IMG/VR virus record: IMGVR_UViG_3300028571_001115
Location: 1-60,313 of that record
Reading direction: 5' to 3' (one strand)
DNA length: 60,313 bases
Source of the DNA: a virus
Lineage: Duplodnaviria > Caudoviricetes
In this document: positions 1-60,313 of the stretch, in pieces
Numbering within the stretch: position 1 is the first letter of the stretch
How the letters are laid out: every line of letters begins with the position of its first letter
Notes under the pieces: model-generated
What the model was told of the DNA's origin: nothing
The model's input: the letters and a program-made list of their open reading frames with translations, nothing else
Databases searched by the model: none
Made by a program: the position numbers and the translations under genes

Positions 1-44
1 CGGCATGGAGAGCGACAGTCTCTGGTCCATTTAGGCCCACCCAG

Positions 45-746
45 TTAAGCTGCAAAAGCGGCGTCGATCTGCGCCTTCGTTGTGACAGTACCGCCTGCGA
101 TGCCAGCACTTACGGTCGCCTCCAAGTTAAACGCGTTTGAGATGTGTGACCGAGCCAAGCCGATCACCGTCAGCATTTGAGCGTTGGTCAACATTACGAA
201 CTCGCCGCGCATCTTCCATCTAGACGGGTCTGTGCGAAGGCCAGCACCGATCGCCACCATCTCAGCGATCAGCTTAGATTGACTGTCGCGGTCCGTATTG
301 ATGATCTGATCATCAAAGCTCGCGCACCCGCCCGTTTCGAGCTGCCAGCGCTTTTCGGCGGCGTATTCGATCAATATTTGAGCTGGTATTGCCAAAATTC
401 CAACCGCCCCGGCATCCCAGTCCACGGCCCACCGCTTGGGTGGCACGTCAGGGAGGGTTGTTGGTGGTGAGGTCAGATAACGCGCACCTGATGGCACGAC
501 GCCTGCAATGAGCCGTGCAATGCACTCCGCTTCCGTCTCGGCTGGAGTATCGATGACCGTCTCGACGCCGGTCTGCATTTCCTGCTGGTTCGTCGTCGGA
601 TTGCCGTCCGCGTCCGGATCTCCGGGCACGTCAACCATCCCCATGACGGGCAAATCGTGTGTCACGGCTGGGCGTGGCTCAACGGCAATTCCCGCCGTCC
701 GCACCTGACCGTTGTCGTCGTAAATGATTAGCATGCTGAGGCTCAC
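45..746 (-). CDS. Tail fibre assembly-type protein (DUF4376-like C-terminus)
   Basis: YAAEKRWQLETGG...TDRDSQSKL...WK...FVMLT pattern; directly downstream of tail fibre. Confidence 0.65.
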   Translation of the reverse strand: MSLSMLIIYDDNGQVRTAGIAVEPRPAVTHDLPVMGMVDVPGDPDADGNPTTNQQEMQTGVETVIDTPAETEAECIARLIAGVVPSGARYLTSPPTTLPDVPPKRWAVDWDAGAVGILAIPAQILIEYAAEKRWQLETGGCASFDDQIINTDRDSQSKLIAEMVAIGAGLRTDPSRWKMRGEFVMLTNAQMLTVIGLARSHISNAFNLEATVSAGIAGGTVTTKAQIDAAFAA

Positions 747-2227
747 AAAATGAAGAATGAGAAGAAGTCATCAGCCACCGCGTGTTGGTTGTTCACCACA
801 AAAATTCGTATGGTGTTGCCAGAGCGCAGCGAGGCGTCCTCAAATGCGATTTGCGCGTTATTCGCGCTGCGAGATGCTGTGGCAAATACCTCAAAATTAG
901 TCGGCAACGTGCCAGCGATCACGATGTCATAGACACCAGCCGCAACGCGGGTGCACGATATGACGTTAGCCGAGCGGAGCAGTGCACCCGTCGAACCGTT
1001 CACGCGAGCGTGTGCGAGGATCTGGTTTGGCTGCGGGTTGCCTGGGTGATAGACCGACTGCCCATTGATCCTGTAGCCACCGTGTACGTCCCATGTGCCG
1101 GTTCGGAAATTGTAGACCCCGTGGACTGTGTTGGTATGATCTGAGAACCCGATCCCATGCCACCCGCGAAGTCGATAATTGTGCGTCGCGTAAGTCACCC
1201 CGTCGCCTGTGCCAATTTCAAACCCATTGAAACCGCCCGCAGCCGTTGAAAAATATAAAGGCCCCCACAACGTATCTCCAGACTTGTTGACCGGCGTGTA
1301 ACCAAGGACCGCCTGTTTTGTGGCGGGGTCAAAATTACTAGAGTTCCAATAGCTGGCGAGATGGTTGTCGAATACAACGTTGCCCATGTTCACAACGTCG
1401 ACAGTCACTTTTAGACGTTCGCCGGACCAGCCAATTTTAATAGCGTTGGAGAATTGACCGACCCCAGTGCCCTGCTGGACTGGGGTGTATCCAAGAGAGC
1501 TGATGATCTCGGTGGACGAAACCGCGCCTTCCCAGCGTTCCCATGAGGTGCCGTTGTAGACAGCCTTGTCGCCGACATCCCACTGATTGATGTCATTGAG
1601 GCTGGTCGATCCAGCCGTCGTGACGAGGTAGTAGAAGCCTTTTGTGCCGACGCTCGATGTCAGAGCGGGACTGTTGGTTGAGGCATTCCAGCCGCTTTGG
1701 TAGCTGAGCGCGCCAGCAGACACACCAGCCGTGAGGTCAGCCTGGACATCGGCGGCAAGGGCAGACCGGGGGATCTTGGCTGATCCGTAGGCAAGTGGGT
1801 CGATGCCTAGAGTTTTACTAAAGGCTGGGGTGGTAGCGAACAACCCGCCATTGTTGCCGGTGTAGAAAAGCTGAAAGTAACCTTGGGGGATGATCAGAAT
1901 CTGCGGAAGAGTCGATTGAATCGTGACGCTAAATGCGCCAGATGTGTCGTTGAATACAAGGTATGCTTTTGCGTTATAGGGCAGGATAATCGTCGCGTTT
2001 GATGTCAGCGCACCGGTAATGCGGACGATTGGGCTGCGGCCCTCATCAGCCACAAGGTCGTTTTTGGTAAGTGTATACGTTCCCCCGGTCGTGACGATGG
2101 CAGCTGTGGCCATAATGGCTTCTTCGAGCCGATCAAAAATGCCATGCGCGACCGTGTCCCAGGTGCCGACGTTGTCGTTGCGTCCCTGGCGGGCTGTGCG
2201 CAGGAGCGTTGAGGGGGTCGTTACCAT
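743..2227 (-). CDS. Tail fibre protein
   Basis: Phage fibre-type N-terminus (GTWD...LEEAI...TGALTSNATI), GWNASTNSP...GDKAVYNGTSW module, LGYTPV repeats, G/T/S-rich. Confidence 0.75.
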   Translation of the reverse strand: MVTTPSTLLRTARQGRNDNVGTWDTVAHGIFDRLEEAIMATAAIVTTGGTYTLTKNDLVADEGRSPIVRITGALTSNATIILPYNAKAYLVFNDTSGAFSVTIQSTLPQILIIPQGYFQLFYTGNNGGLFATTPAFSKTLGIDPLAYGSAKIPRSALAADVQADLTAGVSAGALSYQSGWNASTNSPALTSSVGTKGFYYLVTTAGSTSLNDINQWDVGDKAVYNGTSWERWEGAVSSTEIISSLGYTPVQQGTGVGQFSNAIKIGWSGERLKVTVDVVNMGNVVFDNHLASYWNSSNFDPATKQAVLGYTPVNKSGDTLWGPLYFSTAAGGFNGFEIGTGDGVTYATHNYRLRGWHGIGFSDHTNTVHGVYNFRTGTWDVHGGYRINGQSVYHPGNPQPNQILAHARVNGSTGALLRSANVISCTRVAAGVYDIVIAGTLPTNFEVFATASRSANNAQIAFEDASLRSGNTIRIFVVNNQHAVADDFFSFFIL

Positions 2228-2228
2228 A

Positions 2229-2660
2229 TCAGATCACCTTAATGAGATGAGGGTCGCCGCTGGAGTTGCTGAGAACGAGGTCGCCGTCGATCACGTTGAC
2301 GTCGACACCGCGATCCATGATCTGGATGACCTTGTTGCCCTTGCTGGCGTTGTAGATCACGATCCCCCGGAAGGTGACGGTGCAGTTTGTGATCGTGGCT
2401 GGACCGAAATCGACGACGCCATAGCCGGTTGCCGCGTCAACTTTGGGGAAGGTTGCTTTCAGCGGAAGCGTGACGCCGCCCGCCGTGTAATTGGTCCCCG
2501 CCGCCTCTCCGTTGCCGTTGGTGTAGATAGTGGCGGTCGCTGGGTCGTAGTTGGCTGCACTCGTGACGAGCGCTGCCTTTATGGTGTCTGTCGAAAAATC
2601 ATGGACCCCAAGTAGCAGGTCGCGCTTGTAGGTTGAGGTAACGCCGCTTGAGATGGTCAT
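2229..2660 (-). CDS. Conserved virion structural protein
   Basis: YKRDLLLGVHDFSTDTIKAAL...GTNYTAGG motif typical of tail-region genes. Confidence 0.6.
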   Translation of the reverse strand: MTISSGVTSTYKRDLLLGVHDFSTDTIKAALVTSAANYDPATATIYTNGNGEAAGTNYTAGGVTLPLKATFPKVDAATGYGVVDFGPATITNCTVTFRGIVIYNASKGNKVIQIMDRGVDVNVIDGDLVLSNSSGDPHLIKVI

Positions 2661-3304
2661 GCTGATGTCCCTGGATTGAGAGTGGGCCTAGCAGCAGCAC
2701 GAACGGGCGTGTATCGCGTCCGTTCAGATCCTCGCAGCTCGTTAACCGCAGACTGCAGGATCATTTGGTAGAGTGCGGTGAACTCTTGCACTCGACCGGG
2801 TCCGACGAGGTACACCTCACAACCAATCAGGCTCGCCAGGAGCAGGAGATCAGCTGCGTTGTCGGTGATCCAATTCGTTTGGCTTGACAAGTCCAGAGCT
2901 GGGAGTTTTTTCAGCACCTCAATATCGGCCACATAGGCGCGATCCGGCACCGGCGCGATCCGGATCGCGCCCTCGTCAACCTCGGCCCAATAGCGCGGTA
3001 CGCCGGTCGCAGTGCCGTAGGTGCGGACCCAGTCTAGGTGGCGCTGCTCGATCATACGGCCCTCAGATGGCACGAAGATCGAAAAGATCTGCAACGCCCC
3101 ATTTGGCCGGTTGTACGACACTACCCCAGAGGAGATGTTTAGGCTGGTGAAGCGCCGCCAGATTGCCAAGCCGAGGTCGCGCTGCACGACGTCGAGCGCG
3201 CGGTTGATGATCTTGGGCAGGTTGGCGACGAACTCCGCATTGGTGTCGTCGACAATATCCTGCAGCTCTTCAACGAGGAGCGCGTAGTTGGTTGTGTAGG
3301 CCAT
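2657..3304 (-). CDS. Head-tail adaptor / tail tubular protein A-like
   Basis: NYALLVEELQD...GVPRYWA...IAPVPD...TNWITDNA-DLLL pattern; position after capsid. Confidence 0.65.
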   Translation of the reverse strand: MAYTTNYALLVEELQDIVDDTNAEFVANLPKIINRALDVVQRDLGLAIWRRFTSLNISSGVVSYNRPNGALQIFSIFVPSEGRMIEQRHLDWVRTYGTATGVPRYWAEVDEGAIRIAPVPDRAYVADIEVLKKLPALDLSSQTNWITDNAADLLLLASLIGCEVYLVGPGRVQEFTALYQMILQSAVNELRGSERTRYTPVRAAARPTLNPGTSA

Positions 3305-3918
3305 CAGGCGACCTCATCAGATTGTGTCGGGCTCACACCCCAGCCGCCACTGCCCCAGCCGCCACCGCCCCAACCATAATCGACCGTTGCATAGATCGAG
3401 GCCTTAGTGGCATTCACACTCGCTGATGGCAGAACGATACAGGATCCTGCAAGAAGTGAGGATGGATTGAATGCTGCCTCGACAGTGCCGTTGATCGAAA
3501 GTCGGGTTTGAATGTTCAAGAGTGGCCCGACCTGCACTGCGGTCACAAAGATGCTCGCCGGGATGTTGACTGTCGGGTGTACGGTGATCGGAAAGCCGAT
3601 GCAGACGCAGGCGGCGAATGGACTCGGCGCACGCTGGAGCGCGAGCCGTGACGACTGATTGCCAGACCGGCCCACGGAAGCGACGCAGTATGACAAATCG
3701 ATGCGCGCGCCCATTGCGTCGCGCTGCGGCGGTCCTGGGCGGTAGTTCATGCCGTCAGGAGGCGGGACGCGAACGAACCGCTGTGGGTGGACCGGATCGG
3801 GATCGGTCGTCAGGATTCCGCGCTCGCCGTCCTGGCGCAGGCGGCGACCCTTTTCCTTGAAGCCCGTGCGTTCGTCGAACGCAACCCCATTGCGCAATGC
3901 TCTGCCGCGACCTGCCAT
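3304..3918 (-). CDS. Hypothetical virion-module protein
   Basis: Coupled stop/start with neighbours; DERTGF...DPVHPQ N-terminus. Confidence 0.5.
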   Translation of the reverse strand: MAGRGRALRNGVAFDERTGFKEKGRRLRQDGERGILTTDPDPVHPQRFVRVPPPDGMNYRPGPPQRDAMGARIDLSYCVASVGRSGNQSSRLALQRAPSPFAACVCIGFPITVHPTVNIPASIFVTAVQVGPLLNIQTRLSINGTVEAAFNPSSLLAGSCIVLPSASVNATKASIYATVDYGWGGGGWGSGGWGVSPTQSDEVA

Positions 3919-4697
3919 TAGTGCCTCCTCGGACGTGACCAGCCAAACGCCCTGAAGCCGACCTGCACCGGCCCGTGGTTCTCGTCCTGGAAACGGCTGC
4001 GCAGCGTCCGCATGAATTTAGCCTCCAGCGGCCCAGCAGCAGGCTGGTTCCACTTCGCGGCAAGCTGGGCCGCTAAGCCCTGGCAGTACGTCTCCCACCA
4101 GTTGCGGCGAGCATCGATTGCGTCTCCCATGCCGACCGGCATGGCGATGTCGCGAAGGCGCGTAACCTGTACCGATACGCCCGATAGACCATTCTGCGGC
4201 CACAGCACCAACACCTTCTTGCCAGCCAGTGAGGTGACGTTGCCGCCAGCCGCCTGCGAGAACGCGGCTGCTCCCCAGCCAGAGACGAGGGTGGGCTCGA
4301 ACAGCGTTAGCTCGCCGGGCAGCGACTTCGACACCCAGAATAGGCTGGGGCTGCCGAGGTGGGTCGGTCTGGCAAGTGTGAAGTAATCCTCCCGCGTGGT
4401 GCGGGCCAGCGGCAGCGGCAGGCTGTTCGGGAACAGGAGCTGGCAAGCCATGACGTCGATCGTGTCGTCAGGCAATGTCACCGCGCCGCGCCCGGTCGGC
4501 AACGGGATCACAACGGTGTCTTCGCGGTACTCAGCAGTCGCCCGGCCTCCGCCTTCGTTTTCGATGATCGTGTTCAGCAGCAGGAGCGATCTGCGGGCCG
4601 AGTTGAGGTGGCGATGGCTGATCGATGCCGGGTCGAGACCGGCGCGTTCAAACGCCTCGTCCAACAGGTCACCAAAGTCAAAACCATCCATCGCCAC
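3918..4697 (-). CDS. Head-tail adaptor-like protein
   Basis: LLDEAFERAG...SARRSL-LL...LPDDTIDV...LWP pattern; directly after major capsid gene. Confidence 0.6.
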   Translation of the reverse strand: MAMDGFDFGDLLDEAFERAGLDPASISHRHLNSARRSLLLLNTIIENEGGGRATAEYREDTVVIPLPTGRGAVTLPDDTIDVMACQLLFPNSLPLPLARTTREDYFTLARPTHLGSPSLFWVSKSLPGELTLFEPTLVSGWGAAAFSQAAGGNVTSLAGKKVLVLWPQNGLSGVSVQVTRLRDIAMPVGMGDAIDARRNWWETYCQGLAAQLAAKWNQPAAGPLEAKFMRTLRSRFQDENHGPVQVGFRAFGWSRPRRH

Positions 4698-4727
4698 GCC
4701 CTCCTTGTCAGCTATCGGTCGACAGGC

Positions 4728-5642
4728 TCAGATCGGCGACCCAGTCGACCCAAAAAGGCAACGTGGATCTCCAAAACTGAAGCCAAATCTTTCTGATGTC
4801 TTATACAACATATTACCAGTCCGGAAGTCCGTCTCCATGCCCTTCTTGACCGCCTTCCGCTGCCAGAACATCAGGCCAAGGTCACAGTCGGTCTTGAGAA
4901 ACCATGCGTCAGGGTCGACCATGTAGTGGCTGACCATGAAGCCGTCGGGGATGTAGTCGCCGTCCTTGATCGCGTTGATGTCGTTGTTGGCCGTGCCGAC
5001 GCGCCCCGTAGTCTTCAGGATGCGCTGCGTGGTGAACGTCTGCTGGCGTGGGATGATCAGCTTCTTCGGCTTGACCACGATCGGGCGGTTGCGGTCGTTC
5101 ACGTAGCCAGAGATCTGGATGCACGCGTCCTCCAGGGCCTCTTCGGAGATGTCAGCAGGCGTCGCCAGCGTGTTGCTGTAGACGCCGCCGGAGTAGAGCG
5201 GGTGCGTGGGCGAGCAGAGCGCCTGTTGATCGCCGCCAGTGTAGTTCGAATTGAACGCGTTGTTGAACAGCCCGGCCCCACGAACTTCCTTGGCATGCTG
5301 CAGGGCCTTGCCCAGCTCCTTGCCGTAGATTTCCGAAAGATCCGCGTAGAGATTATCGTCGATAGCCTCTTCGGTGATCGCGAACGCCAAGGCGTATGTA
5401 TAAAAGTCGACACGCGAGGTGTAGCCTTCCGCGCCCTGGTCGAACGTGATCATGCCGCCTTCGGATTTCTCCTGGGCTTCGCCCAGGCCGACGCGCAACA
5501 CCATTTCTTCATACGCACGCTTGGACGTGCGCTTCTCAGTGAACTTCGTGTATTCGGGTTCCCAGGTGTCGTAGGCCATGCCGAAGTGGGCATTAATTCC
5601 ATCTTGAAGGTCTCGCGCGAATTGCGCACGGGTCATAACCAT
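4728..5642 (-). CDS. Major capsid protein
   Basis: TRAQFARDLQDGINAHFG, SKRAYEE, LAFAITEEAIDDNLY, DPDAWFLKTD, DFRTGN...ERFGFSFGDPR motifs; 304 aa. Confidence 0.9.
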   Translation of the reverse strand: MVMTRAQFARDLQDGINAHFGMAYDTWEPEYTKFTEKRTSKRAYEEMVLRVGLGEAQEKSEGGMITFDQGAEGYTSRVDFYTYALAFAITEEAIDDNLYADLSEIYGKELGKALQHAKEVRGAGLFNNAFNSNYTGGDQQALCSPTHPLYSGGVYSNTLATPADISEEALEDACIQISGYVNDRNRPIVVKPKKLIIPRQQTFTTQRILKTTGRVGTANNDINAIKDGDYIPDGFMVSHYMVDPDAWFLKTDCDLGLMFWQRKAVKKGMETDFRTGNMLYKTSERFGFSFGDPRCLFGSTGSPI

Positions 5643-5686
5643 TTGAGTGTTCCTTGTGTAAGCTGTTGGTTGACAGGCTGGCGCGA

Positions 5687-6334
5687 TTAGACCGCGATGG
5701 CCATCGCGGCCCCGCCACGCTCATGCTTGACCATCCGCAGCTGCACCAAGGCATACCGCCCCTCACCCGAGAGCGAGTAGCCGATAGTGTCAGCGGTGTA
5801 GGCCGGGTTCACGTTGCGCATTGGTTGCTCCAGGACCTTCTCGATCCGGAACTGGCTGGCCGTGCCGCCAGGGGTGCCGACCGTCTGGTTGGAGCGGCCA
5901 AACACCGTGTCGGGGACTGCGTCGACGAGATCGACGAAGCTGCCGATGTCGGCGCGAGTGATCGTCTGCGAGCACTGGGCTTCGATCAGGATGTTGGGGT
6001 CGTCGTGCACCTGACAGCGCAGCGAGGAGCCGGGCGGGAGAAGGACCGAGCCGGGGATCCAGACCTTGAAATACGGGATCTGGCCATTGGCCGCGAAGTT
6101 CTGGCTGCCGCCGAACTGCCCGCGCGTGGTAATCCAAGCGCCAGCAAAGAAGCCGAGGAGCGCGTCACCGGCTGCGGCCTTCGTGATGCCACCGGCACCA
6201 TCTGATTTGACGGCATCGCCGACCGCGATCGAGACAGCGGTGGCGGGGTTGAGAGCGTAGTCATTCAGCTCCTGACCGAGCGCCGACATATGGCGCGCGA
6301 TCCGGAAACCAAACGGGTAAAGAGCGTTAGCCAT
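5687..6334 (-). CDS. Capsid decoration/cement-like protein
   Basis: MAN...PFGFR...GDAV...LLGFFAG...VHDDPNIL pattern; immediately upstream of MCP. Confidence 0.55.
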   Translation of the reverse strand: MANALYPFGFRIARHMSALGQELNDYALNPATAVSIAVGDAVKSDGAGGITKAAAGDALLGFFAGAWITTRGQFGGSQNFAANGQIPYFKVWIPGSVLLPPGSSLRCQVHDDPNILIEAQCSQTITRADIGSFVDLVDAVPDTVFGRSNQTVGTPGGTASQFRIEKVLEQPMRNVNPAYTADTIGYSLSGEGRYALVQLRMVKHERGGAAMAIAV

Positions 6335-6360
6335 TTGTCTGGTCCTCTGTGTTCAGATTT

Positions 6361-6936
6361 TTATTCAACCATGGTGGGGGCACGACCCCGCAGGCTCTTC
6401 ACCTTGTCGGTGACCTCAAGGTCCCCAACGCGGTTCCGCTTCCGCTCCCTCTCACGCAGCGCATCCGTGCTTTCAGGCAGGGACGCGCCGAGCCGGTCGA
6501 CCGAGTCGCCCATAGCGTGGTAGCGCTGCAGGGCGACTTGGCGTGGCATCTCGCACAGCACCAACCCGGCGACACCGATGACGCCTTGGCCGGTGCTCAG
6601 CTTGGCCGACGCGTAGGTCTGGCGAAGCTGGCTTGGAATTGTGTTGGGGTCGCGCGGGGCCCAGCCCTCGCGCAGCTTCTTGCCCCAGGTGGTTTTGGCG
6701 TTCTTGTCGGCACTCGGGTCGGTGCCGTCGACGACCCAACGCTGGACGTAGCCGGGGCGCGGCTCAGGCGCATCCAGTGAGCTGGGGTTGATCCACCTCG
6801 CCGGGTTGGTCTCGACCCGCTGATCGACGCGGGTCGCCTCCGCGTCACGCGTCTCGTGGGTGGCGTGCCGGATAATGGTTGGGCGTGCGCGCTCGAAAAC
6901 GTCGATCTCGCCAGTGCGCTCATAAACTCGTGCCAT
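6361..6936 (-). CDS. Conserved head-module hypothetical protein
   Basis: PSSLDAPEPRPGYVQRWV...KLREGW...GLVLCEMP; lies between scaffold and capsid genes. Confidence 0.6.
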   Translation of the reverse strand: MARVYERTGEIDVFERARPTIIRHATHETRDAEATRVDQRVETNPARWINPSSLDAPEPRPGYVQRWVVDGTDPSADKNAKTTWGKKLREGWAPRDPNTIPSQLRQTYASAKLSTGQGVIGVAGLVLCEMPRQVALQRYHAMGDSVDRLGASLPESTDALRERERKRNRVGDLEVTDKVKSLRGRAPTMVE

Positions 6937-6949
6937 GTGTCAGTCCCTC

Positions 6950-7996
6950 TTAGCGCTGCATGGCGCGTTTGTTGCCTTCGATGCGGGCCTTCGCGAAGGC
7001 CTTGCGGTGGATTGGGTTCTTGGGGTCCAGGTTGGCCCGCTTCATCGCGGCCTGATCAGGGACCGTGAGCGTGTAGGTTTTGGTCCCGTTCTGCGCCTGC
7101 CGCTGAGAGACGCCCCCGCCGGACGAGGAGCGGGTCGGGGCGACTGGCCCACGTGACGCCGTGCGGTTGCCCGGCGTCTTTTTGGGGGCCTGGATGGTGC
7201 CCACCTTGAGTTTGGGGAAGGCGTTCTGCACGCGGCGCGACAGCTCGCTGTAGAATCCCGGCGTGTTGGGATCCCAGCCGTCGCGGGTCAAGACGCTCGA
7301 CTGGCTGATGACGAAGTCGTTGGCTCGCTTGTTCGTCGTCATCCAGGTCTTGTTTGAGGTAGCCCACCGCTCGGCCAATGGGTGCCGCGCCTGGATGCCG
7401 TTCCCGACCCGCTTGCCCTGTGCCTCTTGCGCCAGGATGCCGCGCGCCTTAGCCTCGCCCTCCTGCATGACTTGGCCGGGATCGGGAATGTTTCTCGCCG
7501 TATGCTCAATCTGAGACCGCAGGGTCTTGATCTCGTCGATCATGTTCTGCGCGCGGATCTCAGCGTTGACGTCGCCGTTTTCGCGGGCGTAGACCAGCTG
7601 CTGCTGGGCCTCGGACAACTTAGTGCCGACCGTCTCCAGCGCTACCTTGGCGGTATCACGTTGCTGGGAGTAGACGGCTGCGCGGGCGCGGGCCTCCGTG
7701 TATACCGCGTTCGCCTCAGCGGTGCGGGCGCGGTTCTCGGCCTCCACGACCCGCTGATTGCCGTCGTAGTCAAAGTCACCGTCGTCATCGACGACTTGCT
7801 GGCGACCTTGGCGCGCGACGGGGGCCTGGGACTCCTCATTCAGACCGTCAGGAAGCTCGTCAACCTCAAGCTGGCCCTGTCGCAGGTCTTCAAGCTGTAG
7901 CGGGCCATCATCGTCGCCAAAACTCTCCTCAAGATCGTCCTCAAGATCGACGAGCAGGTCATCATCATCAGCAATAGGAGGCATCTGCTTTTCCAC
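6950..7996 (-). CDS. Putative capsid scaffolding protein (probable ATG at 7984)
   Basis: Acidic N-terminus, coiled coil, GWDPNTPGFYSELSRRV-NAFP, basic C-tail; upstream of MCP. Confidence 0.65.
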   Translation of the reverse strand: MEKQMPPIADDDDLLVDLEDDLEESFGDDDGPLQLEDLRQGQLEVDELPDGLNEESQAPVARQGRQQVVDDDGDFDYDGNQRVVEAENRARTAEANAVYTEARARAAVYSQQRDTAKVALETVGTKLSEAQQQLVYARENGDVNAEIRAQNMIDEIKTLRSQIEHTARNIPDPGQVMQEGEAKARGILAQEAQGKRVGNGIQARHPLAERWATSNKTWMTTNKRANDFVISQSSVLTRDGWDPNTPGFYSELSRRVQNAFPKLKVGTIQAPKKTPGNRTASRGPVAPTRSSSGGGVSQRQAQNGTKTYTLTVPDQAAMKRANLDPKNPIHRKAFAKARIEGNKRAMQR

Positions 7997-8068
7997 TCAT
8001 AGGGGCACACCGGCCCGTTGGTTTTTTGAAGCAGCAGCAGTAGTGCCCATAGAAGCCCCGTCAGGGGA

Positions 8069-8356
8069 TCAGGCGAGCGCGATAGCGAGTGCCTCGGGGC
8101 GTGCGCCCCGGGGTGCATCATCGAGCTTGAAGCGGACCTTGACGCCCTCGACCAGCTGGCGGGGGTTGACGCCGTATTTCTTGAGTACAGAGAAGTGCAG
8201 GAACACGTCGGTACCGCTCGGCGTTTTGATGAAGCCGAAGCGCTTGTCGTCGTCGAACCACTTGATGGTGCCTTGGCGGTCCATGTCACCGATATGGACG
8301 CGCGCGACGCGGGGAGGTGGTGCCCGCCGACGGTCTTGCTGGTGCGTCATGCTCAT
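8069..8356 (-). CDS. Cold-shock domain protein
   Basis: GTIKWFDDDKRFGFI (RNP1) and DVFLHFS (RNP2). Confidence 0.9.
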   Translation of the reverse strand: MSMTHQQDRRRAPPPRVARVHIGDMDRQGTIKWFDDDKRFGFIKTPSGTDVFLHFSVLKKYGVNPRQLVEGVKVRFKLDDAPRGARPEALAIALA

Positions 8357-8366
8357 GTCAGCCCCC

Positions 8367-8822
8367 TCAAAGCTCGATGCCGTTGAATTTCAAATTCTCG
8401 ACGTCCGATGGGTCAACCCTGACGTTGAGACTGTCGTCAGTAATCACCACGAAGGTGTGGCCCTTGTACTGGAACCGGCGCGGCTGCTTGCTGTCGATGA
8501 TCCAGAGGTCACCGATCTGGGGCCGCTCGTCTTCGGTGATGTCGTAGCTCTCGTAGGCCTTGCCACGGAACACGTGATTGCCGACCGCGACGATCTTATA
8601 GAGCTGGTGCGTCCAGTTCTGAACGTCGATGGTCTCGTCGGGCAGCATGATGCCGCCCCGGGATGTGCGGCGGATGCCGACCGGCATGGCCATGATCTTC
8701 CACAGTGGCACCCTGAGCTTGTGCTCCGGGACCGGCGTGTCGATATCGTGGATCAAGCCCTCGGTGTTGATGGCGCTGGCGGTGGCGAGGTGCCCGGCGG
8801 CACGGATGATCTGCTGATTCAT
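8367..8822 (-). CDS. GroES-like co-chaperonin
   Basis: TSRGGIMLPDE mobile loop, IVAVG, IGD, ITDD. Confidence 0.75.
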   Translation of the reverse strand: MNQQIIRAAGHLATASAINTEGLIHDIDTPVPEHKLRVPLWKIMAMPVGIRRTSRGGIMLPDETIDVQNWTHQLYKIVAVGNHVFRGKAYESYDITEDERPQIGDLWIIDSKQPRRFQYKGHTFVVITDDSLNVRVDPSDVENLKFNGIEL

Positions 8823-9088
8823 ACGCGTGCCCCCAGACGGCGGTTGCCGGGCGCGTGGATGCCGTTACGCGAGATCGGCGCACGGGCCTCGTCGTCCTCG
8901 TGGTTCTTGTTGTACTTCGTGTCGAACAGGTCCTTGACCATGATCTCGATCTGCTGTGCCGCAATGATACGGCCCCGCAGGTGCTCGTGACGTCCGTCAC
9001 CGCCCTGGCAGGCGATAAGTGCACTGATCTCGGCGTGACGGAACGCCTCGATGGATTTTTTCAGGTCGGCAACAAAGTCTTCCAACAT
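8819..9088 (-). CDS. Hypothetical protein (head module)
   Basis: SD GAGG, overlaps start of GroES-like gene. Confidence 0.6.
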   Translation of the reverse strand: MLEDFVADLKKSIEAFRHAEISALIACQGGDGRHEHLRGRIIAAQQIEIMVKDLFDTKYNKNHEDDEARAPISRNGIHAPGNRRLGARV

Positions 9089-9232
9089 CTCAGTCCCTCA
9101 TTTTTCGGGGACGTCTGAGCCGGATCGTGCGGGTCCATTCTCGATGTTGGTATTCGTTTGGATCGTCAACCATTCAGTGCAAAATTTATTGTCCACTGAT
9201 GGTTGACATCAGCTGAATGACTATGTATCGAA

Positions 9233-11665
9233 TTAGTCCTCGTCAGTGAAGCCCATCCGCCGGAGGATCTTTGCAGCCTCCCGCGTGTTGGTTTTAACCC
9301 CTTCAAACCGGTCCCCATGGCTGGCGCGCAGCTCGGCTGCCAGCCGGTGCGGGGAGACGATCTTGTTCTGGTCGACAATTCTTTGTACCGCTTCGGAGAT
9401 AACCGGATGCCCCTCAGTATCGAGTTTCTGGTGCAGTGCCGACCGAGCCTTGGCGTGCTCTGCCGAGTGTCCAGCAGCCTCGTGGCCGCGACCCCCAAAC
9501 AGGCCTGCGCGTGCCTCGCTGGTATCACTGCCGGTCGCCGCTGCCGTCGTTGCGCCAGCTGCCGCAGCTGTGATCTTGCCAAGACCGCGATCTGCGGCAA
9601 TCGCCTTTTTAGCCTCCTCGACATCGCCGCCCGATCGGTTGAGGTAGCCCTGCGTCTTCTTGGCTACTTTGCCGACGGTCTCATCGGCCATCGGGCCAGC
9701 CGGGATACCGGCGCGCCGACGCACCTCCTCGATGGCCTGGGCGCGACCTGGGCCGCCCTTGACATTCAGGGCGTGGTTCAGGGGCGACATGCCGTCGATG
9801 TGGCGCAGTTTGTCGCCAATGCTCGACAGGAGGTCGTCCTGCGCACTGTGGCGACCTGCGGCCTTGTCGAACAGGCTCTTGGACATGGTCTGGCTCGGGT
9901 CGCGCGTGAACTCCCCGGACGAGGTTTTCGGTTCAAATAAATCGCGCCCCATGGTCTGGCTCGGGTCGCGCGTGTAGGGTTGTGTTTGGTCTGCTTTTGC
10001 GAATGGAGGTTTAGATGACGACGTTACCAGATCCGATCCGGTTGCACCCCTTGGGACTGGCTGACCAAAGGCAGCCATTATCTCCTCAGGAGAACGCGCC
10101 TGTCCTTGAGGCGGAAGTGGCGGAGGTCCCCGAAGCCCGCCGTCAGGGCTTGATCGAGTGGCTTCTGCGCCAGTATCTGCCGTACGATTGGATGCCTCGC
10201 CAGTGGCAACACGAGCACGATCTCCTGGAGCATCGCCGTTTCGAGGAGTTTGTGCAAAGCCTTGACCCCCCGACTGATATTGCGAGCCGCCGCCGGGCGT
10301 ACGAGTTTCGTCACGGACAGAAAGCGCCGTTTTAGGCTGATCTGCCGCAAACGGCGGGATCTGCTTGCGCTGAATGGGCACTGGCTCGTAGGGAACGTCC
10401 TCTGCCTTGAGCTTGCGGATCGGCATGGCCGGGCGCTGCTCTGGGTCAAACCCGTCTGCACGAAGCTTGTCCTCAGCTGCGTTACGTTTGGCGTTCCTTG
10501 CCATATCCTTTGCCGATGTCGGCTGGATGGGTGCCCGCGCGGCGTTGATGAGCTTTTGTCCGCCCACGGCCATTAGCGAGCCACCAAGAAACGATGGCAG
10601 CGACTGATGTAGCGGGTCGTCAATCATGCCGGTCAAATTTTTAATGGCCTGATCGCGCGCCCGGGTGCCCGTGTCGTAGACGGCAGCATCCCACTCATCG
10701 GGCAGGGCCTTGCCTTCTAGCGCCATGCCGCCCCCAATGGCTCCGCCGGTCAGGTAGTCCTTGGTCTTGAGGGTTTGGCCTGCTGCCGTCTTTCGCACAG
10801 CGCCAATGGCAGGGATCGCAGTCCCAAGCGCGGTGAAGCCAACCATGGCTGCGGGAGCCGCCCATGGTAGCCGATCGCGAATGGGGGCCTGGGCTTGCCA
10901 TTCGTCGCCCACGCGGGTCTCTTCGTCGGCAAGTGCCTTGCGCGCAGCTTCTTTGGCTTGTGCCAGCGGCCCGCTGTTGCGGTACGTTTCGATTTGCTGA
11001 GTCAGGGTCTTGACTTGGCCACCGGCGTCTTCGCGGATTTGCTTGGCTTGCCCAGCCCTCACGCCGTTGGGCTTGTCCAGGTCCCGCAATCTCTGCTGCT
11101 GCGCATCGCGCTGCTTGATGAGGTCGTTCAGCCCCGGGTCGGTCCTATCGAGGTCCTCCAGGCTCTTGCGCATCTTTACAATTTGCGGGTTGGATGAAAC
11201 AGCATCCGACCGGCGTGTGGCTGCGCCCTGTACGCCATCGGCTGCCTCTGCCGCCGTCGTGAGGGTAGCCGAAGCCCCTGCTGCGCCAATTGCGCGTGCG
11301 CCACCAATGGCGCGCAGTATGGCTGCGGTCGGAAGCAAGCCAGCAATGGCGTTACCGGCTGAATTTGCTCCGTGCTTAGCCATGTCGCCGTATTCGCCAT
11401 TTTGATATGACGTGTACGCATCACCACCTGACTCGACGGCACGACCCAGGGACGGGATCCCCGTCAATTCAGCCCCAACGTTCCCAGCTGTCCGCGCGAA
11501 GTTGCCCGCAGTCGATTGGACAGCTGCCCACTGCTCTGGAGACAGCTCGCCGGTCATGTTGCCGCTGCCGTCGCCATAGTCCATCCCGGCAGATCCAGGG
11601 ATTGGATTGCCCATGGCGTCGTACAGCTGTTCATCGCGCACAAAGGGGGACTGGGCCGCCATCAA
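9233..11665 (-). CDS. Large Ala/Gly-rich protein, candidate internal virion/ejection protein
   Basis: 810 aa ORF downstream of portal with hydrophobic Gly/Ala segments and a coiled coil. Confidence 0.55.
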   Translation of the reverse strand: MMAAQSPFVRDEQLYDAMGNPIPGSAGMDYGDGSGNMTGELSPEQWAAVQSTAGNFARTAGNVGAELTGIPSLGRAVESGGDAYTSYQNGEYGDMAKHGANSAGNAIAGLLPTAAILRAIGGARAIGAAGASATLTTAAEAADGVQGAATRRSDAVSSNPQIVKMRKSLEDLDRTDPGLNDLIKQRDAQQQRLRDLDKPNGVRAGQAKQIREDAGGQVKTLTQQIETYRNSGPLAQAKEAARKALADEETRVGDEWQAQAPIRDRLPWAAPAAMVGFTALGTAIPAIGAVRKTAAGQTLKTKDYLTGGAIGGGMALEGKALPDEWDAAVYDTGTRARDQAIKNLTGMIDDPLHQSLPSFLGGSLMAVGGQKLINAARAPIQPTSAKDMARNAKRNAAEDKLRADGFDPEQRPAMPIRKLKAEDVPYEPVPIQRKQIPPFAADQPKTALSVRDETRTPGGGSQYQSGGQGFAQTPRNGDAPGDRARVATGEASNRTADTGAEATRSSPDGGLRGPPPLPPQGQARSPEEIMAAFGQPVPRGATGSDLVTSSSKPPFAKADQTQPYTRDPSQTMGRDLFEPKTSSGEFTRDPSQTMSKSLFDKAAGRHSAQDDLLSSIGDKLRHIDGMSPLNHALNVKGGPGRAQAIEEVRRRAGIPAGPMADETVGKVAKKTQGYLNRSGGDVEEAKKAIAADRGLGKITAAAAGATTAAATGSDTSEARAGLFGGRGHEAAGHSAEHAKARSALHQKLDTEGHPVISEAVQRIVDQNKIVSPHRLAAELRASHGDRFEGVKTNTREAAKILRRMGFTDED
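9884..9974. repeat. 25-bp direct repeat (9884-9908, 9950-9974)
   Basis: catggtctggctcgggtcgcgcgtg twice, encoding TRDPSQTM. Confidence 0.85.
10015..10335 (+). CDS. Candidate antisense-embedded small protein
   Basis: GGAGG-tttag-ATG; protein-like composition where the host frame is low complexity. Confidence 0.4.
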   Translation: MTTLPDPIRLHPLGLADQRQPLSPQENAPVLEAEVAEVPEARRQGLIEWLLRQYLPYDWMPRQWQHEHDLLEHRRFEEFVQSLDPPTDIASRRRAYEFRHGQKAPF

Positions 11666-11678
11666 ACACCTTTATCGA

Positions 11679-11948
11679 TTACTGTGGAGGCATGCCGCCA
11701 GGAGGCGGGCCACCTGGGCCTTCTATCATTGGATCCTGGGGCTGCTCATCGCCACCAAGGGCTGCCGCCAGCTCCTGGATCATCTGGGTCACCTGGGCGA
11801 GTGCCTCGGCGATAGCGGCGAGGATCTCCATGGGATCGCCGCCAGGGCCTTCAGGCATGCCGCCAGGGGCTGGACCGCCTGGGGGCATGCCTCCACCTGG
11901 AGGCATTGGTCCGCCTGGAGCGGCTGCAAACGGGCTCTGAGGAGGCAT
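11679..11948 (-). CDS. Small Gly/Pro-rich protein
   Basis: Starts 1 nt after portal stop; central helix flanked by GP repeats. Confidence 0.55.
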   Translation of the reverse strand: MPPQSPFAAAPGGPMPPGGGMPPGGPAPGGMPEGPGGDPMEILAAIAEALAQVTQMIQELAAALGGDEQPQDPMIEGPGGPPPGGMPPQ

Positions 11949-11949
11949 C

Positions 11950-14676
11950 TTACTGTCCTTGTGATGGATCGTTGCGGAGGTGGTTGAGTTTGTTGCCGCG
12001 CGGCTGCTGCGATTGCTGCTGCTTGATCTGCATGTCCTGCTGAGCCGACTGGGCCTTCATTTGCCCCTCCTGCTCCATCTGCTGACCCTCCATGGCCATC
12101 TTCTGCTGGCCCATGGCTTGTTCCTGCTCCATTGACTGTGCGTCCATGTGCATCTGCTGTTCGGACTGCACGCGCTGCATTTGCATGTCGGTCTGCATCT
12201 GCTGCTCTTGCATCTGAGCCTGACGCTGCTGGGTCTGCATCTCCAGCTCGCTCTTCTGCTGGTCGATCTGCGCCTTCATCTGCGCCTGCATATGAGCGGT
12301 CTCGGCTTTGAGCCGCGCCATCTGCTGCTCGGCCTGTAGCTTGGCCTGCTCGCGCTGCAGCTCGAACTGGTGCTTCTCCTGCTGCATCTGCATGCCCTGC
12401 TGATGCTTCTCGCGCTCGATCTGGAGCTTTTCGCGTTCGATCTGGATCTCGTTCTGGCCCTTGCCGTCTTTGCCCTCCTCGGCTGGAACCGGTAGCCCAG
12501 CCACCTGAGCGAGCGCAGGAGCCATCTGGGCGACAGCCTCCGCGATCTGCTCTGGCGGCGTGTTGCCAGACATCTGACCGCTCTGTGGGTCCATATAACC
12601 AGCAGGCGCGCCAAGGCCACGGGCGTGGGTCGCCCAGGCGTAGGCCATATGTTGGCCGATAATCGCAATCGCTGCCGGGCCGACTTGCTTCTGGACCTCG
12701 GGATTTCCCCCATACTGCGGGTTAGACATAAATGCCCACAGCACCTGAAGGTGCGCGACATGGTTCTGCTCCGGCGTGACCATCACTGGCTTGCCCAGCA
12801 TGATCGCCTGGACCTCGCCGATCGGGTCGTAGCTGATTGGTTTGGGGTCTGCTGGCAGCAGCTCGTCGATGTCGGGTACGCGCATCGCCTGCAGCATCCG
12901 CCGGGCAGCGATCTTGATCGGCACCACGCCGGTCTCGACCGCCATCTGGAACACGCCCTGCGCCTGCGCCATGCGCTGCTGCGTCGAAAAGATGTTTGGG
13001 TCCGACACCGGAATAACCGACACGCCGGGCGCGAAGTCGTCGACGTAGACCGTGCGCTGCTGGCCCGACACCTCGTAGGGGTAGCCGCCCTCCGGCACGT
13101 ACTTTTGGCACAGCTCGTAGCGCAGGCGCAGCTCGCGCCCGAGCGACGCGTGAGCCATCCGGTGGATAGTCGACATCACCTTCCCACCCTGCTCGATCAT
13201 CTGCTGGGTTGTGCCGACCGGCGCGTTTTTGGGGCTCTCGTCGCCGGTCATCAACTCAGTGGTCGCCGTAAACCGCTGCGCGGCTCCCTCAAGGTGGGCG
13301 ACCATCTGCATCAGGACCGGAGAGGGCTCCTTGACCGGCAGCGGGAAGAAGGCGTTTTTGAGGTCCTCGGTGGTCGCGTCGACCGGGATCCACTGGCCCG
13401 GCGTCGAGATAAGCCGCTGCCCCTTGATGTTGGCGTTTTTGCTGATGAAGCCGCCCGAGAGCGACGCGGACGCCGCGCTGTCGAGGAGGACGCGGATCGC
13501 GCCGGTCGCTGCCGTCTGAAGTCCGCCGATGCAGTGAAACAGGCCGAGGCCATAGAAGCCCGGCCCGGGGATGTAATCATATTTTTCGATGTAGACCTTG
13601 CGGTTGCACATCGGGTCGTCTTCGTCCCAGGCGCGATAGATCGCCAACACCTTGCGGCTGGCGCGCTCGATCGACACGACGTAACTGCGTTCCAAGCCGG
13701 TCGGCTCGCCGTTCTCGTCGACGTGGTCGTCGCCCTCCAGGTCGATGTCGATGCAGGTCTCAAAGATCTCGTAGCGGTTCGACTTGTCGTCGCCATCGGG
13801 TGCGGCGTCGCTCATCTCGTCGTTCGCCGTCATGATCTCGTCGCGCGTCTCGTCGGTCGGCAGATCGATGTCAGCCTTGCGATAGTGCTTGACAATCTGC
13901 AGGCGGGTCAGCTCGTTTTTCGACTTGAACATGCGGTGCGTGAAGCGCTGCGCAGTCTTGAGGCTGGTGGCCTCGGCAGGCACGATCAGATCATTGGCCG
14001 ACACGTAGATGCCAACGTTGCGCTGCAGGATCGGGTCGCGGTAGGTCTTGCGGAAGCTGTTGCCGTGGAACGGGACATGCCAGAGCAGACGCGAGGTCTC
14101 CTGGATGTAGGCCTCGTCCTCGATCGTCATCTCGTAGTTCATGTACTCGGCGACGCGCTCGGCCCGGGCGTTCTTGTCCTCCGTCTGCGCCCCCATCACC
14201 TTGCCCTTGCATGGGCCTTCAGGCGGGAACAGCTCGCCCATGGCACGCGCCCAGAACTGGGTGACAGCCTCGATCAGCAGGGGGTGGACGGCATTGGACG
14301 CGCCAGGGAAGGGGCCGTCGTCGATGTCGCTTTCGATTAACCCCATCATCTCAAGGCCGCGCTCAAATCGCTCACGCCACGGACGCCGCTCCTCGATGTC
14401 GTCCTCGACCATCATGGCGATGTCCTGGCCGAGTTTGTCGAGGTGGTCCTCGTCGAGCACAAGGGCGAGGTTATCGCCGTGGGTTTCGGGGGTGTCCATC
14501 AGGCTCGGCGCATTGAAGCCAGCCTCGTCGACGTTGCCGTCGGCGTCCATCTCAAACGTCGAGTGCAGTGGGTTCTCGCCCTCGCCCAGGTCGACCATGA
14601 TGTCGTTGTCAGGCATCGGCATGCCGAGATCGGCTGCCGTATAGGATTGCTGACGTGTTTGGCCGAGGCGCGGCAT
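11950..14676 (-). CDS. Portal protein (P22-like, with Q/M-rich C-terminal barrel)
   Basis: PFPGAS-AVHPLL-EAVTQF, RAERVAEYMNY, PGPGFYGLGL, LPVKEPS, PVGTT, PVSDPN. Confidence 0.9.
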   Translation of the reverse strand: MPRLGQTRQQSYTAADLGMPMPDNDIMVDLGEGENPLHSTFEMDADGNVDEAGFNAPSLMDTPETHGDNLALVLDEDHLDKLGQDIAMMVEDDIEERRPWRERFERGLEMMGLIESDIDDGPFPGASNAVHPLLIEAVTQFWARAMGELFPPEGPCKGKVMGAQTEDKNARAERVAEYMNYEMTIEDEAYIQETSRLLWHVPFHGNSFRKTYRDPILQRNVGIYVSANDLIVPAEATSLKTAQRFTHRMFKSKNELTRLQIVKHYRKADIDLPTDETRDEIMTANDEMSDAAPDGDDKSNRYEIFETCIDIDLEGDDHVDENGEPTGLERSYVVSIERASRKVLAIYRAWDEDDPMCNRKVYIEKYDYIPGPGFYGLGLFHCIGGLQTAATGAIRVLLDSAASASLSGGFISKNANIKGQRLISTPGQWIPVDATTEDLKNAFFPLPVKEPSPVLMQMVAHLEGAAQRFTATTELMTGDESPKNAPVGTTQQMIEQGGKVMSTIHRMAHASLGRELRLRYELCQKYVPEGGYPYEVSGQQRTVYVDDFAPGVSVIPVSDPNIFSTQQRMAQAQGVFQMAVETGVVPIKIAARRMLQAMRVPDIDELLPADPKPISYDPIGEVQAIMLGKPVMVTPEQNHVAHLQVLWAFMSNPQYGGNPEVQKQVGPAAIAIIGQHMAYAWATHARGLGAPAGYMDPQSGQMSGNTPPEQIAEAVAQMAPALAQVAGLPVPAEEGKDGKGQNEIQIEREKLQIEREKHQQGMQMQQEKHQFELQREQAKLQAEQQMARLKAETAHMQAQMKAQIDQQKSELEMQTQQRQAQMQEQQMQTDMQMQRVQSEQQMHMDAQSMEQEQAMGQQKMAMEGQQMEQEGQMKAQSAQQDMQIKQQQSQQPRGNKLNHLRNDPSQGQ

Positions 14677-14783
14677 TGCTGTCCCTCAAACTGGGTTTGG
14701 AAGCAGCAGCAGCAACGAGTTGTCAGTCCGGGAGCCGCCTTTCGGCGGACAAGGTCAATGGATGGTGGTATTCGTTTTGGGCG

Positions 14784-14942
14784 TCAACCCCGGCGCAGGA
14801 ACCACTCGTGCGCGTTCTTGGTCAAGATCGCGTCCTCCAGGGCGTGGTGCGGGCTCGGGTTGAGGATGTGGTCGACACGCACGTCGCCAACCAGCTGCTT
14901 CAGGTCCATAACCATCATTGGCCACCCTTTCGGCAGGTCCAT
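14784..14942 (-). pseudogene. C-terminal fragment of a DEDDh 3'-5' exonuclease (Rv2179c-like)
   Basis: Manual translation MDLPKGWPMMVMDLKQL...HHALEDA; SD AGGAG; N-terminal catalytic half absent. Confidence 0.5.
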
Positions 14943-15066
14943 CGTGATCTTCTCCTTTTTTTGATGGGGTCAGGCCAGCCCCAGACACACGGTCGCCCAA
15001 GTCCACACAGCAAGCACGTCCTGGGGCATGTCTTGGCCCCGTGCATGATCAGGCGGTTGCGGCATC

Positions 15067-15258
15067 TCACTTTTCGATTTCCATAATTCGGTCAGCTATC
15101 GTGCCGAGCTGCAGGTGGACGACGCCGTTCGGAGCCAGCTCCAAGACGTTGATGACGACGACGCCGTCACCTCGATCAAAGCAGCCACACTGATCACGCA
15201 ACGCGTCAGCGAGAATTGCCTCCAGCTGTCTCTTGCGTGTGATGTCCGGCCTCTTCAT
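15067..15258 (-). CDS. Hypothetical protein
   Basis: Short ORF in tightly packed operon. Confidence 0.45.
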   Translation of the reverse strand: MKRPDITRKRQLEAILADALRDQCGCFDRGDGVVVINVLELAPNGVVHLQLGTIADRIMEIEK

Positions 15259-15409
15259 AGGCGCACCCACTTGCGCTGCTGCGCGTACAGGGCGATGGGC
15301 GAGGCCCGGCTCATCATCGGGTGCGGACGGATCCGCAGGCTCATACGCAGGACCTCAAGGGTCGCCCGTGCCATCGGCGTCAGCCCTGTGGGTGGCTTCC
15401 AGGTGCCTG

Positions 15410-15583
15410 TCACTTTTGCACTACCTCCTCACCATTCGTCACGTCAATCAACATGGCGGTGCATTTGTCCCTCAGCCGATCCAAATCCACCCGCAGAGCA
15501 ATTGGCAAACCGCTCTTGTTGGTCGCCTCAGTAAGCGCGACGGCGACGGCCTCGACGACAGCATTGATGTTAATTTTCAACAT
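15410..15583 (-). CDS. Hypothetical protein
   Basis: AGGAG SD before MLKININ. Confidence 0.5.
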   Translation of the reverse strand: MLKININAVVEAVAVALTEATNKSGLPIALRVDLDRLRDKCTAMLIDVTNGEEVVQK

Positions 15584-15599
15584 ATTGTAAATCTCCTTT

Positions 15600-15897
15600 T
15601 TAGCCCAATGCCTCCTTGACCCGGTCATGGCGATCTTTTGGCAGGTAACAGATCAGGGTTTTGATCAGGAAGGCGGCGGCGCTTTCGGCCATCTTGTCCC
15701 CAAGCTCCAGCTTGATGTCGAGCAGGAACCGCGCCATCGCCTCGTCGAGCACGCGGCATCGACACCAGCTTGTTGCCAGCCGCCATGGTCTCGATGCCGG
15801 TCAACATGGCGTGGACGAGATGCGTTGCGGCCTCTTCGGCTCCACGGACCTCGTCCACCGACATCTTGCGCGGCTCGGGGATGGCAGGCTGGCTCAT
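15600..15897 (-). pseudogene. Hypothetical protein with apparent +1 frameshift near 15755
   Basis: Removing one C joins ...KLVSM to RVLDEAMARFLLDIKLELG...KEALG* with better codon usage. Confidence 0.5.
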
Positions 15898-15952
15898 TTA
15901 TCGTCCCATCAAAATAAATAGCGCGGCCAGGATCGGCACATAGATCAGCAGG

Positions 15953-16288
15953 TCAAGCACTGGTGTCGCCCTCGCGGTAGTGTTCGGTAGGCTGATCGGG
16001 GATCTGGTTGATCAGGGGTGGCCAGCGGCGCGAGCGGTTCAGCGTCTGCTTGTTGACCAACGCCTGGGCGACCGCCAGCGGGGTGTGACCGGCGCGCAGT
16101 GCGCCGTCGATGCCGAGCGTGATGATGTCGACCCACTGGCCGAGCGCGGCATCTGGCGTGTGCGCCTGCCGCACCTCGTCGCTTTCGCGCTCGATGTGGC
16201 GCAGCAGGCCCTCGGTGCGGTCGCCCTCGCCGAACGTTCTCTTGGACCACGCCCAGTGGTCATGGATGAAGGTGACGAGGTTGATCAC
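15953..16288 (-). CDS. DUF550 / dATP-dGTP pyrophosphohydrolase-like protein
   Basis: WSKRTFG...GLLRHIERE-DEV...WVDIITLGIDGA-RAG...R-WP. Confidence 0.75.
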   Translation of the reverse strand: MINLVTFIHDHWAWSKRTFGEGDRTEGLLRHIERESDEVRQAHTPDAALGQWVDIITLGIDGALRAGHTPLAVAQALVNKQTLNRSRRWPPLINQIPDQPTEHYREGDTSA

Positions 16289-16587
16289 TGGCTGTCCTCT
16301 GGCTGGTTGATGCGGTCCTCTGGCGGGTTGATGCGGGTCGGCTGGAACACGGCGCGGTTTGCCCACATAAAAGCTTCCTGGATCTTGGTGCGCGCCAGGG
16401 CCAGCATGCGCGGGTCGATTGGAAGATTAGCTTGCCCGGGGACGTGCGTGCCGTTCAGGCTGCCCATCTTATCGAGCTGGCGCAGCACGCGCTCCTCCAG
16501 ATCCTTGTTCTCGTTCACCAGGGCGACCTTATCGGTCGACTGGGCAGTGTAGCCCTGCACCGGCAGCGGCTTAAGGTCTTCTGTCAT
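16285..16587 (-). CDS. Acb2/Tad1-like cyclic-nucleotide sponge (anti-defence)
   Basis: GY...VALVN..K..EE and DPR-LA-ART-IQ-AFM-ANRAVFQP match the Acb2 pattern; 100 aa. Confidence 0.7.
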   Translation of the reverse strand: MTEDLKPLPVQGYTAQSTDKVALVNENKDLEERVLRQLDKMGSLNGTHVPGQANLPIDPRMLALARTKIQEAFMWANRAVFQPTRINPPEDRINQPEDSQ

Positions 16588-16925
16588 CAGGCTCTCCCAA
16601 GGGTTTTGGTGTCTTCTAGCGCTACGTCATCGAATGCGATGGCGAGCATGTTCATGGCGTCGTCGAGCGGGACGCGCGTCTCACACTCCCCACACAGACA
16701 CTCGCCGTGGAACGGCACGAGGAACCGCGTCGCGGCCCGCGCCGTTATGACCGCACCGACGTACATCATGCCGTCAGGCGACATTTTCTCCTGGCCCATC
16801 ATCACCCGTTCGAACTGCGCCGCCAGATCCCGCGCTTTCGTCGTCTCCTCGCGGGCCAGTTCCAGGCAGCGGGCCTCCATCGCCGCCCGGGCCATGGCTT
16901 TGGCGATCCCCTTGGTGATCTGCAT
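16587..16925 (-). CDS. Hypothetical protein
   Basis: GGAGG SD, coupled to next gene, CxCxxC motif. Confidence 0.55.
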   Translation of the reverse strand: MQITKGIAKAMARAAMEARCLELAREETTKARDLAAQFERVMMGQEKMSPDGMMYVGAVITARAATRFLVPFHGECLCGECETRVPLDDAMNMLAIAFDDVALEDTKTLGRA

Positions 16926-16960
16926 GTGTCGGCCTCCTGGTGATCAATGACGGAATGCGC

Positions 16961-17500
16961 TTAGCGGGGGCGCGCCCCGAGACGGCCACCCGCCGGTTTG
17001 GTGGGGGCGACCCGGCCTTGCTGGGTGCGGGTTGCGGCTGGGGCGGCGACGGGGGCGCGAAACGAGTTTGCGAGCGTACCGATGAACTGCTGTAGGCTCT
17101 GCAGGGTCGGCACGTCGCCCTTGCCCTCAGCATCCCGGATCGCGTTGGTGATCATGGTCTGCAGGTTCCAGCAGGCGCGGAACGGTGCCGCCTGCGAACT
17201 GGCGTCGAACACAAAGCACAGCCTGCCGTCGATCGCGGCGATGTCGCCATAGCCGTTGCCGACGTAGTCCATAACGGCCTGTTTGACCTGCTCGGCCCCG
17301 TAGGCGTTCATCTCGGCACTGACCTGCTCGCGCACGCTCTCCAGCGCTCGCTGGATCAGCTCATCAAGCGTTGCGGAGTTGTCGCCATTGTCGGCCCATG
17401 ACTGGGTGGCGTCGTGGGCGCGGTACTCGTCCTCGCCCAAAACAAAGTCAGGCCGCTGCCCGGCGTAATACTGGATCGCTTGTGATACGGGTGCTCGCAT
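16961..17500 (-). CDS. Hypothetical protein
   Basis: Good codon usage; preceded by late-type motif. Confidence 0.6.
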   Translation of the reverse strand: MRAPVSQAIQYYAGQRPDFVLGEDEYRAHDATQSWADNGDNSATLDELIQRALESVREQVSAEMNAYGAEQVKQAVMDYVGNGYGDIAAIDGRLCFVFDASSQAAPFRACWNLQTMITNAIRDAEGKGDVPTLQSLQQFIGTLANSFRAPVAAPAATRTQQGRVAPTKPAGGRLGARPR

Positions 17501-17554
17501 TGTTCCCTCTGAGTTGATCAATTGCGGCGACCGTGAGGTTATTCGCTCAAAACG

Positions 17555-17878
17555 TCAACTCTTGGCTGACTTTGGTCGTGGAAAACGCACCCTCAGTTGT
17601 TTCTGCCGCATGTAGACTTGATCAATTTGCGCCCGCAACAGCTTGATGATGGGGCCGGTCCCACCGAGCGATACCATGGCTGCCGCACAGGCAAGGCGAG
17701 CGGCCAGCTTAGCCTCGGCGATGGCCTTGGCCTCGGTCGGGTGGACACGGCCAGATCTGATGAGGGCGTCACAGACGTCCTCCAGCTCGTACAGCAGCGA
17801 GTTGACGACCGTCGTTGGCGTCACCACGCGCAGGAGAGAGCGTAGCCTGTCTACCTGGGGCTGTGTTTTATTCGTCAT
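17555..17878 (-). CDS. Hypothetical protein
   Basis: ORF with SD. Confidence 0.5.
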   Translation of the reverse strand: MTNKTQPQVDRLRSLLRVVTPTTVVNSLLYELEDVCDALIRSGRVHPTEAKAIAEAKLAARLACAAAMVSLGGTGPIIKLLRAQIDQVYMRQKQLRVRFPRPKSAKS

Positions 17879-17968
17879 CTGGTGCCCTCGCGAGGCCTTG
17901 CGCCAGAAGCCAGAGGAGGGTGTGGGCGGCTGGCGCGCCTACACCGATGAGGATAAGGAGGCCTGTGA

Positions 17969-18283
17969 TCATCTGGCGTACGCGCCCCCGTAAGCCGTGA
18001 TCCCCTTGCCGATGGAGTAGTTCGTGTCGGCGATGTTGCCGCGCACGCCCTTGGCTGGCGTCGTCCAGCCGGACGCCTTCAGAATGTTGCCGGTCGACAA
18101 CTCGATGAAGCAGAACACCGAACGATGGTGCTCGCCCTCGCTTTCGACGACTCGCAGGTACTTCTTGCCGCCCTTGTCGAAGGACAGGTTGAGCGTTTTG
18201 CTGCGGTGCTGGTGAACGTGGGTCTGAACGGCCTCAAGCCATGCGTTGAGCAGGGTTTGGGCGATGGTGCAATCTACTGTCAT
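17969..18283 (-). CDS. Conserved phage hypothetical protein
   Basis: GKKYLRVV...SVFCFI...GNILKASGW-TPAKGVRGNI motif; own promoter. Confidence 0.7.
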   Translation of the reverse strand: MTVDCTIAQTLLNAWLEAVQTHVHQHRSKTLNLSFDKGGKKYLRVVESEGEHHRSVFCFIELSTGNILKASGWTTPAKGVRGNIADTNYSIGKGITAYGGAYAR

Positions 18284-18310
18284 GATCTTTTCCCCTTGAT
18301 CTTATGTGAT

Positions 18311-18356
18311 GTCAGCTCATAGCTGACTATCTGACGTGTGTCAACCATTAGTTGAC
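18311..18356 (-). promoter_or_regulatory. Sigma70 promoter TTGACA-17-TATGAG covered by two 17-bp operators
   Basis: Operators at 18340-18356 (over -35) and 18311-18327 (over -10). Confidence 0.75.
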
Positions 18357-18388
18357 TAATTCAGATCGCTTTATTCCTGACGGTCACT

Positions 18389-18586
18389 TCAGCGTTGTAA
18401 AACGCTGTCTGGAGGGGTCGCCCTGAAGTCACCGGACTCTTCGTCGCCAGCCATGACGACAAGCACCGCCAAGTCCCGTCCCGTGTGTGCGCATTTCGTC
18501 TGCACAAGGCCAAGGGTGCCATCGATCGCGGCGAGGATCAGCTGCGCAAACATCCGCTTGCTTAGTTCGCTGGGTTGCTTGCTCAT
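18389..18586 (-). CDS. Hypothetical protein
   Basis: ATGA overlap with upstream ORF. Confidence 0.4.
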   Translation of the reverse strand: MSKQPSELSKRMFAQLILAAIDGTLGLVQTKCAHTGRDLAVLVVMAGDEESGDFRATPPDSVLQR

Positions 18587-18783
18587 AGTGCCCCCACAGT
18601 CAGGCCGTCGCCTTCGATGCCGTCGATGATGTTGCCGATGTAGCGAGGCTCGACGACGATGCCGTTTCGGCCCCACGTCTGCGCGTCACTGGGGATGTGC
18701 TCGTCGACCCAGTCCTCTGCGGCCTCCGTGAGCGCCTGCAGGATGCGGATCGAGCCATGGTTGGTGACAGTAAAGTCGGCCAT
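18583..18783 (-). CDS. Conserved small phage protein
   Basis: GGAG SD; NHGSI...AEDWVDEHI...VVEPRY. Confidence 0.65.
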   Translation of the reverse strand: MADFTVTNHGSIRILQALTEAAEDWVDEHIPSDAQTWGRNGIVVEPRYIGNIIDGIEGDGLTVGAL

Positions 18784-18813
18784 TTTGTCGTCTCCCAGTT
18801 TTGATGCTACCGA

Positions 18814-19215
18814 TCAGGCGGCAATCTTCAGCTCGTCGGTGCGATTGACGCCCTTGGTGAGGTCGATCACCTTTTTGGCGATCTGGTCGATCTTTCCGGC
18901 CTCGGCCTTGCCCTTGTCGGTCAGCGCGACGTCCCAGGCGCGATCGTCGGCCTTGCGACGGACGCGCTTGACGATGTCGTACTCAACCAAGCGGCGGATG
19001 ACGTTCGATACCGTCGAGCGGTCGATGCCGGTCGCCTGGATCAGCTGGCGCTGGTTGGGCTTGACGCCTGCCGCCTCATAGTCGGCGATGGCTGCCACCA
19101 CGATCGCCTGTGTGTCGGTCAAAACGCAGCGGTGGGATGCCGCCACAAGCTTCCAGGCGAGCGTCGTGACCTGGGCGCGGTTGTGGCGAGCTTGGATTTC
19201 CTTGAATGCAGTCAT
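18814..19215 (-). CDS. MarR-family winged-helix regulator
   Basis: LTDTQ...NQRQL...IDRSTV...RRL...DDRAWDVALTDKG. Confidence 0.85.
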   Translation of the reverse strand: MTAFKEIQARHNRAQVTTLAWKLVAASHRCVLTDTQAIVVAAIADYEAAGVKPNQRQLIQATGIDRSTVSNVIRRLVEYDIVKRVRRKADDRAWDVALTDKGKAEAGKIDQIAKKVIDLTKGVNRTDELKIAA

Positions 19216-19299
19216 ATTCGTCTCCTGTGAGTTGATCTAATGCATGATCATCCATACAGGACCAACTCCGGTCTGTCAACCGTCAGTGGACAAAAAAGA

Positions 19300-21312
19300 T
19301 CAGAAGTCGTCGCCGTCGTCGTCATCGACGTCCGAGGCATTGGTGACCGAGCGCCCATAAAGCCTGGGCACATGGCGCGTTTTCTTGTTGGTGCTGCGCC
19401 CGTACAAGCCACGGCCCTCGGTGCGGCGGTCAAATTCGCCGCGCTCAAGGTCTTCTTTTTCGTGCTTGTCCAGCTTGTCGCTGGGCCTATCGAGCAGGTT
19501 GACGTTGCGTGACCAGATCAGGGAGCTGGTGACCGTGTCGGTCCAGTCATCGTGCTTGCCGTTCGGGAATGCGGCGCATTCTTTGATCACGCCAGCCGTC
19601 ATTGGGCCGGGCAGGTACCAGACAGAGCCGGAGGCGAGCACCACGGACGCGGCGTGAGCGCGCGGCACCTTGCCGTTGGCCCCAGGCGGGAACGGCGGCA
19701 GCCACTCGACGATGGCCGGGTAGTGGAGACCCTGCTCATCGACGTACCGCGACCGCTCGCGCCGCAGCTCCTGCAGCAGCTGGATGCCGGACGCTTTCTT
19801 CTCGACGATGACCCATTCAGGTCGAAAGAACTTGACGTGTTGCTTGACGATGTCGAACAGGTCGACCGCCTTCACCTTGCCACGCCACGCCCCAAGCATG
19901 ATCACCTGCTGCTGAATCGGGTCGGTCTTATCGTCGCTGTCCTTGAGGCGGATCTGGCGCTTGCCCGGTTTCTCCTTGGTGAAGCTGACCCAGGCCGTCA
20001 TAGCTGAATAGTCGTTGTCTTGACCATCCTCAAACGCCGTATCGTAGACCAGCCAGCACTGCGCCCAATGCTCTGGGGGCTCGACGTCGCCGGGTCGGTC
20101 CTTCTGCTGTTGCGTTGGATCCGGCTTGCCGTGCGGCCAGCACTTCCAATATTTGCGCAGGAGGATGATACCCTCGCTGGCCGCTGGCTTCTGCTGGTAC
20201 AAGCTGTTCCAGGCACGCTCGCCCATGGCGCGGGCCAGCTCGACATAGCGGTCAGTGAACCACTGCGGCCACATCCGCTCGCCCAGGCGGCGATTGAGCG
20301 GGTCGTCGAGTGCGTCGCAGATCAGCGGGCAGCAGAACACCAACCACCAGCGACCGTCAGTGCCCCTCCAGAGCCCGCTCTGACCCTCCCACTTTTCGCC
20401 AAGTAGGTGACCGGCGGGATCGTCTTCGTGCCACCGCGTCTGGATCAGCAGCACCTTGCCGCCCGGCTTGAGACGGGTGAACAGGTCGTCCTTCATCGCC
20501 GCGTTGGTCTTCTCGCGGATGATCTCGCTCTCGGCCTCCTCACGGCCCGCGATCGGATCGTCGATGATCAGCAGGTCAGCACGGTTACCGGTGACGCCGC
20601 CCAGGATACCGACGGCGCGGTAGGTCGAGCCGTTCATCAGCGACCATGCGTCGACCGCTTGGTTATCGCCCGTCAACTGAGTATCCCATTGCGCGGCATA
20701 CTTGTCTGACCGGCAGATCGAACGCACCCGGCGACCGAACCGCTTGGCCAGCTCGGACCCATAGCTGGTGCCAATCACGTCGGTGCCAGGGAAGCGCCCC
20801 ATGACGTAGGTCGGCGCGATCACGCTGGCGTAAGTCGACTTGGCTGAGCCCGGGCTGAAGAAGAACATGATGCCGTCGGGGACGATGCCCTGGTGGCCAT
20901 TGGTGAGCGGCCCCTCGACCGGCATCTCCTCCATCATCCCCTGGACGGCAGACAGGATCATTGCGCCGTGCTCGGGGATGTCGAGTTGTTTGGGATAGAA
21001 CTCCCCCTCGTCGACCTCGTCCTTCTCAAAGTCGTATTCGGGGATCTCGACCTTGACCCCGCTGTTGATCTTCAGCATGTCGATCTGGGCCTTGCGGGCC
21101 AGCATCTTCTGCCGGTCATTCAAGTTCATCTTGCTGGGCGCGCCGGGCACCTCGATGTGCGCCGCGTACTCGACGATGTCGCCCTTGCGCTTGTCCTTGT
21201 GCATCACCTCCAGCGCCTGGATCAGGTCGCGACGCTCCATAGGCGTTAGCTGGCTCAGATCGGCGTTTTCGATGTCGTCGAGGTCCAGCATCTCAGTCGA
21301 TCTGCTCGTCAC
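19300..21312 (-). CDS. terL: Terminase large subunit (probable ATG at 21291)
   Basis: Walker A SPGSAKST, Walker B LLIIDDP, IQTRWHEDD, nuclease YDTA...EKKASG...FPNGKHDDWTD. Confidence 0.92.
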   Translation of the reverse strand: MTSRSTEMLDLDDIENADLSQLTPMERRDLIQALEVMHKDKRKGDIVEYAAHIEVPGAPSKMNLNDRQKMLARKAQIDMLKINSGVKVEIPEYDFEKDEVDEGEFYPKQLDIPEHGAMILSAVQGMMEEMPVEGPLTNGHQGIVPDGIMFFFSPGSAKSTYASVIAPTYVMGRFPGTDVIGTSYGSELAKRFGRRVRSICRSDKYAAQWDTQLTGDNQAVDAWSLMNGSTYRAVGILGGVTGNRADLLIIDDPIAGREEAESEIIREKTNAAMKDDLFTRLKPGGKVLLIQTRWHEDDPAGHLLGEKWEGQSGLWRGTDGRWWLVFCCPLICDALDDPLNRRLGERMWPQWFTDRYVELARAMGERAWNSLYQQKPAASEGIILLRKYWKCWPHGKPDPTQQQKDRPGDVEPPEHWAQCWLVYDTAFEDGQDNDYSAMTAWVSFTKEKPGKRQIRLKDSDDKTDPIQQQVIMLGAWRGKVKAVDLFDIVKQHVKFFRPEWVIVEKKASGIQLLQELRRERSRYVDEQGLHYPAIVEWLPPFPPGANGKVPRAHAASVVLASGSVWYLPGPMTAGVIKECAAFPNGKHDDWTDTVTSSLIWSRNVNLLDRPSDKLDKHEKEDLERGEFDRRTEGRGLYGRSTNKKTRHVPRLYGRSVTNASDVDDDDGDDF

Positions 21313-22799
21313 GCGTGAATGGAAGCTGTGTCGGCATGGGGACGCCAGACATGTCTAGGTGAGCCCGTCCATTGATGACGTCGTCGAGCAGCTCCTCCGG
21401 CGACTTGTTCATCGCCAGGGCATTCTCGCGTAGGCGCTGCTCAAACAACTCGTTGAACGTGTGTGGGGTCGTCTTGACGCCGGTCTTGTCGGCGTTGCCG
21501 TACCACGCAGCCGCCTGAGCCTGCCCTGGGGCGAGCCCGAACTTGTCTGCTGCCTTGTGATAGGGCTTTGCCGCGAGGCCGTAGGCAGCGTCTGTAGGGG
21601 CCGACATCCACATCGTTGGGCGCGTCAACAGCTCCTTCATCGACGTCTCGCCATTGGCCAGTAGGTCGCGTGGGCTGTAGTTCTCGTACCCACCGTGGTC
21701 GGCTTGGTAGCGGATCGAGTTGGTCAGGTAGCGCGGATCTTTCTGGGCCATAGACAGCGTCCGCATGGCGTGTGCGTCGACGACGGCCTTAGATTGATCG
21801 CCTGCCAACGATCGCCCGAAGTGCTCGGTCTTCTGGCTGTCTTTGACGTTGTAGCCCCCCTCCTGGCCGAACTTCTTGCGGCTCAGGATGGCGCGTGTGT
21901 CGGCAGCAACGCCTGAGAAGCCTGCCTCCTTGCCGGATCGGGGTATCTCCTTGCCCTGAGCTAGCATCTTCATGATCTTGGTGGCCTCAGACACGTTATT
22001 CATGACTGTGTTCTGCGGGCTAGTCGTGCCGACAGCCTGCATGAAGCGAAGGTAGGCGTCGTCCGAGCTGCCTGGGCCTCGATAGAGGTCACCGAACCGC
22101 TCACGGAGTGGTTCGGTGTTGTACCAGTTCATCGAGGCGTTGCGGTTCTCGCCCGACAGCCCACGCTCGACCGCGCGATTGACCTCGTTCTGCACCTTCC
22201 GGCTCGATGCCAGCTCGCCGATCTTTTTCCGTGTCGCTGTCTGGTTTCACCTTCACGCGCGACTTGAAGTAGTCGACCTCGGGCAGATTAAGCAGGTTGT
22301 CCGGCGCGACGTCTCGGTGGTGCCCGTAGTCGAAGATCTCGCCGTCCGCCCTCTTGATGGCTGGGGCTGCGACCGACTTGGGTGCCGGGATCGGGCTGTG
22401 GTTACCCATCGGCAGGTCCCAGGTGTCCCCCAGGTCGAATGTGGGCATGTCGCGCCGGGCTGCAGACATGGCGACCGAGCCAGCGGGTGCCTTGATGAAC
22501 GGACTGGCCCCACCAACCAGCTGCGAGATCGCCCCGGAAGCCCGCTCACCGTTTTCGCGCGTTGGGTTGGCATAATACTCGTCAGTGAACCGCCCGGGCT
22601 CCGTCAGGATGCCGGGGATTGCGGGCACGAACTCGCTGTTGTCGCCTCTGCCGTCTGGATTCGCGTATCTGCCGATCGGCAGGACATTCAGCGGGAACGG
22701 TGGCGTCTCGTAAATTTTACCCTCACGACCGCGCGCGCTCTTGGTCCTCTGGTTGCCCTCCAGAAGGCGATTGAAGTCGTCGTAATACGGATCGCTCAT
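21293..22799 (-). pseudogene. Polyvalent-protein-type gene with HhH-glycosylase-like C-terminal domain, split by +1 frameshift at A5 run near 22225
   Basis: ORFs 22101-22799 and 21293-22195 join if one A is removed (…TEK IGELASSRKVQNEV); WY...TSP...N...K...F...VDAH-MR...QAAAW motif. Confidence 0.6.
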
Positions 22800-22893
22800 C
22801 GCCGTCTCTGTCAGCTATGGGTTGACAAGCGCACGCAGCTGTGCAAGCTTGACGCTACTGACATTCGTTTGCTAATCAACCCGAGAGATCGAT

Positions 22894-23214
22894 GTGCACC
22901 CTGCTGCGCGCACCATACTGCTTTACACGTTCGTCCCCTATCGCCACACGCTGGAGCTTCTCAGGGTGGACAACGAAGGCAGACAGACGGTCATCAAGAC
23001 CTGGGAAAAGTGCGACATCCGCCCCCTCAACATCATCGAAAACCAGCTGCGCATAAGCGGCATAGTCACTGAGCCAGCTGTGCATGTCAGGCAGCCTGTG
23101 TCAGTCCTCCCTCCACGCAGCGAACGGGTTGACGAAGGCATTCTCAAGAGCCCCAACGTAGGGATCTCCGTGTGGGCGCAGCTTGGGCGCGCCTTCAAAC
23201 TGGGCAGCAGGTGA
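22894..23214 (+). CDS. Hypothetical protein, convergent/overlapping
   Basis: Follows operator at 22810; overlaps 3' end of 23101 gene antisense. Confidence 0.3.
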   Translation: MHPAARTILLYTFVPYRHTLELLRVDNEGRQTVIKTWEKCDIRPLNIIENQLRISGIVTEPAVHVRQPVSVLPPRSERVDEGILKSPNVGISVWAQLGRAFKLGSR

Positions 23215-24261
23215 CATCCCGATCATTTTTTGGTCTGCGAAGTGCGTCTCAGCGCCTGAGGCCTTGGCGTTGGCCTCTGCGTGTGGCCCGCTGTTGACCC
23301 AACTGTTCTGTCCGCGCGTCTCGGCTGTCATGGTTGGTCTGGCCTCGGGCGAATACATCGCCGAATGGGCACCCCATGCACGCTCCTCGCCGGGCGCGCG
23401 AAAGAACGCATTGCCATGGCCGAAGTGCCCATAGGCGTCGTGCACGGCGCGGAACAGGTCGTTGTAGGTTGCTGGCTGATCGCCGAATGACCGGCCTGAT
23501 TGCTGCAGCAAGGGGTGATCGGCGAACGCGGCATCGGTGCCATAACCACCCTCGGTCGGGAAGATCTGGAGCCGCTTATTCTCAGCCAGATCCTTGTACC
23601 CCATCGCCGGGTTCTTGGCGTACGGGTCGATAATGCCGCCGTCTGGCCCCTGCTTCATGAAGTCGAACTCATAGCCCCGGCCCTTGAGCGCATCAAACTG
23701 TCCGAGCGTCTCGTCCGCGAGCGCCTTGTAAGACGCTATGGCTGCTGGGTCATACATCGGCGCAACGTCATACTCATTGGCGATCTGCTTGGCGCGGTCG
23801 CGGTCTAGCGGCTCGAACCGCTCCGGCACCATCGCCTTCTGGCCCCGGCTCTTCGCATAGTCGTCCATTGCATCGATAATGCCGGGGATCGGCTTGGCCT
23901 GGATCGTCTCGCCCGACGGCAGCGTGAACTCCTTGGGCATTCCTGGCACTCGCTCGTAGGGTGCGTGTCCAAGGATCGCCCGCTCCTTGGACAAGTGCGA
24001 GAATGGCGCGCCCAGGCCGCCCAGCATGCCCAGGCCGCCCTCGATAGCTGCCGTCTTGAAGTCGCCGCGCTCAGCTGCCCTCTGCCCGCGATTGGCCCCC
24101 ATCGCCGCGCCAACGGGCGGGATCATCTCAGCTAGGTTCCCCAGCTTGCGGCCCCACTCAGCCGTGCTGCGCGTCTCGTCGCCCCCGCCAAGCCCTTTCG
24201 AGATCAGCTCGGCGAACTTCTCACTCCAGCTTGGATCGTAGTTGCGCAGCTCGGCAGCCAT
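23101..24261 (-). CDS. Polyvalent-protein-type effector with HDxxGH domain
   Basis: Gly/Ala hydrophobic leader then NDLFRAVHDAYGH...GEERAW...ETRGQNSWVN...FADQK. Confidence 0.65.
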   Translation of the reverse strand: MAAELRNYDPSWSEKFAELISKGLGGGDETRSTAEWGRKLGNLAEMIPPVGAAMGANRGQRAAERGDFKTAAIEGGLGMLGGLGAPFSHLSKERAILGHAPYERVPGMPKEFTLPSGETIQAKPIPGIIDAMDDYAKSRGQKAMVPERFEPLDRDRAKQIANEYDVAPMYDPAAIASYKALADETLGQFDALKGRGYEFDFMKQGPDGGIIDPYAKNPAMGYKDLAENKRLQIFPTEGGYGTDAAFADHPLLQQSGRSFGDQPATYNDLFRAVHDAYGHFGHGNAFFRAPGEERAWGAHSAMYSPEARPTMTAETRGQNSWVNSGPHAEANAKASGAETHFADQKMIGMSPAAQFEGAPKLRPHGDPYVGALENAFVNPFAAWRED

Positions 24262-24273
24262 CTCAAACCTTTT

Positions 24274-24319
24274 GTCAGATAGCAGTTGACAGCGTAGTGA
24301 ATGTCCACTATGAGTTGAC
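24274..24319 (+). promoter_or_regulatory. Sigma70 promoter TTGACA-17-TATGAG with two 17-bp operators
   Basis: Operators at 24274-24290 and 24303-24319, 29 bp apart as at 18311/18340. Confidence 0.75.
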
Positions 24320-24361
24320 ATACACGCTGATCAATCATGCTGATATTCGAAGGAGACTGCA

Positions 24362-24571
24362 ATGCCGAAAGCGACCAGGCCTCGCGTTCTCTATCTGGAC
24401 CAATACGGCAACAAGTTTTTCGCCCGCACCGTCAAGGAGCTTCACCAGCAGATCGGCGGCAAGATCTCCAAAATGTATGTCGACAAGACAGACGGCACCA
24501 CCAAGCACGTCGGCTACGTCATCGGCCAACGTTGGTTGACAGCCTACGCCCCAATCGAACGCCCAGCCTAA
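24362..24571 (+). CDS. Small early hypothetical protein
   Basis: AAGGAG SD; first gene after promoter. Confidence 0.7.
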   Translation: MPKATRPRVLYLDQYGNKFFARTVKELHQQIGGKISKMYVDKTDGTTKHVGYVIGQRWLTAYAPIERPA

Positions 24572-24581
24572 GGAGCCTGAC

Positions 24582-24881
24582 ATGAGCAACACTAAAACTA
24601 TCGAGATCACCGACTACACCCTAGGCAACCGCTTCCAGACCGCGATCGACGCCCAAGACGCCTGCAACCTGCGTGCCCTGGCCCGCCAATTCGTGTTCGT
24701 CGTCGACGCAGCCATGGAAGAGCTGAGGGACACCAAGGGCACCTGGGATGACCCGGCTGTCGTCCTGTTTGTCAACAAGCTGGAGAGCCTGTGCCGGTCA
24801 GATGACCGCTTCAGCGCCGCGTACAGCGCCTGCATCGAGCGGGCCGAGAAGGTCGCTCAAGACAAATGGGAGGCCGCGTGA
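24582..24881 (+). CDS. Small early hypothetical protein
   Basis: TAAGGAG SD. Confidence 0.7.
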   Translation: MSNTKTIEITDYTLGNRFQTAIDAQDACNLRALARQFVFVVDAAMEELRDTKGTWDDPAVVLFVNKLESLCRSDDRFSAAYSACIERAEKVAQDKWEAA

Positions 24882-25138
24882 TGACTTTCCACAGCAAGAC
24901 CAAACCGAACGTCGTTTGGAACAAGGAGCGCGGCCTACTCCATATCGAGGTGCCGGGCGGGATCGTGAACATCAACGTCGGGCTCTCACTCAGCACCGGC
25001 AACAAGGTCACGCGCGTCGAGATCCTGGCCGATGGCGACCGCTACGCAGGTGAAACCCCTTGGTGGATCGAGGGCGAGAAGTGCGTCGTTGCAGGCGCAT
25101 GGCGCATCATTCAAGAGCTGGAGAACACAGATGCTTAA
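24881..25138 (+). CDS. Small early hypothetical protein
   Basis: GGAGG SD, TGATG coupling. Confidence 0.6.
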   Translation: MTFHSKTKPNVVWNKERGLLHIEVPGGIVNINVGLSLSTGNKVTRVEILADGDRYAGETPWWIEGEKCVVAGAWRIIQELENTDA

Positions 25139-25808
25139 AGAACGATACGCTCTGCTGGAGCCCTTCAAGGGCGTCAACGAGCTGGTCAAGGCCTGGGCAC
25201 GTGACGTCGGCGAGGATGTCGGCAGCCACGACGCTAACGGGGTCTACAACGGCTACGACTTTGAGGTCGAGGACGTCGAGAACCAGCACCGATCGGGCTT
25301 CATCCCGTTCACCAACGGCGGTGTCGAGGTCGTGCTCTGCGCCACGCTTAGCGCCTGCGATGGCCACGGCAGCGCGCCAACCATAATCCAGCCTTATCTC
25401 GACAGCGCCTACAAAGATGCTGTTGCGGACTGGGATCGACAGCACCATGAGGCGACAGTCGAGCAGATTTACGCCAGCGACCGCGACCACCCGCTGCGCG
25501 AGGACTGGCACGAGTTTCAGTCCGTGTGGCTCCAGGAGGGCGGCACGTTCTTCTTCAAGATCCGTGCGCTGTACTACCACCCTGCCAACAGCTCGAATGA
25601 GAGCGGCGAGGAGGAGGTATTTTTCATGGTCGGCATCAACACCGACTTTGGGTATGGCCGCGACACCATCCCCTGGCTGCGCTGCTATGGCACTAATCCT
25701 CAGCAGACCGAATGGGTCTGGGAGGCGACCGTTAAGGTCGCCGACCTCGACGAAGACCTGATTAAGCAACTGACCGAAGCTGCAATCTTCAACCTGAACA
25801 ACGCATAG
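25131..25808 (+). CDS. Acidic hypothetical protein
   Basis: GGAG SD before MLKERY; good codon usage. Confidence 0.65.
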   Translation: MLKERYALLEPFKGVNELVKAWARDVGEDVGSHDANGVYNGYDFEVEDVENQHRSGFIPFTNGGVEVVLCATLSACDGHGSAPTIIQPYLDSAYKDAVADWDRQHHEATVEQIYASDRDHPLREDWHEFQSVWLQEGGTFFFKIRALYYHPANSSNESGEEEVFFMVGINTDFGYGRDTIPWLRCYGTNPQQTEWVWEATVKVADLDEDLIKQLTEAAIFNLNNA

Positions 25809-25815
25809 GTGACAC

Positions 25816-26118
25816 ATGGCGAGACGATGGAAAAGCATCCAAGACGTGATCGCGGCCAATAGGCAGATCGGGCACCACTGGTTTGACGGCAGCACGATGC
25901 GCTTTTTCGAAAGCACTATCGAGACCGGCATCCTCAGGGGCTGCTACTTCATCACCAGCGAGACCGGACCAAGCCGCCAGACGCTCTACTCGATCCGTGT
26001 GGTGCGCAACAATGGCGCGATTGGAACGATCGGCAACTTCAACAGCCACGAAACCGTCGACGACGCAAAGGAAGCCTTGCGCCAACACTTACTTGAGTTA
26101 GAGTCAACTGAGGGTTGA
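25816..26118 (+). CDS. Conserved phage hypothetical protein
   Basis: AANRQIGHHWFD-STMRFF-S...YFITSE motif. Confidence 0.7.
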   Translation: MARRWKSIQDVIAANRQIGHHWFDGSTMRFFESTIETGILRGCYFITSETGPSRQTLYSIRVVRNNGAIGTIGNFNSHETVDDAKEALRQHLLELESTEG

Positions 26119-26138
26119 CATTATTGAAGGGGGTGACT

Positions 26139-26339
26139 ATGACGATCAGGTTTTTAGACGTGCTGGAACGCATCGAGGCCCAGACCGGCCTGTCTGGCCA
26201 CGAGGTGGCGAAGGTGATCGATGTCCGGCCAAGTAGTTATCATGAGCTGAAGTCGGGGCGGATGACACCATCGGCACTCACCATTCAGAAAACGAAAGAG
26301 TTCACGGATCGACTGCTGGCGGCGAGGAGGGGTAAATGA
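26139..26339 (+). CDS. XRE-family HTH protein
   Basis: GLSGHEVAKVIDVRPSSYHELKSG...PS; follows perfect operator at 26103. Confidence 0.65.
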   Translation: MTIRFLDVLERIEAQTGLSGHEVAKVIDVRPSSYHELKSGRMTPSALTIQKTKEFTDRLLAARRGK

Positions 26340-26578
26340 GTAAGCCACACACCATCACCAAGGATGACGTGAAGAAGTGGCGCGCCAGCTTCCAACACAT
26401 CGCCTCCTCACACGGCTGCGACGGTCGGCCCAGTAAGCGGATCGAAGGCAGCGCGCGGGGCGAGTACAAGATCACCATCGACGGGCGGATAGTGTGCCAG
26501 ACATAGGACATGGATGAGGCATTGGACTTCTACAACGGGGACGGCCCGAGAAAATACGAGAGTGACGATGACGACTGA
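26336..26578 (+). pseudogene. Small ORF with in-frame TAG at 26504
   Basis: MSKPHT...VCQT*DMDEALDFYNG...; GAGGAG SD, coupled to next gene. Confidence 0.55.
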
Positions 26579-26975
26579 ACAAAGCGGCTACTGGCTGATC
26601 GATATCTATGCGGGCCGGATCGCGTGGCAGGGTCACTGGCTGACCTTGCCTGACGACTGGGTCGCCCTGGCATGGCAGTGGCAGCCGAATGGCTATCGCG
26701 TCTACGTGCGGCGCACACAACTCAACGACCCTAGCTTTAGTCTCGTGAGCGCTCTGACCGGAAACTCGCTCGATAGCGACCTGTCCGTCGGCAATCGTTA
26801 TGTGCGGACCATCCCCGGTGTCGTCATCGGTCCTGAATTGACCGTCGAGGAGCGCCGGGCGGCGCGCGTGGTGCGTTTTGGCCGCGTAGGCCGAGCCCAG
26901 GCCTTGCGCGTACCAGAGTGTCCTGCCAGGATCTTCGACGACTTGGATAACCTCAAGGAGCTGGCTGAGCTATGA
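26568..26975 (+). CDS. Hypothetical protein
   Basis: Continuation of plus-strand operon. Confidence 0.55.
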   Translation: MTTEQSGYWLIDIYAGRIAWQGHWLTLPDDWVALAWQWQPNGYRVYVRRTQLNDPSFSLVSALTGNSLDSDLSVGNRYVRTIPGVVIGPELTVEERRAARVVRFGRVGRAQALRVPECPARIFDDLDNLKELAEL

Positions 26976-27175
26976 CCTGTGAAGTCCCGCCCATCATCAC
27001 GCCCTGCTGGTGCGGCTCTGGCTGGCCGATGAAGCACAGCGTGTACGAGGTGCCCTTCGACCCCAAAAGCCCGCAGATTTCCAAAATTGAGGTCTGCAAC
27101 GCATGTCACGATACGGTGCGGGATGCGCTGGTTAGCGTGCGTGAGCTGATCAGTCTTTCTCGAACGGCGGGATGA
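26972..27175 (+). CDS. Small Cys-containing hypothetical protein
   Basis: ATGA overlap; CWC and CxxC. Confidence 0.5.
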   Translation: MTCEVPPIITPCWCGSGWPMKHSVYEVPFDPKSPQISKIEVCNACHDTVRDALVSVRELISLSRTAG

Positions 27176-28505
27176 CCTTGTAGGGCCGCATATCCCACGC
27201 GAAACCATCTTGTGGATAGTGATGCCGCAAGTCGTAGGGCTCGATGTGGCTGAACTGACGCGGCGTGTCGATGCCGATCTTGGGGTTGCGCAACATCATG
27301 TCGCGCAGCTCCTGCTCACCTCGCGCAATCACCTCACCGTGGTCGTTAAAGTAGCGCTCCAGGTTTCCATGTCGATAGATATCGTCATACCGCGAGTTGA
27401 GGTCAGTGTGTTTGCCATATGACCAATCTTTCGGCATTCCGCTAGGGTGCAGCTCACCAACATCACGACCGCCTGCATCCCTCTTAAAGCGGGTCATCGC
27501 ATCGCTGGCCTCTGGCGAGTTGAATGAAAATTTGTCTTTTGGGCCATCCCGCATGAATGTACCGAACGGCAGTCCGCTTTTTGCTGCGGCTCCATGCCCA
27601 GCAACTTCATGCGTGATCAGCGACTCCAGCTGGGGGATATTGGCGGCGTGCGCGCTTAGTGACGTGATCGGCCTGTTGGCCTCATGAATGCCGATGCTCG
27701 CGTTGACTGTGGTTGTGTCTGATCCGCGACCCAGGTTGCGGTCGGTCTTGATTGCCCCAGGCGCGACTGGAATGCGGGACAGGGATGGGTACGCATCAAA
27801 AAGCTCGGGATGGTCAATGACGTCACCGGACTGCAATCGATGGATTGTTTGCGTTATGTTGGGCTTATCGGTCTCATGCAGTGCCTCAGGCTTAAGTTTG
27901 AGCTGCGTGTCGTCCAGCGCCGTGTACCACTCTGGCGTTTCTCGCCCATAGGCGTTCTTGGACCAGCCGAACTGCTTGAACGCGTCGTCGTGTGACATGC
28001 CGTTCGCCACGGCCTCCTTGGCCTTCGCTAGGCTCGCCTCGCTGCCCCAGTCAGGATGCGGCGCGCCGCGCCTGGAAGCGCCCTTCAGGCTCTCCGTGAG
28101 GTTCTGGACGCCCATCAACCCGATCAGGGCATTAACGCCGTCACCGGCAGCCCTGGCGAGGTTGCGCGACACACCGTCGGCCACCACGCCCGGCGTCATG
28201 TCCATGGCGATACCCGCGCCGACCATGGGATTGATCCCGCCGCTCGGGTTCCACTCGCTGGGCCTTGCATCCTCCATCACGCGGTTGATGCGGGTGCCGA
28301 CGTCGATGAGACCCCCACCGAAGATCGAGGGCAGCGCCGTGACCTCGCGACCGCGCTCGTCACGACCCCACGGCATAAGCGGGTTGCGCGTCCCCGGCTC
28401 GATCGGCGTCGTGGCCCAGTCGTACAGGCTATCGAAGACGCTCGACTTGTGCTCGGGCGTGGCATAGCTTTTCGTGAATGGGCTGTCCTCGTCGTCCATG
28501 GTCAC
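27150..28505 (-). CDS. LPD23-like + zincin-like metallopeptidase polyvalent-type protein
   Basis: KQFGW...WY-ALDD...IDHPELFDAYP...THEVAGH...Y...GEVIAR. Confidence 0.65.
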   Translation of the reverse strand: MTMDDEDSPFTKSYATPEHKSSVFDSLYDWATTPIEPGTRNPLMPWGRDERGREVTALPSIFGGGLIDVGTRINRVMEDARPSEWNPSGGINPMVGAGIAMDMTPGVVADGVSRNLARAAGDGVNALIGLMGVQNLTESLKGASRRGAPHPDWGSEASLAKAKEAVANGMSHDDAFKQFGWSKNAYGRETPEWYTALDDTQLKLKPEALHETDKPNITQTIHRLQSGDVIDHPELFDAYPSLSRIPVAPGAIKTDRNLGRGSDTTTVNASIGIHEANRPITSLSAHAANIPQLESLITHEVAGHGAAAKSGLPFGTFMRDGPKDKFSFNSPEASDAMTRFKRDAGGRDVGELHPSGMPKDWSYGKHTDLNSRYDDIYRHGNLERYFNDHGEVIARGEQELRDMMLRNPKIGIDTPRQFSHIEPYDLRHHYPQDGFAWDMRPYKVIPPFEKD

Positions 28506-29488
28506 TCCAGCAGCTTCTTGAAGCGATTGTTCGGCCCCAGGGCCTCAAGTTGGCCGCCTTCTCGCCGACCAAACAGCTCGTTGTCCGGCATGTCTGCAGA
28601 TTTCCATGGCGGCACAACCGCTCGCTCCCATGACGGCATGTTGAGGCGTGCCGCCTGGATCCTGGCCAGCCACTCGTTGTTCATGCGTGAATAGGTGGCA
28701 AACGGCAGGTTGCTGGACTCTTCTCCGGCTTGCTCCTGCTCCTGCGCGAAGTGCCCCAGCTCGTGCCCTACGACATTACGCTGATTGGCTCGAACCACGC
28801 CGGGATTGCCCCCCCATGGCGGCGTGTAATCTCCACCCCTTGCAGACTCCCCGCTATATCGGCTCGACGTGTCTGTGCTGAACAGGGTCTGGTCAAAGGC
28901 CTCTGGATATGCTGCACGAAGATCATCGTGCCTCACGAAGTCCTGTAGGTGCCCAATTGTCTTGGGCTCCGGCAATGGCGAGCTGTATGCATCATCGCCG
29001 GGCTCACGGGGCGGGATTGGCGTGCTCCAGGCCTTGTGCAGCTTGGCCGCGTCCTTAGGGAAGCGCCGCTCGAACTCGGTCAGGCCACCAGTCTTCTTGC
29101 GATCGATCCCAGCCTTGGTGAACAGCTCACGCTCCAGCGCATCGTTCTCCCGCTGGCGGCGCTTGATGGCGGTTGGCTCCCGGGCCAAAGCGTCGCGCCG
29201 GTCACGCTCGGCTTGGCGTCCAGAGCTGTCGAACTCCATCTTGTCGTCGGGGATCTCATACCAGAACTGCTGCCTCGGGTCGGCGAAGAAGCCGGTGTCA
29301 GCCCATGTCTTCTCGCGCGGCACGCCCACGAAGTGCTGATCCTGCGCCTGGGCCAGCTTCTCGCGGTCGACCGTCTGTGACTTAGGCCCGGCAAACACCA
29401 CTGGCTCGGCAACGGATGGCGTCTCGGCGAGGCGATAGACGCCGTCGTCGATCTCGTCGCGCATGAACGGTGGCCGAGGTGGCTTCAT
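28502..29488 (-). CDS. LPD23-like + zincin (HExxH) polyvalent-type protein
   Basis: FAGPKS...W-DTGF...YEIPDD...HDDL-AAYP...HELGH-AQ...E-LAR...PPW. Confidence 0.7.
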   Translation of the reverse strand: MKPPRPPFMRDEIDDGVYRLAETPSVAEPVVFAGPKSQTVDREKLAQAQDQHFVGVPREKTWADTGFFADPRQQFWYEIPDDKMEFDSSGRQAERDRRDALAREPTAIKRRQRENDALERELFTKAGIDRKKTGGLTEFERRFPKDAAKLHKAWSTPIPPREPGDDAYSSPLPEPKTIGHLQDFVRHDDLRAAYPEAFDQTLFSTDTSSRYSGESARGGDYTPPWGGNPGVVRANQRNVVGHELGHFAQEQEQAGEESSNLPFATYSRMNNEWLARIQAARLNMPSWERAVVPPWKSADMPDNELFGRREGGQLEALGPNNRFKKLLE

Positions 29489-29691
29489 CACCCACGGATG
29501 ATGGTATTCGATTTGGCCGTCAACAGCTCGTCCAGCCCTCGCTCCAGCTTGACCACCCGCTTCAACAGCGCACTCATATGCAGCTTATTCTCGTCCTCGA
29601 TAGACGCTGCGACTAAAGCCTGCTTGCTCATAAGGCCGCATTGGCAGCGCTCGGTGGCCAAAGAGAATCTGTGGATGTGTTGGCTCATCAC
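29488..29691 (-). CDS. Hypothetical protein
   Basis: Coupled overlaps. Confidence 0.45.
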   Translation of the reverse strand: MMSQHIHRFSLATERCQCGLMSKQALVAASIEDENKLHMSALLKRVVKLERGLDELLTAKSNTIIRG

Positions 29692-29942
29692 TTGGCGACC
29701 TCAACCTGGACATCGACCAGTCCGTTCGCTGCCAGCCACGCCAGCACGTTCATCGCCTTGAAGTAGCGCACCCGCTCGCCCTGGCTGTTCTCGCATGCCA
29801 GCTTGCCGCGCGGGAAGCCGCCTTTAGATTTCCAACCCTTGGGGAATACCAGAATGATGTTGGCGTCCTCGATCGGCAGGCCCAGCTCACGCGCGCTGTC
29901 CATCGCCTTGACGCACTGCCGCGCCATTTCTGCGGGTGTCAC
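29688..29942 (-). CDS. Hypothetical protein
   Basis: AGGAG SD; FPRG-L motif. Confidence 0.55.
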   Translation of the reverse strand: MTPAEMARQCVKAMDSARELGLPIEDANIILVFPKGWKSKGGFPRGKLACENSQGERVRYFKAMNVLAWLAANGLVDVQVEVAK

Positions 29943-30087
29943 CTGTAGCTCCTAAGAACTTCATCCTGGAGGTCCAGGACAAACTTGCGCCAGTGCTCCT
30001 TCTGCGCCTCGGTGTAGTGCGTCGCCCATACCCCGCCGTTGTTACCGAGGGCGCAGCGGATAGCGAGTGCTTCGATTTGCTCAGGCG

Positions 30088-30606
30088 TCACCTGATCCTC
30101 CCCTGTTTCGGCTTCGGTAGCCCATAGGCCTGGCGCGGCTCGATCTTGATCTTGCCGGTCAGTTCCTGAATGCGCTGCTTGGCCTCCTCGACGCTGATGT
30201 TGATGTTAACGTTCGTGGCACCGGCCACGGGCGTTTCCGGCTTGTCCTCATAACCCAGGCGCAGGCGGCGCTGTTTGGCCATGAAGCGCCACGTTGATGG
30301 GTCGTGCTTGGCGTGCGTGAAGCCCAGCTTGCGGAACGTCGCCCGGCCCATCCGGCGACCGTCCTGCCATGCTTCTCGCGCCTCCGGGTGCGCCATCAGG
30401 AAGTTGGTGAACGTCGGCAGGCTGCAACCCAGAAGCGCGGCGGCCTCGGTCTGGGTGTGGTCATGGGCGGCGATGTTGGTGATCTGGTCCAGCGTGCGCT
30501 CATTCAGCTCCAGCAGCTTGCTGCGGGTCTTGTAGCGAAAGGCTGGCTTGTCCTCCTTCTTGGGAGTGGCATCAGAAGGCATCTGGTGGCTCATTTTGAC
30601 GTTCAT
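30088..30606 (-). CDS. Putative terminase small subunit
   Basis: N-terminal HTH (TQTEAAALLGCS-PT), REAW-DGR--G-A--R helix, F-AK--LG, C-terminal strand. Confidence 0.55.
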   Translation of the reverse strand: MNVKMSHQMPSDATPKKEDKPAFRYKTRSKLLELNERTLDQITNIAAHDHTQTEAAALLGCSLPTFTNFLMAHPEAREAWQDGRRMGRATFRKLGFTHAKHDPSTWRFMAKQRRLRLGYEDKPETPVAGATNVNINISVEEAKQRIQELTGKIKIEPRQAYGLPKPKQGRIR

Positions 30607-31027
30607 CGTGCTGATTGTAGAATGCGTGGCGCATCGCGTCGCGAGCCAAGCTGTTAATCAGGTCGACCTCGAACGCGCGCTCAGCCCTGGCATGGTTGAT
30701 GAAGACCTTCCCCGACAGACTGACCGAGCGCAGCGCTGCTACATCGGTCGTCAGGTAGCGCGTGCTCTCCCGCAAGGTGTCCCGCATGTCGGCCTTGACC
30801 CAGTCAGGCAATAGGCCAGCCTTAAACAGCGCCAGGAGCTTGGGATTGCTCGCGATCAGCCATCGCGCATTGCCCGGCGTTGCACCTGCCGACATGGCCG
30901 TGTCGCGCCCTACCTGTCTCATCACCTTGGCAGTCTCTACCGCCCTTGCGGTCTCCATCTTGCCCAGCGTGCCAGCCGCCAGAGGTGCAGTACTGAACAG
31001 CTTGAGGATCTTGCGTCGGTCGATCAT
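30572..31027 (-). CDS. Hypothetical protein with twin-arginine-like N-terminus
   Basis: MIDRRKILKLFSTAPLAA. Confidence 0.55.
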   Translation of the reverse strand: MIDRRKILKLFSTAPLAAGTLGKMETARAVETAKVMRQVGRDTAMSAGATPGNARWLIASNPKLLALFKAGLLPDWVKADMRDTLRESTRYLTTDVAALRSVSLSGKVFINHARAERAFEVDLINSLARDAMRHAFYNQHDERQNEPPDAF

Positions 31028-31112
31028 TTGCCACTCCCTGACGGCTTACCTGGGCGGCATGGATTGGCGCACCATGTTCCGCATGCCTCACAATATCCGC
31101 CTGCGAACTTGA

Positions 31113-31310
31113 TCATTTTTTCAACTCCCGAATGGCCGAGCACTTGCGGCACAGGCAGCCTCCCTCGTGCGACACGACGCTATTGACACCCAGCGTCAGC
31201 CTGCCCGTCACAATCATGAGCAGCACCCAGCCGAGGCCGATCCAGACCATCAGGCCGGTGCCCCACAGGGCGTTGTTCAAGGCGATGTTGATGGTTTCGT
31301 GGTCAATCAT
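31113..31310 (-). CDS. Small membrane protein
   Basis: One hydrophobic segment. Confidence 0.4.
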   Translation of the reverse strand: MIDHETINIALNNALWGTGLMVWIGLGWVLLMIVTGRLTLGVNSVVSHEGGCLCRKCSAIRELKK

Positions 31311-31652
31311 GCTGACCCCTTCCTGATGAGTGCTGAGAACTGAACGTCGACCAACATCAGGAGCGCCGCCTCCTCGATCGCATAGAAGTCGTCGTACATG
31401 AAAGTGCGCCGAATGGTCGTCTTGTGTTGGCCCATGTGCCGCATACAGGTATCGATAAACTCCAGCTCGATGCCGGTCATGGCTTCACCCTCTTGACTAA
31501 CTCTAGGCAGAACGCATTGGGGTACATTTGCCGGGCGCACACATACTCAGCAGACACTGGCGGCGTAGGAGGCGCAGAGTGCACGATGAAGCTCGTCAGG
31601 ACTATGCACAGGCAGACTGCACACGCGATCGTCGCGGCCATTCCATATTCCG

Positions 31653-32309
31653 TCACTCTCCAGCCCCCTCCCGACGCGCTTTCATCACGGCTTTGAACTC
31701 CAGCTCCTCGCTGCCATCGAGCAGTGCTTTGCCCTTCATGAGTTTGGAGATCTTGACGATCAGCTTCTCTGCTGCCAGCAGCTGCTCCTGATCGAGCCCA
31801 CTGAAGACCCGGAATTGCACCGGCCCGATCTCCCAAACCTCACCCGGAAACAGGTACGAGCGCGGGCCATCAGTTGCGGCAGCCTCGCCTTCCTCCTCCT
31901 CGCCCTTGTCCAGGTCAAACAGCCGCTCGACGTCCTTCTCGCTGAAGCCGAGCTGATCAGGCGCAAAGCCCAGCTGCTCCAGCTCGATCACAACGTCCGC
32001 CAGCTGCGGCTTGGCCCACCGGTGGTCCTTGCCGTGCTGGTTGTTGGCGATCAAGTAGGCCAGCGCCTCCTCGTCAGTCAGGTTGAGGATCAGCACCGGC
32101 ACCAACTTGAGCCCCAGCAGCTTGGCTGCCGCAAAGCGGCGATGACCGGCCACAATGAGCTTGGTGCCGACCTGGATCTCGATCGGCGAAGTAAAACCGT
32201 GCTGCTGCATCGCGTCAGCTAGCTTGCGCACAGCCTCCTCGGTGATCTCGCTCGGGTTCTTGGGGTGTGGCCGCAAGTCGCCCAGCGGCATCAGCTCAAA
32301 CGTACTCAC
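31653..32309 (-). CDS. ParB/Srx-like N-terminal domain protein
   Basis: LRPHPKNP...GFTSPI...IVAGHRRFAAAK-LG...VPV. Confidence 0.8.
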   Translation of the reverse strand: MSTFELMPLGDLRPHPKNPSEITEEAVRKLADAMQQHGFTSPIEIQVGTKLIVAGHRRFAAAKLLGLKLVPVLILNLTDEEALAYLIANNQHGKDHRWAKPQLADVVIELEQLGFAPDQLGFSEKDVERLFDLDKGEEEEGEAAATDGPRSYLFPGEVWEIGPVQFRVFSGLDQEQLLAAEKLIVKISKLMKGKALLDGSEELEFKAVMKARREGAGE

Positions 32310-32779
32310 GCGGCCTCCGGCTTCTCGACGGTGCCGCCTTCAGGGCCGAGGTCAGCAGGAGGCTGATCTTCAGACTCAGCCCACGACTGCGCATCCGCAA
32401 TGAGGCCATCACGCACCTCGGTGAGACCAGCCTTGCGCTCCTCAAGGATGTCCATAAGCCGCTTGACCTTCTGGAACGCCTCGGTCTCGCCCGTCGGCAG
32501 CAGCATGGCCAACTGCGGCAGAATCTTAGCGAACGTCTCAACGTCGTCGAGGTACGCCTTCACGCCGGACAGGAGCGCCTGTTCGAGGCTCTGCAGTCGC
32601 TCACTATTCGCGCCAGCTGCCATAACCATCTCATGCAGCTTCCGCCCGTTGACCGTTACCATTCCATTGTCTGGAACGTGGAACTCAGCCTCCAAGCTGT
32701 TGATCAGCCACTCTTTTTGATATGAGGAAAATTCCATGCCAACCCCTATGTTATAATGTTGCTTCTGCGCAGTTTTCAT
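32306..32779 (-). CDS. Hypothetical protein
   Basis: ORF coupled to ParB-like gene. Confidence 0.55.
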   Translation of the reverse strand: MKTAQKQHYNIGVGMEFSSYQKEWLINSLEAEFHVPDNGMVTVNGRKLHEMVMAAGANSERLQSLEQALLSGVKAYLDDVETFAKILPQLAMLLPTGETEAFQKVKRLMDILEERKAGLTEVRDGLIADAQSWAESEDQPPADLGPEGGTVEKPEAA

Positions 32780-32873
32780 CTAACGCCTACTGACGTTCGG
32801 CGTGGCTTGTCGTACACTTGCAGATGTTCAAATTAGATGTCAACCCCCAATTGACATATGCACAGCTGGGCAC

Positions 32874-32902
32874 AAAAAAAGAGGCAGCCGAAGCTGCCCC
32901 TT
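32874..32902 (-). terminator. Intrinsic terminator
   Basis: aggggcagc-ttcg-gctgcctct followed by T run. Confidence 0.75.
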
Positions 32903-33036
32903 AAGTACCCGCACAATCCAACCAGCGTCCCCTGACAGGTCATGTGTGATCGTCAGGTACGCCATGTTTTTTGGCTTTGCAAGTATTTTTTTCTTGACAA
33001 CGAACAATTCACAAGAATATCAGCTGTCAGTTGCAT

Positions 33037-33228
33037 TTATGATACAGTATAGATCGGTTTCTGATTTATGCGAAGTCTTCTCTCTACTATCCAGTTGTAA
33101 ACGAATGCTTCGTTAATGTATGGTCCCAAGCCCGCCAGCTCTTGCGCAATCTGATCTGTGCGGTATCTACCGGTCTCCCATCTGCGCCTGATCTCCAGGT
33201 CGATGAGGCGAGCCTCCCCTAGTGTCAT
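33037..33228 (-). CDS. Small HTH-like protein
   Basis: TDQIAQEL...EAFVYNWI. Confidence 0.45.
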   Translation of the reverse strand: MTLGEARLIDLEIRRRWETGRYRTDQIAQELAGLGPYINEAFVYNWIVERRLRINQKPIYTVS

Positions 33229-33605
33229 GGGCGCTTCTCGGGGAGTAGCCACTTGCCGTTCTTATCGATGGTGATCCCAGCCTTCGTCAGCGACCCGCTT
33301 GGCAACTTGCTGCCTGGGCGTCCCTTGCGGCGCTTTGGCTTTGCCGGTGACTTAGGCTTGGCGACAACGATCATAGGAAGGGGGCGCGGATCTCTTGGCT
33401 GGCGGTCCAAGTAATCGAAGAAGCGTTCCTTAGCTAAATGAGACACTCCCACAGTATTGAACTTGACCCTGTTAGACCTCAGCAGGGCGAACCACACATC
33501 TGCTGGCATGACCCGAATAATGTCGTTGCTGAGCCGGTCGACGATCTGAGGCACATTCATCCCCTGATCGAATAACCTTGGCGCTTTGTTGCATATGCTG
33601 CACAT
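33225..33605 (-). CDS. Basic hypothetical protein
   Basis: AAGGAG SD, K/R-rich tail. Confidence 0.5.
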   Translation of the reverse strand: MCSICNKAPRLFDQGMNVPQIVDRLSNDIIRVMPADVWFALLRSNRVKFNTVGVSHLAKERFFDYLDRQPRDPRPLPMIVVAKPKSPAKPKRRKGRPGSKLPSGSLTKAGITIDKNGKWLLPEKRP

Positions 33606-33641
33606 GATTATACTCCTTGTACGCTATTGGTTGACGTGTGG

Positions 33642-33878
33642 TTAAGGCTCATCCTCTACCAGGGTCACGCCGAGCTTGGCGGCGTGGGCGATCAGGTTGT
33701 CCTGGCAGTTAGCAGATCGGGCACGTCTCCAGGCTGCCGACAGCTGGCGCTTGATGGTCAGCCGCTCCTCACGCGTCTTTGGCCCGGCAACCAGCAGGCG
33801 GCAGGCGTCCTCGACGAGGCGCAGCGAGGTCTGTCGCATCATCCGGTAGTCGGGCTCAATTCTGCGGATCTCGATCAT
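33642..33878 (-). CDS. Hypothetical protein
   Basis: GAGGAG SD, ATGA overlap. Confidence 0.5.
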   Translation of the reverse strand: MIEIRRIEPDYRMMRQTSLRLVEDACRLLVAGPKTREERLTIKRQLSAAWRRARSANCQDNLIAHAAKLGVTLVEDEP

Positions 33879-34405
33879 GACTTACTCCTCTTCTTGCGCC
33901 CCACCATCTGATGGTGCACGGCCTCGCTTTGCGTTAGCTGGGCAGGAAGGGGTGGGCTCACTGCTGCACCTGAATAATCGGCAAGGCGGCTATAGCGGCC
34001 TAAGCCCTCGCCTTTGCCACGCAGCTGGAAGTGTCCCACGTCTTCCCAGAACTCGGTGTTGGGATGCTTGACCACGTAGGCGAGGCGCGGGCCAAAGTAG
34101 ACGGCGCAGGCCTGGGAATGCTTGCACTCGACAACCACCGTGTACGCGCTCGTAAATGCCTGCCCTGCGATGCCGCCATGCCCGCACGCGGTGTTACTCC
34201 AACCCTGCTGGAACACGGTCACGTTGACCTCGTAGAACTCGGGGCGGCGCTTGGTGATGTTGTCTTGGTCACGCACCTTGCGGGCGTTGAGGGATGCGGC
34301 TGTTTCGTCAACCCAGGTGTGGGTCACGTGATCGAACTCAGGCAGCGCCACGCAGCAGGCGTGATGCAGGGCGTAGGCCAAAGTGCTGACTGGGTCGCCG
34401 CTCAT
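33875..34405 (-). CDS. Hypothetical protein
   Basis: GAGGAG SD; FQQGWSNTACG-GG--GQAFTSAYT. Confidence 0.6.
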   Translation of the reverse strand: MSGDPVSTLAYALHHACCVALPEFDHVTHTWVDETAASLNARKVRDQDNITKRRPEFYEVNVTVFQQGWSNTACGHGGIAGQAFTSAYTVVVECKHSQACAVYFGPRLAYVVKHPNTEFWEDVGHFQLRGKGEGLGRYSRLADYSGAAVSPPLPAQLTQSEAVHHQMVGRKKRSKS

Positions 34406-34569
34406 GTATTCTCCTCGATCTTAGATGCGCGCTGGATCGCCACGCGGGCTGTCTTGATGCTGATGCCGAAGCGCTCGCTGATCGTGGAGGTACCCAGGCC
34501 GGAGCGGTAAAGCTTCAGCACCTTCAGGTCTCGCTCGCGGCACGCCCTTTCTTTCTCGTCTTGCGTCAC
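34402..34569 (-). CDS. Small HTH protein (Mor/sigma region-4-like); absent from ORF track
   Basis: Manual translation RDLKVLKLYRSGLGTSTISERFGISIKTARVAI; AGGAG SD. Confidence 0.55.
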   Translation of the reverse strand: MTQDEKERACRERDLKVLKLYRSGLGTSTISERFGISIKTARVAIQRASKIEENT

Positions 34570-34581
34570 ATGCGGCTCCTG

Positions 34582-34800
34582 TCAATTGTCAGTTGACAAA
34601 CGGTCAAAAAGGTCGAGCGTGTCAGGATCTCGTCCTGGGCGCGGATTTGGCTGGATGTCTCGTGTCAGCTTGTTCAGCTCATGCGGGCTGATCTTGAACT
34701 TCTGGGCAATCCACCAGCGCGGCACGCGAGCCTCCCTGACGTGCAGGCGGATCTGGGCGACCTCGTCGTCGGTCAGTTTTGCGGATGGGATGCGCTTCAT
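34582..34800 (-). CDS. Small HTH protein
   Basis: AKLTDDEVAQIR...IAQKFKIS. Confidence 0.6.
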   Translation of the reverse strand: MKRIPSAKLTDDEVAQIRLHVREARVPRWWIAQKFKISPHELNKLTRDIQPNPRPGRDPDTLDLFDRLSTDN

Positions 34801-35045
34801 TAGAACGGCACCTCCCCCTCAACGGTATAGCTGGTCGCGGCCACATAGCCGAAGTGATGCAGGGGGGCGTAGGTGAAAGCCCAGTCACAGCAAGTGGCAT
34901 AGGCCGCATCGGCTGGATCATCACCCTCCTCAATCCGCGCGTCGTAGTGAGCAAGAACAGCCTCGTAGCCGCCATCATGCACACCATCTATACCAACTGC
35001 GCGCTCAAGCTCGCGGCGGTAAACATCAGCCAGCATCGATGTCAC
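34800..35045 (-). CDS. Hypothetical protein
   Basis: Coupled ORF. Confidence 0.4.
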   Translation of the reverse strand: MTSMLADVYRRELERAVGIDGVHDGGYEAVLAHYDARIEEGDDPADAAYATCCDWAFTYAPLHHFGYVAATSYTVEGEVPF

Positions 35046-35280
35046 CCTTCATGGACTGCTCAAGCGCAAGCAGTTCGTCCCTCAGTCTCTGCATGCGGGT
35101 GACTCGGCGAACTTTGTCGTGACGTTTGCGGGCGGCACCGAGCAGGGCCATGAGTGCGTCGACCTCCTCGTCCACAAGCTCAAAGTGCTGATTAAGCGCG
35201 GAGTCGTAGAGCAAGATAGTGGCATGGGTGGTAGCGGTATCGCGGTTCATTTGGATGTGGATATGGGTGAAGTCAGTCAC
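35026..35280 (-). CDS. Hypothetical protein
   Basis: Coupled ORF. Confidence 0.45.
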   Translation of the reverse strand: MTDFTHIHIQMNRDTATTHATILLYDSALNQHFELVDEEVDALMALLGAARKRHDKVRRVTRMQRLRDELLALEQSMKGDIDAG

Positions 35281-35693
35281 AGGATCTCCGTAATGGTCAG
35301 GCCCGCATAGAGGGCTTCAAATAGCTTCTTCTTCACGCGATACGCCGGGTTCTTGCGGGTGGCCGGGCTCTTCACGTCTTCGATGATGACCTGACCCGTG
35401 TGGGTCTGATATCTGAAATCTGGCTTAATGGCAGCGACCTTGACTCCGTTGACGACGAGTTTATAGGTGACCTGCCTCTCCAGGCTCTTGATCTCGCCGG
35501 TCGCTTCCATAAGCTGCAGATCGCGCCAGCGCTTGGCCTCCCGCTTGCTGTCGATGACGATGTCGTCCCCATCGGCCTGGGGGATCACGACCTTGGTGTT
35601 CTTGTACTTGCCCGGCTTGCGGTTCGCCTTTGCCTTAAGATCGGCGATGATGCGACGGCCTTCAGGGCTTTTGACGGGTACGGTTTTGATCAT
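35277..35693 (-). CDS. DUF1064-family (PD-(D/E)xK-like) phage protein
   Basis: KYKN-K...DSKREA-R...L-RQV...PDF-Y...EDVKS...Y-VKKKL. Confidence 0.85.
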   Translation of the reverse strand: MIKTVPVKSPEGRRIIADLKAKANRKPGKYKNTKVVIPQADGDDIVIDSKREAKRWRDLQLMEATGEIKSLERQVTYKLVVNGVKVAAIKPDFRYQTHTGQVIIEDVKSPATRKNPAYRVKKKLFEALYAGLTITEIL

Positions 35694-36187
35694 GCTGCGA
35701 CCCTCTGGCTGCGGTCCCAGAACATTCCCAACTCTGACCGGCGCAGCGCATTAATTGATGGTTGACCCATGCCAACAAGCACAATGCCGTGGCCGGGCGA
35801 AGTGCCGACCGTTCCGTCGGGCCGGATAAACTTGGTCTTGCCGCGTGACCACAAAAGCGCCTCAGCGCGGTGCATATGATCATGCCACCATGCCGAGCTA
35901 GTGTATGAGCGGACGATTGCAATGCCGTTGCCGTGATCGAAAAATTTGGTCAGCCACGGGATGTGGCCATTGCGTCCACCAAACGGTGGGTTCATGAACA
36001 CAAGACCGCTCCAAGGCTGAGCGAGGCCATCATCGATCTTGGTGTAACAACGAACCGCAGGCACGTTGCACAAGTGAAGGCCAGGGGAGCACGGGTCGAG
36101 GTCGAAGGTCAACTTGAGACCGTCGAAGATCTCTCGCGGCGTATACCACTCGTCGCTTTCGCCAATGCTGTTTTCGTGCTCAGCCAT
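35690..36187 (-). CDS. Phage DNA N6-adenine methyltransferase
   Basis: SDEWYTP, FDLDPC, DGLAQPW, FMNPPF. Confidence 0.85.
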   Translation of the reverse strand: MAEHENSIGESDEWYTPREIFDGLKLTFDLDPCSPGLHLCNVPAVRCYTKIDDGLAQPWSGLVFMNPPFGGRNGHIPWLTKFFDHGNGIAIVRSYTSSAWWHDHMHRAEALLWSRGKTKFIRPDGTVGTSPGHGIVLVGMGQPSINALRRSELGMFWDRSQRVAA

Positions 36188-36258
36188 GCGTCCCTCATCT
36201 GGTCTCTCGCACACCCTTGCTGATTTGCATGCTATTGTCAACTAGCGGTGGACACATT

Positions 36259-37512
36259 TTATCGGCAAGCGTACACGCCCGTCACATAGGCCAGAGTGGC
36301 ATGTGCAATCTGCCGCTCGTCGGTCAGCCGGATCTGCTCTAGGTCGATCTGGGCCAGGGCCTCAACGGCATCCAGGTAGGCGCGGGCGTCACGCTTGCCT
36401 GCCTTGTAGGCTGCCTCGGTTGCGGTCAGCACCTGGGCAGCGATCGCCCGGCGCTTCCCCAGCAGGGCAACCTGACCGGTCCCAAGCTGGATGGTTGTCC
36501 ATGCAATAGATGCTTGACCGGCAACCTCGTCCTCGCTCGCGCTGGAGCGGTATGTCGCAGCAGACGCTGCCGCCCGGCGGCTCTCCAGATCGGCCTGCGG
36601 CTCGGCACCCCATGGCAGTGGCACCCGAGCCGTCACCTTGCCATAAGCCTCCTCAGCCTCGTACGTTCTGGCATATTGTACGCTATGCTTGACGCCCACC
36701 TGAAGTGCAACCTCCGGCAGCCTGGGCCTGGAGCGCTGCGCCAGCTGGATCGCTGCCGTATCTTTAGCCAGCCGTGCCTGCCTCAGCTGCGGTGCATGGG
36801 CCAAGACGGCAGCCCTGCACTCCTCCAGGCTGGCACAGGCAGGGGGCACTGGCTGGCTGATGACCTTACGGGCAGCGCTTACAGCTCCACCCCACAAAGC
36901 CAAGCGGCGATGCTCGGCCAAGGCCGCCCGCTGCTGCGTGTCGCCCTCTGCCAGCAGCCAGCGAGACAGCCGGTCCCGCACATCCAGCAGGTCGACCTCC
37001 GGCACGTCCTTGGCCTTCACCCGCTTGCTGACATCTGCCATGACCCGCTTCAGCTGGCGCTGAGTCTCTCCTGTAACCTTGAGCCGGTCATTTGTTGACT
37101 GAGCCTCGATCGCAATGGCGCGGGTTTCACGTGAAATTGATCCGCAGACATCATCCAGCGCAGCTGATCGTTGTGCAATCGTTGCGTCGGCAACCCTAAG
37201 TTCGTCGATCAGCAACTGGTCCTTGATGATGGGCTGCGTCAACCTGACCTCGGCACTCCATGGCCCTGGTGCACGGTCACGGATGGAAGGATCAGGCACC
37301 CCATTGATGGTGTCGCGTGTCCAGGCGGGTCCGATCTCGCCGGTCGCCTCCACGGTTGGCATCCAGTTCGCGATCACCCGGCGGCGTTGCGCGACCGCCT
37401 GAGCGAGGTCAGCCTTGGCTGCCATCACCCGGGGGTGATCGGAAACCTCGGGAGCCCAGCAGGGGGTTACTGTAATGCTATAACATATCATAGCGAGCAG
37501 CAGGCGTTTCAT
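36259..37512 (-). CDS. TolC-family outer membrane channel
   Basis: Signal peptide; HPRVMAAKA...WMPTV...LTQPI, repeated in second half (RLPEV...RVPL), YKAGKR---YLDA. Confidence 0.8.
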   Translation of the reverse strand: MKRLLLAMICYSITVTPCWAPEVSDHPRVMAAKADLAQAVAQRRRVIANWMPTVEATGEIGPAWTRDTINGVPDPSIRDRAPGPWSAEVRLTQPIIKDQLLIDELRVADATIAQRSAALDDVCGSISRETRAIAIEAQSTNDRLKVTGETQRQLKRVMADVSKRVKAKDVPEVDLLDVRDRLSRWLLAEGDTQQRAALAEHRRLALWGGAVSAARKVISQPVPPACASLEECRAAVLAHAPQLRQARLAKDTAAIQLAQRSRPRLPEVALQVGVKHSVQYARTYEAEEAYGKVTARVPLPWGAEPQADLESRRAAASAATYRSSASEDEVAGQASIAWTTIQLGTGQVALLGKRRAIAAQVLTATEAAYKAGKRDARAYLDAVEALAQIDLEQIRLTDERQIAHATLAYVTGVYACR

Positions 37513-37519
37513 GGATCCC

Positions 37520-39154
37520 TCACCTTATTGCCCGGCGAACCGAGCTTGTTACGATTGACGACAGCCATCCCGCCGCTGTCTGCGGTTGGCCGATGATCGT
37601 CACCTCGACCTCAGTGCCGAGCGCGATGGGCTCGGATGGCGTCAGCACGACGCGGAACGCCCCGTCGTCATACCGGTCAGATGATACCGTGCGGACCTGG
37701 GCGCGTATGGCGCGCCCGAAACGCACGAAGCTGGTCTTGATGCGCACCTCGGCCTGGGTGTCAGCCGCAACTGATGCACGGTCGACAGGATCCAGCTTGG
37801 CCTCGATGATGGGGTCGCTATCTGGCACCACGGTCAGCAGTGCGTCGCCGATGGCAACCGGTGTCCCAGGTGGGCCTGCCTCGATCTGCTGCACGCGCCC
37901 ATTCCTCGGGGCCGCAATCACGGTCCCGGTCAGTACGCGGTCAACCTCTGCTAGCCGCTCCTGCAGCTTCAGGATAGTGGATCTGCGGGCGTAGCTGCGC
38001 TCCAGCCATTCGCGCTCCTCGGTCGACTGGTAGATCAAGGCTTCTGTTAGGTCTGATTGAGGGCGCAGGCCGCGCTTTACGAGGTCTTCGGTCGCGGTGA
38101 CGCGTGAAGACACAAGTTGCTGCGCCTTGGTGCGTGCTGATGTCGAGGCCTGGAGTGTAGTCTCCTCCAGTCGCGCCTGGGCGATGATACTTTCCCGCTG
38201 TTTTGTATAATCAGCCCCGTCCAGTGTCAGCAGAGTATCGCCGCGCGAGACGTGGTCCCCCTCCCGCACCAGGAGCGTGGACACGCGCGACGTTACGATC
38301 GACTTGATGGCGGCAGCGTGGCCGTCAGGGGACACCACGCCGGTCATGACGGTCGTCCCCGGCACCGGCACCGCCAGGGGCAGCACAACCAGCGCGCCGG
38401 TCGTGACGCAGCAGGCGGCGAGGCGGTTGCCATAGCGCGTGACGTCATCGGACGCAGGCACCGGCCCGGCCTTGAGCGTGTTGGCCGCCAGGATGAGCCG
38501 AAAGCTGTGTATTGCCGCCTTCGCAAGCTGAAGGTTGCGGAAAACAGCGAAAACCCGGCTACAGATGCTGGCCACCAGGAATGCAGCCGACAACAGCACA
38601 CCTGGCGACAGGATGCCCCAGATCGCCAGAAGCGCGGACAGCCCCATCGCCAGGACGGTAGCCCCGGCCACGAGCCCCTGAGAGGCGATTGACTGGCCGA
38701 GCTGTTGCGCGGCCCAGATGGCAACAACCAGCAGGGCGATGAGCAGCAGGAACGACCAGTGCGCGGCAACGAGGCCAGCGATCAATATCGGCGTCATGCA
38801 CAGACAAAGGAGGTCCCACGGCACGTTGGCCCGCACCGCAGTGTCGATGACGCGCAGAGCCTCCTGCTTGCTGTTGGGTGCTACGATGCTGCGCGCGACG
38901 GCCCAGCAGGCAGCGAGGTACTGGGTGGCACTATGGGCCAGGGCGACATTGACGCCCATCAGCAGGCACGCCAGGACGCCCAGCACGGCCACGGTCTCGA
39001 TGCTGCGGCTGGGGATGGCACGGTCGGCCAGGATCAGCGCGTAGACACTCGGCACGGCTGAGAGCACCAAAGCGCAGGCGGCAGCGAGTGCTGCAAACCA
39101 GAGTCGGGTCTTGAGATAATGATCCACCACGACGACAACCCACCCCAGTTTCAT
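37520..39154 (-). CDS. Fusion of PrtD-like ABC transmembrane domain and HlyD-family adaptor; no ATPase domain
   Basis: VPSVYALILADRAIPSRSIETV plus several TM helices; then GVVSP...LLVREGDHV-RGD-L, coiled coil, IAAPRNG-V, LLTVVP, EAKLDP-D. Confidence 0.75.
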   Translation of the reverse strand: MKLGWVVVVVDHYLKTRLWFAALAAACALVLSAVPSVYALILADRAIPSRSIETVAVLGVLACLLMGVNVALAHSATQYLAACWAVARSIVAPNSKQEALRVIDTAVRANVPWDLLCLCMTPILIAGLVAAHWSFLLLIALLVVAIWAAQQLGQSIASQGLVAGATVLAMGLSALLAIWGILSPGVLLSAAFLVASICSRVFAVFRNLQLAKAAIHSFRLILAANTLKAGPVPASDDVTRYGNRLAACCVTTGALVVLPLAVPVPGTTVMTGVVSPDGHAAAIKSIVTSRVSTLLVREGDHVSRGDTLLTLDGADYTKQRESIIAQARLEETTLQASTSARTKAQQLVSSRVTATEDLVKRGLRPQSDLTEALIYQSTEEREWLERSYARRSTILKLQERLAEVDRVLTGTVIAAPRNGRVQQIEAGPPGTPVAIGDALLTVVPDSDPIIEAKLDPVDRASVAADTQAEVRIKTSFVRFGRAIRAQVRTVSSDRYDDGAFRVVLTPSEPIALGTEVEVTIIGQPQTAAGWLSSIVTSSVRRAIR

Positions 39155-39255
39155 GAGGCAGGCTGATCAGCCCGCGTTTTCCCTGGTCTCTCGGTTGTGG
39201 TATTCGCGGGTGGCGTCAAGTCGCCATCAAATCCCTTTTCAGTCTGGCGCTGATG

Positions 39256-39516
39256 TCATCGAAATCGGCTTGGGCTTTTTTTGAGTTTGTCGGTCGCATC
39301 ATCGAGCACCTTGTGTGGGTCGATAATGATCCAGCAAACGTAGGTATCGCGGTACTTCCCAACTCTAAGCTCGCGCTCCAACTCGGTCGGTAAAAAATAG
39401 ACATCCTTGTCAGCGAAGCGGCCAGCAAGCCACATGCCCTGATCTGTGGCTAGGTCGATCAGGGCCATGAACTTACGCCGGTCGGCGCTGCGGTTCCATT
39501 TGGGGTCGTCGCTCAT
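39256..39516 (-). CDS. Hypothetical protein
   Basis: AGGAGG SD before MSDDPKW. Confidence 0.5.
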   Translation of the reverse strand: MSDDPKWNRSADRRKFMALIDLATDQGMWLAGRFADKDVYFLPTELERELRVGKYRDTYVCWIIIDPHKVLDDATDKLKKSPSRFR

Positions 39517-39854
39517 CACGACTTTACCTCCTTCGGCAGCTTGTAGGCTTGCAAGCCTACGTGGTTCCAGTTGGGGTCGTCTCGAAGGCCGTGCAGGATC
39601 GCGCCGTCGCTGGGCTCGCCACAGCCCCAGGGGCGAGCGTTGCACCAGTAGGTCTGGGCCAGGACCGACTTTCATTTGCGCCCGTGAGCCTTAGCGAACC
39701 GCGCTATGGCGGCAGCTTCGTCGTCAAATAGGGCGCGGGGCCGGTTCGCGCGTCGGCTGCCGACGACCCATCCGTCTTTCGTGCTCGGTGCTTGCTTGAT
39801 CGTCATGCGGTCCTCCTTGGTGGTGGTGGCGGGGCGCTGAGCCCCGCCTGTTGG

Positions 39855-40103
39855 TCATTTCACTTCGGTGGATACTGATGTGATCTCAATCTCAAACCCA
39901 AACTTCTGAAAACGTGCAGCGCTGGTCTGAATGGTGCGCTCACTGGCGATACTCTCGCAAATCCAGTCTCGATAACGCTGGATTCTCTCGTCTGGCTTGC
40001 CCTTGACCCAGAGCGCATGGGTGTAGATCGGTTCTTTGTGCGCCTTGCTGGTGCGAGTCTTGGTGAGGCCGCTCTTGGTGGTCGTGGTGTACTTGACTGT
40101 CAT
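39855..40103 (-). CDS. Hypothetical early protein
   Basis: GGAG SD; TTGACA-17-TATGTT promoter with perfect operator at 40155. Confidence 0.55.
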   Translation of the reverse strand: MTVKYTTTTKSGLTKTRTSKAHKEPIYTHALWVKGKPDERIQRYRDWICESIASERTIQTSAARFQKFGFEIEITSVSTEVK

Positions 40104-40180
40104 GGTATGTCTCCCTGCATTGATAATCAAAACATAGATCATCAATGCAGGGATGTCAACTGTCAGTTGACTTAAAGATC

Positions 40181-40210
40181 AAAAAAGTGGGCGGTTGCTT
40201 TCCACCGCCC
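40181..40210 (-). terminator. Intrinsic terminator after porin
   Basis: gggcggt-ggaaagca-accgccc then T6. Confidence 0.75.
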
Positions 40211-40289
40211 GAAGTCGCCCAAATTCCCGAACTCACAGAGCTGCCTCTATCAAGCCGGACGCCAGGGGAGGCGCTTCTCTTGCCGAGAA

Positions 40290-41435
40290 TTAGAACTTCA
40301 CGATCGCACCGACCTTCATGACGTCAACCTTTTCGTCGGCATCCATGTGCTGCCAACCGGCATAGATGTCGAGCGCTGCCGCATCAAACGACTGCACGGC
40401 ACCGAGGCCGTAGAGCATCAATTCAGCTCCGCTACCCGAGTAAAGGCCATACTCGCCCATGAGGGTGGTTTTGCCATAGCCCGTGAAATTGCGCTCGATG
40501 CCGCCCGTGACGTGATAGCCGTCCAACGTCGCTTTCCCGACGGTGGTGTCATCAAACAGCGCAGCGAGGCTCACGTTGCCCTTGCGGCCATACGCGCCGG
40601 TCACGAACAGGCCGGTGGTGGTTTCCATAACCGAAACCGAGCCGCCGAAGAAACGTGGAGCGGCGCGCCGAGTTGGGTTGACGCAGTTCGTGGCAGGAGG
40701 GACTGGGGTGCAGGCCCCGAAGTAGTCGAGGTTAGCCTCTTCACGGTAACCGACCCCTGCGGCAATCTTGAAGGTGAGTAGTTCGCCAGCGTAGCGTGCC
40801 GAGATGTCCTTCTGATCTCCACCATCAGCCCAGGCAGCCGAGAGCGTGACACCCATCAGCGCAGGCGTGTCATAGCGCACGACGTCGCGGCGTGAGCCGT
40901 CAAAACCAAGGTCGAACTCGATCGGCAGGCCCGACAGGCTGAACGACTTGGAGACGCTGGCCGTGTTGGCGACGCTGATCTCGACGATACCGTCGGTTGC
41001 CTGCGAGGTGCGGCCCAGGCTCAGGCGACCGGCGGTCGCGCTGTCAAGGTACACGAAGCCGTGGCGGATACTCGTCTGCGCGTCGGCCAGGGTATCGATG
41101 CCGACTTCCAGGACGTAGCCAGCTTTGAGGTCTGGGCTGATCCGGCCCTCGCCGATGAAGCGCACGCGGCTCTGCTCCAGGCCGTTACCAGCGACGCCCT
41201 TCTCGGTGCCGTCAGGCGTGTCGATAATGAGCAGTTGCTGGTTCACTTGACCCGAGATGGTCAGGGTCACTTTGCGATTACCCTTCTTGGCGGCAGCGGC
41301 TTCAAGTTCGGCGATACGTTCTTCAATGTCGGCGCAGCAGGCTTTGCCGCCAAGGTCGGCGGCGAAGGCTGCAATGGATGATACGAACAGGCAACTCAGC
41401 GCCAGGAGCGCTGTGGCCAGGATCTTTGATTTCAT
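40290..41435 (-). CDS. Outer membrane porin (Hyphomicrobiaceae-type)
   Basis: Signal peptide, ADLGG-ACCADIEERIAELEA--AKKGNRKV-L-ISGQVN, VRYDTP, C-terminal Phe. Confidence 0.88.
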   Translation of the reverse strand: MKSKILATALLALSCLFVSSIAAFAADLGGKACCADIEERIAELEAAAAKKGNRKVTLTISGQVNQQLLIIDTPDGTEKGVAGNGLEQSRVRFIGEGRISPDLKAGYVLEVGIDTLADAQTSIRHGFVYLDSATAGRLSLGRTSQATDGIVEISVANTASVSKSFSLSGLPIEFDLGFDGSRRDVVRYDTPALMGVTLSAAWADGGDQKDISARYAGELLTFKIAAGVGYREEANLDYFGACTPVPPATNCVNPTRRAAPRFFGGSVSVMETTTGLFVTGAYGRKGNVSLAALFDDTTVGKATLDGYHVTGGIERNFTGYGKTTLMGEYGLYSGSGAELMLYGLGAVQSFDAAALDIYAGWQHMDADEKVDVMKVGAIVKF

Positions 41436-41572
41436 GGTTGGAGGACTCCTGTTGCGGTCAGCACGATGATGTCGCGTAGACCCGTTCGATGTTGGCGTCA
41501 ACTCTCGGCTGACTAGAAAGTTTGGAGCGAGGCAGGATTGCCTCACCCCATTCGTGATTTCGTGTCGGGGCG

Positions 41573-42273
41573 TTAGTTACTTGGGGGTACTGGTGGGGGC
41601 TTTGAAAGGAACGACGGCATCCCCGTTGCTTTCGGCACCGGCTGGGGCACCGCGTCGGGTGCCGGAGGCGGTGCGGATGATGTGGTGGTGACGGAGGGTG
41701 AGGCAGTAATTGCAGATACAGGGACGGAAGATCCTGGCCCCTTGATCACCTGGGCAAGGAAGGCCTGCAAGCTGGCGGCGCGACCTTCCAGCTGGGAGGC
41801 GATAGCGCGGTTCTGCTCGGCTACTGTCAGGCATTCGGCGGCCCTTGCGTTGAGCCACGGTACGGACCCCCCGGGTCTGAATAGGTTGGTGTAGCCCCAC
41901 CCAATGGCAGGAAGGGCAGTGCCGCCGACAATGCCCCGCTGGACGAGGAGGGCGGTGTCGACGTTGTTGAAGGTTTTGGTGAAGAAGGTGAAGAACTCTT
42001 GAGCGGAGGTAAGCTCGGCTGCGGCCATGGGACGGTGGCTCCTGCATTGATGATCATCTGCTCGTAGGCGGTGCAGTCCAGTTCGGCCCTACTGCGCCGT
42101 TTGACTGCGTCGTCACGCGCCTTGGCGGCGGCCTCGTATCCCTCCCTTGCTGCGGCAGTGTCGGCCTTTGGCTGGAACAGCGGGCCGGTGATGTAGCGCA
42201 CGAAGATCAGCGCAAAAACCACGATCAGGGCGCACTCGATCAGCTTGGTCCAGACCTCGGCGGTAATGTTCAT
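41573..42273 (-). CDS. Membrane-anchored hypothetical protein(s): two overlapping ORFs, possibly one frameshifted gene
   Basis: MNITAEV... N-terminal TM; adding one C at ~42030 joins it to ORF 41573-42028. Confidence 0.45.
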
Positions 42274-42328
42274 GCGATCCTCGCGAATATCTGCTAGACG
42301 TGATGATGGTATTCGATGGAGGTGGCTA

Positions 42329-43675
42329 GTGTCAGTTGAGCAACACAAAGCTGAAGATGACGATCGCAATAAGCAGTCAACTGGACGCAATCTGCTGGGG
42401 CGGGCCGGACAAGGTGCGCTATTGGCGCTGAGCCGGGCACAAAACCTCGCACAGGAGCTGGCCCAGTCTGTGGCGGTGATCGCTCAGCCGGTGCAAGCTG
42501 CAGTGCGTGCGGTTCAGATGGTGCCAACCAGCGTCCTAAAAGCGGCAGCGCGTCATCTGCGGGTGCTGCAGCAGGCGGCATCAGCAACGGAGGCTGGGGC
42601 GCGGGTGGCGGGTGTTGCGATGAACGCGGCCATGGCAACCTCGCCGCTGATGGAAGCATCGATCCTGGCCGCACTCGACCTCAACAGCGAGGGTGCCGTC
42701 AAGGAGACTGCCAAGAAGCTGACAAACGAACAGGCTGACTACGCCGCTAAGGCCATCGCGTTCGCCCAGGAGACAGCAACCCAGACCCACGACACCGGCA
42801 AGGCGTTATCCAGCCTGACGGTCGGATACGACCTCGCTCAGCAAGCAGACAATTTCGGCCGCACTGATGCGCATGCTGAACAAATGGCGCCACTCATCCT
42901 CTATGCCAAGATTGCGCCACCGGTTATTATCGGAGTTGACCTCGGCGACACGCGCGAGAACACCGGCATCCACATCATGGTCACGGTCCACGACGAGTAT
43001 GTTGGTGACGTCACCAAAATGCTCAGCCTATCGGCACAGAACTACGAGCTGGTCAAGGGGCTCGACATCCCGTTCTCGTACACCGACAGCTTCGGCCACA
43101 CCGTGTCGACCACGATCCGCGTGCCGATCCTCGACGTTAACGAGGTGCCCGAGACGCCGGTCATCATCTCGACGTTCGATGGGCAGCAGCTGGTGATCAC
43201 CGCGACCGCAGCAGACCCCGACGGCGAGATCCTGCCCTCGCAGACATGGACCTACACTGTGCAGCAGCTGGCGGCAGGAGCACCGAGCTTCACGGCGACG
43301 TTCACTGATGCTGGTGGGTTGATGTCGAGCGCGCTGATCGACCCGCCAGAGCTGGCAAAACAAGCGGCATTGGATTCGCCGGTTGCCCCGACCATGCTGG
43401 GGTATTCGCTGGCAAGTTTGCCGGAAAACCAGGGCGGTGTGTTGATGGTCACGGCCTACGACGCAGTGGATGGGGTGATCGTACGGGGCTATGCGCTCTC
43501 GGCCCAAGACCACGAGACCACCCCCCAAATTTTGCAGCACGTCGAGATCATGAACTCCGCCGGGCTCAGCACCAGCAGTGACGTGTCGATCACCATCACC
43601 GACGTGTCGATCACCATCACCGACGTCTTCGACATCAACTGGAACGAGGTAGTCGATTCGCCGCCGATTATTTAG
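42329..43675 (+). CDS. Cadherin-like repeat protein
   Basis: GGAGG SD and GTG at 42329; NYE...YTDSFG...ILDVNEVP and LPEN...DHE...SITITDV motifs. Confidence 0.65.
   Translation: MSVEQHKAEDDDRNKQSTGRNLLGRAGQGALLALSRAQNLAQELAQSVAVIAQPVQAAVRAVQMVPTSVLKAAARHLRVLQQAASATEAGARVAGVAMNAAMATSPLMEASILAALDLNSEGAVKETAKKLTNEQADYAAKAIAFAQETATQTHDTGKALSSLTVGYDLAQQADNFGRTDAHAEQMAPLILYAKIAPPVIIGVDLGDTRENTGIHIMVTVHDEYVGDVTKMLSLSAQNYELVKGLDIPFSYTDSFGHTVSTTIRVPILDVNEVPETPVIISTFDGQQLVITATAADPDGEILPSQTWTYTVQQLAAGAPSFTATFTDAGGLMSSALIDPPELAKQAALDSPVAPTMLGYSLASLPENQGGVLMVTAYDAVDGVIVRGYALSAQDHETTPQILQHVEIMNSAGLSTSSDVSITITDVSITITDVFDINWNEVVDSPPII
43580..43626. repeat. 21-bp in-frame tandem duplication
   Basis: gacgtgtcgatcaccatcacc x2 (DVSITIT). 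Confidence 0.9.
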
Positions 43676-43700
43676 ACAGGTAGCCCGAAGGCCACTGGCG

Positions 43701-44030
43701 TTACTCCACGAAGTTGATGATGGCCCCGGCAGGGACGCCGATCAGCACGGTCTCACCGACCGGGATGGATTTGTGGTTCGTAGTTGCCAGCAGGGGCACC
43801 GAGAACAGCGGCTTAGGTCGCACTGCCACGTAGGCAACCGCTGCGCCTTTGTTCTCCAGCTCGACGAAGTGGGTCTTAGCCTCCAGCTCGACGTTGACGC
43901 CACCAGGGGCGGGGGTCGCCGTCTTGATAGGCAGCCCGGCCTCGTCGGTGACAAGGACGCCGTGCAGGATGGGCAGCTCGGTGCCGATCCTCCCACGTGC
44001 TACGTGGGGGTATTCGCGGATCACAATCAT
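43701..44030 (-). CDS. Beta-rich hypothetical (possible virion protein)
   Basis: Composition; operon with 44032-44436. Confidence 0.55.
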   Translation of the reverse strand: MIVIREYPHVARGRIGTELPILHGVLVTDEAGLPIKTATPAPGGVNVELEAKTHFVELENKGAAVAYVAVRPKPLFSVPLLATTNHKSIPVGETVLIGVPAGAIINFVE

Positions 44031-44031
44031 G

Positions 44032-44436
44032 TCAGCTCCGGATCTTAGGGAGCACGAGGAGGAATCCGACTGAACAACCGGTGCCGGTGGCTAACCCGGT
44101 TGGCGTGACGCGGAAACGGGCGTCTGATGGCACAACGCCTGGGGTCGCCAGTGTGGCTCGACTCACGGTCGAGACTGGGGCGGCATTGAGGTAGGTGATC
44201 GCGTTTGTCGTGTCGGTCAGCGTGACCGTGCCAGCCGTCGCCGTGGCATCGGCGTCTGGGATGATCCAGGTCTCCAGGAGGACGGTCCCTTTGGGGAGCA
44301 CGAACTCCCTGACGGTCGTCTCGTTGTGGAGTTTAACCGTAAATAGGGATGGCTGGGGCTGGAGGTCGAAACCGCTCTCGCTGGTGCCTCCCGTGGCCAC
44401 GCCATTGACATGGTTAGTTGCTCTGCGCAAATACAT
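44032..44436 (-). CDS. Beta-rich hypothetical (possible capsid-associated protein)
   Basis: FVLPKGTVL...ATAGT; preceded by late-type motif. Confidence 0.55.
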   Translation of the reverse strand: MYLRRATNHVNGVATGGTSESGFDLQPQPSLFTVKLHNETTVREFVLPKGTVLLETWIIPDADATATAGTVTLTDTTNAITYLNAAPVSTVSRATLATPGVVPSDARFRVTPTGLATGTGCSVGFLLVLPKIRS

Positions 44437-44558
44437 TCTGCTCTCCGATTATCATGTTTTTATGGAGGTCGTGAGCAGCAGCATCAGCGAGGGAGAATGC
44501 GGGCCATCAGCCTGCAGGTTGTCGATGATGATGTTCGTTTAGGGTTGCAACAAAAAAG

Positions 44559-44804
44559 TTAGTCTGGTGGGATGTAAATGCCAGCCGCGAAGCCATGATC
44601 AAGTAGAAGCCCAATAACCTTAAGCGGGCGCTTCAAGCGAACAAACGGCACGAGAGCCTCGCCAGTCTCGATTAATGCCTTCTCGGCCTCGGCTATCTCA
44701 TCCGCAGCAAGGTCGCCGCTCACAAAAAGAATAAGACCGGCTAACTTCGCATCTACTGGCGAGTCCTCAGCCTTTCGAAAATAAACATGGCGCGTATCTG
44801 TCAT
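44559..44804 (-). CDS. Hypothetical protein
   Basis: ORF only. Confidence 0.4.
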   Translation of the reverse strand: MTDTRHVYFRKAEDSPVDAKLAGLILFVSGDLAADEIAEAEKALIETGEALVPFVRLKRPLKVIGLLLDHGFAAGIYIPPD

Positions 44805-44880
44805 CGGTTACAAAAAAAACTAGCGATGTTGCCATCTCCAGCTCCCTTCCTGTTGTGCCTGTCCGGCGTCGACATCCGGA

Positions 44881-45897
44881 TCAATTTTTCAGGTCATTGC
44901 TAAGCTCGTAAACGCTGTCACTAGTCAGATTATAATCCCTCGCAATTTGCTTGGCCCTCTCATATCCAATCTGGACAGCACCAACCACAGCACCAATTTT
45001 GTCTCCGTTCTCAAAGCCAGTGACTGCAGCGCCCACGCGGAGGCTGTGGCCGCTGAACCTGTCTGCCTTGAGCCGTGCCTCGGCAGCAGTGTCGCCCTGG
45101 CGAGCGAAATACTCGGCGATGCGCTTCTTGATGATTTTCGAAACCGACTCGTCGTCCAATCGCTCGCGCCCGACGGTGCCCCACCGCGAGACGTTGCGCA
45201 GGATCGCCTGCCCTGGGCGGACCTGGGCGAATGCCAGCCACTGTTCGACAGCGTCGAGCAGTGGCTCATTCTGAGCCCTTGACATCAACAGCGCCTCTTT
45301 TTTTGTCGTGTACCGCACAACCATGCGCTGTGGATCAATCGTAAGAAATAATCCACCACCCTCCTCTGAGCAATCTAGATCCAGCGCAACCAAATCAGAG
45401 CGACGAAGCGCAAACGAGTACCCAAGCGCCAGAAGGCAGGCGTCGCGCAATTCAAGGGGTGTGCCACCCATGCCCCGCAGGACATCCAGGATCAGAGATG
45501 CCCGCATCGGGGCCGTTAAGGTTGATTTCATGATTTGAGGTTCGGCCCGCCTAGCATCCCTCAAGATCGCCACAATAGCGGGTGCTGTCGTGTCGAAGTG
45601 TTGCCCCTTTTCGGCATGCACAGACTTGATGGCGGCGACGGCGTTGCGCAACGTGCTCAGGGCGTGGCCTTTGCCGTCAAGCTTCATCCGCTTGCCGCCT
45701 CTATCGCCCTCGTTTGCACGCAGGGCGATCCAGTTAGCGACGGCCTCTGCGGTGGCTGGAAAGGGCGACACGCCGGTCGCGGCGCAATGGTCCAGCCACA
45801 GCTTCCACTGGCTGGCGTATGCCCGCCTTGTGTGAGGCATTAAGCCATGAGAAAAATTGCCACCCTGGTCGGCTTCGTCTTTGATAAAACGCTTCAT
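44881..45897 (-). CDS. Cre-like tyrosine recombinase, divergent C-terminus
   Basis: HTRRAY--QW, RDACLL-LGY--ALRRSDL, FSGHSLRVG. Confidence 0.8.
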   Translation of the reverse strand: MKRFIKDEADQGGNFSHGLMPHTRRAYASQWKLWLDHCAATGVSPFPATAEAVANWIALRANEGDRGGKRMKLDGKGHALSTLRNAVAAIKSVHAEKGQHFDTTAPAIVAILRDARRAEPQIMKSTLTAPMRASLILDVLRGMGGTPLELRDACLLALGYSFALRRSDLVALDLDCSEEGGGLFLTIDPQRMVVRYTTKKEALLMSRAQNEPLLDAVEQWLAFAQVRPGQAILRNVSRWGTVGRERLDDESVSKIIKKRIAEYFARQGDTAAEARLKADRFSGHSLRVGAAVTGFENGDKIGAVVGAVQIGYERAKQIARDYNLTSDSVYELSNDLKN

Positions 45898-45900
45898 TGT

Positions 45901-45927
45901 AAAAAAAATACCCGCATTGCTGCGGGA
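45901..45927 (-). terminator. Intrinsic terminator just upstream of recombinase ATG
   Basis: cccgca-gcaa-tgcggg-ta then T8. Confidence 0.65.
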
Positions 45928-45954
45928 CCTCCGCTGAGATTTCTGATCCTTGGG

Positions 45955-46470
45955 TCAGCCACCAGTTAACTGCTGGACACGCTGATGATCGCGAATGCGT
46001 ACGTGCTCTGCTGAGTGACAGGCCGGGCAGAGCCAATGGGCGTCCAGCGGCTTGTCGTAGTCGTGATGGTGAGCGTGAGCATTAGTGACGCCGCATAATT
46101 GGCAGGGCTCACGCACTAACTGCCCACAAGCGACTGCCGCTGCTACTATTTTATAGACCTTTACTTTCTTCGGGTTGCGATCCTTCCAGGCGTCGCTGTA
46201 CTCAGCCAGCTTGCCGCTCTTACGATACTCAGCCATGCGCTCCTGGTGCTTGGCCTGTCGCGCTGGAGCGCGTTGCCGAACGCGGTCGAACTCCCGGTAG
46301 TAGTCGGCATTTTTGTATCTTGACTTCTTCACATCGCGTTTCTGACATTCTTTGCACTTGCCGAGTCGGCCATCGGCCATCTGGGGGTGCTTGTAGTAGT
46401 CGGTGAGGAGCTTCTCCTCACCGCAGCTGATGCATTTTTTGGACGTAAGAACTGTCATTGTGGCCTTCAA
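45955..46470 (-). CDS. HNH-type endonuclease with Zn ribbon
   Basis: KKC--CG-EK...CKEC; PC-LCG...HAHHHDY-KPL---WLC--CH---H. Confidence 0.8.
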   Translation of the reverse strand: MKATMTVLTSKKCISCGEEKLLTDYYKHPQMADGRLGKCKECQKRDVKKSRYKNADYYREFDRVRQRAPARQAKHQERMAEYRKSGKLAEYSDAWKDRNPKKVKVYKIVAAAVACGQLVREPCQLCGVTNAHAHHHDYDKPLDAHWLCPACHSAEHVRIRDHQRVQQLTGG

Positions 46471-47120
46471 CGAAACTCGGGGGCAAACGGAATTTCATCC
46501 TGTTTGAATTGGGCACCACCACCATAACCGCCCTGTGGCGCGCCCTGTGGGGCTCCCTGTGGCGGTCCCTGGGGCGCGCCTTGAGGTGCCCCGCCGCCAT
46601 GGTAGCCACCACCACCACCATAACCGCCCTGTGGCGCGCCCTGTGGGGCTCCCTGTGGCGGTCCTGCGTAGCCGGGTGAGGTCTGGTAGCCCTGGGCAGG
46701 CTGTGGACGCTGCTGCGGAAGTGGTGCGCCGTATCCTTGTGGCTGGCCCTGCGGAGGAGGTGCGCCGTACCCACCCGCCTGCTGTGGAGGTGGTGCGCCA
46801 TAACCGCCGCCCTGCTGAGCGCCATTCTGCGGTGGCGCGATATCGCCGACCTGGATCGAGAGATAAAGGCCCTGGTCGCGGAACAGCGCTTGGGCTGCGG
46901 CAACCTTGGCCGGGCCGTGTGGGTCGTCTTTCGCGTGATTGATCCAGATGTCGAGCCAACGACCCGTACCGTCTGGGTGCTTGAGCACACCGTTTAAATC
47001 GCGGTGCGCGGCCTGTTCTTTCTTTTTGTTCCAAGAGCTGGAGCCCTTGAGGAAGCTCGGTGGGCGCTGCTGCTGCTGACCTTGGCCGTATCCGCCGCCG
47101 TTTCCGTTGCCGTAGGACAT
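46467..47120 (-). CDS. Putative single-stranded DNA-binding protein
   Basis: G/P/Q-rich linker and DEIPF acidic tip; adjacent to helicase. Confidence 0.55.
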   Translation of the reverse strand: MSYGNGNGGGYGQGQQQQRPPSFLKGSSSWNKKKEQAAHRDLNGVLKHPDGTGRWLDIWINHAKDDPHGPAKVAAAQALFRDQGLYLSIQVGDIAPPQNGAQQGGGYGAPPPQQAGGYGAPPPQGQPQGYGAPLPQQRPQPAQGYQTSPGYAGPPQGAPQGAPQGGYGGGGGYHGGGAPQGAPQGPPQGAPQGAPQGGYGGGAQFKQDEIPFAPEFR

Positions 47121-47186
47121 GTTTGATCTCCGTTATGGTCCGTTAGAGGTTGATAGTATGCATGTAAACCGTGAGTTGACAAGGGG

Positions 47187-48968
47187 CTAAAACTCGCAGC
47201 CCACAACATTGAGCCAGCCGGTTTTATTGATCCTGGCCATGAGGCGTCGTGGCGACCGCAATTCGCCGAGGCGGCTCATGGCTTCCTGGCTGGTTGCGGG
47301 CGGACGCAGGTTGGACCGCTGACGCCACCACTGCTCGGCCTTGCGGCGTGCCCAGTGCGTCATGAAGCCCAGTTCGTCGCGGGCGTCGAAATCCACGATC
47401 TCGGACACCTGGACGACCTGACCCTTGGTGTCGTCGCAGGCGTAAACGATCTTCATGAGCGGGTTGCCGTCTTTGGTCCGGATGACCGTCACGTCGGCTC
47501 GAATGACCGCGAACTCGAATGTCTCAGATGCCTCCGTCACGATCTTGGTGACGCCGCCCTGCTTGATCAGCTTGGCCTCGCGGTCGGGGGGCTCGCCACC
47601 TGCGCCAAAAGGCTCACCGCAGTTGCTGCAGACCTTGCTGCTAAGCGCATTGATTGCATCACAACTGCCGCAGGTCTTCGTGATCGCCTCGTCTTCCTCG
47701 CCCGGCTTCTTGCGGCCCTTGCGGATGCCGGTGATCTGGTCGATGAGGCCATGCGCGGCGATGTTTTGCGCATAATCAAGCACATAACAGACCGGCTTGC
47801 CGTTGGTTGCGATGGCGTTGAGGCGACCTTCGCGGGTGTCCTCGCCGCGCAGCATGACGGCAGCGTAATCGCCGTACATCGGGCGGGTGCCGCGACCCAG
47901 CATCTGAACAAGCAGGCCAGGGCTCATGGTCGATCTGGCCAGCACGATAAGATCAATGCCGGGCGCGTCGAAGCCGGTGGTCAGAACCGCCATGTTGACG
48001 AGGCATTCCAGCACGCCCGTTTTGAAGTCGCTGATCATACGCTCGCGATCGTGCTGCGGCGTGTCGGCGTGCAGGTATGCGGCGCGGATGCCCGCGCGCT
48101 GATAAAGTGCGCACAACCTCGCGGCATGGTCGACGGTGACCCCGAAGACCAACATCGAGCGCAGGCCCTTGAGCCTAAAGAAGGCGACACTCTCGTCGAC
48201 GATCGCGCGGTTTAATGGATCGGTGTTCTGGGTCTCATCGAGGCGCTTCTGATTGTACTCTCCTGCCACCATCGCGCCGGGACCGGTCGGCGTTTCCAGT
48301 TTCGTGGCCGTGGCCATGCCAACGAGGCGCGTCAGGTAGCCCTCCGAGAACAGCCGAAGGATCGGCAACTCGTAGCTGATCGCAGTGAACATCGGGTCAA
48401 ACTCTTTGAAGCCCTCTAGGAGGCTACCCGAGTTGGTCCGGTAGGGTGTCGCGGTCAACCCAACGAGGCGCGCATCGCTGCCGTTGTCGCGCAGCTTGCG
48501 CAGCAGGTCGTGGTACTGACCCTGGTCAACGTGAGGCACGAGATGCGCCTCATCCACGAGCACGAGCCCGACGCTTCGAAACTGCTCGGCAACGCGGGCG
48601 ATCGACTGCACGCTCGCGAATGTGATGTCGCAGCGCTTGTCTTTGCGGCCCAGGCCCGCGCTGTAGATACCGGCATAGGCGTGTGGGCAGATCCGGCGAA
48701 ACGCCTTGTAATTTTGCTCGACCAGTTCGCCGACGTGGGTGACGACCAGGACCCGCTTGCGGGGATTGGCTGCCATGTAGCGGTTCGCGATCATGGCCAG
48801 GATGATCGATTTACCTCCGCCGGTCGGAATCACGACGAGCGGGGCCGCCGTCGGGTCCTCCGCCAGCACCTGCAGGGTGGCTTCGACCGCCTCGGCCTGG
48901 AATGGCCGCAGGCGTACGGACATCGCGGTTTGCGATACGCCCGTTCTCAATGCCGCCACTGCCGTCAT
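47187..48968 (-). CDS. SF2 DEAH helicase (RadD/UvsW-like) with Zn finger
   Basis: LRPFQ, PTGGGKS, VDEAH, GLTATPYR, LTTGFDAP, QMLGRGTR, CxxC..CxxC. Confidence 0.92.
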   Translation of the reverse strand: MTAVAALRTGVSQTAMSVRLRPFQAEAVEATLQVLAEDPTAAPLVVIPTGGGKSIILAMIANRYMAANPRKRVLVVTHVGELVEQNYKAFRRICPHAYAGIYSAGLGRKDKRCDITFASVQSIARVAEQFRSVGLVLVDEAHLVPHVDQGQYHDLLRKLRDNGSDARLVGLTATPYRTNSGSLLEGFKEFDPMFTAISYELPILRLFSEGYLTRLVGMATATKLETPTGPGAMVAGEYNQKRLDETQNTDPLNRAIVDESVAFFRLKGLRSMLVFGVTVDHAARLCALYQRAGIRAAYLHADTPQHDRERMISDFKTGVLECLVNMAVLTTGFDAPGIDLIVLARSTMSPGLLVQMLGRGTRPMYGDYAAVMLRGEDTREGRLNAIATNGKPVCYVLDYAQNIAAHGLIDQITGIRKGRKKPGEEDEAITKTCGSCDAINALSSKVCSNCGEPFGAGGEPPDREAKLIKQGGVTKIVTEASETFEFAVIRADVTVIRTKDGNPLMKIVYACDDTKGQVVQVSEIVDFDARDELGFMTHWARRKAEQWWRQRSNLRPPATSQEAMSRLGELRSPRRLMARINKTGWLNVVGCEF

Positions 48969-49043
48969 CCGTCTGCCTCCCTGCTTAGTCAGTGATCATC
49001 TACAGCATCATAAGCGCAGTGTCAACCCTTAGTGGACGGGCGA

Positions 49044-50537
49044 TCAAGCCTCATCGTGAAATTCGATGAAATTGTAGGACGACGATCCATCATGATAATC
49101 GAACTTCATGGTCGCGCACGCGCCGAAGCGCTTGACGTCCTTGGTTTTTGACTTCTTGACGTAGCACATCGACGACTTCGGTGAGGGCCGGAACACCACG
49201 AATCCCTGGTCCGCCTTGTTGTTCCAGGCCGAAGCGCCAGCCACGTCATACAGGTTCATCTTGTCGATGTCGGTCTTCTTGCCGCCCTCGGCATTTGGGT
49301 GGGCGACGATGAAGATTGTGAGGCCGTACTTGCGCGCCAGCTTTTTGATGTATTTCAGCGCTGCGTTGGTGTAGACCGCCTCGCTTTCGCCGCGTCCCCA
49401 GATGTGCTCAAGCTCGTTCCACGGGTCGAGGATCAGCCACCGGCAGCCGTGCCGGGTCGCGGCCTCCTTCACGAGGTTGGTCAGCGAGTCGATGGTGATC
49501 TCGTCATCCTCGGGAGGCGAGATCGTAACGAACATCTGGTGCACCCAACGCTCAGCAAAACCACGCAAGCGAAGCGCGTCGCCGCTCAGATCGCCCTGCG
49601 GAACACCACAGCCGAAGCGAATACCAAAACTGACGAGTGCCTCGCGGTTTTTCTGGGGTGTGTCCTCAAGCTGAATGACCGCGCCACGCAACCCATAATC
49701 GCGCGCGAGGTTGGCCCCAACATTCAACACCCACTGGCTCTTGCCCGATCCCGGCGGGCCGGTGACGATGATCAGCTCCGGCGGCGAGATCTTGATCACC
49801 GGATCCAGCTCGGGCCAGCCTGAGCAGAACACGTCACCCTCCGGCAAGTCGGGGATGTCGTAATAGCTGACCAGCTCGTTCGGCACCATCGGCTTGGAGC
49901 TGGCCAGCACCCGCTTCAGACCCTCGACACCGAGCGCCTGGGTGACGTCGTTGGCGTCCTTGCAGCCCGATGGCCACGCAACCTGCCAGCAGCGCGTGCG
50001 GTCGAGCCGGATCGCCAACTCAGCCCGCAGATTGTTCCCTGCCGCGTCGCCGTCGACAGCCAGAATAATCTTCTTGAACCGAGCCAACTCAGGCAGCAGT
50101 TTGCCGTCCTTCCACAGGTACGAGAACGCCGTGTCGCGATCGGGATCAATCTTTCCTGCGCCAGCCTTGGCCGGTGCGCCGTTCGGCACCGAAACCACGT
50201 ACACCGCCCCCGTCATCAGTACCGACAAAGCGTCGATCTCCCCCTCCGTGATCACCAGGGTCATCGACGGCGCGTCCGGCACCCGCAACGAGTCCTCGTT
50301 CCACAGGATCAGCGGCTGGCCGCTCGGCTCGATGAAGAACTTCTTCTCCGGTGCCCGGCACTTCGCGAACTTCGGTGCCCCGCGCTGCTGGAACACGAAC
50401 GCGAGAGCCGGACCCCTGCTGTGGACGCCATACGCTGCCGCCAGAGCCGGATCCACGCCACGCCCGGCCAGCCATTGAGCGTGAGCCTGAGAAAGCTGGG
50501 GTGTCTGGGGAGCGCCGTCCATTTGTGTCCTCATCAA
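49044..50537 (-). CDS. Primase-helicase (TOPRIM + DnaB/gp4-like helicase)
   Basis: ITEGEIDALS, SVPNGA, DGDAAG, KDAND, TGPPGSGKS, ILDPWN, VAHP. Confidence 0.9.
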   Translation of the reverse strand: MMRTQMDGAPQTPQLSQAHAQWLAGRGVDPALAAAYGVHSRGPALAFVFQQRGAPKFAKCRAPEKKFFIEPSGQPLILWNEDSLRVPDAPSMTLVITEGEIDALSVLMTGAVYVVSVPNGAPAKAGAGKIDPDRDTAFSYLWKDGKLLPELARFKKIILAVDGDAAGNNLRAELAIRLDRTRCWQVAWPSGCKDANDVTQALGVEGLKRVLASSKPMVPNELVSYYDIPDLPEGDVFCSGWPELDPVIKISPPELIIVTGPPGSGKSQWVLNVGANLARDYGLRGAVIQLEDTPQKNREALVSFGIRFGCGVPQGDLSGDALRLRGFAERWVHQMFVTISPPEDDEITIDSLTNLVKEAATRHGCRWLILDPWNELEHIWGRGESEAVYTNAALKYIKKLARKYGLTIFIVAHPNAEGGKKTDIDKMNLYDVAGASAWNNKADQGFVVFRPSPKSSMCYVKKSKTKDVKRFGACATMKFDYHDGSSSYNFIEFHDEA

Positions 50538-50739
50538 AAAACCTTGCCGCTTGCCATCCGCAGTGGTGGCAGTTGAACCGAACGCCCCGCTCGTCGATCA
50601 GAACGGACAAACATTTTTTCTTGGAGCCCTCAGCGCTCCGCAGGTCGGAACACTGAGGGCAGGTGCAATACTGGGCTCCTGAGCCGTAGTGCCGGAGCTG
50701 AACGCGCTCGGCATGACACAGGTCGAACGCGTTCAGCAT
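50146..50739 (-). CDS. Primase zinc-binding domain (about the first 70 aa)
   Basis: CPQCS--R...CLSV...FNCHHCGW; remainder overlaps next gene out of frame. Confidence 0.75.
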   Translation of the reverse strand: MLNAFDLCHAERVQLRHYGSGAQYCTCPQCSDLRSAEGSKKKCLSVLIDERGVRFNCHHCGWQAARFFDEDTNGRRSPDTPAFSGSRSMAGRAWRGSGSGGSVWRPQQGSGSRVRVPAARGTEVREVPGTGEEVLHRAERPAADPVERGLVAGAGRAVDDPGDHGGGDRRFVGTDDGGGVRGFGAERRTGQGWRRKD

Positions 50740-51173
50740 CAGAACTTGTCCTTCTCGGCTATGGCTGCCCTTGCCGCGCTGGCCCGGGCAATCACCTCGT
50801 CAGAGTTGCGCTTGTTGATCTCATCGGTCTTGGCCTTCGCAGCAGCCGACTCGATCTCGACCCGAGCTGCCGCCAGGGTGCGAAGGCTCAAGGCCACAGA
50901 TGGGAACACGCTGGGATCCTCGACCGTCGTCACGATATGGCGCGCCGATACGCTCAACTCCTCGTCGGTGTAGCCGATCAGGTGAGCGGCATAGGCGTGC
51001 TGCCACTTGGCCATCGGCTTGAAGTCGATGTCGGCACCGCTGCCGGTCGGCTTAGCGTGCTCGGGGATCGCGAAGAACTCGCGCAAGGGGGCAAGGAACG
51101 CGTCGATTACCCGCTTGCGATTATCGTGCCCGGCGCTGTCGATGGTGGGCATCCGCTTAAGTTCAAACTTCAT
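50739..51173 (-). CDS. Hypothetical replication-module protein
   Basis: Position between initiator and primase. Confidence 0.55.
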   Translation of the reverse strand: MKFELKRMPTIDSAGHDNRKRVIDAFLAPLREFFAIPEHAKPTGSGADIDFKPMAKWQHAYAAHLIGYTDEELSVSARHIVTTVEDPSVFPSVALSLRTLAAARVEIESAAAKAKTDEINKRNSDEVIARASAARAAIAEKDKF

Positions 51174-51177
51174 CCGA

Positions 51178-52173
51178 TCAATCCTCGTAGATCATATTGC
51201 TGGTTGCTTCGTCTGCCCTGGTCCAGTCGATAGGTGGACCAGCCTCGGCCTTCTTTTTCGCGGCAGCGTCACGCGCCAGCTTGCGGTTGCTCGCCTCCTT
51301 CCAGAGGGCAGCGACTGGATCCTTCGGTGGGTCTTTCCGCCTGCACCATGGCCCCACCTGCTCGACCCAGGCCTCCAGCGTCACCGCCGGGCCAAACCTA
51401 CGCATGACCCCGGCAACGACAGCAGCGGCCTCGAACTCGGTGCAAGCCTTGGCACCCATCACCACAGCCAGGACCGTGCCAGTGTTGCCGTTGAAGATCT
51501 TCTTCACGAAGGTGCGCTCGTCGCGAGCCCCGCCACGTGGACGATCAGCAGGCGCATCTTCAGCCGATTGACCGTCAGTAGTCGGAGCATGAGATTTGCT
51601 CCGCTTTTGAGTGTCCCTGGTTTCAGTAACTGACGAAGGATCTAAGGCAACGGCGAAATAGTCCTGCTGATAGTCCTGGATAAAGTCCTGTATATAAGAG
51701 GATGTCCTAAAATCCGGTCGACCGCTGTCCTGATTTCCGGACACAGGTCGACCGGATTTCCGGCTGTCCGGATTTCCGGCTGTCCGCTTTTCCTGTTGTC
51801 CGGTATTTAGGACGGCCAACTCGGTTGCTGGAGCAACTGAACGCTTGAGATTGGCCAGGGGGAGTAGTTCGTTGGTGATACGTTCCATCCGCTCAGCCGT
51901 CATCGGCATGCGGTAGGATGCTGGTCGGTTTGGTGTCCGCTTGATGATGAGGTGCCCGGCCTCAACGGCCTCTTTTAGGGCTGCTGAGACACGTTGCCGG
52001 TGATTGGCATCCAGGGCCTGCACGAGCCGCTCGACATCCACGTTTTCGAGCTTGCGTGTTTCTTTGTCGACGTTAAGCCGGATCAACGCCGTCAGCACTT
52101 TCGCACGGTCTCCCATCTCAGGGTCGACCAGGATCGCGCGTAGCTCATCCAGTATCTGGATCTCGTTACTCAT
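51178..52173 (-). CDS. Replication initiator-like protein (lambda O-type organisation)
   Basis: N-terminal winged-helix-like region and internal iteron cluster. Confidence 0.65.
   Translation of the reverse strand: MSNEIQILDELRAILVDPEMGDRAKVLTALIRLNVDKETRKLENVDVERLVQALDANHRQRVSAALKEAVEAGHLIIKRTPNRPASYRMPMTAERMERITNELLPLANLKRSVAPATELAVLNTGQQEKRTAGNPDSRKSGRPVSGNQDSGRPDFRTSSYIQDFIQDYQQDYFAVALDPSSVTETRDTQKRSKSHAPTTDGQSAEDAPADRPRGGARDERTFVKKIFNGNTGTVLAVVMGAKACTEFEAAAVVAGVMRRFGPAVTLEAWVEQVGPWCRRKDPPKDPVAALWKEASNRKLARDAAAKKKAEAGPPIDWTRADEATSNMIYED
51703..51813. repeat. Iteron cluster / putative replication origin
   Basis: About six copies related to GTCCGGATTTCCGGAC, next to an AT-richer tract. 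Confidence 0.7.
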
Positions 52174-52380
52174 TGGCTGCCACTCTTTGTCTCTCCATAG
52201 TTGACGTCTAGGCGCAGCTTTTCCGCCCGCAAAAAAACTGTTGCGAGAGCGATCGAATTATGTTTTATGGGAGTTGCGACGCTCCCCATCACCCTCGGCT
52301 GGTCATCACACCGCCGGGGGTTTTTCTTGTGCGCCAGACCATATGATTTGTCAACCATTGACTGACCATGCACAGGCAAC

Positions 52381-52860
52381 TCAGGCCGCTGAATGCCTTT
52401 TTGCACCGGTCGTCTCGGCGATCCGGAGGAGGATCTGCCACTGTTTGGTCGACAGCTTGACCGATGGTCCCCGCTTCATCAGGCTGTTGATAAATTCGTT
52501 TTCCCAGGCATCCATCATGAACCGGTGCTTGTCCGCCCAGCGGATCAGATCCCATGCCTTAAATCCCTGGCAGCTGGCCGTGAACTCGTTGCTGCGTTCA
52601 TACTGGCGGCCAGCCGGGCGCTGTTGCTGCTGGGTCTGTTCATAGCTCCGGCCCGGACCAAAACCGTTCGTAGTCGCGGTGGCCACCGGTTGCGATCGCG
52701 TCGTGAACGCGCGGTACACCAGATCGCTCCAGGTGATCCCGGCCTCGCGCAGGATGCGGGTGGCCATGCGCGCGGCTACCGCGATCTCGCCCTCGTGGTC
52801 TGAGGTGAGCATCCCGGCGAACTTAGCCAGCTTCTCGATTTTCGACTGTTCCACGTCCAC
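52381..52860 (-). CDS. Conserved phage hypothetical protein
   Basis: GML-SDHEGE---AA...W-DL; WE-EFI-S...LS-KQ. Confidence 0.65.
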   Translation of the reverse strand: MDVEQSKIEKLAKFAGMLTSDHEGEIAVAARMATRILREAGITWSDLVYRAFTTRSQPVATATTNGFGPGRSYEQTQQQQRPAGRQYERSNEFTASCQGFKAWDLIRWADKHRFMMDAWENEFINSLMKRGPSVKLSTKQWQILLRIAETTGAKRHSAA

Positions 52861-52866
52861 TCCGGG

Positions 52867-52997
52867 TTGACGGCGGTTCTGGATTGGTGTAATTCATTTT
52901 CAGACGCTGGGCTCCCCCGCACGGCGTCGTCTCCACAGGGTTCCCAGTGCCCTGGCTACCCGGCAGCGTCCAGATCGCTGCCGGGTTTCTCTTTTTT
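52867..52997 (+). ncRNA. Candidate ~95-nt antisense sRNA unit (promoter + terminator)
   Basis: TTGACG-17-TAATTC at 52867-52895; hairpin cccggcagcg/cgctgccggg plus T tail at 52959-52997. Confidence 0.5.
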
Positions 52998-53038
52998 AGG
53001 CCGCCTTTACTGCGACTTTAGGCCGCCTTTACTGCGAC
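52995..53038. repeat. 22-bp tandem duplication over a stop codon
   Basis: tttaggccgcctttactgcgac x2. Confidence 0.9.
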
Positions 53039-54088
53039 TGGCAGCTTGTAGCAGGGGCGGCCATAGGGGTTGGTGATCTTGACGCACCCAGCGGAGAGCA
53101 GCTGCTGGCCGAGCAGGTTTGGTTTGAGAACTGTCCACTTGGTGCGGGCGACCCAACTGGAGTACAGGCTCTGCACCGTGGTCATCGGCAGCGTGTCCGT
53201 GCCCTGGTGCTTGGCCCGCACGTAGTCCAGGAACTCCTGGGCCTGAGCTTTATGCAGGAGGCGGGTCCGCATCGCCTGGGCGTTGGGCACGTACCGCTTA
53301 CCGCCCTTGGTGGTGACTAGCCGCAGATGGGGCATGGTTGTGACCGGCGTTGGCTCATCTGGCTCGGCCTCATCGACCTCCTCCTGGGCTTGCTGGGCTG
53401 GTACCGGCGCGGGGTTTCCCATTAGGGGCGCAATCAGGATTGCGCCAAAAGTCGACAAGGTCTCCAGCACCATCAGGAACGCCAGGATCGCGATCAGGTT
53501 GACCTGTGCGTCCGAGAGATTGCTGTGCTTGACGATGAGGGCCGAAAATGGGTCTGCGTCGCCGGTACCCTTCTCGTCCTTCATCTTGCTGGCCAGGGCG
53601 GCGATCTTGGTCTCGGCCTTGACGATTTCGCCGTCCCAGTACCCGCGCTGAGCCGGTGGCCCGTACAGCTTACTGTCGGTCATCTCGGCGATGCTGGCGG
53701 TGGCGGTGGCGATCTGGGATGCCAGGGAGGCGGTGGCTGCGCCGTCCTTGTCGCGATTGGCCTTGTAGTCGGTCAGGACGCCAGCGATGTAGCCGGTTGC
53801 CGATTTGACCGAGTAGGCCATGCAGAACGGCCAGACCAGTACGCAGACGGCGACGATAGCCCAGTCGCGCTGCCGCCATGCTGCAGCCAAACTCATGGGG
53901 ATAAGTGCCTTGAATATGTCCGCCGCAAGGGCCGCGCCAATGGTGACTGGCGCATGGTGGGAGATCTCGGCGGCGTGGGTGTAGTTGGCCAGGGCGGAGA
54001 CGACCCAGGCGAGTGCCACCGCTGCGGTGATACTGCCACGAAACGCGAGCGTCCCCAGCGTCCAGAGTACGTGGTCGATTTTTGACAT
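53018..54088 (-). CDS. Multi-pass membrane protein with coiled coil and soluble C-terminal domain
   Basis: Three N-terminal TMs, coiled coil, a fourth TM, then a basic domain. Confidence 0.65.
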   Translation of the reverse strand: MSKIDHVLWTLGTLAFRGSITAAVALAWVVSALANYTHAAEISHHAPVTIGAALAADIFKALIPMSLAAAWRQRDWAIVAVCVLVWPFCMAYSVKSATGYIAGVLTDYKANRDKDGAATASLASQIATATASIAEMTDSKLYGPPAQRGYWDGEIVKAETKIAALASKMKDEKGTGDADPFSALIVKHSNLSDAQVNLIAILAFLMVLETLSTFGAILIAPLMGNPAPVPAQQAQEEVDEAEPDEPTPVTTMPHLRLVTTKGGKRYVPNAQAMRTRLLHKAQAQEFLDYVRAKHQGTDTLPMTTVQSLYSSWVARTKWTVLKPNLLGQQLLSAGCVKITNPYGRPCYKLPVAVKAA

Positions 54089-54324
54089 GACGAGTTGCTT
54101 CCCTTGTGCTAAGAGATGATCAAATCGTCAGGTCATGTCGGCCCCCAGGCCCCTAAAACGGACATCTTCCCACGCCCTCACCGCTGGACACGGTGGAGGG
54201 CGTTTCGTTTTTCTGTTTGAGGAAGGCCTCCTCGAACATGGACAGGAACGTCTGCCCCACCATCGTGAACTCGTCGCGCGGGACGTGGCTCTGGCAGAAC
54301 CACGTCCTCACGTTTGTTTTCAAA

Positions 54325-54837
54325 TCACGCAGCGCATAGTTCGCGAACGCGATCCGGCAGACTGAACACATCTCCTGCTTCGGCACCCAAACCTCCCGAG
54401 CCACCCAGGCAGCGCCGGGCATGATCCACGCACCACGACAGACCCATCACCGATGGCTTGCCGCAGTACCGCACGTCGCCGACCGGCTCGCCCGCGATGT
54501 GACGGCACGACGGTGCCACCTCATCGAGATCGTGAATGGAGATAAGGTCATCCCTGAGGGCCTGCTCCATCTCCATTCGCGCCATCGCCGCCGCATGCTG
54601 CACATCTGCCCGCAGGGCAGCAACAGCGAGTTTGGCGACACCGTGCTTGCGGCTTTTGTAGAGCTGATTGCGCGCCTGGTGGCCCCGGCCAATGCCGAGC
54701 CGATCCACCTTTGCCGAAATCATCCCAGTCGTACACCCGTCACCCAGCCGCTCGGCGATGACCTCGTAAATCAGCCCCTCTTGCCTCACCATTCGGGTCA
54801 GTGCTGCGACCCGCTCTTCGGTCCAATATCGTGCCAT
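54325..54837 (-). CDS. gcrA: GcrA-family cell-cycle regulator homologue
   Basis: WTEERVAAL...IAERLG...MISAKVDRLG; ISIHDL...CR---GEP...YCG-P....SWC--H. Confidence 0.85.
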   Translation of the reverse strand: MARYWTEERVAALTRMVRQEGLIYEVIAERLGDGCTTGMISAKVDRLGIGRGHQARNQLYKSRKHGVAKLAVAALRADVQHAAAMARMEMEQALRDDLISIHDLDEVAPSCRHIAGEPVGDVRYCGKPSVMGLSWCVDHARRCLGGSGGLGAEAGDVFSLPDRVRELCAA

Positions 54838-54878
54838 TGCCGTCCCTCCGTTCCTGCTCGATTGAGCAGCAGCAGCAG

Positions 54879-55217
54879 TCAGGCGGCGAGCCCTTCTTTG
54901 ACGTAGTCAAACAACCGTTCGAGATCGGGACGGACTTCGTGGGGTTTGAGCCGCGTCAGCTCGCACACCTGCATAAGGTAGTCTTCAGGTACGGCCTTCC
55001 ACTTGCTGACGTTCTGGCGGGTCAATCCCAGCTGTTTGGCAAGCCACCGATCGGCAACTTCCATCTCGTCAAGCCGTGCGCGCAGCCGATCTAGCCCCTG
55101 CTGACGCAGGCGCTGTTTCAGTGGCACGACCGGCATCTCGTCCGCCTCCGACACCTCGACGGCGTCCAGAGCGGCCTCGATAGCGTCGGCATCCTGTTTT
55201 TTAAGTTTTTTGACCAT
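54879..55217 (-). CDS. Cro-like HTH protein
   Basis: LAKQLGLTRQNVSKW--VP...EVRPDL; divergent from cI. Confidence 0.75.
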   Translation of the reverse strand: MVKKLKKQDADAIEAALDAVEVSEADEMPVVPLKQRLRQQGLDRLRARLDEMEVADRWLAKQLGLTRQNVSKWKAVPEDYLMQVCELTRLKPHEVRPDLERLFDYVKEGLAA

Positions 55218-55417
55218 GCATCCGCCATATCAGGGCGATAGGACTGTGTCAACCTGCAGCTGACTGTCCACTACTGACTGATTGTTTTCAACAAGCAGCA
55301 ACAGCGGAATGTCTGTCTTGAGTCTATATTGTCGACTGTGGCACTGTTTGATCGCTCGCAGGCTGGGGAAACAAATGCCGGTGGGCGTGATTTCTGATCA
55401 TCTTTAGAGGCCCAAAC

Positions 55418-56089
55418 ATGGCAAAACCGATCAAAGACGAGTATGTCGAGCTGGGTAAGAGGATCAAGCAGGCGCGCCTACAGGTAAACCGATCGCAGGA
55501 CGATTTGCGGGCGCTAACCGGCATCAGCAAGCAGGCCCTATCGGCCTGGGAGCGCGGTCAAGCACCACCGACTCTGGGCAATTTGGCTAAATTCGCCCTA
55601 GCTGTAGGCGTTACAGTTGAGGAGTTGCTTTCCGGCACCACTGCTGAGTTAACTGATCGATCATCAGTATCGCTTAGGCTTGATGCTGGTCAATCATTCG
55701 TGCCATTGTATAGACCTCACATGGGCGTGGAGGTTTTGATGGGGCGCGTTACGCGGGCTGAGAGTAATCCTGAAAAGTATGTCTCTACAATCACTAAGCA
55801 CTCAGACGACGCGATTGCGATCCATATTCGTGACAAAAGTATGGAGCCTAGATTTCGGGTTGGTGACATCGTCACGCTGGAGCCTTTGGTCGAGCCCGAG
55901 CCGGGTAATCTGGTCTTTGCCTTTGCCAGCGGCAGCCCGGTATTTCGCCGCTTTATGCCGGTTCGGCATGGGGATAGCAACGGCGCGCGGCTGTGCGCCA
56001 CCAACGAGGCCTACCCAGAAATCGCCATGGCTGCGGGGGATGCGGTGTTGGGGGTCATGAAGGAGCACATCTCGTTCCACCACGATTGA
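55418..56089 (+). CDS. CI-like repressor (XRE HTH + S24 domain)
   Basis: LGKRIKQAR...SQDDL...SKQALSAWERG; DKSMEP-F--GD. Confidence 0.88.
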   Translation: MAKPIKDEYVELGKRIKQARLQVNRSQDDLRALTGISKQALSAWERGQAPPTLGNLAKFALAVGVTVEELLSGTTAELTDRSSVSLRLDAGQSFVPLYRPHMGVEVLMGRVTRAESNPEKYVSTITKHSDDAIAIHIRDKSMEPRFRVGDIVTLEPLVEPEPGNLVFAFASGSPVFRRFMPVRHGDSNGARLCATNEAYPEIAMAAGDAVLGVMKEHISFHHD

Positions 56090-56115
56090 TGTGTGTGTTT
56101 TGTTCCGTACAATTG

Positions 56116-56160
56116 ATAAAAAAATGACGCAGATCAGTGCTGCGTCATTTTTTTTTTATC
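56116..56160. terminator. Bidirectional intrinsic terminator after cI
   Basis: A7-tgacgcag...ctgcgtca-T-run. Confidence 0.85.
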
Positions 56161-56164
56161 AAGT

Positions 56165-56205
56165 GTCAACGCATAGTTGACAGAGGCGTAAATCAACTGT
56201 AAACG
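56165..56205 (+). promoter_or_regulatory. PL-like promoter TTGACA-17-TAAACG with perfect operator over -35
   Basis: GTCAAC-gcata-GTTGAC at 56165-56181. Confidence 0.75.
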
Positions 56206-56307
56206 TCAGTTATCGGCAGCGGGGTTTTGCATCTGCCGAACGACCGCCCGGTGCCATCTCTGCTTTGCCGCCGGGCGGTCAACTCACAGCGTACGCGGGG
56301 ATTAATC

Positions 56308-56475
56308 ATGCCTGAAATCGACGAGCAAATAGCGGAGCAGCAGCTGGTCTGTCGCCATTGGTGGCGGATCTACCGAGAGCACCCGCACGCCTACAGCGTG
56401 CCCCTGCATTTTGCAGCTGGCCTCAAACTAAAGCGCCTGCGGGCCAAGAAGGCGGAGTTGTCCAATGTCCAGTAA
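56308..56475 (+). CDS. Hypothetical protein
   Basis: First ORF after promoter. Confidence 0.45.
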   Translation: MPEIDEQIAEQQLVCRHWWRIYREHPHAYSVPLHFAAGLKLKRLRAKKAELSNVQ

Positions 56476-57166
56476 ACACACAGCATGGGCAGCAGCTGCC
56501 CAGATTAAGTTCATCTCGGCCCTGCGGTCAAAACTTGAGGCCCAGGCGCACGACGAGGAAACCATTCGCGACACCATCGAGGGCTGCGTTGACCTCGACA
56601 GCATTATGAATGCGCTCCTGCGCGACAAACTCGACAGCGAGGCGCTGGTGACATCCTATAAGGCGGTCGCCAAGGAGTGGACCGAGCGCGCCTACGCCAA
56701 GTCCGAGCGGGCCGAGAGCATCAGTGCCATCATCCTGCAGGCTCTCCAGGAGAGCGGTCAGGAGAGCTGGAAGGGCGACATGGGGTCGGTTGGCCTGCGT
56801 GACGGGGGTCTCTCGGTTGAGATCACCGACGGTTCGGTGCTGCCGCTGATCTATTCAAAATTTGCCCCCGATGTGGCCGCCGTCCGCTCGACCTTGTTGT
56901 CGATCGAAGAAAAGCGTCAGGCGATCCTGGGTGACACCGGCACCGACATCTACAGCAAGTTGGACCAACTCGCCGAGCTGCTGTTCTCCAGCCGGGACGC
57001 ATACGCGGCCTGGATGGCGGTCGAGCCTCAGAGCGAGATCACCGACGAGAACGACCTGTTGGGTGCTCTGGCCACCTACGACCCGATCCCCGGCGCGCGG
57101 CTCGTGCGCGGTGACCAGACGATCTCGTTCCGCAAACCAACCGCTAAATCAAGGAAGGCAGCCTGA
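56465..57166 (+). CDS. Gp157-like protein
   Basis: DEETIRDTIEG-VDL...IPGARL--G--TI--R. Confidence 0.65.
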   Translation: MSSKHTAWAAAAQIKFISALRSKLEAQAHDEETIRDTIEGCVDLDSIMNALLRDKLDSEALVTSYKAVAKEWTERAYAKSERAESISAIILQALQESGQESWKGDMGSVGLRDGGLSVEITDGSVLPLIYSKFAPDVAAVRSTLLSIEEKRQAILGDTGTDIYSKLDQLAELLFSSRDAYAAWMAVEPQSEITDENDLLGALATYDPIPGARLVRGDQTISFRKPTAKSRKAA

Positions 57167-57298
57167 TGTCGAGGTTCGAGATCCTAGAGGCCGTCATCCT
57201 CTCGGGGCAAATGCCAGACCGTGACCTGCACGAGCTGCTGGCCAGCGACCCCGAGTTTTCCACCTGGATCAAACAGCGCGCGAAGGAGCGTCATCCCC

Positions 57299-58111
57299 AT
57301 GGTTAAGGCACGTCTTGCGACCGATCCTGCACCTGAGCCCCAGGTGCGCACCAATCCCGAGAACCGCCAGCCCGAACCGGAGGCTAAGCGTTTATCCGGG
57401 GAGGACTGGGATCCTCACGCCAACATCCGCCTGCGTCGTCTCCGCATCGGTGCCGACCTGCGTCACGCCGAGATGTTCAAACACTTCGACACGGGCCGGG
57501 CCGGGAAGTTCGATGCGCTGTCTATCCACAAAATGGCCCGCGAGTGCGAAAAGGCTGCTGCAGCCCACGGGGCCACGATTGACTTCTGCGTCACCAAGTG
57601 GACGAGGAACGGCAACGTCACGCACGTCGAGGGCCTTCTGGTGCTGACCTCAGTCGACCAACCCGAGGACACCTACGCTCTGGCCTGCCTGGGCGAGGCT
57701 GCAGACAATGGCGACAAGGGCGTCAACAAAGCGGTCTCCAGCGCCCGCAAGAACGGCTTGACCGGCATGTTCAACCTGTCGGTCGGCATCGACGTCGAGG
57801 AGGAGCACGTCGACAGCACCCCCGAGACCAAAGTGCAAGAGGGCGCACCACAGCAGCATACCATGGCAGCAGGACCACTGCCCGGCTGGTACCGCATCAA
57901 ATACCTGAACGGCAGCCATCAGGACTTCGACCCGACGCAGTTCTTCACGGTTATCAGCGGAGTGATCATCACGTTGCGTCCCCAGGACGTCGACACGTTC
58001 CTGAGGATTAACCAGGAGGCTCTGCGTGCTTTCTGGCACCAGGACAACCATCGCGGCAACGCCATTCGCCAGATGGCCGAGGCGCAGAAGCAGCTGCAGC
58101 AGGCAGCATAA
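57299..58111 (+). CDS. ERF-family single-strand annealing protein
   Basis: GEAADNGDKGVNKAVSSARKN-L--MF-L motif. Confidence 0.7.
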   Translation: MVKARLATDPAPEPQVRTNPENRQPEPEAKRLSGEDWDPHANIRLRRLRIGADLRHAEMFKHFDTGRAGKFDALSIHKMARECEKAAAAHGATIDFCVTKWTRNGNVTHVEGLLVLTSVDQPEDTYALACLGEAADNGDKGVNKAVSSARKNGLTGMFNLSVGIDVEEEHVDSTPETKVQEGAPQQHTMAAGPLPGWYRIKYLNGSHQDFDPTQFFTVISGVIITLRPQDVDTFLRINQEALRAFWHQDNHRGNAIRQMAEAQKQLQQAA

Positions 58112-58323
58112 TGAAACCCGGTATCCTCGATCAAATCCAGGCCGTGGAGCAGCTAAAAGATTTGGCCGCTGCTCCACTGTCGAGTTTGCATGCTCAGGGC
58201 AAAATTGATGCCGATATCCCCGAGCTTCTATTGCGCGTCGAATGGGCGATTAAATCTCTGCAGTTTCTATCGCGGCGTGATGTCATTGATGTCATCAAAA
58301 AGGCAACCAGCAATGTGCCGTGA
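58111..58323 (+). CDS. Hypothetical protein
   Basis: TAATG coupling. Confidence 0.5.
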   Translation: MKPGILDQIQAVEQLKDLAAAPLSSLHAQGKIDADIPELLLRVEWAIKSLQFLSRRDVIDVIKKATSNVP

Positions 58324-58582
58324 AATACGCGAGGCGATAGAGCAGGAATTGATAAGCTGGCCCCAGGTGTCGGCTCAATTTGGGATGGGCGGGAAACACC
58401 CATTTGTCCAAATCATCTATGACGGCAAAAAGAGGCGCATCACCTATGCAGGGTCGCCAAGTGAAAATCAACGATCCGCGCGAAACGTCGTCAAGTGCGT
58501 CAGGCACGCCTGTCGAGACCTGATGGTAGGAGCCAAACTGAGGAGGATGCCCGGTGACCAACGCCCTCACGCAGGTCGATGA
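58313..58582 (+). CDS. HicA-like fold hypothetical protein
   Basis: GGKHP...GSPSE motif. Confidence 0.45.
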   Translation: MCREIREAIEQELISWPQVSAQFGMGGKHPFVQIIYDGKKRRITYAGSPSENQRSARNVVKCVRHACRDLMVGAKLRRMPGDQRPHAGR

Positions 58583-58931
58583 GACCGTCAGTGCCCTGGT
58601 CTGGCGCGAGGGCACACGACCGCGTAGTCTGCGCTGGCTCCGTGAGGACATGGCGCGCCGTGGCTTTGCCAGAAAGGTCGGCGGACGCTACGTCACGACA
58701 CTGGAGATGGTCGAGCGATACAAGGATGATTTAATCGGATGCGTGAAAAATTTGCAATCAGAGCCACCCTTAAACCTGCCAGTCGCATCAAAAACGGCGT
58801 CACGTATTGGAGCGCCAGAGGCAACGTCCCCGTCAAAAAAGAGGACGGCACGATTGCCCATCAGCGAGTCGACATTGGCCTTGGAAAAGCTGCAAACGCT
58901 GCGGAAAGAAAAGCGGAGTGTGCGCGCCTAA
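58554..58931 (+). CDS. Putative excisionase-like protein
   Basis: Overlaps integrase start; RWLRE...RKVGGRY. Confidence 0.45.
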   Translation: MTNALTQVDETVSALVWREGTRPRSLRWLREDMARRGFARKVGGRYVTTLEMVERYKDDLIGCVKNLQSEPPLNLPVASKTASRIGAPEATSPSKKRTARLPISESTLALEKLQTLRKEKRSVRA

Positions 58932-60244
58932 ATAGTGAGTACGAGGAGCGGGCGAAGGCGAGTGGCAAAAGAATGACTTTCGCCAGGGCGTGCATGAATT
59001 ATTGGGATGCTGGGCACGAGCCGTGCTTTATGTCAGATCGAATAATCGCAGCCATCGGCGACATGAATTGCGCCGATATTGACGACACGGTCATGTTGCG
59101 GGTGGCCCAGAAACTATTCCGCAGAGAAGCGTCCCCTGGCTATGTCAACCGGCACCTTTATACGCCGGTCAACGCTGTCCTGAAGATGGCCTCTAAGTCG
59201 AAGGTCTGCCCACCACCAGATCTCACGCGCCCAAAGGGCCACAAGTCGTCGCCCCAGAAGGCGATCCCAGATGACGCTTGGTACTCCAAGGTCGAACCAT
59301 TCCTAACGCCGCACCTGCGCGCCCTGGTGGCTTTCATGACCCTGCACGGTCGCCGTCTTGGGGATGCGCTCAACGCCGCCCGGGGGGACTACCTTCGAGA
59401 CCAGGGCGTGCTGATGATCGGCAAGGACAAGATGGGCAACGCCCTGCAGATCCGCCTCACCGTACACGTCATCAAGTGCATTGAGGCGATGCCGGATTTT
59501 GGCCAGCACAAGCACCTGTTTCGGTATGGTCCAGTAGCTCCGTCGAACGTCCGCCGGGACCTGCAGAGGGCGTGCCTTAAGGCTGGCGTACCTTATTTCT
59601 CCCCGCACTCCTTGGGCCGCCACGCCTTCGCGACCCGCATGCTGCGCGCCGGGTTCTCGCTCCAGTTCGTGAAGGACGCGGGTGGGTGGAAAACGATCGA
59701 AATGGTGTCGAACCGGTACGGCCACCTTGCCCACAGCGAGGTCAGCGCCGCCGTCGAGTCTGTGTCGGTCGATTTTGCCAACGGCAACGAGAGCGCCATC
59801 GCGGCAGCCTACAAGCTGGCGGACGAAGCCTTGTCTGTACCCACACTGCCGAAGGTCGACCTTGATCATCCGCTTGCTCGCCAGGAGGCGCTGATGCGCC
59901 TGCGCGGCACGAGCCCTGCCTGGGTCTATTTCTTCTACTGCTCGGGCGCGATCAAGATCGGCGTCTCGACTGACGTCCAAAAGAGGCTGAAGAACATCAA
60001 TGGAGGCAACAGCAACACCATCTACCTCGTCGGTCTGCTGCCGGGGTCGTTCCAGCTTGAAGGCGAACTGAAAGCTCGGTTTGACAAGTTCGCTACCAGT
60101 GGAGAGTGGTTCAGGGCTGAACCAGAGCTGCTTCGCTTCATCGACGTGAATGCTGACGGAAAACCCCTGATCGACGGTGGAAAATTGGTGGAAAAAGATT
60201 TTCGCCTCGCCCTGCCAAAGTTGGATGATGGTTTACCTCAATAA
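58739..60244 (+). CDS. int: Tyrosine integrase with C-terminal T5orf172/GIY-YIG-like domain
   Basis: HGRR, HSLGRH-FAT, GGW...NRY; then WVYF...IKIG-S-DV-KRL...E...F...GEWF. Confidence 0.88.
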   Translation: MREKFAIRATLKPASRIKNGVTYWSARGNVPVKKEDGTIAHQRVDIGLGKAANAAERKAECARLNSEYEERAKASGKRMTFARACMNYWDAGHEPCFMSDRIIAAIGDMNCADIDDTVMLRVAQKLFRREASPGYVNRHLYTPVNAVLKMASKSKVCPPPDLTRPKGHKSSPQKAIPDDAWYSKVEPFLTPHLRALVAFMTLHGRRLGDALNAARGDYLRDQGVLMIGKDKMGNALQIRLTVHVIKCIEAMPDFGQHKHLFRYGPVAPSNVRRDLQRACLKAGVPYFSPHSLGRHAFATRMLRAGFSLQFVKDAGGWKTIEMVSNRYGHLAHSEVSAAVESVSVDFANGNESAIAAAYKLADEALSVPTLPKVDLDHPLARQEALMRLRGTSPAWVYFFYCSGAIKIGVSTDVQKRLKNINGGNSNTIYLVGLLPGSFQLEGELKARFDKFATSGEWFRAEPELLRFIDVNADGKPLIDGGKLVEKDFRLALPKLDDGLPQ

Positions 60245-60294
60245 ACACGGTGGTCTTGGAAGGTGGAAAATCAAGGGTCAATTTTAGACCTCTA

Positions 60295-60313
60295 CCCTCC
60301 GAAGGCAAAGGTC
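60295..60313 (+). other. att core: start of 3' half of tRNA-Arg(CCG)
   Basis: CCCT-CCG-AAGGCAAAGGTC is an anticodon loop plus variable arm; no tRNA 5' half upstream; GGTGGAAAA arm-type repeats at 60176, 60187, 60262. Confidence 0.7.

Follow-up and report, generated by a model that had tools for sequence, protein, structure and literature searches.

Which factor reads the promoter-like motif that recurs ahead of scattered genes is the question raised by this locus. The window, that is, the whole 60,313-nucleotide stretch of phage DNA analysed here, had been described in an initial annotation as carrying nine minus-strand sites of one late promoter class, with the phage's own GcrA, perhaps together with a phage methyltransferase, proposed as the activator. 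The phage is a temperate one from lake water, and the window carries at least seven near-identical GcrA-like promoters with one box base changed.

The extended motif, TTGACG-N7-CGAATACCA-N-CATC, was scored over its 19 specified positions, and the 15-base core, TTGACG-N7-CGAATACCA, was scored as well. The core was exact at 9148, 14766, 29502, and 39198, and with up to 3 mismatches it gave 11 matches versus a shuffle mean of 1.18, a number that none of 100 shuffles reached. At no more than 4 mismatches of 19, the extended motif was found at seven sites on the minus strand and one on the plus strand, and Markov-1 simulations (n = 20) gave a mean of 0.1 per strand. All seven supported sites were located on the coding strand upstream of genes and, with the exception of 29502, were followed by start codons with Shine-Dalgarno-like purine runs 56 to 115 nt past motif base 1. 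None of the motif's minus-strand sites lay in the early/replication block (44.9-55.2 kb). The motif is real, and its spacing was as claimed, with a 17-nt spacer to a weak CATCnn and CGAATA within the spacer. The sequence reported for each of the nine coordinates was present on the minus strand; as a single class, however, only seven of them held together.

Three sites matched at all 19 positions (first motif bases 29523, 14787, and 9169; minus strand). The site at 9143..9169 lies upstream of the head operon, whose first gene (8819-9088) has its ATG 82 nt past motif base 1, and TTGTCA-N7-CGAATA occurs at the homologous position in a relative, G002. The site at 14761..14787 precedes the portal gene (11950-14676; ATG 112 nt past motif base 1), and the box 5′ of this gene is conserved in relatives. 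The third, at 29497..29523, is within the 3′ end of a 67-aa gene (29488-29691), and the start predicted from it falls on the ATG at 29488 that opens an LPD23-domain gene (28502-29491). This ATG had been regarded as leaderless; CATCCG ends 7 nt before it, and because it overlaps the upstream stop codon (TGATG), the gene may be either leaderless or translationally coupled. The minus-strand site at 39193..39219, with an exact core and 2 mismatches, lies upstream of an HlyD gene (37520-39154), which is accompanied behind this site by a TolC-like gene (36259-37512) and a methyltransferase gene (35690-36241). The remaining three supported sites, also on the minus strand, were less perfect. At 42302..42328 (3 mismatches), upstream of a 148-aa gene (41827-42273), a degenerate -35 TAGCCA is combined with an exact CGAATACCA-T-CATC, and a consensus scan allows another reading of this site, as CTGACA-18-TACCAT. 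TTGCAG-N7-CGAATATCA at 24336..24362 (4 mismatches) lies upstream of 23101-24261/24321 (phrog_3170), and TTGACG-N7-CGAATAACC at 17532..17558 (4 mismatches) lies upstream of a 179-aa gene (16961-17500); boxes reading CGAACA or CGAATA precede the homologues of this gene in the relatives G001, G002, and G003.

The minus-strand site listed as 44529 (44524..44550; TTGCAA-N7-CGAACATCA-T-CATC, upstream of a 134-aa gene at 44032-44436) was borderline: with 5 mismatches of 19 it stands at noise level by count (2 minus-strand versus 5 plus-strand sites at that level), and what speaks for its membership is its position as the first site past the end of the early/replication block. The minus-strand site at 41480..41501, sharing only TTGACG and CGAAC, was rejected as a member because its 8 mismatches of 19 are noise (182 minus-strand positions at that level). 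It is probably the ordinary promoter of a porin moron (40290-41435), which is followed by a strong terminator (40210-40189). Two further copies were absent from the earlier list, a weak minus-strand one, TTGTCA-N7-CGAATTGGA, at 2869..2890 inside gene 2657-3304 (6 mismatches of 19) and a plus-strand one at 48130-48156, antisense inside the helicase gene (2 mismatches).

[quoted passage not shown] In the relative G003, the arrangement is TTGCGA-N6-CGAATA-N5-CATGGG. The -10 element of the window lacks the usual T at -7, and a lenient consensus sigma70 promoter scan called only one of the seven sites, which fits a weak -10. Conservation in the window extends past the box to the following bases (CC A). 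CGAATA is not a GANTC sequence, and thus CcrM cannot methylate the box. Word usage was skewed as well: CGAATCR and its reverse complement occurred once in the window versus 22.7 expected, CGAATAC and its reverse complement 14 times versus 3.5 expected, and each of seven 6-base palindromes once or not at all. CGAATA was in coding-strand excess in the clade of relatives to which the window belongs (18:7 in the window, 12:3 in G002, and 6:0 in G003). A canonical, top-ranked GcrA box occurs just once in the phage, as an intergenic CGAATCG read on the coding (minus) strand at 43654..43660, upstream of gene 43028-43540.

The candidate reader is a divergent GcrA-family protein of 170 aa (54325..54837, minus strand). 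Its gene is the second of the cro operon, after a Cro-like gene (54879..55217, minus strand; weak P22_Cro and YdaS matches), which is divergent from a gene for a CI-type repressor (HTH_3 and Peptidase_S24; 55418..56089, plus strand). The protein matched Pfam PF07750 at 48.8 bits versus a cut-off of 26.9 and reached 34 bits versus a 280-bit equivalog cut-off. It had no match at E ≤ 1e-3 among GenBank phages, and one close homologue, P0122, is without genome placement. In structure modelling, its DNA-binding domain was superposed on 5yiv_A with a TM of 0.89 and an rmsd of 0.8 Å over 44 columns, and the overall top match was 7ye1_G; C111, C125, C136, and H139 are the CCCH ligands. The SID was modelled against residues 128-487 of Caulobacter sigma70, a stand-in from another host. 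The interface scored 0.70 versus 0.11 for the best of 3 controls; scores this high were obtained for 58 of 80 solved complexes and for 2 of 110 mismatched pairs. Agreement in contacts between runs was 91% or higher, the partner pLDDT was 70 or above, and the modelled interface fell on sigma70 residues 128-149 and 402-417, the groove known from published work. Because a like complex has already been solved, this model shows likeness, not binding. By alignment, three SID residues of importance in Caulobacter differ in the phage protein (W120 to H, F130 to V, and Y151 to L).

In the GcrA crystal structure, recognition of CGAATCA is divided between R42, which reads C and G, and R33, which reads the last two pairs, G:C and T:A (PMC4647560, PMC5887438, PMC9976885). 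Alignment to Caulobacter GcrA showed that the R42 equivalent is retained as R46 and that T, G, S, A, and D replace R33, N34, I37, G38, and H41, respectively. The reader of the changed base (the R33 equivalent) and both methyl pockets (N34, I37, and G38) are thus lost. The box itself is changed exactly in the last two positions, and CGAAT is kept.

Box type followed phylogeny. On the portal tree, CGAATA was found 5′ of the portal gene in 7 of 9 rows of clade A, which includes the window (support 100/99), and canonical CGAATC in 5 of 6 rows of a subclade (99/95) of the sister clade B. The box labels required 5 changes versus a shuffled mean of 9.1, and none of 200 shuffles was as low. The window, the sole complete clade-A genome, had one PF07750 match, and two near-complete clade-B contigs, with cro and/or primase genes present, had none; no GcrA was found in the clade-A fragments G002 (74% complete) and G004 (60%). 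The co-occurrence of box type and gcrA is a comparison of one clade-A genome, the window with PF07750, and two clade-B genomes, the contigs without it.

We consider it somewhat better than an even chance that these sites are promoters of a GcrA-type class and that the phage's own GcrA reads them. On this view, at least seven promoters of sigma70 type would need a GcrA-type cofactor, namely, the divergent phage protein. The good -35, TTGACG, would be read by region 4 of host sigma70, and RNA polymerase should use the poor -10 (yAnnnn, in most cases CATCnn) inefficiently on its own. Phage GcrA, presumably produced early from the cro operon, would use its C-terminal zinc-finger domain to bind domain 2 of sigma70, and its N-terminal HTH would recognise the non-palindromic spacer word CGAATAC(C) between about -22 and -16. 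This reading may assist in binding and opening the promoter, by analogy with Caulobacter GcrA at PcsM. Since CGAATA is not GANTC and both methyl-reading pockets are lost, box and protein would not depend on the cell-cycle circuit formed by CcrM and GcrA in the host. With a remodelled GcrA of its own and altered boxes, the phage may thus have acquired a switch reserved for its own genes.

The proposal that phage GcrA is the activator thus gains from the geometry, the residue changes, and the clade-wise box switch, whereas two of its accompanying parts are unsupported. A role of the phage methyltransferase (N6-adenine, Dam family PF05869; 35690..36241, minus strand) was unsupported; its gene sits downstream of the motif promoter at 39198, so the enzyme is probably not needed for first firing. 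The "late" label is also doubtful, given that gcrA is second in the cro operon and that the targets include HlyD/TolC and cargo of no assigned function beside head and portal genes; an immediate-early gcrA leaves late timing unexplained.

It is unlikely that host GcrA and sigma70 read the boxes, with CGAATA as a decayed or relaxed CGAATC usable unmethylated and phage GcrA acting elsewhere, e.g., on host genes as suggested for phiCbK gp222. Box position and orientation are indeed those described for host GcrA boxes, and sister-clade phages use CGAATC without a GcrA of their own. Furthermore, GANTC and other palindromes are purged genome-wide; GANTC loss may be plain restriction avoidance, and a decay of CGAATC to CGAATA may be its side effect. 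Caulobacter GcrA binds unmethylated DNA just 1.4- to 1.7-fold more weakly, but mutation of high-ranked to low-ranked boxes lowered mipZ promoter activity by nearly 80% (PMC4647560, PMC5887438, PMC9976885), and the G missing from CGAATA is the one to which R33 makes two hydrogen bonds. Moreover, decay would not predict the conserved CC A after the box, and the substitutions in the phage protein coincide exactly with the residues that face the altered bases.

Activation through CGAATACCA by another phage protein, with the GcrA likeness coincidental, is likewise improbable, whether by an early/middle protein without annotation or by the 55-aa HTH protein at 34402..34569 (minus strand), earlier put forward as Mor-like. 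Many window proteins are without a family, and the HTH gene closes the early/middle region immediately before the late-type units, where late activators are usually encoded. However, its HTH_23 and Sigma70_r4_2 matches were weak, generic, and all below curated cut-offs, and no Mor family match was obtained. For the HTH protein and its six neighbours, the relative loci examined gave no homologue at E ≤ 0.01, and the syntenic stretch of G001, which is one of these loci, nevertheless keeps CGAATA-type boxes. A chance match of 5 of 6 box bases combined with orientation, position, and the clade-wise switch is also unlikely.

Factor-independent promoters whose spacer word is a lineage-specific basal element, or operators silencing these units in the lysogen, are very unlikely: the -35 is near-consensus, sites within the spacer are typical of repressors, and cargo such as HlyD/TolC is often expressed from prophages, but the -10 is poor and six of seven sites fail the lenient consensus scan, nine conserved spacer bases go beyond sigma70 alone, and the 9-bp word is non-palindromic, in contrast to the operators of dimeric CI or Cro.

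Phage late-promoter activators that work with host sigma70 include P1 Lpa (element near -22), Mu Mor/C, and T4 MotA/AsiA, in which a phage factor redirects the sigma70 holoenzyme to promoters with a defective core element. To our knowledge, none of these has a sequence or fold relation to phage GcrA and, unlike them, phage GcrA is proposed to work as a cofactor of sigma domain 2 that reads the spacer. The phiCbK-like Caulobacter phages encode a GcrA homologue, gp222, and thus also present a GcrA-family gene on a phage of an alphaproteobacterium; in published work, however, the only role put forward for gp222 is an effect on host genes for replication or the cell cycle, without any link to a class of phage promoters (PMC3556154). 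The pairing of an altered box with phage GcrA is new. Clade-B relatives have the exact host box, CGAATC, presumably with the host factor, whereas the window has both an altered box and an altered phage factor. As at the CcrM-methylated promoters that GcrA and sigma70 activate in Caulobacter (PcsM; GcrA complex TAC-U, PDB 7YE1), the window promoters have a sigma70 -35/-10 with a 17-bp spacer and a monomer-sized, non-palindromic box on the non-template strand centred at about -20, with five of six box bases identical (CGAAT). The phage protein also has the Caulobacter GcrA order of N-terminal HTH, linker, and C-terminal CCCH zinc-finger domain, the latter modelled on the same sigma70-domain-2 groove. 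In contrast to Caulobacter, the window box is CGAATA(CC) rather than CGAATC(R), is not a GANTC/CcrM site, and lies 1 bp nearer the -10 than at PcsM; the proposed reader is phage-encoded, with R33, N34, I37, G38, and H41 all replaced, and the targets are phage genes.

The motif TTGACG-N7-CGAATACCA was found in four exact copies over its 15 specified bases in the whole window, and all four were on the minus strand. When up to three mismatches were allowed, 11 matches occurred versus a shuffle mean of 1.18, and none of 100 shuffles reached 11. The copies shared the fuller consensus TTGACG-nCCAAAn-CGAATACCA-n-CATC, in which the phage-type box, written in full as CGAATACC, has CGAATCG as its canonical counterpart. 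Sites were scored by their mismatch counts over the 19 specified positions of this extended motif; weight-matrix scores were not used because they are circular for the listed sites, on which the matrix was trained. Seven minus-strand sites had at most 4 of 19 mismatches, as compared with one on the plus strand and approximately 0.1 per strand in simulated sequence. Named by their first motif base, these seven were 9169, 14787, and 29523 with no mismatch, 39219 with two, 42328 with three, and 17558 and 24362 with four each. Thus, seven of the nine sites listed in the initial annotation were supported, whereas 44550 with five mismatches was at noise level by count, and 41501 with eight was no match. 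The supported sites lay 56 to 115 nt 5′ of start codons having purine-rich ribosome-binding sites; at site 29523, the hexamer ended 7 bases before the ATG at 29488, and the same ATG overlapped the upstream stop codon. A lenient sigma70 consensus scan called only one of the seven sites because their -10 elements were poor. The window scan found no motif site in the early/replication block, and the plus-strand copy (48130-48156; TCGACG-N7-CGAAGACCA-A-CATC, 2 of 19 mismatches), which lies antisense within the helicase gene, could be a chance occurrence or an antisense promoter.

The IMG/VR record of 60,313 bp is rated 100% complete, and all 18 runs matched to window positions 9000-18999 were DNA from lake or freshwater metagenomes. 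The minus strand carries almost all of the genes. At the right end, a CI-type repressor gene (55418-56089, plus strand) is divergent from a cro-like gene (54879-55217, minus strand), which is directly followed by the adjoining GcrA-family gene (54325-54837, minus strand) and then by the replication genes, a primase/helicase (49044-50537) and a helicase (47187-48968). Past the replication block, the gene order is integrase-like gene, small unknown genes, porin, HlyD and TolC-like pair, methyltransferase, HTH gene, ParB-like gene, and LPD23-domain gene. The methyltransferase is of the Dam family (PF05869; 35690-36241) and lies downstream of the promoter-like motif at 39198; the part suggested for it at these promoters is unsupported. 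The HTH gene encodes 55 aa (34402-34569). Toward the left lie the large terminase (19300-21312), the 908-aa portal (11950-14676), the capsid gene (4728-5642), and the tail genes. Porin, TolC, and HlyD were matched at family level only, and no tRNA was found in the window. Given that gcrA is immediate-early and that cargo genes are among the targets, the label "late" that the motif-bearing genes had received is doubtful. No close DNA relative was found among GenBank phages, and cultured phages with a related portal were distant (31%-37% identity), their hosts being Roseobacter, Pelagibacter, Caulobacter, and some cyanobacteria. The porin gene, which lies downstream of 41501, is followed by a strong terminator (40210-40189, minus strand) and then by a consensus-like sigma70 promoter, TTGACA-17-TATGTT (40159-40131, minus strand), and it looks like a self-contained moron. 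Tandem proline/glycine-rich coding repeats (46514-46805; repeat families D1, D6, and D14) lie within the gene at 46467-47120. An imperfect hairpin, TGTCrrC-CnATA-GCTGACA, occurs in two copies (4697-4730 and 22800-22833, minus strand), each directly 5′ of a ribosome-binding site, one after the capsid gene and the other before the gene at 22101-22799; an operator or RNA-element function is possible for this pair.

An alignment of the portal was needed to reach relatives, as the portal used as a single-sequence query gave no IMG/VR match. Relatives were thus fetched with the alignment from IMG/VR and from genome and metagenome contigs, and the 170 nt upstream of the portal were read in each. In the resulting portal tree of 25 rows, the clade of the window (support 100/99, 9 rows) had CGAATA upstream of the portal in seven of nine rows, CAGATA in one, and nothing in one, and a subclade of the sister clade (support 99/95, 6 rows) had CGAATC in five of six and AGAATG in one. 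The box labels changed five times on the tree versus a shuffled mean of 9.1, and none of 200 shuffles was as low. In the genomes of four closer relatives (G001-G004), CGAATA or CGAACA with TTGnnn 6 or 7 bases upstream also occurred before the head-operon, 16961-gene, and terminase homologues, and CGAATA favored the coding strand, at 18:7 for the window, 12:3 for G002, and 6:0 for G003. G001 has a better -10 (TATATC) at the place of the window's CATCnn, which fixes the register and puts CGAATA at about -22 to -17. The sister-clade layout was CGAATC-N3-yAnnnT, and one promoter of a near-complete sister-clade contig (G010) read TTGACA-N6-CGAATC. The exact 15-base pattern gave single chance-level matches only in IMG/VR, in at least 117 stretches, with CATC present as well in 1 of 117, and portal relatives were found in only 6 of 401 alphaproteobacterial genomes, all distant at no more than 46% identity. 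We conclude that the motif is a genuine promoter signature and that it is conserved. In the sister clade, a recurring TTTCGAAA / TTCTCGAAAA palindrome was also observed 15 to 60 nt 5′ of the portal box (L126, L234, L236, L239, L202, and L203), and the closest relative, G001, carries a TnpB/IS605 OrfB-type gene with a Cas12f1-like TNB domain (L204, 590-1720) where the window has small early genes.

As to what reads this signature, we lean, by a little more than even odds, toward the phage's own, re-specified GcrA acting on a promoter class of the GcrA type with the box in the spacer. The 170-aa phage product belongs to the GcrA family, scoring 48.8 bits against Pfam PF07750 (48.4 in a six-frame search; cut-off, 26.9), and with 34.2 bits it falls below the cut-off of 280 for the cell-cycle GcrA equivalog NF050816. 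An AF2 model predicted an N-terminal three-helix HTH (pLDDT 93-96 over residues 11-50), which Foldseek superposed on 5yiv_A at a TM of 0.89 and an rmsd of 0.8 Å with 43% identity, the best match overall being 7ye1_G; the 0.8 Å superposition on the Caulobacter domain makes the recognition-helix alignment reliable. The C-terminal CCCH zinc finger of the sigma-interacting domain is present as well, with C111, C125, C136, and H139 aligning with C118, C133, C143, and H146, at a ligand spacing of X13/X10/X2 versus X14/X9/X2 in Caulobacter GcrA. In a modeled complex with residues 128-487 of Caulobacter sigma70 as a stand-in, the phage protein scored 0.70 versus 0.11 for the best of three controls, a mark that was attained in 58 of 80 solved complexes as compared with 2 of 110 mismatched pairs; contacts agreed by at least 91% between runs, the partner pLDDT was at least 70, and the published groove was used. 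However, with a similar complex already solved and a stand-in used for the sigma factor, the model shows likeness only, and the residues W120, F130, and Y151 are not conserved in phage GcrA.

Alternatively, the altered box may be read by host GcrA after all, because this protein bound unmethylated DNA almost as well, according to one study (PMC4647560). The recognition helix bears on this choice. In the Caulobacter crystal structure, as described in the accessible part of that report (PMC5887438), R42 reads the C and G that start CGAATCA, R33 makes hydrogen-bond contact with the G opposite base 6 and stacking contact with the T opposite base 7, and the methyl pockets are formed by R33, N34, and I37 in one case and by N34 and G38 in the other. 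Among the residues reading GANTC and its N6-methyl groups, only the R42 equivalent is kept in phage GcrA, and R33, N34, I37, G38, and H41 are replaced by T, G, S, A, and D; the phage helix TTGMISAKVDRLGI was found in no other of 150 aligned homologues. Judged from sequence, the kept arginine would fit the kept CG and the lost arginine the two changed box positions, and we infer that this residue/box match is the strongest single argument for the phage rather than the host GcrA as the reader.

The GcrA of this phage had one homologue of more than 50% identity among 1.84 billion representatives and two matches in a word-indexed search, and no relative was found in IMG/VR (alignments A3 and A4) or among GenBank phages. 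In the sister clade, two contigs are near-complete and encode terminase, porin, portal, and head proteins in addition to cro and/or primase; no GcrA-family match was found in them, the matches of the same assemblies sitting on other contigs, and the window served as a positive control. Since the rest of the window's clade consists of fragments, this co-occurrence comparison stands at one genome versus two. In both contigs (G010:C2, L226-L229; G009:C2, L222-L225), canonical CGAATC(G/A) boxes are numerous on the coding strand and precede the portal, porin, and primase genes, among others, with a strand bias of 19:8 in G010:C2. Given that these phage contigs have no GcrA of their own, their promoters are probably tied to the host GcrA, suggesting a coupling of structural-gene expression to the host S-phase factor in related phages. 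The G009 contig (L202) is labeled as a Saccharibacteria MAG yet is a related phage, and GcrA-family genes occur elsewhere in the same assembly; this bin is probably mixed or mislabeled.

The 55-aa HTH at 34402 is a weaker candidate for the activator: PHROGs lists it as "HTH DNA binding protein," and no homologue of it or of its neighbors was found in the loci of the relatives, not even in a syntenic stretch where the boxes are retained. Its proposed Mor-like identity was not borne out, as there was no Mor match and Pfam at E ≤ 0.05 returned nothing beyond generic HTH families, all of them scoring under the cut-offs. Neither a factor-independent promoter nor a repressor operator accords well with the weak -10 and the non-palindromic spacer word. 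Finally, an ECF or sigma28-type promoter with CGAATA as -10 (no conserved -35 at 16-17 nt upstream), an RpoH-type promoter (CGAATA left unexplained), the promoter of a phage single-subunit RNAP (no polymerase family matched the proteins of 810 aa and 908 aa, the latter being the portal), and a dyad operator (symmetry absent) were rejected.

Word usage in the window was also determined. GANTC, the CcrM site contained in the canonical box, was observed 46 times versus 263 expected, and the top GcrA box with its reverse complement once versus 22.7, whereas CGAATAC with its reverse complement was observed 14 times versus 3.5 expected; among 5-mers, GAATC was the most depleted and GAATA the most enriched. 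CCGCGG, CTCGAG, GAGCTC, and GCCGGC were absent, and GGCGCC, CGGCCG, and GGGCCC occurred once each, versus 14 to 52 expected. The near absence of these seven 6-base palindromes indicates general restriction avoidance, which may have driven the GANTC loss. Only one canonical GcrA box of top rank occurs in the phage (CGAATCG, 43654-43660, coding strand); it is intergenic, upstream of the gene at 43028-43540, with TACCTC 3 nt after it, and may mark a promoter over which host GcrA has kept control. Three of the 46 GANTC sites are intergenic, and one of them (GAGTC, 55320-55324) adjoins a TATATT hexamer in the cI-cro intergenic region.

As a tentative history, to which we give somewhat less than an even chance, the lineage would first have borrowed the methylation-reading GcrA of the host and then made the system private, by changing the box from CGAATC to CGAATA and by acquiring a GcrA paralogue with a re-specified helix (R33 lost, R42 kept, methyl pockets removed). 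The outcome would be an orthogonal pair of sigma70 cofactor and promoter that drives at least seven phage transcription units and is uncoupled from the host cell cycle. Among bacterial factors that both read DNA methylation and serve as sigma70 cofactors, GcrA is the best studied; to our knowledge, its only known role is in host cell-cycle regulation, and the copies carried by phages have been regarded as genes for host takeover. If true, a GcrA that belongs to the phage and is matched to an unmethylatable box would be a natural re-specification of a sigma cofactor, a new phage way of timing genes, and a ready-made orthogonal promoter/activator pair for Alphaproteobacteria. Furthermore, the one-base/one-arginine correlation offers a directly testable rule for DNA reading by GcrA. 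In the literature on GcrA and phages, we found no published report of a phage promoter class tied to phage GcrA; the available texts discuss the phage homologues as host-takeover genes only (PMC3556154, PMC9437464, PMC13459779), and one of them, in its accessible portion, reports no positional pattern from a host GcrA motif scan of phage genomes (PMC9437464).

Among known GcrA promoters, as the available text of Haakonsen et al. describes them, the factor prefers YGAKTCK, best TGATTCG (reverse complement CGAATCA), and sites in directly regulated promoters are "narrowly centred around -20" or downstream of the start (PMC4647560). In the accessible part of Wu et al. (2023), upstream boxes lie in the spacer at -20 ± 1, and the non-template strand of the cryo-EM scaffold reads TTGACA-N6-CGAATC-N5-TATAAT (PMC9976885). 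If CATCnn is the -10, the window motif would put GAATA at -21 to -17, agreeing in geometry with this upstream position on the face away from RNAP. The GANTC within YGAKTCK, however, is lost, since all seven supported sites carry CGAATAC, with A replacing the last C of GANTC, so that the phage box is not methylatable by CcrM. Compared with the Caulobacter scaffold, the window motif is thus alike in its -35, its 17-bp spacer, its strand, and five of the six box bases, whereas its box is shifted by 1 bp and one box base is changed. What is new is the altered box together with a matching phage factor, the underlying mechanism being known.

Follow-up and report, generated by a model that had tools for sequence, protein, structure and literature searches.

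Solo polyvalent-protein modules in the packaging operon of a lake-water podophage, one of them behind a widespread N-terminal module

Do stand-alone genes for polyvalent-protein domains form a modular system, in which related N-terminal leaders carry variable effectors? This question is raised by a viral DNA of 60,313 nucleotides (Duplodnaviria; Caudoviricetes; IMG/VR record IMGVR_UViG_3300028571_001115), hereafter the window, in which the original prediction placed four such genes. The window belongs to a temperate lake-water podophage with an SU10-type adaptor, and its packaging operon holds an array of solo polyvalent-protein modules, which we call E, D, C and B/A (Table 1). All four genes lie on the minus strand, their ORFs are all long and have a high third-position GC (0.72–0.79), and they are flanked on the same strand by a candidate for the small terminase and by the large terminase, so that they are encoded with the portal–terminase packaging genes. 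The position of the array differs from that in most relatives: it adjoins neither portal nor adaptor and is split by an opposite-strand island (DUF7447, one HTH and otherwise genes without family). Each of these proteins has one effector unit, which makes them solo relatives of polyvalent domains rather than polyvalent proteins themselves.

Table 1 Coordinates of the array, its flanks and the features discussed
Feature	Position	Strand	Remarks
810-aa protein	9233..11665	-	directly after portal gene; weak N-terminal likeness to C leader
Portal gene	11950-14676		directly before gene of 810-aa protein
Large terminase subunit	19300..21312	-	Pfam Terminase_6N; tblastn to phage terminases; downstream boundary of array
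A	21293..22195	-	DUF7178 domain, predicted HhH-GPD glycosylase-like fold; 3' end overlaps large-terminase start
ORF B (232 aa)	22101-22799	-	
N-terminal part of B/A	22224..22799	-	about 192 codons in frame B; terminates at A5 run
A5 run	22224..22228	-	coding frame shifts +1; high third-position GC in frame B before, in frame A after
Palindrome upstream of B	22809-22826	.	GTCAAC-N5-G-N-TGACA, 9 nt before ATG; upstream region 22809..22870
AAACGAAT upstream of B	22863-22870		
Gene C	23101-24261	-	
Enzyme domain of C	23101..23961	-	residues ~101-386; phrog_3170, 5e-17
N-terminal module (leader) of C	23962..24261	-	residues 1-100; four predicted helices, then disordered linker
Palindromes upstream of C	24273-24290, 24302-24319	.	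same motif, 11 and 40 nt before ATG 24261
Island between D and C	24362..27175	+	~8 small genes; from ORFs, GC3, Pfam, PHROGs
Gene D	27150..28505	-	451 aa (449 aa from ATG two codons in); LPD23-like
Gene E	28502..29491	-	329 aa; LPD23 at residues 32-87, then zincin-like region with HELGH
Candidate small terminase subunit	30088..30606	-	phrog_309, 1.8e-6; upstream boundary of array

We found that E passes the curated cut-off of Pfam LPD23 (PF18838; 44.9 bits, 1e-11; cut-off 27 bits), whereas D reaches neither this cut-off nor any Pfam family at E ≤ 0.1. The zincin-like region of the two proteins has no significant match to a Pfam peptidase family: E matches Peptidase_M78 at 0.034 only, and relatives match DUF6782 at 5e-4 to 9e-4, under the cut-off. 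A tblastn search of GenBank phages with E gave no match. E starts without an N-terminal extension and has no leader; its stop overlaps the start of D by 4 nt. D consists of about 155 N-terminal residues, an LPD23-like region (residues ~155–205), a 'DHPELFDAYP' block and the motif HEVAGH. In BLAST, D aligned with LPD23-bearing proteins across the LPD23 region as well as the 'DHPELFDAYP' block, among them a 438-aa metagenome protein (L007, 2e-10) and a 1,844-aa viral protein (L084, 1e-9) that has Pfam LPD23 at residues 269–321. As judged by sequence, D is homologous to the LPD23 family via intermediates only (L007, L084 and L014). The Atlas cluster nearest to D is 97% LPD23 (score 0.92), and a word-index search with D returned no protein besides D. 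Compared with the HExxH that E and 10 of the 11 aligned relatives have, the metal motif of D has one residue more. Zincin-type metallopeptidases combine HExxH with a third ligand further downstream; in the alignment with LPD23–zincin relatives, a downstream Glu is conserved in a 'GE..AR' column, where E has NE and D keeps GE. The D-like genes in L007 and L008 are located among SU10-adaptor genes.

The enzyme domain of C carries an HD..GH motif (H274, D275, G278 and H279) that is unchanged in 47 aligned sequences; nearly all of the 48 invariant columns of this alignment, with many other invariant polar residues, fall within the domain. Its relatives comprise 742 proteins of 212–676 aa, and the domain occurs in at least 588 places in IMG/VR. 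Among 20 BFVD matches at E ≤ 1e-3 were polyvalent, ART-PolyVal and head-morphogenesis proteins. Consistent with the original prediction that domains of this kind are elsewhere fused within giant phage polyvalent proteins, the C domain is also found inside polyvalent proteins of 1,100–2,986 aa that adjoin portal genes, and in GenBank phages within proteins of 2,772, 2,986 and 847 aa. The giants additionally carry ART-PolyVal, LPD23, PBECR5, Peptidase_M15 and DUF7178. In 80 IMG/VR loci the ORF hosting the C domain had at least 950 aa in 23 cases and at most 658 aa in 57, the commonest form being a solo protein of about 390–450 aa. An LPD23–zincin-like region shared an ORF with the C domain at 10 of the 80 loci, preceding it in 9; an A-like domain did so at 3; and further fusions of these domain types occur in P0065, P0068 and P0106. 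The order of the domains varies, A and C being found either way round. At 4 of the 80 loci a solo A-like gene adjoins a solo C-like gene. A portal homologue was present at 12 loci, at 9 of which it lay no more than 300 nt from the giant gene, and an SU10-adaptor homologue at 39, typically 0.7–0.8 kb downstream of solo C genes.

ORFs B and A are parts of a single gene that lie in different frames. Residues 1–179 of B share 59% identity with the N terminus of a 500-aa protein (P0126) whose C terminus matches A, the B region has partial matches to P0123–P0125, and three of the four close relatives of B/A are single ORFs of 494–513 aa. The N-terminal part of B/A matched no Pfam, PHROG or NCBIfam family. 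At the A5 break, no letter was inserted or missing in the crossing contigs of runs X9, X12 and X13, three independent assemblies. It is conceivable, but we are inclined to doubt, that B/A is read as one protein through recoding at the A5 run, with two products, either by a +1 ribosomal slip on AAA-G or by polymerase slippage. The break falls exactly on a lysine-codon A run and is stable across assemblies, the coding signal runs on gap-free in the new frame, and upstream of GTG 22195 we see no convincing start codon or ribosome-binding site for A; on the other hand, the relatives need no recoding. Polymerase slippage wants longer A runs, and a ribosomal slip wants a stalling stop or rare codon; five A's are short for the former, and neither a stop nor a rare codon follows here to stall the ribosome. 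Moreover, the assemblies crossing the break are all at least 99% identical and may therefore sample a single population with one mutation.

The A part passed the Pfam cut-off for DUF7178 (PF23802; 36.7 bits over residues 57–165, cut-off 27 bits), and its predicted structure (pLDDT 89.0, pTM 0.84) places it by fold in the HhH-GPD DNA glycosylase superfamily, with a two-lobe helical architecture and an HhH element. In VIA-align the model matched 3n0u_A with a Z of 10.7 (rmsd 3.8, 179 residues aligned), ranks 1–22 all belonged to the HhH-GPD superfamily, and the 19 chains at Z ≥ 5 were all glycosylases or queuine-salvage enzymes (the latter at Z 6.1–6.3), with unrelated entries at Z ≤ 3.7. The phage DNA-hypermodification enzyme PaMx11 gp46 scored Z 4.1, and the best Foldseek match reached E 0.22 only. 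HhH-GPD glycosylases have a catalytic Asp after the HhH, plus a Lys in bifunctional enzymes. In an alignment of 12 sequences with six invariant columns, K122 and D140 of A are invariant, and D140 follows K122 by 18 residues within a 'VDxHxxR'-like stretch; the two may correspond to the catalytic Lys120 and Asp138 of EndoIII. A-like domains also occur within post-portal proteins of MJing1 and CRP-212. Most of the original domain assignments stood, namely LPD23 in E, the glycosylase-like domain in A and the HD..GH domain in C, and D proved LPD23-like, with an altered metal motif and no Pfam match.

The set may be decaying in part, B/A being frame-broken in every assembly seen and D being without a canonical HExxH.

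A more radical proposal, which we regard as improbable, is that the whole array is what remains of a giant polyvalent gene that was broken up by a frameshift, the insertion of an island and the loss of motifs, and that for the most part it no longer functions. Such decay would fit the +1 break in three assemblies of a gene that is a single ORF in most close relatives, the HEVAGH of D, the opposite-strand island and the points at which contigs of other variants part from the window (23445, 26453, 27232, 27732 and 29263). It fits poorly with the length and third-position GC of the ORFs, with the intact HExxH of E and with the retention of all 48 invariant columns by C and all six by A, columns that were defined on alignments including C and A. 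Because solo forms are the commonest in the C family, the solo state is normal and not debris.

Are the leaders shared within the array? The original prediction drew its modular system from two resemblances. The first, between the leaders of B (from 22799) and D (from 28505), did not hold up: the quoted motifs align, but at a BLAST E of 0.87, and when the two small families were compared by hhalign the probability was 0.1%, equal to reversed controls. The second, between C (from 24261) and the 810-aa protein, proved weak. BLAST gave E 0.21 at a site other than the one quoted, hhalign gave 12.9% against 5.2% for the reversed control, and phmmer with the 810-aa N terminus, run on a set of 227 sequences, matched C-type leaders with E values between 5e-4 and 0.05, but three leader HMMs did not find the 810-aa protein. 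This protein has no family and occupies the position of the giant polyvalent proteins in relatives. A broad leader profile scored 0.3% against D-type and 0.2% against B-type N termini in hhalign, level with reversed controls, and the corresponding HMM matched only C among the proteins of the window. Since E has no extension and the N termini of D and B have no detectable relation to the C leader, no single address system spans the array.

By contrast, the predicted modularity is found across phages for the N-terminal module of C. AlphaFold predicts its helices at residues 12–24, 31–44, 50–64 and 68–82, with a pLDDT of 80–90 over residues 11–70 and below 50 at residues 82–91, and the module matched no Pfam, PHROG or NCBIfam family. 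A profile built from nine leaders found 251 clusters (50% identity) at E ≤ 1e-3, of which 23 reach E ≤ 1e-10. Among the best 150 of the 251 clusters, the module starts within residue 100 in 130 and is followed by at least 150 residues in 110; the C domain is present in 4, an LPD23–zincin-like region in 14 and an A-like domain in 6. A Pfam scan covering 75 of the 107 module proteins of at least 300 aa identified LPD23 in 11, ART-PolyVal in 9, PcfJ in 5, GNAT in 2, and DUF7178, PBECR5 and RelA_SpoT in one each; 47 had no family. The C domain, for its part, carries the C-type leader in only 7 of the 80 IMG/VR hosts (E ≤ 1e-3), and in most solo C proteins the N-terminal extension is of another kind. 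The C-type module is therefore one conserved N-terminal part before unrelated C-terminal domains, as the proposed search with N-terminal HMMs for cargo swapping was meant to detect. Because the profile finds the module with varied cargo and the N termini of the array are unrelated, leader plus variable effector holds for the C-type family only.

A late-type motif had also been reported upstream of at least two of the genes. AAACGAAT is present before B, one of six sites in the window against 0.88 expected. The palindrome before B and C has 20 sites genome-wide, early genes included, and is thus not late-specific.

What might these proteins do? The reading we favour, as a little better than an even bet, is that they are solo polyvalent modules which are produced late, packed into the capsid and enter the cell along with the DNA as early effectors, delivery in the virion being suggested by gene context. 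E contributes LPD23 with an intact HExxH metallopeptidase-like region, and D is built alike but extended at its N terminus and altered in the metal motif; C joins a predicted four-helix module to a putative HD..GH enzyme, and B/A a region of about 190 residues to a glycosylase-like putative enzyme across the +1 break. Once in the cell, their targets may be DNA, proteins or the envelope, which is what has been suggested for the giant fusions. In favour of this reading are the occurrence of the domains in giants and in each other's company, the structural-gene neighbourhood of the relatives, the place of the array between the terminase genes, the modularity of the C leader, and signs that A and C are enzymes, namely the fold and Lys/Asp pair of A and the invariant columns of C. 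Against it speak the distance of the array from portal and adaptor, the opposite-strand island, the unrelated N termini, the hints of decay, the scarcity of the C-type leader among C-domain hosts and the variable domain order. Cultured relatives include CRP-212, OANV1, MJing1 and Pag-Yong1; the paper on OANV1 reports no mass spectrometry. The N-terminal module of C would bring its enzyme into or out of the particle, presumably through a binding partner.

We consider it unlikely that the proteins instead do their work in the infected cell without ever being packaged. In that case A would be a DNA glycosylase-type enzyme that acts on DNA of the phage or the host, E and D peptidases of assembly or lysis, C a metabolic or modification enzyme, and the N-terminal modules oligomerisation or localisation domains. 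The location of the array outside the portal-to-tail module would agree with this, as would the missing extension of E, the fold that A shares with PaMx11 gp46 and queuine-salvage enzymes, and the annotation of giant homologues as lysins in GenBank (a passage in PMC9239159). However, the domains of the array recur as fused parts of post-portal giants and are encoded among adaptor genes, and the C-type module precedes ART-PolyVal, PBECR5 and RelA/SpoT, which passages of Iyer, Burroughs, Anand, de Souza and Aravind (2017; PMC5512222) treat as delivered effectors.

Delivery in the particle can be extended, tentatively and with more doubt than belief, to the C module as a widespread podophage-type capsid or ejection address domain that loads interchangeable effectors: ADP-ribosyltransferases, RelA/SpoT, GNAT, PBECR RNase, LPD23 peptidase and the HhH glycosylase-like and HD..GH enzymes. 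Such a system would be a phage counterpart of polymorphic toxins, and the window would then represent the unfused state, with one gene per effector in the terminase operon, of a repertoire welded elsewhere into post-portal giants.

Among known systems, MuF-fused effectors and MuF polymorphic toxins likewise join a conserved N-terminal part to interchangeable C-terminal enzymes. In MuF systems the N-terminal part is head-associated and encoded beside portal and terminase genes. Unlike these, no window protein scanned had a Pfam match to MuF (Phage_Mu_F), and the C module is a unit of about 100 residues and four predicted helices without family. An N-terminal address sends unrelated proteins, the internal proteins IPI–III and Alt, into the T4 head for injection; this capsid-targeting sequence has about 10 residues, which the prohead protease cuts off. 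The C module, known here from sequence and model, is similarly placed before unrelated proteins but is a predicted folded domain, and no prohead protease was identified in the window. A resembles HhH-GPD glycosylases (Tm1821/Ogg, MagIII, EndoIII, MutY and OGG1) in predicted fold and possibly in the invariant Lys/Asp pair, and differs in having no sequence-level match to solved glycosylases or to Pfam HhH-GPD.

A further comparison is with the polyvalent proteins of PMC5512222. Passages of that paper describe several polyvalent domains as also occurring solo near phage structural genes and the giants as pieced together from solo versions; it names MuF-fused effectors and mentions Alt packaging, and the word 'glycosylase' is absent from its main text. 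Its LPD1–40 may include the C leader or the HD..GH domain. In the portions that bear on this locus, the likeness lies in LPD23, the metallopeptidase, the ART-PolyVal, PBECR5, GNAT and RelA/SpoT domains of the relatives and the portal–terminase context. The array differs in having one effector unit per gene and not several per polypeptide, and whereas polyvalent proteins are said there to depart from the plan of an N-terminal address and a C-terminal toxin, the C-type leader family does resemble it.

Five genes or open reading frames on the minus strand, read in the order E, D, C, B, A, form an array within the packaging operon that is best interpreted as solo effectors of the polyvalent type. 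A 172-aa protein encoded upstream of the array matches a small-terminase family, so the entire array lies between both terminase genes; the 8.8 kb between this candidate and the large terminase also hold an opposite-strand island of small genes. Third-position GC is 0.72-0.79 in all five genes. In other contigs from lake runs, the match to the window ends at 23445, 26453, 27232, 27732 and 29263, with unlike sequence beyond. These divergence points are located within genes C, D and E as well as at the island, which suggests co-occurring variants with swapped segments, such as a different N-terminal half of D.

Positions of the array genes, landmark phage genes and examples of palindrome sites
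Feature	Position	Strand	Length	Remark
SU10-type adaptor	2657-3304			family scan
Capsid protein	4728-5642			family scan
Portal	11950-14676			phrog_1216
Large terminase	19300-21312			family scan
A	21293-22195	minus	300 aa	end overlaps large terminase gene
B	22101-22799	minus	232 aa	
C	23101-24261	minus	386 aa	counted from ATG 24261
Small-gene island	24362-27175	opposite strand		separates D from C
D	27150-28505	minus	451 aa	
E	28502-29491	minus	329 aa	
Small-terminase candidate	30088-30606		172 aa	upstream of array; phrog_309 at 1.8e-6
Palindrome sites (examples)	4706-4723, 5657-5674, 18339-18356, 22809-22826, 24273-24290, 40154-40171, 55247-55264, 56164-56181			

The 60,313 bases are an entire IMG/VR virus record with a completeness rating of complete, and family scans of the window mark the virus as a temperate podophage type. 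Genes found by these scans also encode a CI-like repressor, two integrases (58739-60244 and 44881-45897, the 501-aa one with a C-terminal T5orf172/MUG113 domain) and a GcrA-like regulator (54325-54837) that hints at an alphaproteobacterial host. No close DNA relative was found in GenBank phages, in a search from which records near the window may have been withheld. The stretch is present in lake-water and freshwater metagenome runs (18 rows from 15 studies, with 8 rows counting as possible sources). A cold-shock-domain protein lies within the head-gene block (8069-8356). Between terminase and portal, 15953-16587 holds an Acb2/Tad1 hairpin-domain protein (Pfam 4.4e-20) and a dATP/dGTP pyrophosphohydrolase-like protein (8e-13), both candidate counter-defence genes. 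An envelope-gene cluster at 36259-41546, unusual in a phage, encodes an outer-membrane efflux protein (OEP, 4.7e-29), an HlyD-family membrane-fusion protein and a Gram-negative porin.

We found that B and A are one gene with a frame break. The final ~40 codons of B have low third-position GC, and that of frame A is high starting just past an A5 run at 22224-22228. Of the four nearest relatives of A, those of 494, 513 and 500 aa are single proteins and the fourth has 387 aa; all four match the 'IKR.dGEIFDY' region of B, and the N-terminus of the 500-aa protein is 59% identical to B residues 1-179. A 504-aa homologue in Microcystis phage MJing1 has the same layout as B/A, with the A-like part at 227-478. 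Contigs from three metagenome runs of three different studies, none of them marked as a possible source, cross the A5 site with no letter inserted or missing (X9, 21912-26482; X12, 21995-22831; X13, 21967-22611), indicating a break present in the DNA rather than an error of assembly; they share at least 99% identity with the window and may represent one population, and contigs hide rare variants. The gene may be recoded at the A5 run, a reading that we hold only tentatively, or it may be dead.

The original prediction of an HhH-glycosylase-like domain was borne out at the fold level for the predicted structure of A (pLDDT 89.0, pTM 0.84), which matches Pfam DUF7178 (36.7 bits). With VIA-align, the model aligned with Thermotoga 8-oxoguanine glycosylase over 179 residues (Z 10.7, rmsd 3.8), and ranks 1-22 were all HhH-GPD glycosylases or queuine-salvage enzymes, with unrelated rows at Z 3.7 or below. 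Foldseek ranked the same glycosylase first, but with an E of only 0.22. All 12 aligned sequences keep K122 and D140, which, by their spacing and 'VDxHxxR' context, may correspond to the catalytic Lys and Asp of endonuclease III. Searches of A and its profile against PDB sequences returned nothing relevant, a search of IMG/VR for close relatives of A returned nothing, and B had no tblastn match in GenBank phages.

The predicted HDxxGH domain is carried by C: H274, D275, G278 and H279 are invariant across 47 aligned sequences, as are some 40 other positions. C matches phrog_3170 and has 742 relatives of 212-676 aa, with at least 588 places in IMG/VR. The model of C is confident (pLDDT 87.1, pTM 0.73). 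Searched with its leader included, it had no solved relative in the PDB by Foldseek (best E 0.3), and VIA-align against 48,161 chains gave a best Z of 4.9, only on leader residues 4-84; we claim no new fold. BFVD gave 20 matches at E<=1e-3, including polyvalent-associated, ART-PolyVal-like and head-morphogenesis names, whereas C found nothing relevant among PDB sequences and no usable match in the Atlas. The HD..GH domain, which has hundreds of relatives and matched none of the solved structures searched, and the glycosylase-like DUF7178 are two enzyme families that can be tested as candidates for roles in early host take-over or counter-defence.

Two genes had been assigned LPD23 and zincin domains. 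In E, Pfam LPD23 (44.9 bits against a cut-off of 27) precedes an HELGH motif, and tblastn gave no match in GenBank phages. D had no match in Pfam or in species genomes, a word-index search recovered only D itself, and a metagenome scan found two distant loci. Its LPD23 region and a 'DHPELFDAYP' block align with a 438-aa metagenome protein at 2e-10, and the same regions align with a 1,094-aa Pfam-LPD23 protein and several IMG/VR giants. Among 12 aligned regions, the metal motif is HExxH in E and ten relatives, HExxN in one relative and HEVAGH in D, and a downstream 'E..AR' block is kept in all of them. D is thus related to LPD23-zincin proteins but departs from the canonical metal site.

Judging from sequence conservation and a predicted model, the N-terminus of C is a real module, with predicted helices at 12-24, 31-44, 50-64 and 68-82 followed by a disordered linker. 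Of 108 C-family N-termini, 61 conserve this leader, which had no family in Pfam, PHROG or NCBIfam; NCBIfam had no match for any of six window proteins, and a literature search on domain names found nothing relevant. The leader is also present in CRP-212 gp38, which has an A-like domain and no C domain (2.7e-9; broader HMM, 1.3e-28). A 651-aa protein without a Pfam family (L034:9982-11937), adjoining a solo C-domain gene, has the leader motif at ~92-161 (2.8e-7, broad HMM), giving this phage two cargoes with one leader type. A broad profile from nine leaders of the window and IMG/VR loci, searched against 1.84 billion representatives, matched 251 proteins at E<=1e-3, of which 23 reached E<=1e-10. 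In the best 150 of the 251 (median length, 420 aa), the module starts within the first 100 residues in 130 and has at least 150 residues behind it in 110; four carry a C domain, 14 an LPD23-zincin-like and six an A-like domain, and 126 none of the three. Pfam was run on 75 of the 107 proteins of at least 300 aa among these 150 and identified LPD23 (11), ART-PolyVal (9), PcfJ (5), GNAT (2), DUF7178 (1), PBECR5 (1) and RelA_SpoT (1), with no family in 47. A shared post-leader junction motif, G-[ILVM]-[FLMY]-G, was rejected, as it occurs in only 1 of 126 proteins.

The original prediction of a leader plus variable effector, examined with N-terminal HMMs, thus stands for C, whose module heads varied cargo, but not for D and B, which lack this leader; several leader matches nonetheless share the layout of D (for example, 455 aa with the leader, then LPD23). 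The proposed B/D leader likeness disappeared on comparison (BLAST E 0.87; hhalign of a four-sequence B-type and a six-sequence D-type N-terminal profile, 0.1%, the same as reversed controls). The likeness quoted for C and an 810-aa protein encoded after the portal gene was also not recovered: BLAST gave E 0.21, elsewhere than the quoted place. Many C-type leaders matched residues 57-124 of the 810-aa protein in one register (E 5e-4 to 0.05, in a set of only 227 sequences), and hhalign gave 12.9% against 5.2% for the reversed control; shared Gly/Ala-rich composition is a sufficient explanation. D, B and the 810-aa protein were all missed by the leader HMMs (a 48-column core and two longer).

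A late-type motif had been reported upstream of at least two of the genes. AAACGAAT lies 64 nt before the start of B and occurs at six sites in the window against 0.88 expected. Sites before the portal (14770-14781, minus) and the head-gene block (9152-9163, minus) extend to AAACGAATACCA, which may be the real late-promoter motif; the copy upstream of B has only its first 8 bases. CGAATACCA recurs in the gap 39155-39255. Directly before the starts of B and C is a palindrome, GTCAAC-N5-G-N-TGACA, with 53 strand matches in the window at up to two mismatches (5.0 expected); allowing at most one leaves 20 sites. These sites are nearly all intergenic, often just 8-14 nt ahead of a start codon, in early, replication and late regions. 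As it is also present ahead of replication genes and of the repressor/Cro region, the palindrome does not mark late genes; a genome-wide operator, a promoter element (TTGACA is part of it) and an RNA hairpin covering the ribosome-binding site are possible roles. Neither E nor D has an upstream motif of its own, and both lie downstream of the small-terminase gene in one overlapping-gene run.

The array domains also occur inside giant proteins. In GenBank phages, the C domain lies within a 2,772-aa Pag-Yong1 protein annotated 'large polyvalent protein', an 847-aa protein and OANV1 gp16 (2,986 aa), which sits in the structural module, three genes past the portal gene and directly before the tailspike; the A domain is in CRP-212 gp38 (1,203 aa), after the portal. 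In a survey of 80 IMG/VR loci, the ORF hosting the C domain was at least 950 aa in 23 and at most 658 aa in 57, and giants carried LPD23, ART-PolyVal, PBECR5, Peptidase_M15, Hydrolase_2 and DUF7178. Portal homologues were present in 12 loci, with the giant gene abutting in 9, and SU10-adaptor homologues in 39, in most cases 0.7-0.8 kb downstream of a solo C gene; as many of the loci are short contigs, missing neighbours mean little. That the array proteins are purely intracellular enzymes is, in our estimate, unlikely. An LPD23-zincin-like region shared an ORF with C in 10 of the 80 loci (upstream of C in 9 of the 10) and an A-like domain did so in 3; solo A-like and C-like genes were adjacent in 4. 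A and C were found in either order, so the order in the window, though a common one, is not fixed. An origin of the array by fission of a giant gene in strictly co-linear fashion is made less likely by other orders in two loci (L041 and L058), a relative protein (P0065) and the four adjacent solo pairs, and we consider it improbable that the array is what remains of a giant gene in decay.

We favour solo effectors that would probably be loaded into the capsid and then delivered with the DNA, C using a portable N-terminal module that many phages join to other enzymes; here we infer packaging, timing, activities and the partner of the leader. At present, this amounts to a well-supported annotation and one hypothesis. 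If the module is an address, it would offer a simple handle for finding phage-injected proteins and, in laboratory strains, for packing phage heads with proteins of choice, and would explain the exchange of parts between giant polyvalent proteins and their solo relatives. Passages of the 2017 polyvalent-protein paper (Iyer et al., PMC5512222) likewise describe several polyvalent domains as solo forms near phage structural genes, and giants as assembled from solo forms.

What the first reader, a model, noticed from the sequence alone, without database searches (positions are those of the whole stretch)
36259..39154. Phage-encoded minimal type I secretion-like apparatus: ABC-TMD::HlyD fusion plus TolC, no ATPase
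Seen: one 544-aa ORF whose first ~225 aa resemble a shortened PrtD membrane domain, running in frame into an HlyD adaptor; TolC follows 7 nt later; no ABC nucleotide-binding domain in the window; the phage late-type motif lies upstream, so the unit appears wired into phage regulation. Known: T1SS needs ABC (TMD+NBD), adaptor and TolC as separate parts. Inference: an ATP-independent trans-envelope conduit, a hijacker or dominant-negative of host T1SS, or a lysis/exclusion device.
Basis: partly seen in the sequence, partly recalled or inferred. Interest (0 to 1): 0.82.

Follow-up and report, generated by a model that had tools for sequence, protein, structure and literature searches.

The report
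Motor-less mini secretion duct in phage
A temperate freshwater phage carries, under the same promoter motif as its head and portal genes, a shrunken type I secretion set whose ATP motor is deleted and whose membrane part is fused to the periplasmic adaptor; the fusion is a rare conserved protein family, so it is probably a working device of unknown purpose.

Summary
On the minus strand, a 544-aa ORF (37520-39154) is followed 7 nt later by a 417-aa TolC-family gene (36259-37512).

**Anatomy of the fusion**
- Residues about 14-205 are a six-helix PrtD-type ABC-exporter membrane domain. The TM4-TM5 cytoplasmic loop is deleted and the TM2-TM3 loop is shortened (hhalign 97.4%, E 1e-11).
- The membrane domain ends where the ATPase domain would begin.
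- A basic linker then leads into a complete HlyD-type adaptor that keeps its own membrane helix and has a hairpin about half the usual length.

- No ABC ATPase domain occurs anywhere in the 60.3-kb record, which CheckV estimates as 100% complete.
- The fusion is not a one-off relic. An exhaustive HMMER search found 8 further 50%-identity clusters with the same collinear architecture.
- A 22-nt motif shared exactly with the head, portal and one other operon lies 43 nt upstream.

**What remains open**
- Function is unproven. I favour a motor-less T1SS-derived duct made late in infection.
- I could not retrieve the gene neighbourhoods of the relatives.
- Earlier notes of this scan report ATPase-less ABC-domain::HlyD fusions on other, bacterial DNA. 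I found none in print.

The parts
39198..39219 (-). Late-type promoter motif TTGACG-N7-CGAATACCA, 43 nt upstream of the fusion ATG
   Evidence: 4 exact copies, all on the minus strand, at 9148 (head operon), 14766 (portal), 29502 and 39198. Six matches at <=2 mismatches against 0.06 expected. Flanks aligned.
37520..39154 (-). 544-aa fusion gene: trimmed PrtD-type ABC membrane domain, linker and HlyD-type adaptor (P0001)
   Evidence: ORF. Domains. Eight collinear relatives. AlphaFold2 model with the 9-row alignment: mean pLDDT 85.0, pTM 0.58.
38540..39115 (-). aa 14-205: six-helix membrane domain derived from a PrtD-type ABC exporter. The TM4-TM5 loop is reduced to about 6 residues and the TM2-TM3 loop is shortened.
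   Evidence: Hydropathy peaks. HMM hits to PrtD ORFs. hhalign 97.4%, E 1e-11. Helices 4-32, 34-49, 52-90, 97-131, 134-151, 155-178 and 184-206 in the model.
38426..38539 (-). aa 206-243: basic cytoplasmic linker, in the place of the NBD and of HlyD's cytoplasmic N-terminus
   Evidence: Seven Arg/Lys between residues 200 and 244, read from the sequence. This is the least conserved segment, mean 21% identity. The PrtD alignment ends at residue 222 of the fusion, corresponding to PrtD residue 331, whereas ABC_tran starts at 373 in that PrtD ORF.
38360..38425 (-). aa 244-265: the adaptor's own membrane helix
   Evidence: Hydropathy peak at 246-264. Helix 236-261 in the model. PDB HlyD (8dck_C) aligns from its residue 74 to query residue 258.
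37523..38359 (-). aa 266-544: periplasmic adaptor with lipoyl and beta-barrel domains, an alpha-hairpin at aa 314-409, and a conserved C-terminal helix at aa 527-543
   Evidence: Pfam and NCBIfam. Best Foldseek PDB matches are MacA, EmrA and AcrA/MexA adaptors, E 1e-13. The hairpin is about 95 residues shorter than in 5 ordinary neighbouring T1SS adaptors, and the tip G-L-[TKR]-[PSA] aligns with theirs.
36259..37512 (-). 417-aa TolC-family outer-membrane channel gene, 7 nt after the fusion stop
   Evidence: PF02321 4.7e-29 and TIGR01844 7.9e-18 (64.6 bits, below the curated 225.15). Junction. No PDB sequence match at E<=0.01, and no other cluster in the word-based search.
40131..40171 (-). Perfect operator palindrome (40155-40171) overlapping a sigma-70-like promoter (TTGACA-17-TATGTT). 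It heads the small ORFs that precede the fusion.
   Evidence: The palindrome GTCAACY-N3-RGTTGAC has 17 matches at <=1 mismatch against 0.03 expected. Promoter scan.
40189..40210 (-). Intrinsic-terminator-like hairpin with a T run, closing the porin gene
   Evidence: 7 pairs, 6 G-C, then TTTTTT.
40290..41546 (-). Porin gene (418 aa), the upstream neighbour. A possible third envelope component, but a separate transcription unit.
   Evidence: PF13609 Porin_4 1.1e-16. Terminator downstream.
36237..36253 (.). Operator palindrome (1 mismatch) directly after the TolC stop and ahead of the Dam methylase gene

Best explanation
The two genes encode a miniaturised type I secretion apparatus that has lost its motor.

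Shown here:
- The fusion protein derives from a PrtD-type ABC exporter gene and the adaptor gene that follows it in ordinary operons.
- The ATPase domain, the TM4-TM5 loop (which in type IV ABC exporters forms a coupling helix), part of the TM2-TM3 loop, the adaptor's cytoplasmic N-terminus and about half of the adaptor's hairpin have been removed.
- The six membrane helices, the adaptor's own membrane helix, its lipoyl and barrel domains and a T1SS-type hairpin tip are kept.
- The topology is self-consistent: the exporter domain ends in the cytoplasm and the adaptor helix goes out.

Inferred:
- Six fusion protomers form the adaptor tube, and their membrane domains pair into three ABC-like dimers. 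This fits the one-to-one count of the solved HlyB-HlyD complex.
- The tube docks the phage's own TolC trimer.
- With no ATPase and no coupling loop for one to dock on, the assembly works as a passive or membrane-potential-dependent duct or envelope bridge.
- It is made late in the lytic cycle together with virion proteins, to let some phage or host product out or to alter envelope permeability.

The cargo is unknown.
For: Origin and trimming:
- The N-domain profile hits PrtD-type ABC ORFs that lie directly upstream of the closest ordinary adaptors in 6 of 10 loci, plus a contig-edge fragment in a seventh. Four of 4 scanned have ABC_membrane plus ABC_tran.
- hhalign gives 97.4%, E 1e-11, with gaps at both cytoplasmic loops, and the alignment ends before the NBD.

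Selection rather than decay:
- Nine 50%-identity clusters (494-597 aa) are collinear from the first helix to the C-terminal helix.
- All 8 relatives carry HlyD domains.
- Over 36 pairs, the membrane domain averages 28.9% identity against 35.9% for the periplasmic part.
- Invariant residues include R45, A46, H132 and G185.

No motor: PF00005 has 0 matches at E<=1 in a record rated 100% complete.

Stoichiometry: three HlyB dimers with six HlyD (PMC11026475, one passage of the Introduction).

Coupling helices: the TM2-TM3 and TM4-TM5 loops contact the NBDs. In Aquifex PrtD the TM2-TM3 coupling helix is already replaced by a loop (PMC8277102, passages).

Pairing of the membrane domain:
- Two copies of aa 1-265 scored ipSAE 0.60 against a best control of 0.00.
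- In the tool's calibration, that mark was reached by 20 of 30 proteins solved as pairs of one chain and by 1 of 23 proteins solved as single chains.
- The three runs agree in at least 96% of contacts, and the partner pLDDT is at least 77.
- The interface is symmetric, between helices 1-2 and helices 5-6.
- Because ABC exporter dimers are solved, this pass may reflect likeness only.

Fold: mean pLDDT 85.0, with adaptor matches in the PDB.

Late wiring.

Translational coupling to TolC.
Against: - No function was measured.
- No neighbourhood of any relative could be read, so it is unknown whether they sit beside TolC, in phages, or beside an ATPase gene.
- The R-x3-L-x6-S/T TolC-binding spacing is absent from the hairpin tip in 0 of 9 members.
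- Both curated T1SS models score far below their cut-offs (TIGR01843 83 against 208.65; TIGR01844 64.6 against 225.15).
- One member (P0007) lacks almost the whole hairpin.
- No conserved charged residue lies in mid-membrane to suggest a proton path.
- No candidate cargo with a recognisable T1SS signal was found. The 476-aa neighbour proposed as a cadherin-type cargo hit no Pfam or PHROG family.
- A host ATPase or host exporter acting in trans is not excluded.
- The word 'late' rests on a shared motif, not on expression data.
Confidence: 0.4

Rival explanations
1. Interference device. The fusion and the phage TolC do not transport anything themselves. They poison or capture host machinery, either by pairing the motor-less membrane domain with a host PrtD-type half-transporter (a dimer with one ATPase cannot close its ATP sandwich) or by titrating the host's TolC or adaptor. 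That would stop host type I secretion of surface proteins, for exclusion of other phages or easier release of progeny.
For: The membrane domain keeps the predicted ABC-like dimer interface and the PrtD-type periplasmic-face motifs (invariant R45-A46 and H132). It aligns with PrtD of Alphaproteobacteria, and the phage's GcrA-like regulator (PF07750) suggests a host of that class; that GcrA is restricted to that class is my recollection. Ordinary T1SS operons of the same lineage are common in such genomes: 5 of 5 genomes searched had several adaptor matches.
Against: A pure inhibitor would not need its own TolC, a full adaptor, or translational coupling of the two genes. The trimmed loops and shortened hairpin make mixed assemblies with full-size host parts geometrically awkward. 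There was no hit to any defence model in PADLOC for 8 of 8 local proteins.
Confidence: 0.2
2. Lysis or envelope-breaching device. A late-made, motor-less bridge between the inner and outer membrane serves in host lysis. It could do so as a leak that collapses the envelope barrier, or as a functional stand-in for spanins.
For: It shares the motif of the head and portal operons. Pfam scans of 55 distinct ORFs of the record found no lysozyme, amidase, holin or spanin family at E<=0.01, so the lysis genes are unassigned. A membrane-anchored, Pro/Ser-rich 187-aa ORF and a porin lie just upstream.
Against: No known adaptor-TolC complex fuses or ruptures membranes. ORFs under 110 aa were mostly not scanned, and divergent endolysins are easily missed. 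One family member lies on a 2.5-Mb bacterial contig, though that could be a prophage.
Confidence: 0.12
3. Trans-powered pump. The fusion is the membrane and adaptor part of a working ATP-driven or secondary transporter whose energy-coupling subunit is supplied by the host or by a gene not recognised here. The set would then be an ordinary efflux or secretion moron, as in lysogenic conversion.
For: Sources label relatives as 'multidrug efflux pump' or 'AcrA'; these are automatic names. The phage is temperate, with a CI-like repressor and an integrase. Earlier scan notes describe ATPase-less fusions in TetR-controlled efflux-like operons of bacteria (not checked by me).
Against: The TM4-TM5 loop that carries a coupling helix in type IV exporters is reduced to about 6 residues (PMC8277102 passages), so the usual docking site for an ABC ATPase is gone. 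No ATPase domain is present in the record. The promoter motif is that of virion genes, not of a lysogen-expressed moron.
Confidence: 0.13
4. Hitch-hiking remnant. The cassette is a captured piece of host DNA with no role for the phage, and it persists only because this phage lineage is young.
For: It is absent within 10 kb of the Dam gene in 46 of 46 related viral loci. No other family member was found in IMG/VR or in GenBank phages. The sequence is virtually invariant across the lake metagenome runs laid (4 of 18 runs), so selection within the lineage cannot be measured.
Against: The architecture is conserved down to 25-30% identity across 9 clusters without frame disruption. The gene carries the phage's own motif and tight coupling to TolC. 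G+C content (0.62-0.63) matches the rest of the record.
Confidence: 0.1

Closest known systems
PrtDEF / HasDEF-type type I secretion systems (ABC exporter without C39 domain, HlyD-family adaptor, TolC-family channel)
   Same: Gene order is exporter, adaptor, channel. The membrane domain aligns with PrtD-type exporters over all six helices. The adaptor has lipoyl, hairpin and barrel domains and a hairpin tip that aligns with ordinary neighbours' adaptors. The TolC-family channel covers the whole TIGR01844 model.
   Different: There is no ATPase domain. The TM4-TM5 coupling loop is deleted and the TM2-TM3 loop shortened. Exporter and adaptor are one polypeptide. The adaptor's cytoplasmic N-terminus is replaced. 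The hairpin is about 95 residues shorter. The genes lie on a phage under a virion-gene motif. No substrate gene is recognised.
HlyB-HlyD inner-membrane complex of E. coli (PDB 7SGR, 8DCK)
   Same: The best PDB sequence match of the adaptor half is 8dck_C, E 5.1e-10. The solved complex has three exporter dimers and six adaptors, so its one-to-one ratio is what a fusion enforces (PMC11026475 passage).
   Different: HlyB carries a C39-like domain and an ATPase. HlyD has a longer hairpin and a cytoplasmic N-terminus that takes part in substrate-triggered TolC recruitment (that last point is recalled, not from a call).
ATPase-less ABC-membrane-domain::HlyD fusions noted earlier by this scan in bacterial TetR-HlyD-TolC operons (e1-697629, e1-908888, e1-3581922, e1-4572790, e1-3036249)
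   Same: The same class of architecture: exporter membrane domain in frame with an adaptor, no ATPase, TolC next to it (AI notes, not checked here).
   Different: Those are described as about 730 aa with a full-size membrane domain of about 310 aa of the bacteriocin/HlyB type, chromosomal, mostly in Bacteroidota, under TetR. The present family is 494-597 aa, PrtD-derived and loop-trimmed, and here phage-borne. None of them appeared among the 9 hits of the exhaustive search with aa 1-250, so the fusions are probably independent; kinship was not tested.
MacA / AcrA / EmrA periplasmic adaptors of tripartite efflux pumps
   Same: These are the best structural matches of the model (Foldseek E 1e-13 to 1e-9), with a similar hairpin length.
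   Different: They are separate proteins without an exporter domain. They carry the R-x3-L-x6-S tip motif (PMC3391258 passages), which is absent here.

Membership tests
Type I secretion system (ABC exporter, adaptor, TolC) | ABC exporter with a nucleotide-binding (ATPase) domain | tested here: not met
   PF00005 has 0 matches at E<=1 in six frames of the 60,313-base record (CheckV 100%). Controls hit 14 of 14. TIGR01842 scores 20.5 bits against a cut-off of 510.15.
Type I secretion system (ABC exporter, adaptor, TolC) | Six-helix type IV exporter membrane domain of the PrtD kind | tested here: met
   hhalign 97.4%, E 1e-11, 216 columns. HMM hits to PrtD ORFs in 7 of 10 loci. Pfam ABC_membrane itself gives no hit at E<=0.1 on the fusion, so the domain is divergent and trimmed.
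Type I secretion system (ABC exporter, adaptor, TolC) | HlyD-family membrane-fusion adaptor | tested here: met
   PF13437 at 48 bits, above its cut-off of 22.2. Foldseek matches adaptors. The subfamily model TIGR01843 scores 83.1 bits, below its 208.65 cut-off.
Type I secretion system (ABC exporter, adaptor, TolC) | TolC-family outer-membrane factor | tested here: met
   PF02321 at 102 bits, above its cut-off of 22, in two stretches. TIGR01844 scores 64.6 bits, below its 225.15 cut-off.
Type I secretion system (ABC exporter, adaptor, TolC) | Dedicated substrate with a C-terminal signal or RTX repeats encoded nearby | tested here: inconclusive
   No Pfam or PHROG family for the neighbouring ORFs, including 42245-43675. 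Secretion signals cannot be recognised with these tools.
TolC-docking adaptors with RLS/RLT tip motif | R-x3-L-x6-S/T at the hairpin tip (PMC3391258) | tested here: not met
   0 of 9 members have the spacing at the tip. Instead, 8 of 9 share [KR]-x-[LV]-x-P at the tip, which aligns with G-L-T-[SAP] of 5 ordinary T1SS adaptors.
New family: trimmed PrtD membrane domain::HlyD adaptor (P0001-P0009) | Collinear membrane domain of about 200 aa, then linker, then adaptor, with no ATPase | tested here: met
   9 of 9 are aligned over the full length. The 8 relatives all have HlyD domains and no ABC_tran at E<=0.01.
New family: trimmed PrtD membrane domain::HlyD adaptor (P0001-P0009) | TolC gene adjacent; phage or prophage setting | not testable with these tools
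Scans of viral, metagenome and genome collections recovered no relative's locus.
Spanins (Rz/Rz1) | Inner-membrane coiled-coil protein plus outer-membrane lipoprotein that fuse the membranes | not tested
   No homology was sought or found. This is only a functional analogy considered under the rivals.
Known anti-phage defence systems (PADLOC) | Match to a defence-system protein model | tested here: not met
   0 families for 8 of 8 local proteins at E<=0.01.

The most novel reading that the evidence does not exclude
A phage builds its own ATP-independent channel through both host membranes from a stripped-down type I secretion system and switches it on with its virion genes. That would be a new kind of phage egress, lysis or export device. 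It would also be natural evidence that the membrane half of an ABC exporter can do useful work with no ATPase at all.
Probability: 0.2. Interest if true: 0.85.

Novelty: new variant of a known kind. Interest (0 to 1): 0.7.

Why it matters
ABC exporters are defined by their ATPase, and type I secretion by an ATP-driven exporter. A conserved family has cleanly removed the motor and its coupling loop, yet keeps the membrane helices, the adaptor and a coupled TolC. It therefore offers a natural test of what the membrane domain and the adaptor tube do on their own: scaffold, gate, passive or potential-driven channel.

In a phage under a virion-type promoter, it could also point to an unrecognised step of late infection, such as release of a product, envelope weakening or exclusion.

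The set is small (2.9 kb, two genes) and so easy to express and image. It matches the one-to-one count of the solved HlyB-HlyD complex, which makes a six-plus-three assembly a concrete structural prediction.

Tried and rejected
**Deletion relic unique to this phage: rejected.** Eight further clusters share the architecture.

**NBD elsewhere in the phage: rejected for this record**.

**Relatives' gene neighbourhoods: not obtained.**
- Viral scans with P0001, A2, P0004, P0007, P0002 and P0003 found no relative.
- Metagenome scans with A3 and P0004 found none.
- The genome scan with A2 found only ordinary separate PrtD plus HlyD operons.
- 0 of 401 genomes of the order of G001 matched at E<=1e-35. 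Only 3 candidates per genome were scored, so this is weak.
- There was no match in plasmids or GenBank phages.

**Word-based protein searches.** Searches with the fusion, with A1 and with TolC returned only the query's own cluster. They missed P0002-P0009, so they say nothing about rarity.

**dN/dS from natural variants: not possible.**
- The stretch occurs in 18 listed runs of 15 studies of lake and freshwater metagenomes.
- In the 4 runs laid, the pieces were identical: 28 of 31 listed pieces had 0 other letters, one had 1, and two short 35-36-nt overlaps had 5.
- The lower word shares reflected fragmentary cover, not divergence.
- No RNA holder was listed.

**Other attempts.**
- The single-sequence AlphaFold2 model was poor (pLDDT 48) and was discarded in favour of the 9-row model.
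- Foldseek on the whole model reported only the adaptor half.
- PDB sequence search with aa 1-250 gave only a chance-level hit.
- Defence-system membership: no PADLOC hit.
- Cadherin-type cargo at 42245-43675: no Pfam or PHROG family.
- The ESM Atlas gave viral 250-aa hypothetical clusters at 0.93 with under 170 shared features, and ABC membrane clusters at 0.89. These are leads only and carry no ids to follow.

**Literature.**
- Four searches (listings and abstract starts only) showed no description of an ATPase-less exporter-adaptor fusion or of a phage TolC set.
- Term look-ups in PMC8277102 (only the first 300,000 of 747,818 characters are held) showed none either.
- Subscription papers and supplements were not seen.

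Full report
**What is there.** The window is itself a whole virus record: 60,313 bases, one contig, classed as linear by IMG/VR, with a CheckV completeness estimate of 100. It is a temperate phage with these genes:
- large terminase at 19300-21312 and portal at 11950-14676
- capsid and SU10-type adaptor
- primase-helicase and helicase
- a CI-like HTH plus S24 repressor, a Cro-like protein and a GcrA-like regulator
- an integrase with a C-terminal T5orf172-type domain

GcrA suggests an alphaproteobacterial host; that GcrA is restricted to that class is recalled, not tested. Nearly all genes run on the minus strand.

At the finding's coordinates lie a 544-aa ORF (37520-39154) and a 417-aa ORF (36259-37512), both on the minus strand. 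They are separated by 7 bases, and a purine-rich stretch overlaps the first gene's TGA stop.

**The two proteins.**
- The second is a TolC-family channel. PF02321 scores 4.7e-29 in two stretches, and TIGR01844 covers model positions 13-398 of 414, though at 64.6 bits it is below the curated 225.15.
- It is very divergent. There is no PDB sequence match at E<=0.01 and no PHROG family.
- The C-terminal 300 residues of the first protein are a HlyD-type adaptor: HlyD_3, Biotin_lipoyl_2, and TIGR01843 at 1.9e-23 but below its cut-off. The best solved relative is HlyD of 8DCK, E 5.1e-10.
- The N-terminal 205 residues show six hydrophobic helices, followed by a basic linker and a seventh helix that aligns with HlyD's own membrane anchor.
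- Arg and Lys counts read from the sequence are 14 in the predicted cytoplasmic segments against 2 in the periplasmic loops. This is consistent with an N-in exporter domain followed by an in-to-out adaptor helix.

**Is the N-terminal part really an ABC membrane domain?**
- Single-model scans gave only a 61-residue match to PrtD (E 1.4e-4) and nothing for Pfam ABC_membrane.
- An exhaustive HMMER search of 1.84 billion representatives with aa 1-250 found nine proteins at E<=0.001, the query's own cluster included.
- All eight others (494-597 aa) match over about 200 residues at their own N-termini and carry HlyD domains in their C-terminal halves. None has an ATPase domain.
- The nine align collinearly from the first helix to a conserved C-terminal helix.
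- A profile of the N-terminal part was run against six-frame ORFs of ten bacterial loci that hold the nearest ordinary adaptors. It hit an ORF in seven of the ten. Six of these lie immediately upstream of, or overlapping, the adaptor gene; the seventh, L005, is a contig-edge fragment.
- The four ORFs that I scanned all have ABC_membrane plus ABC_tran.
- Profile-profile comparison with six such PrtD-type ORFs gave 97.4% probability, E 1e-11, over 216 columns.
- The alignment runs from the first helix to the helix that precedes the ATPase domain. It has two gaps: about 16 residues in the TM2-TM3 loop and about 60-70 residues in the TM4-TM5 loop.
- In type IV exporters these loops form the coupling helices that contact the ATPase domains. 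In Aquifex PrtD the first is already replaced by a loop (PMC8277102, passages).

So the family has lost the motor and also the main docking element for one.

**The adaptor is trimmed as well.**
- Aligned with five ordinary neighbours' adaptors, its hairpin lacks about 95 residues, while the tip (G-L-[TKR]-[PSA]) aligns.
- The R-x3-L-x6-S/T spacing described for MacA, AcrA and E. coli HlyD (PMC3391258, passages) is not at the tip in any of the nine.
- One member, P0007, lacks nearly the whole hairpin.

**Relic or working gene?**
- Across 36 pairs, the membrane domain averages 28.9% identity (22.6-44.9), the linker 21.0% and the periplasmic adaptor 35.9% (26.2-50.4).
- Frames are intact at this depth of divergence, and residues such as R45, A46, H132 and G185 are invariant. 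This argues for purifying selection on the whole fusion.
- Close-range dN/dS could not be done. Cluster members are 100% identical apart from one fragment, and the lake-metagenome contigs laid on the stretch were identical to it.

**Structure.**
- With the nine-row alignment, AlphaFold2 gave mean pLDDT 85.0 and pTM 0.58. The helices match the hydropathy peaks, with a 47+44-residue hairpin.
- Foldseek against the PDB returned MacA, EmrA and AcrA/MexA adaptors. The membrane half could not be searched on its own.
- Two copies of aa 1-265 were predicted to pair symmetrically through helices 1-2 and 5-6. The ipSAE was 0.60 against a best control of 0.00. In the tool's calibration that mark was reached by 20 of 30 proteins solved as pairs of one chain and by 1 of 23 proteins solved as single chains. 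The runs agreed in at least 96% of contacts, and the partner pLDDT was at least 77.
- Since ABC exporter dimers are solved, this shows likeness rather than proof of binding.
- The solved HlyB-HlyD complex has three exporter dimers and six adaptors (PMC11026475, one Introduction passage). That is the one-to-one ratio a fusion enforces.

**Regulatory setting.**
- The motif TTGACG-N7-CGAATACCA occurs exactly four times, all on the minus strand. The copies lie ahead of the head operon (9148), the portal (14766), the LPD23-protein genes (29502) and 43 nt ahead of the fusion ATG (39198). Six matches at up to two mismatches compare with 0.06 expected.
- Further upstream, the porin gene ends in a terminator-like hairpin (40189-40210). 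A perfect copy of the phage-wide palindrome (17 matches against 0.03 expected) then overlaps a sigma-70-like promoter at 40131-40171, ahead of three small ORFs.
- Another palindrome copy follows the TolC stop, before the Dam gene.
- The pair is therefore embedded in the phage's own control network. Sharing the virion-gene motif is the only evidence for late expression.

**Distribution.**
- There are no relatives in GenBank phages, IMG/VR or plasmids.
- The 46 viral loci that share the neighbouring Dam gene carry no adaptor, TolC or family member within 10 kb. They are only distant kin of this phage.
- Cluster records show members on contigs of 8 kb to 2.5 Mb. One is in an NCBI genome, and sources name them efflux adaptors.
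- Their neighbourhoods could not be read (closed, and the scans listed above were empty).

**What it most likely does.**
- Shown: derivation from a PrtD-adaptor-TolC operon, clean loss of the motor and coupling loop, conservation of the fusion, and coupling to TolC.
- Inferred: a six-plus-three assembly spanning the envelope without its own ATP hydrolysis, made late.
- I give 0.40 to a passive or potential-dependent duct or bridge.
- The rivals are: interference with host type I secretion (0.20), a trans-powered pump (0.13), a lysis device (0.12) and a functionless passenger (0.10).
- Pfam found no lysis enzyme among the 55 distinct ORFs scanned. This keeps the lysis idea open but is weak, since small ORFs were mostly not scanned.
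- No defence model matched.

**Comparison and novelty.**
- It works like, and descends from, a type I secretion system, but it fails the defining ATPase test.
- This scan has noted ATPase-less exporter-domain::HlyD fusions before on other DNA: Bacteroidota TetR operons, about 730 aa, with a full-size membrane domain. I did not check those notes.
- The present family is a separate, PrtD-derived, loop-trimmed and shorter form, and the first seen on a phage in these notes.
- Four literature searches and look-ups in one large review found no printed description. Subscription papers and supplements were not seen.
- I rate it a new variant of a known kind, interest 0.70.

Noticed in passing
window 9148-9169, 14766-14787, 29502-29523, 39198-39219 (all -): An exact 22-nt motif, TTGACG-N7-CGAATACCA, sits ahead of the head, portal, LPD23-protein and secretion-like operons. 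The -10 region after it is weak (CATCNN or AACCGA), which suggests an activator- or alternative-sigma-dependent late promoter class.
   Followed up: partly
window, 17 sites, e.g. 18340, 26103, 40155, 36237: The palindrome GTCAACY-N3-RGTTGAC has 17 matches at <=1 mismatch against 0.03 expected, mostly at gene starts or ends. It looks like a phage-wide operator network.
   Followed up: partly
whole window: Pfam scans of 55 distinct ORFs found no lysozyme, amidase, holin or spanin family, although the record is rated complete. The lysis genes are unidentified.
   Followed up: partly
window 41827-42390 (-) and 41573-42028 (-): A 187-aa ORF with an N-terminal membrane anchor, a charged helical stretch and a Pro/Ser-rich tail is overlapped out of frame by a 151-aa ORF. 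It lies just upstream of the porin. The layout is reminiscent of nested spanin genes. No family hit.
   Followed up: no
window 40290-41546 (-): A complete Gram-negative porin gene (Porin_4, 1.1e-16) lies on the phage with its own terminator-like hairpin, next to the TolC and adaptor genes. That makes three envelope proteins within 5.3 kb.
   Followed up: partly
window 58739-60244 (+): A tyrosine integrase carries a C-terminal MUG113/T5orf172 (GIY-YIG-like) domain. ARAGORN found no tRNA gene in the window.
   Followed up: partly
window 54325-54837 (-): A phage-encoded GcrA-like cell-cycle regulator (PF07750, 1.3e-12) lies beside Cro-like and CI-like genes. Together with the Dam-family methylase at 35690-36241, it hints at methylation-linked control of late genes.
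   Followed up: no
protein P0007 (family member from an NCBI genome, 2.5-Mb contig): It lacks about 75 alignment columns covering nearly the whole adaptor hairpin, so it can hardly reach TolC in the usual way. It may be a further reduced or differently used form.
   Followed up: no
ESM Atlas look-up of aa 1-250: The three nearest clusters by language-model features are hypothetical proteins of about 250 aa, 100% viral, at score 0.93 with 158-165 shared features. These could be stand-alone trimmed membrane domains in phages, or chance; no ids were given to test.
   Followed up: no
window 44881-45897 (-): A second, weak integrase-family recombinase (PF00589 7.1e-5, phrog_1 3.2e-8) lies in the middle of the genome next to an endonuclease VII-like gene.
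   Followed up: no
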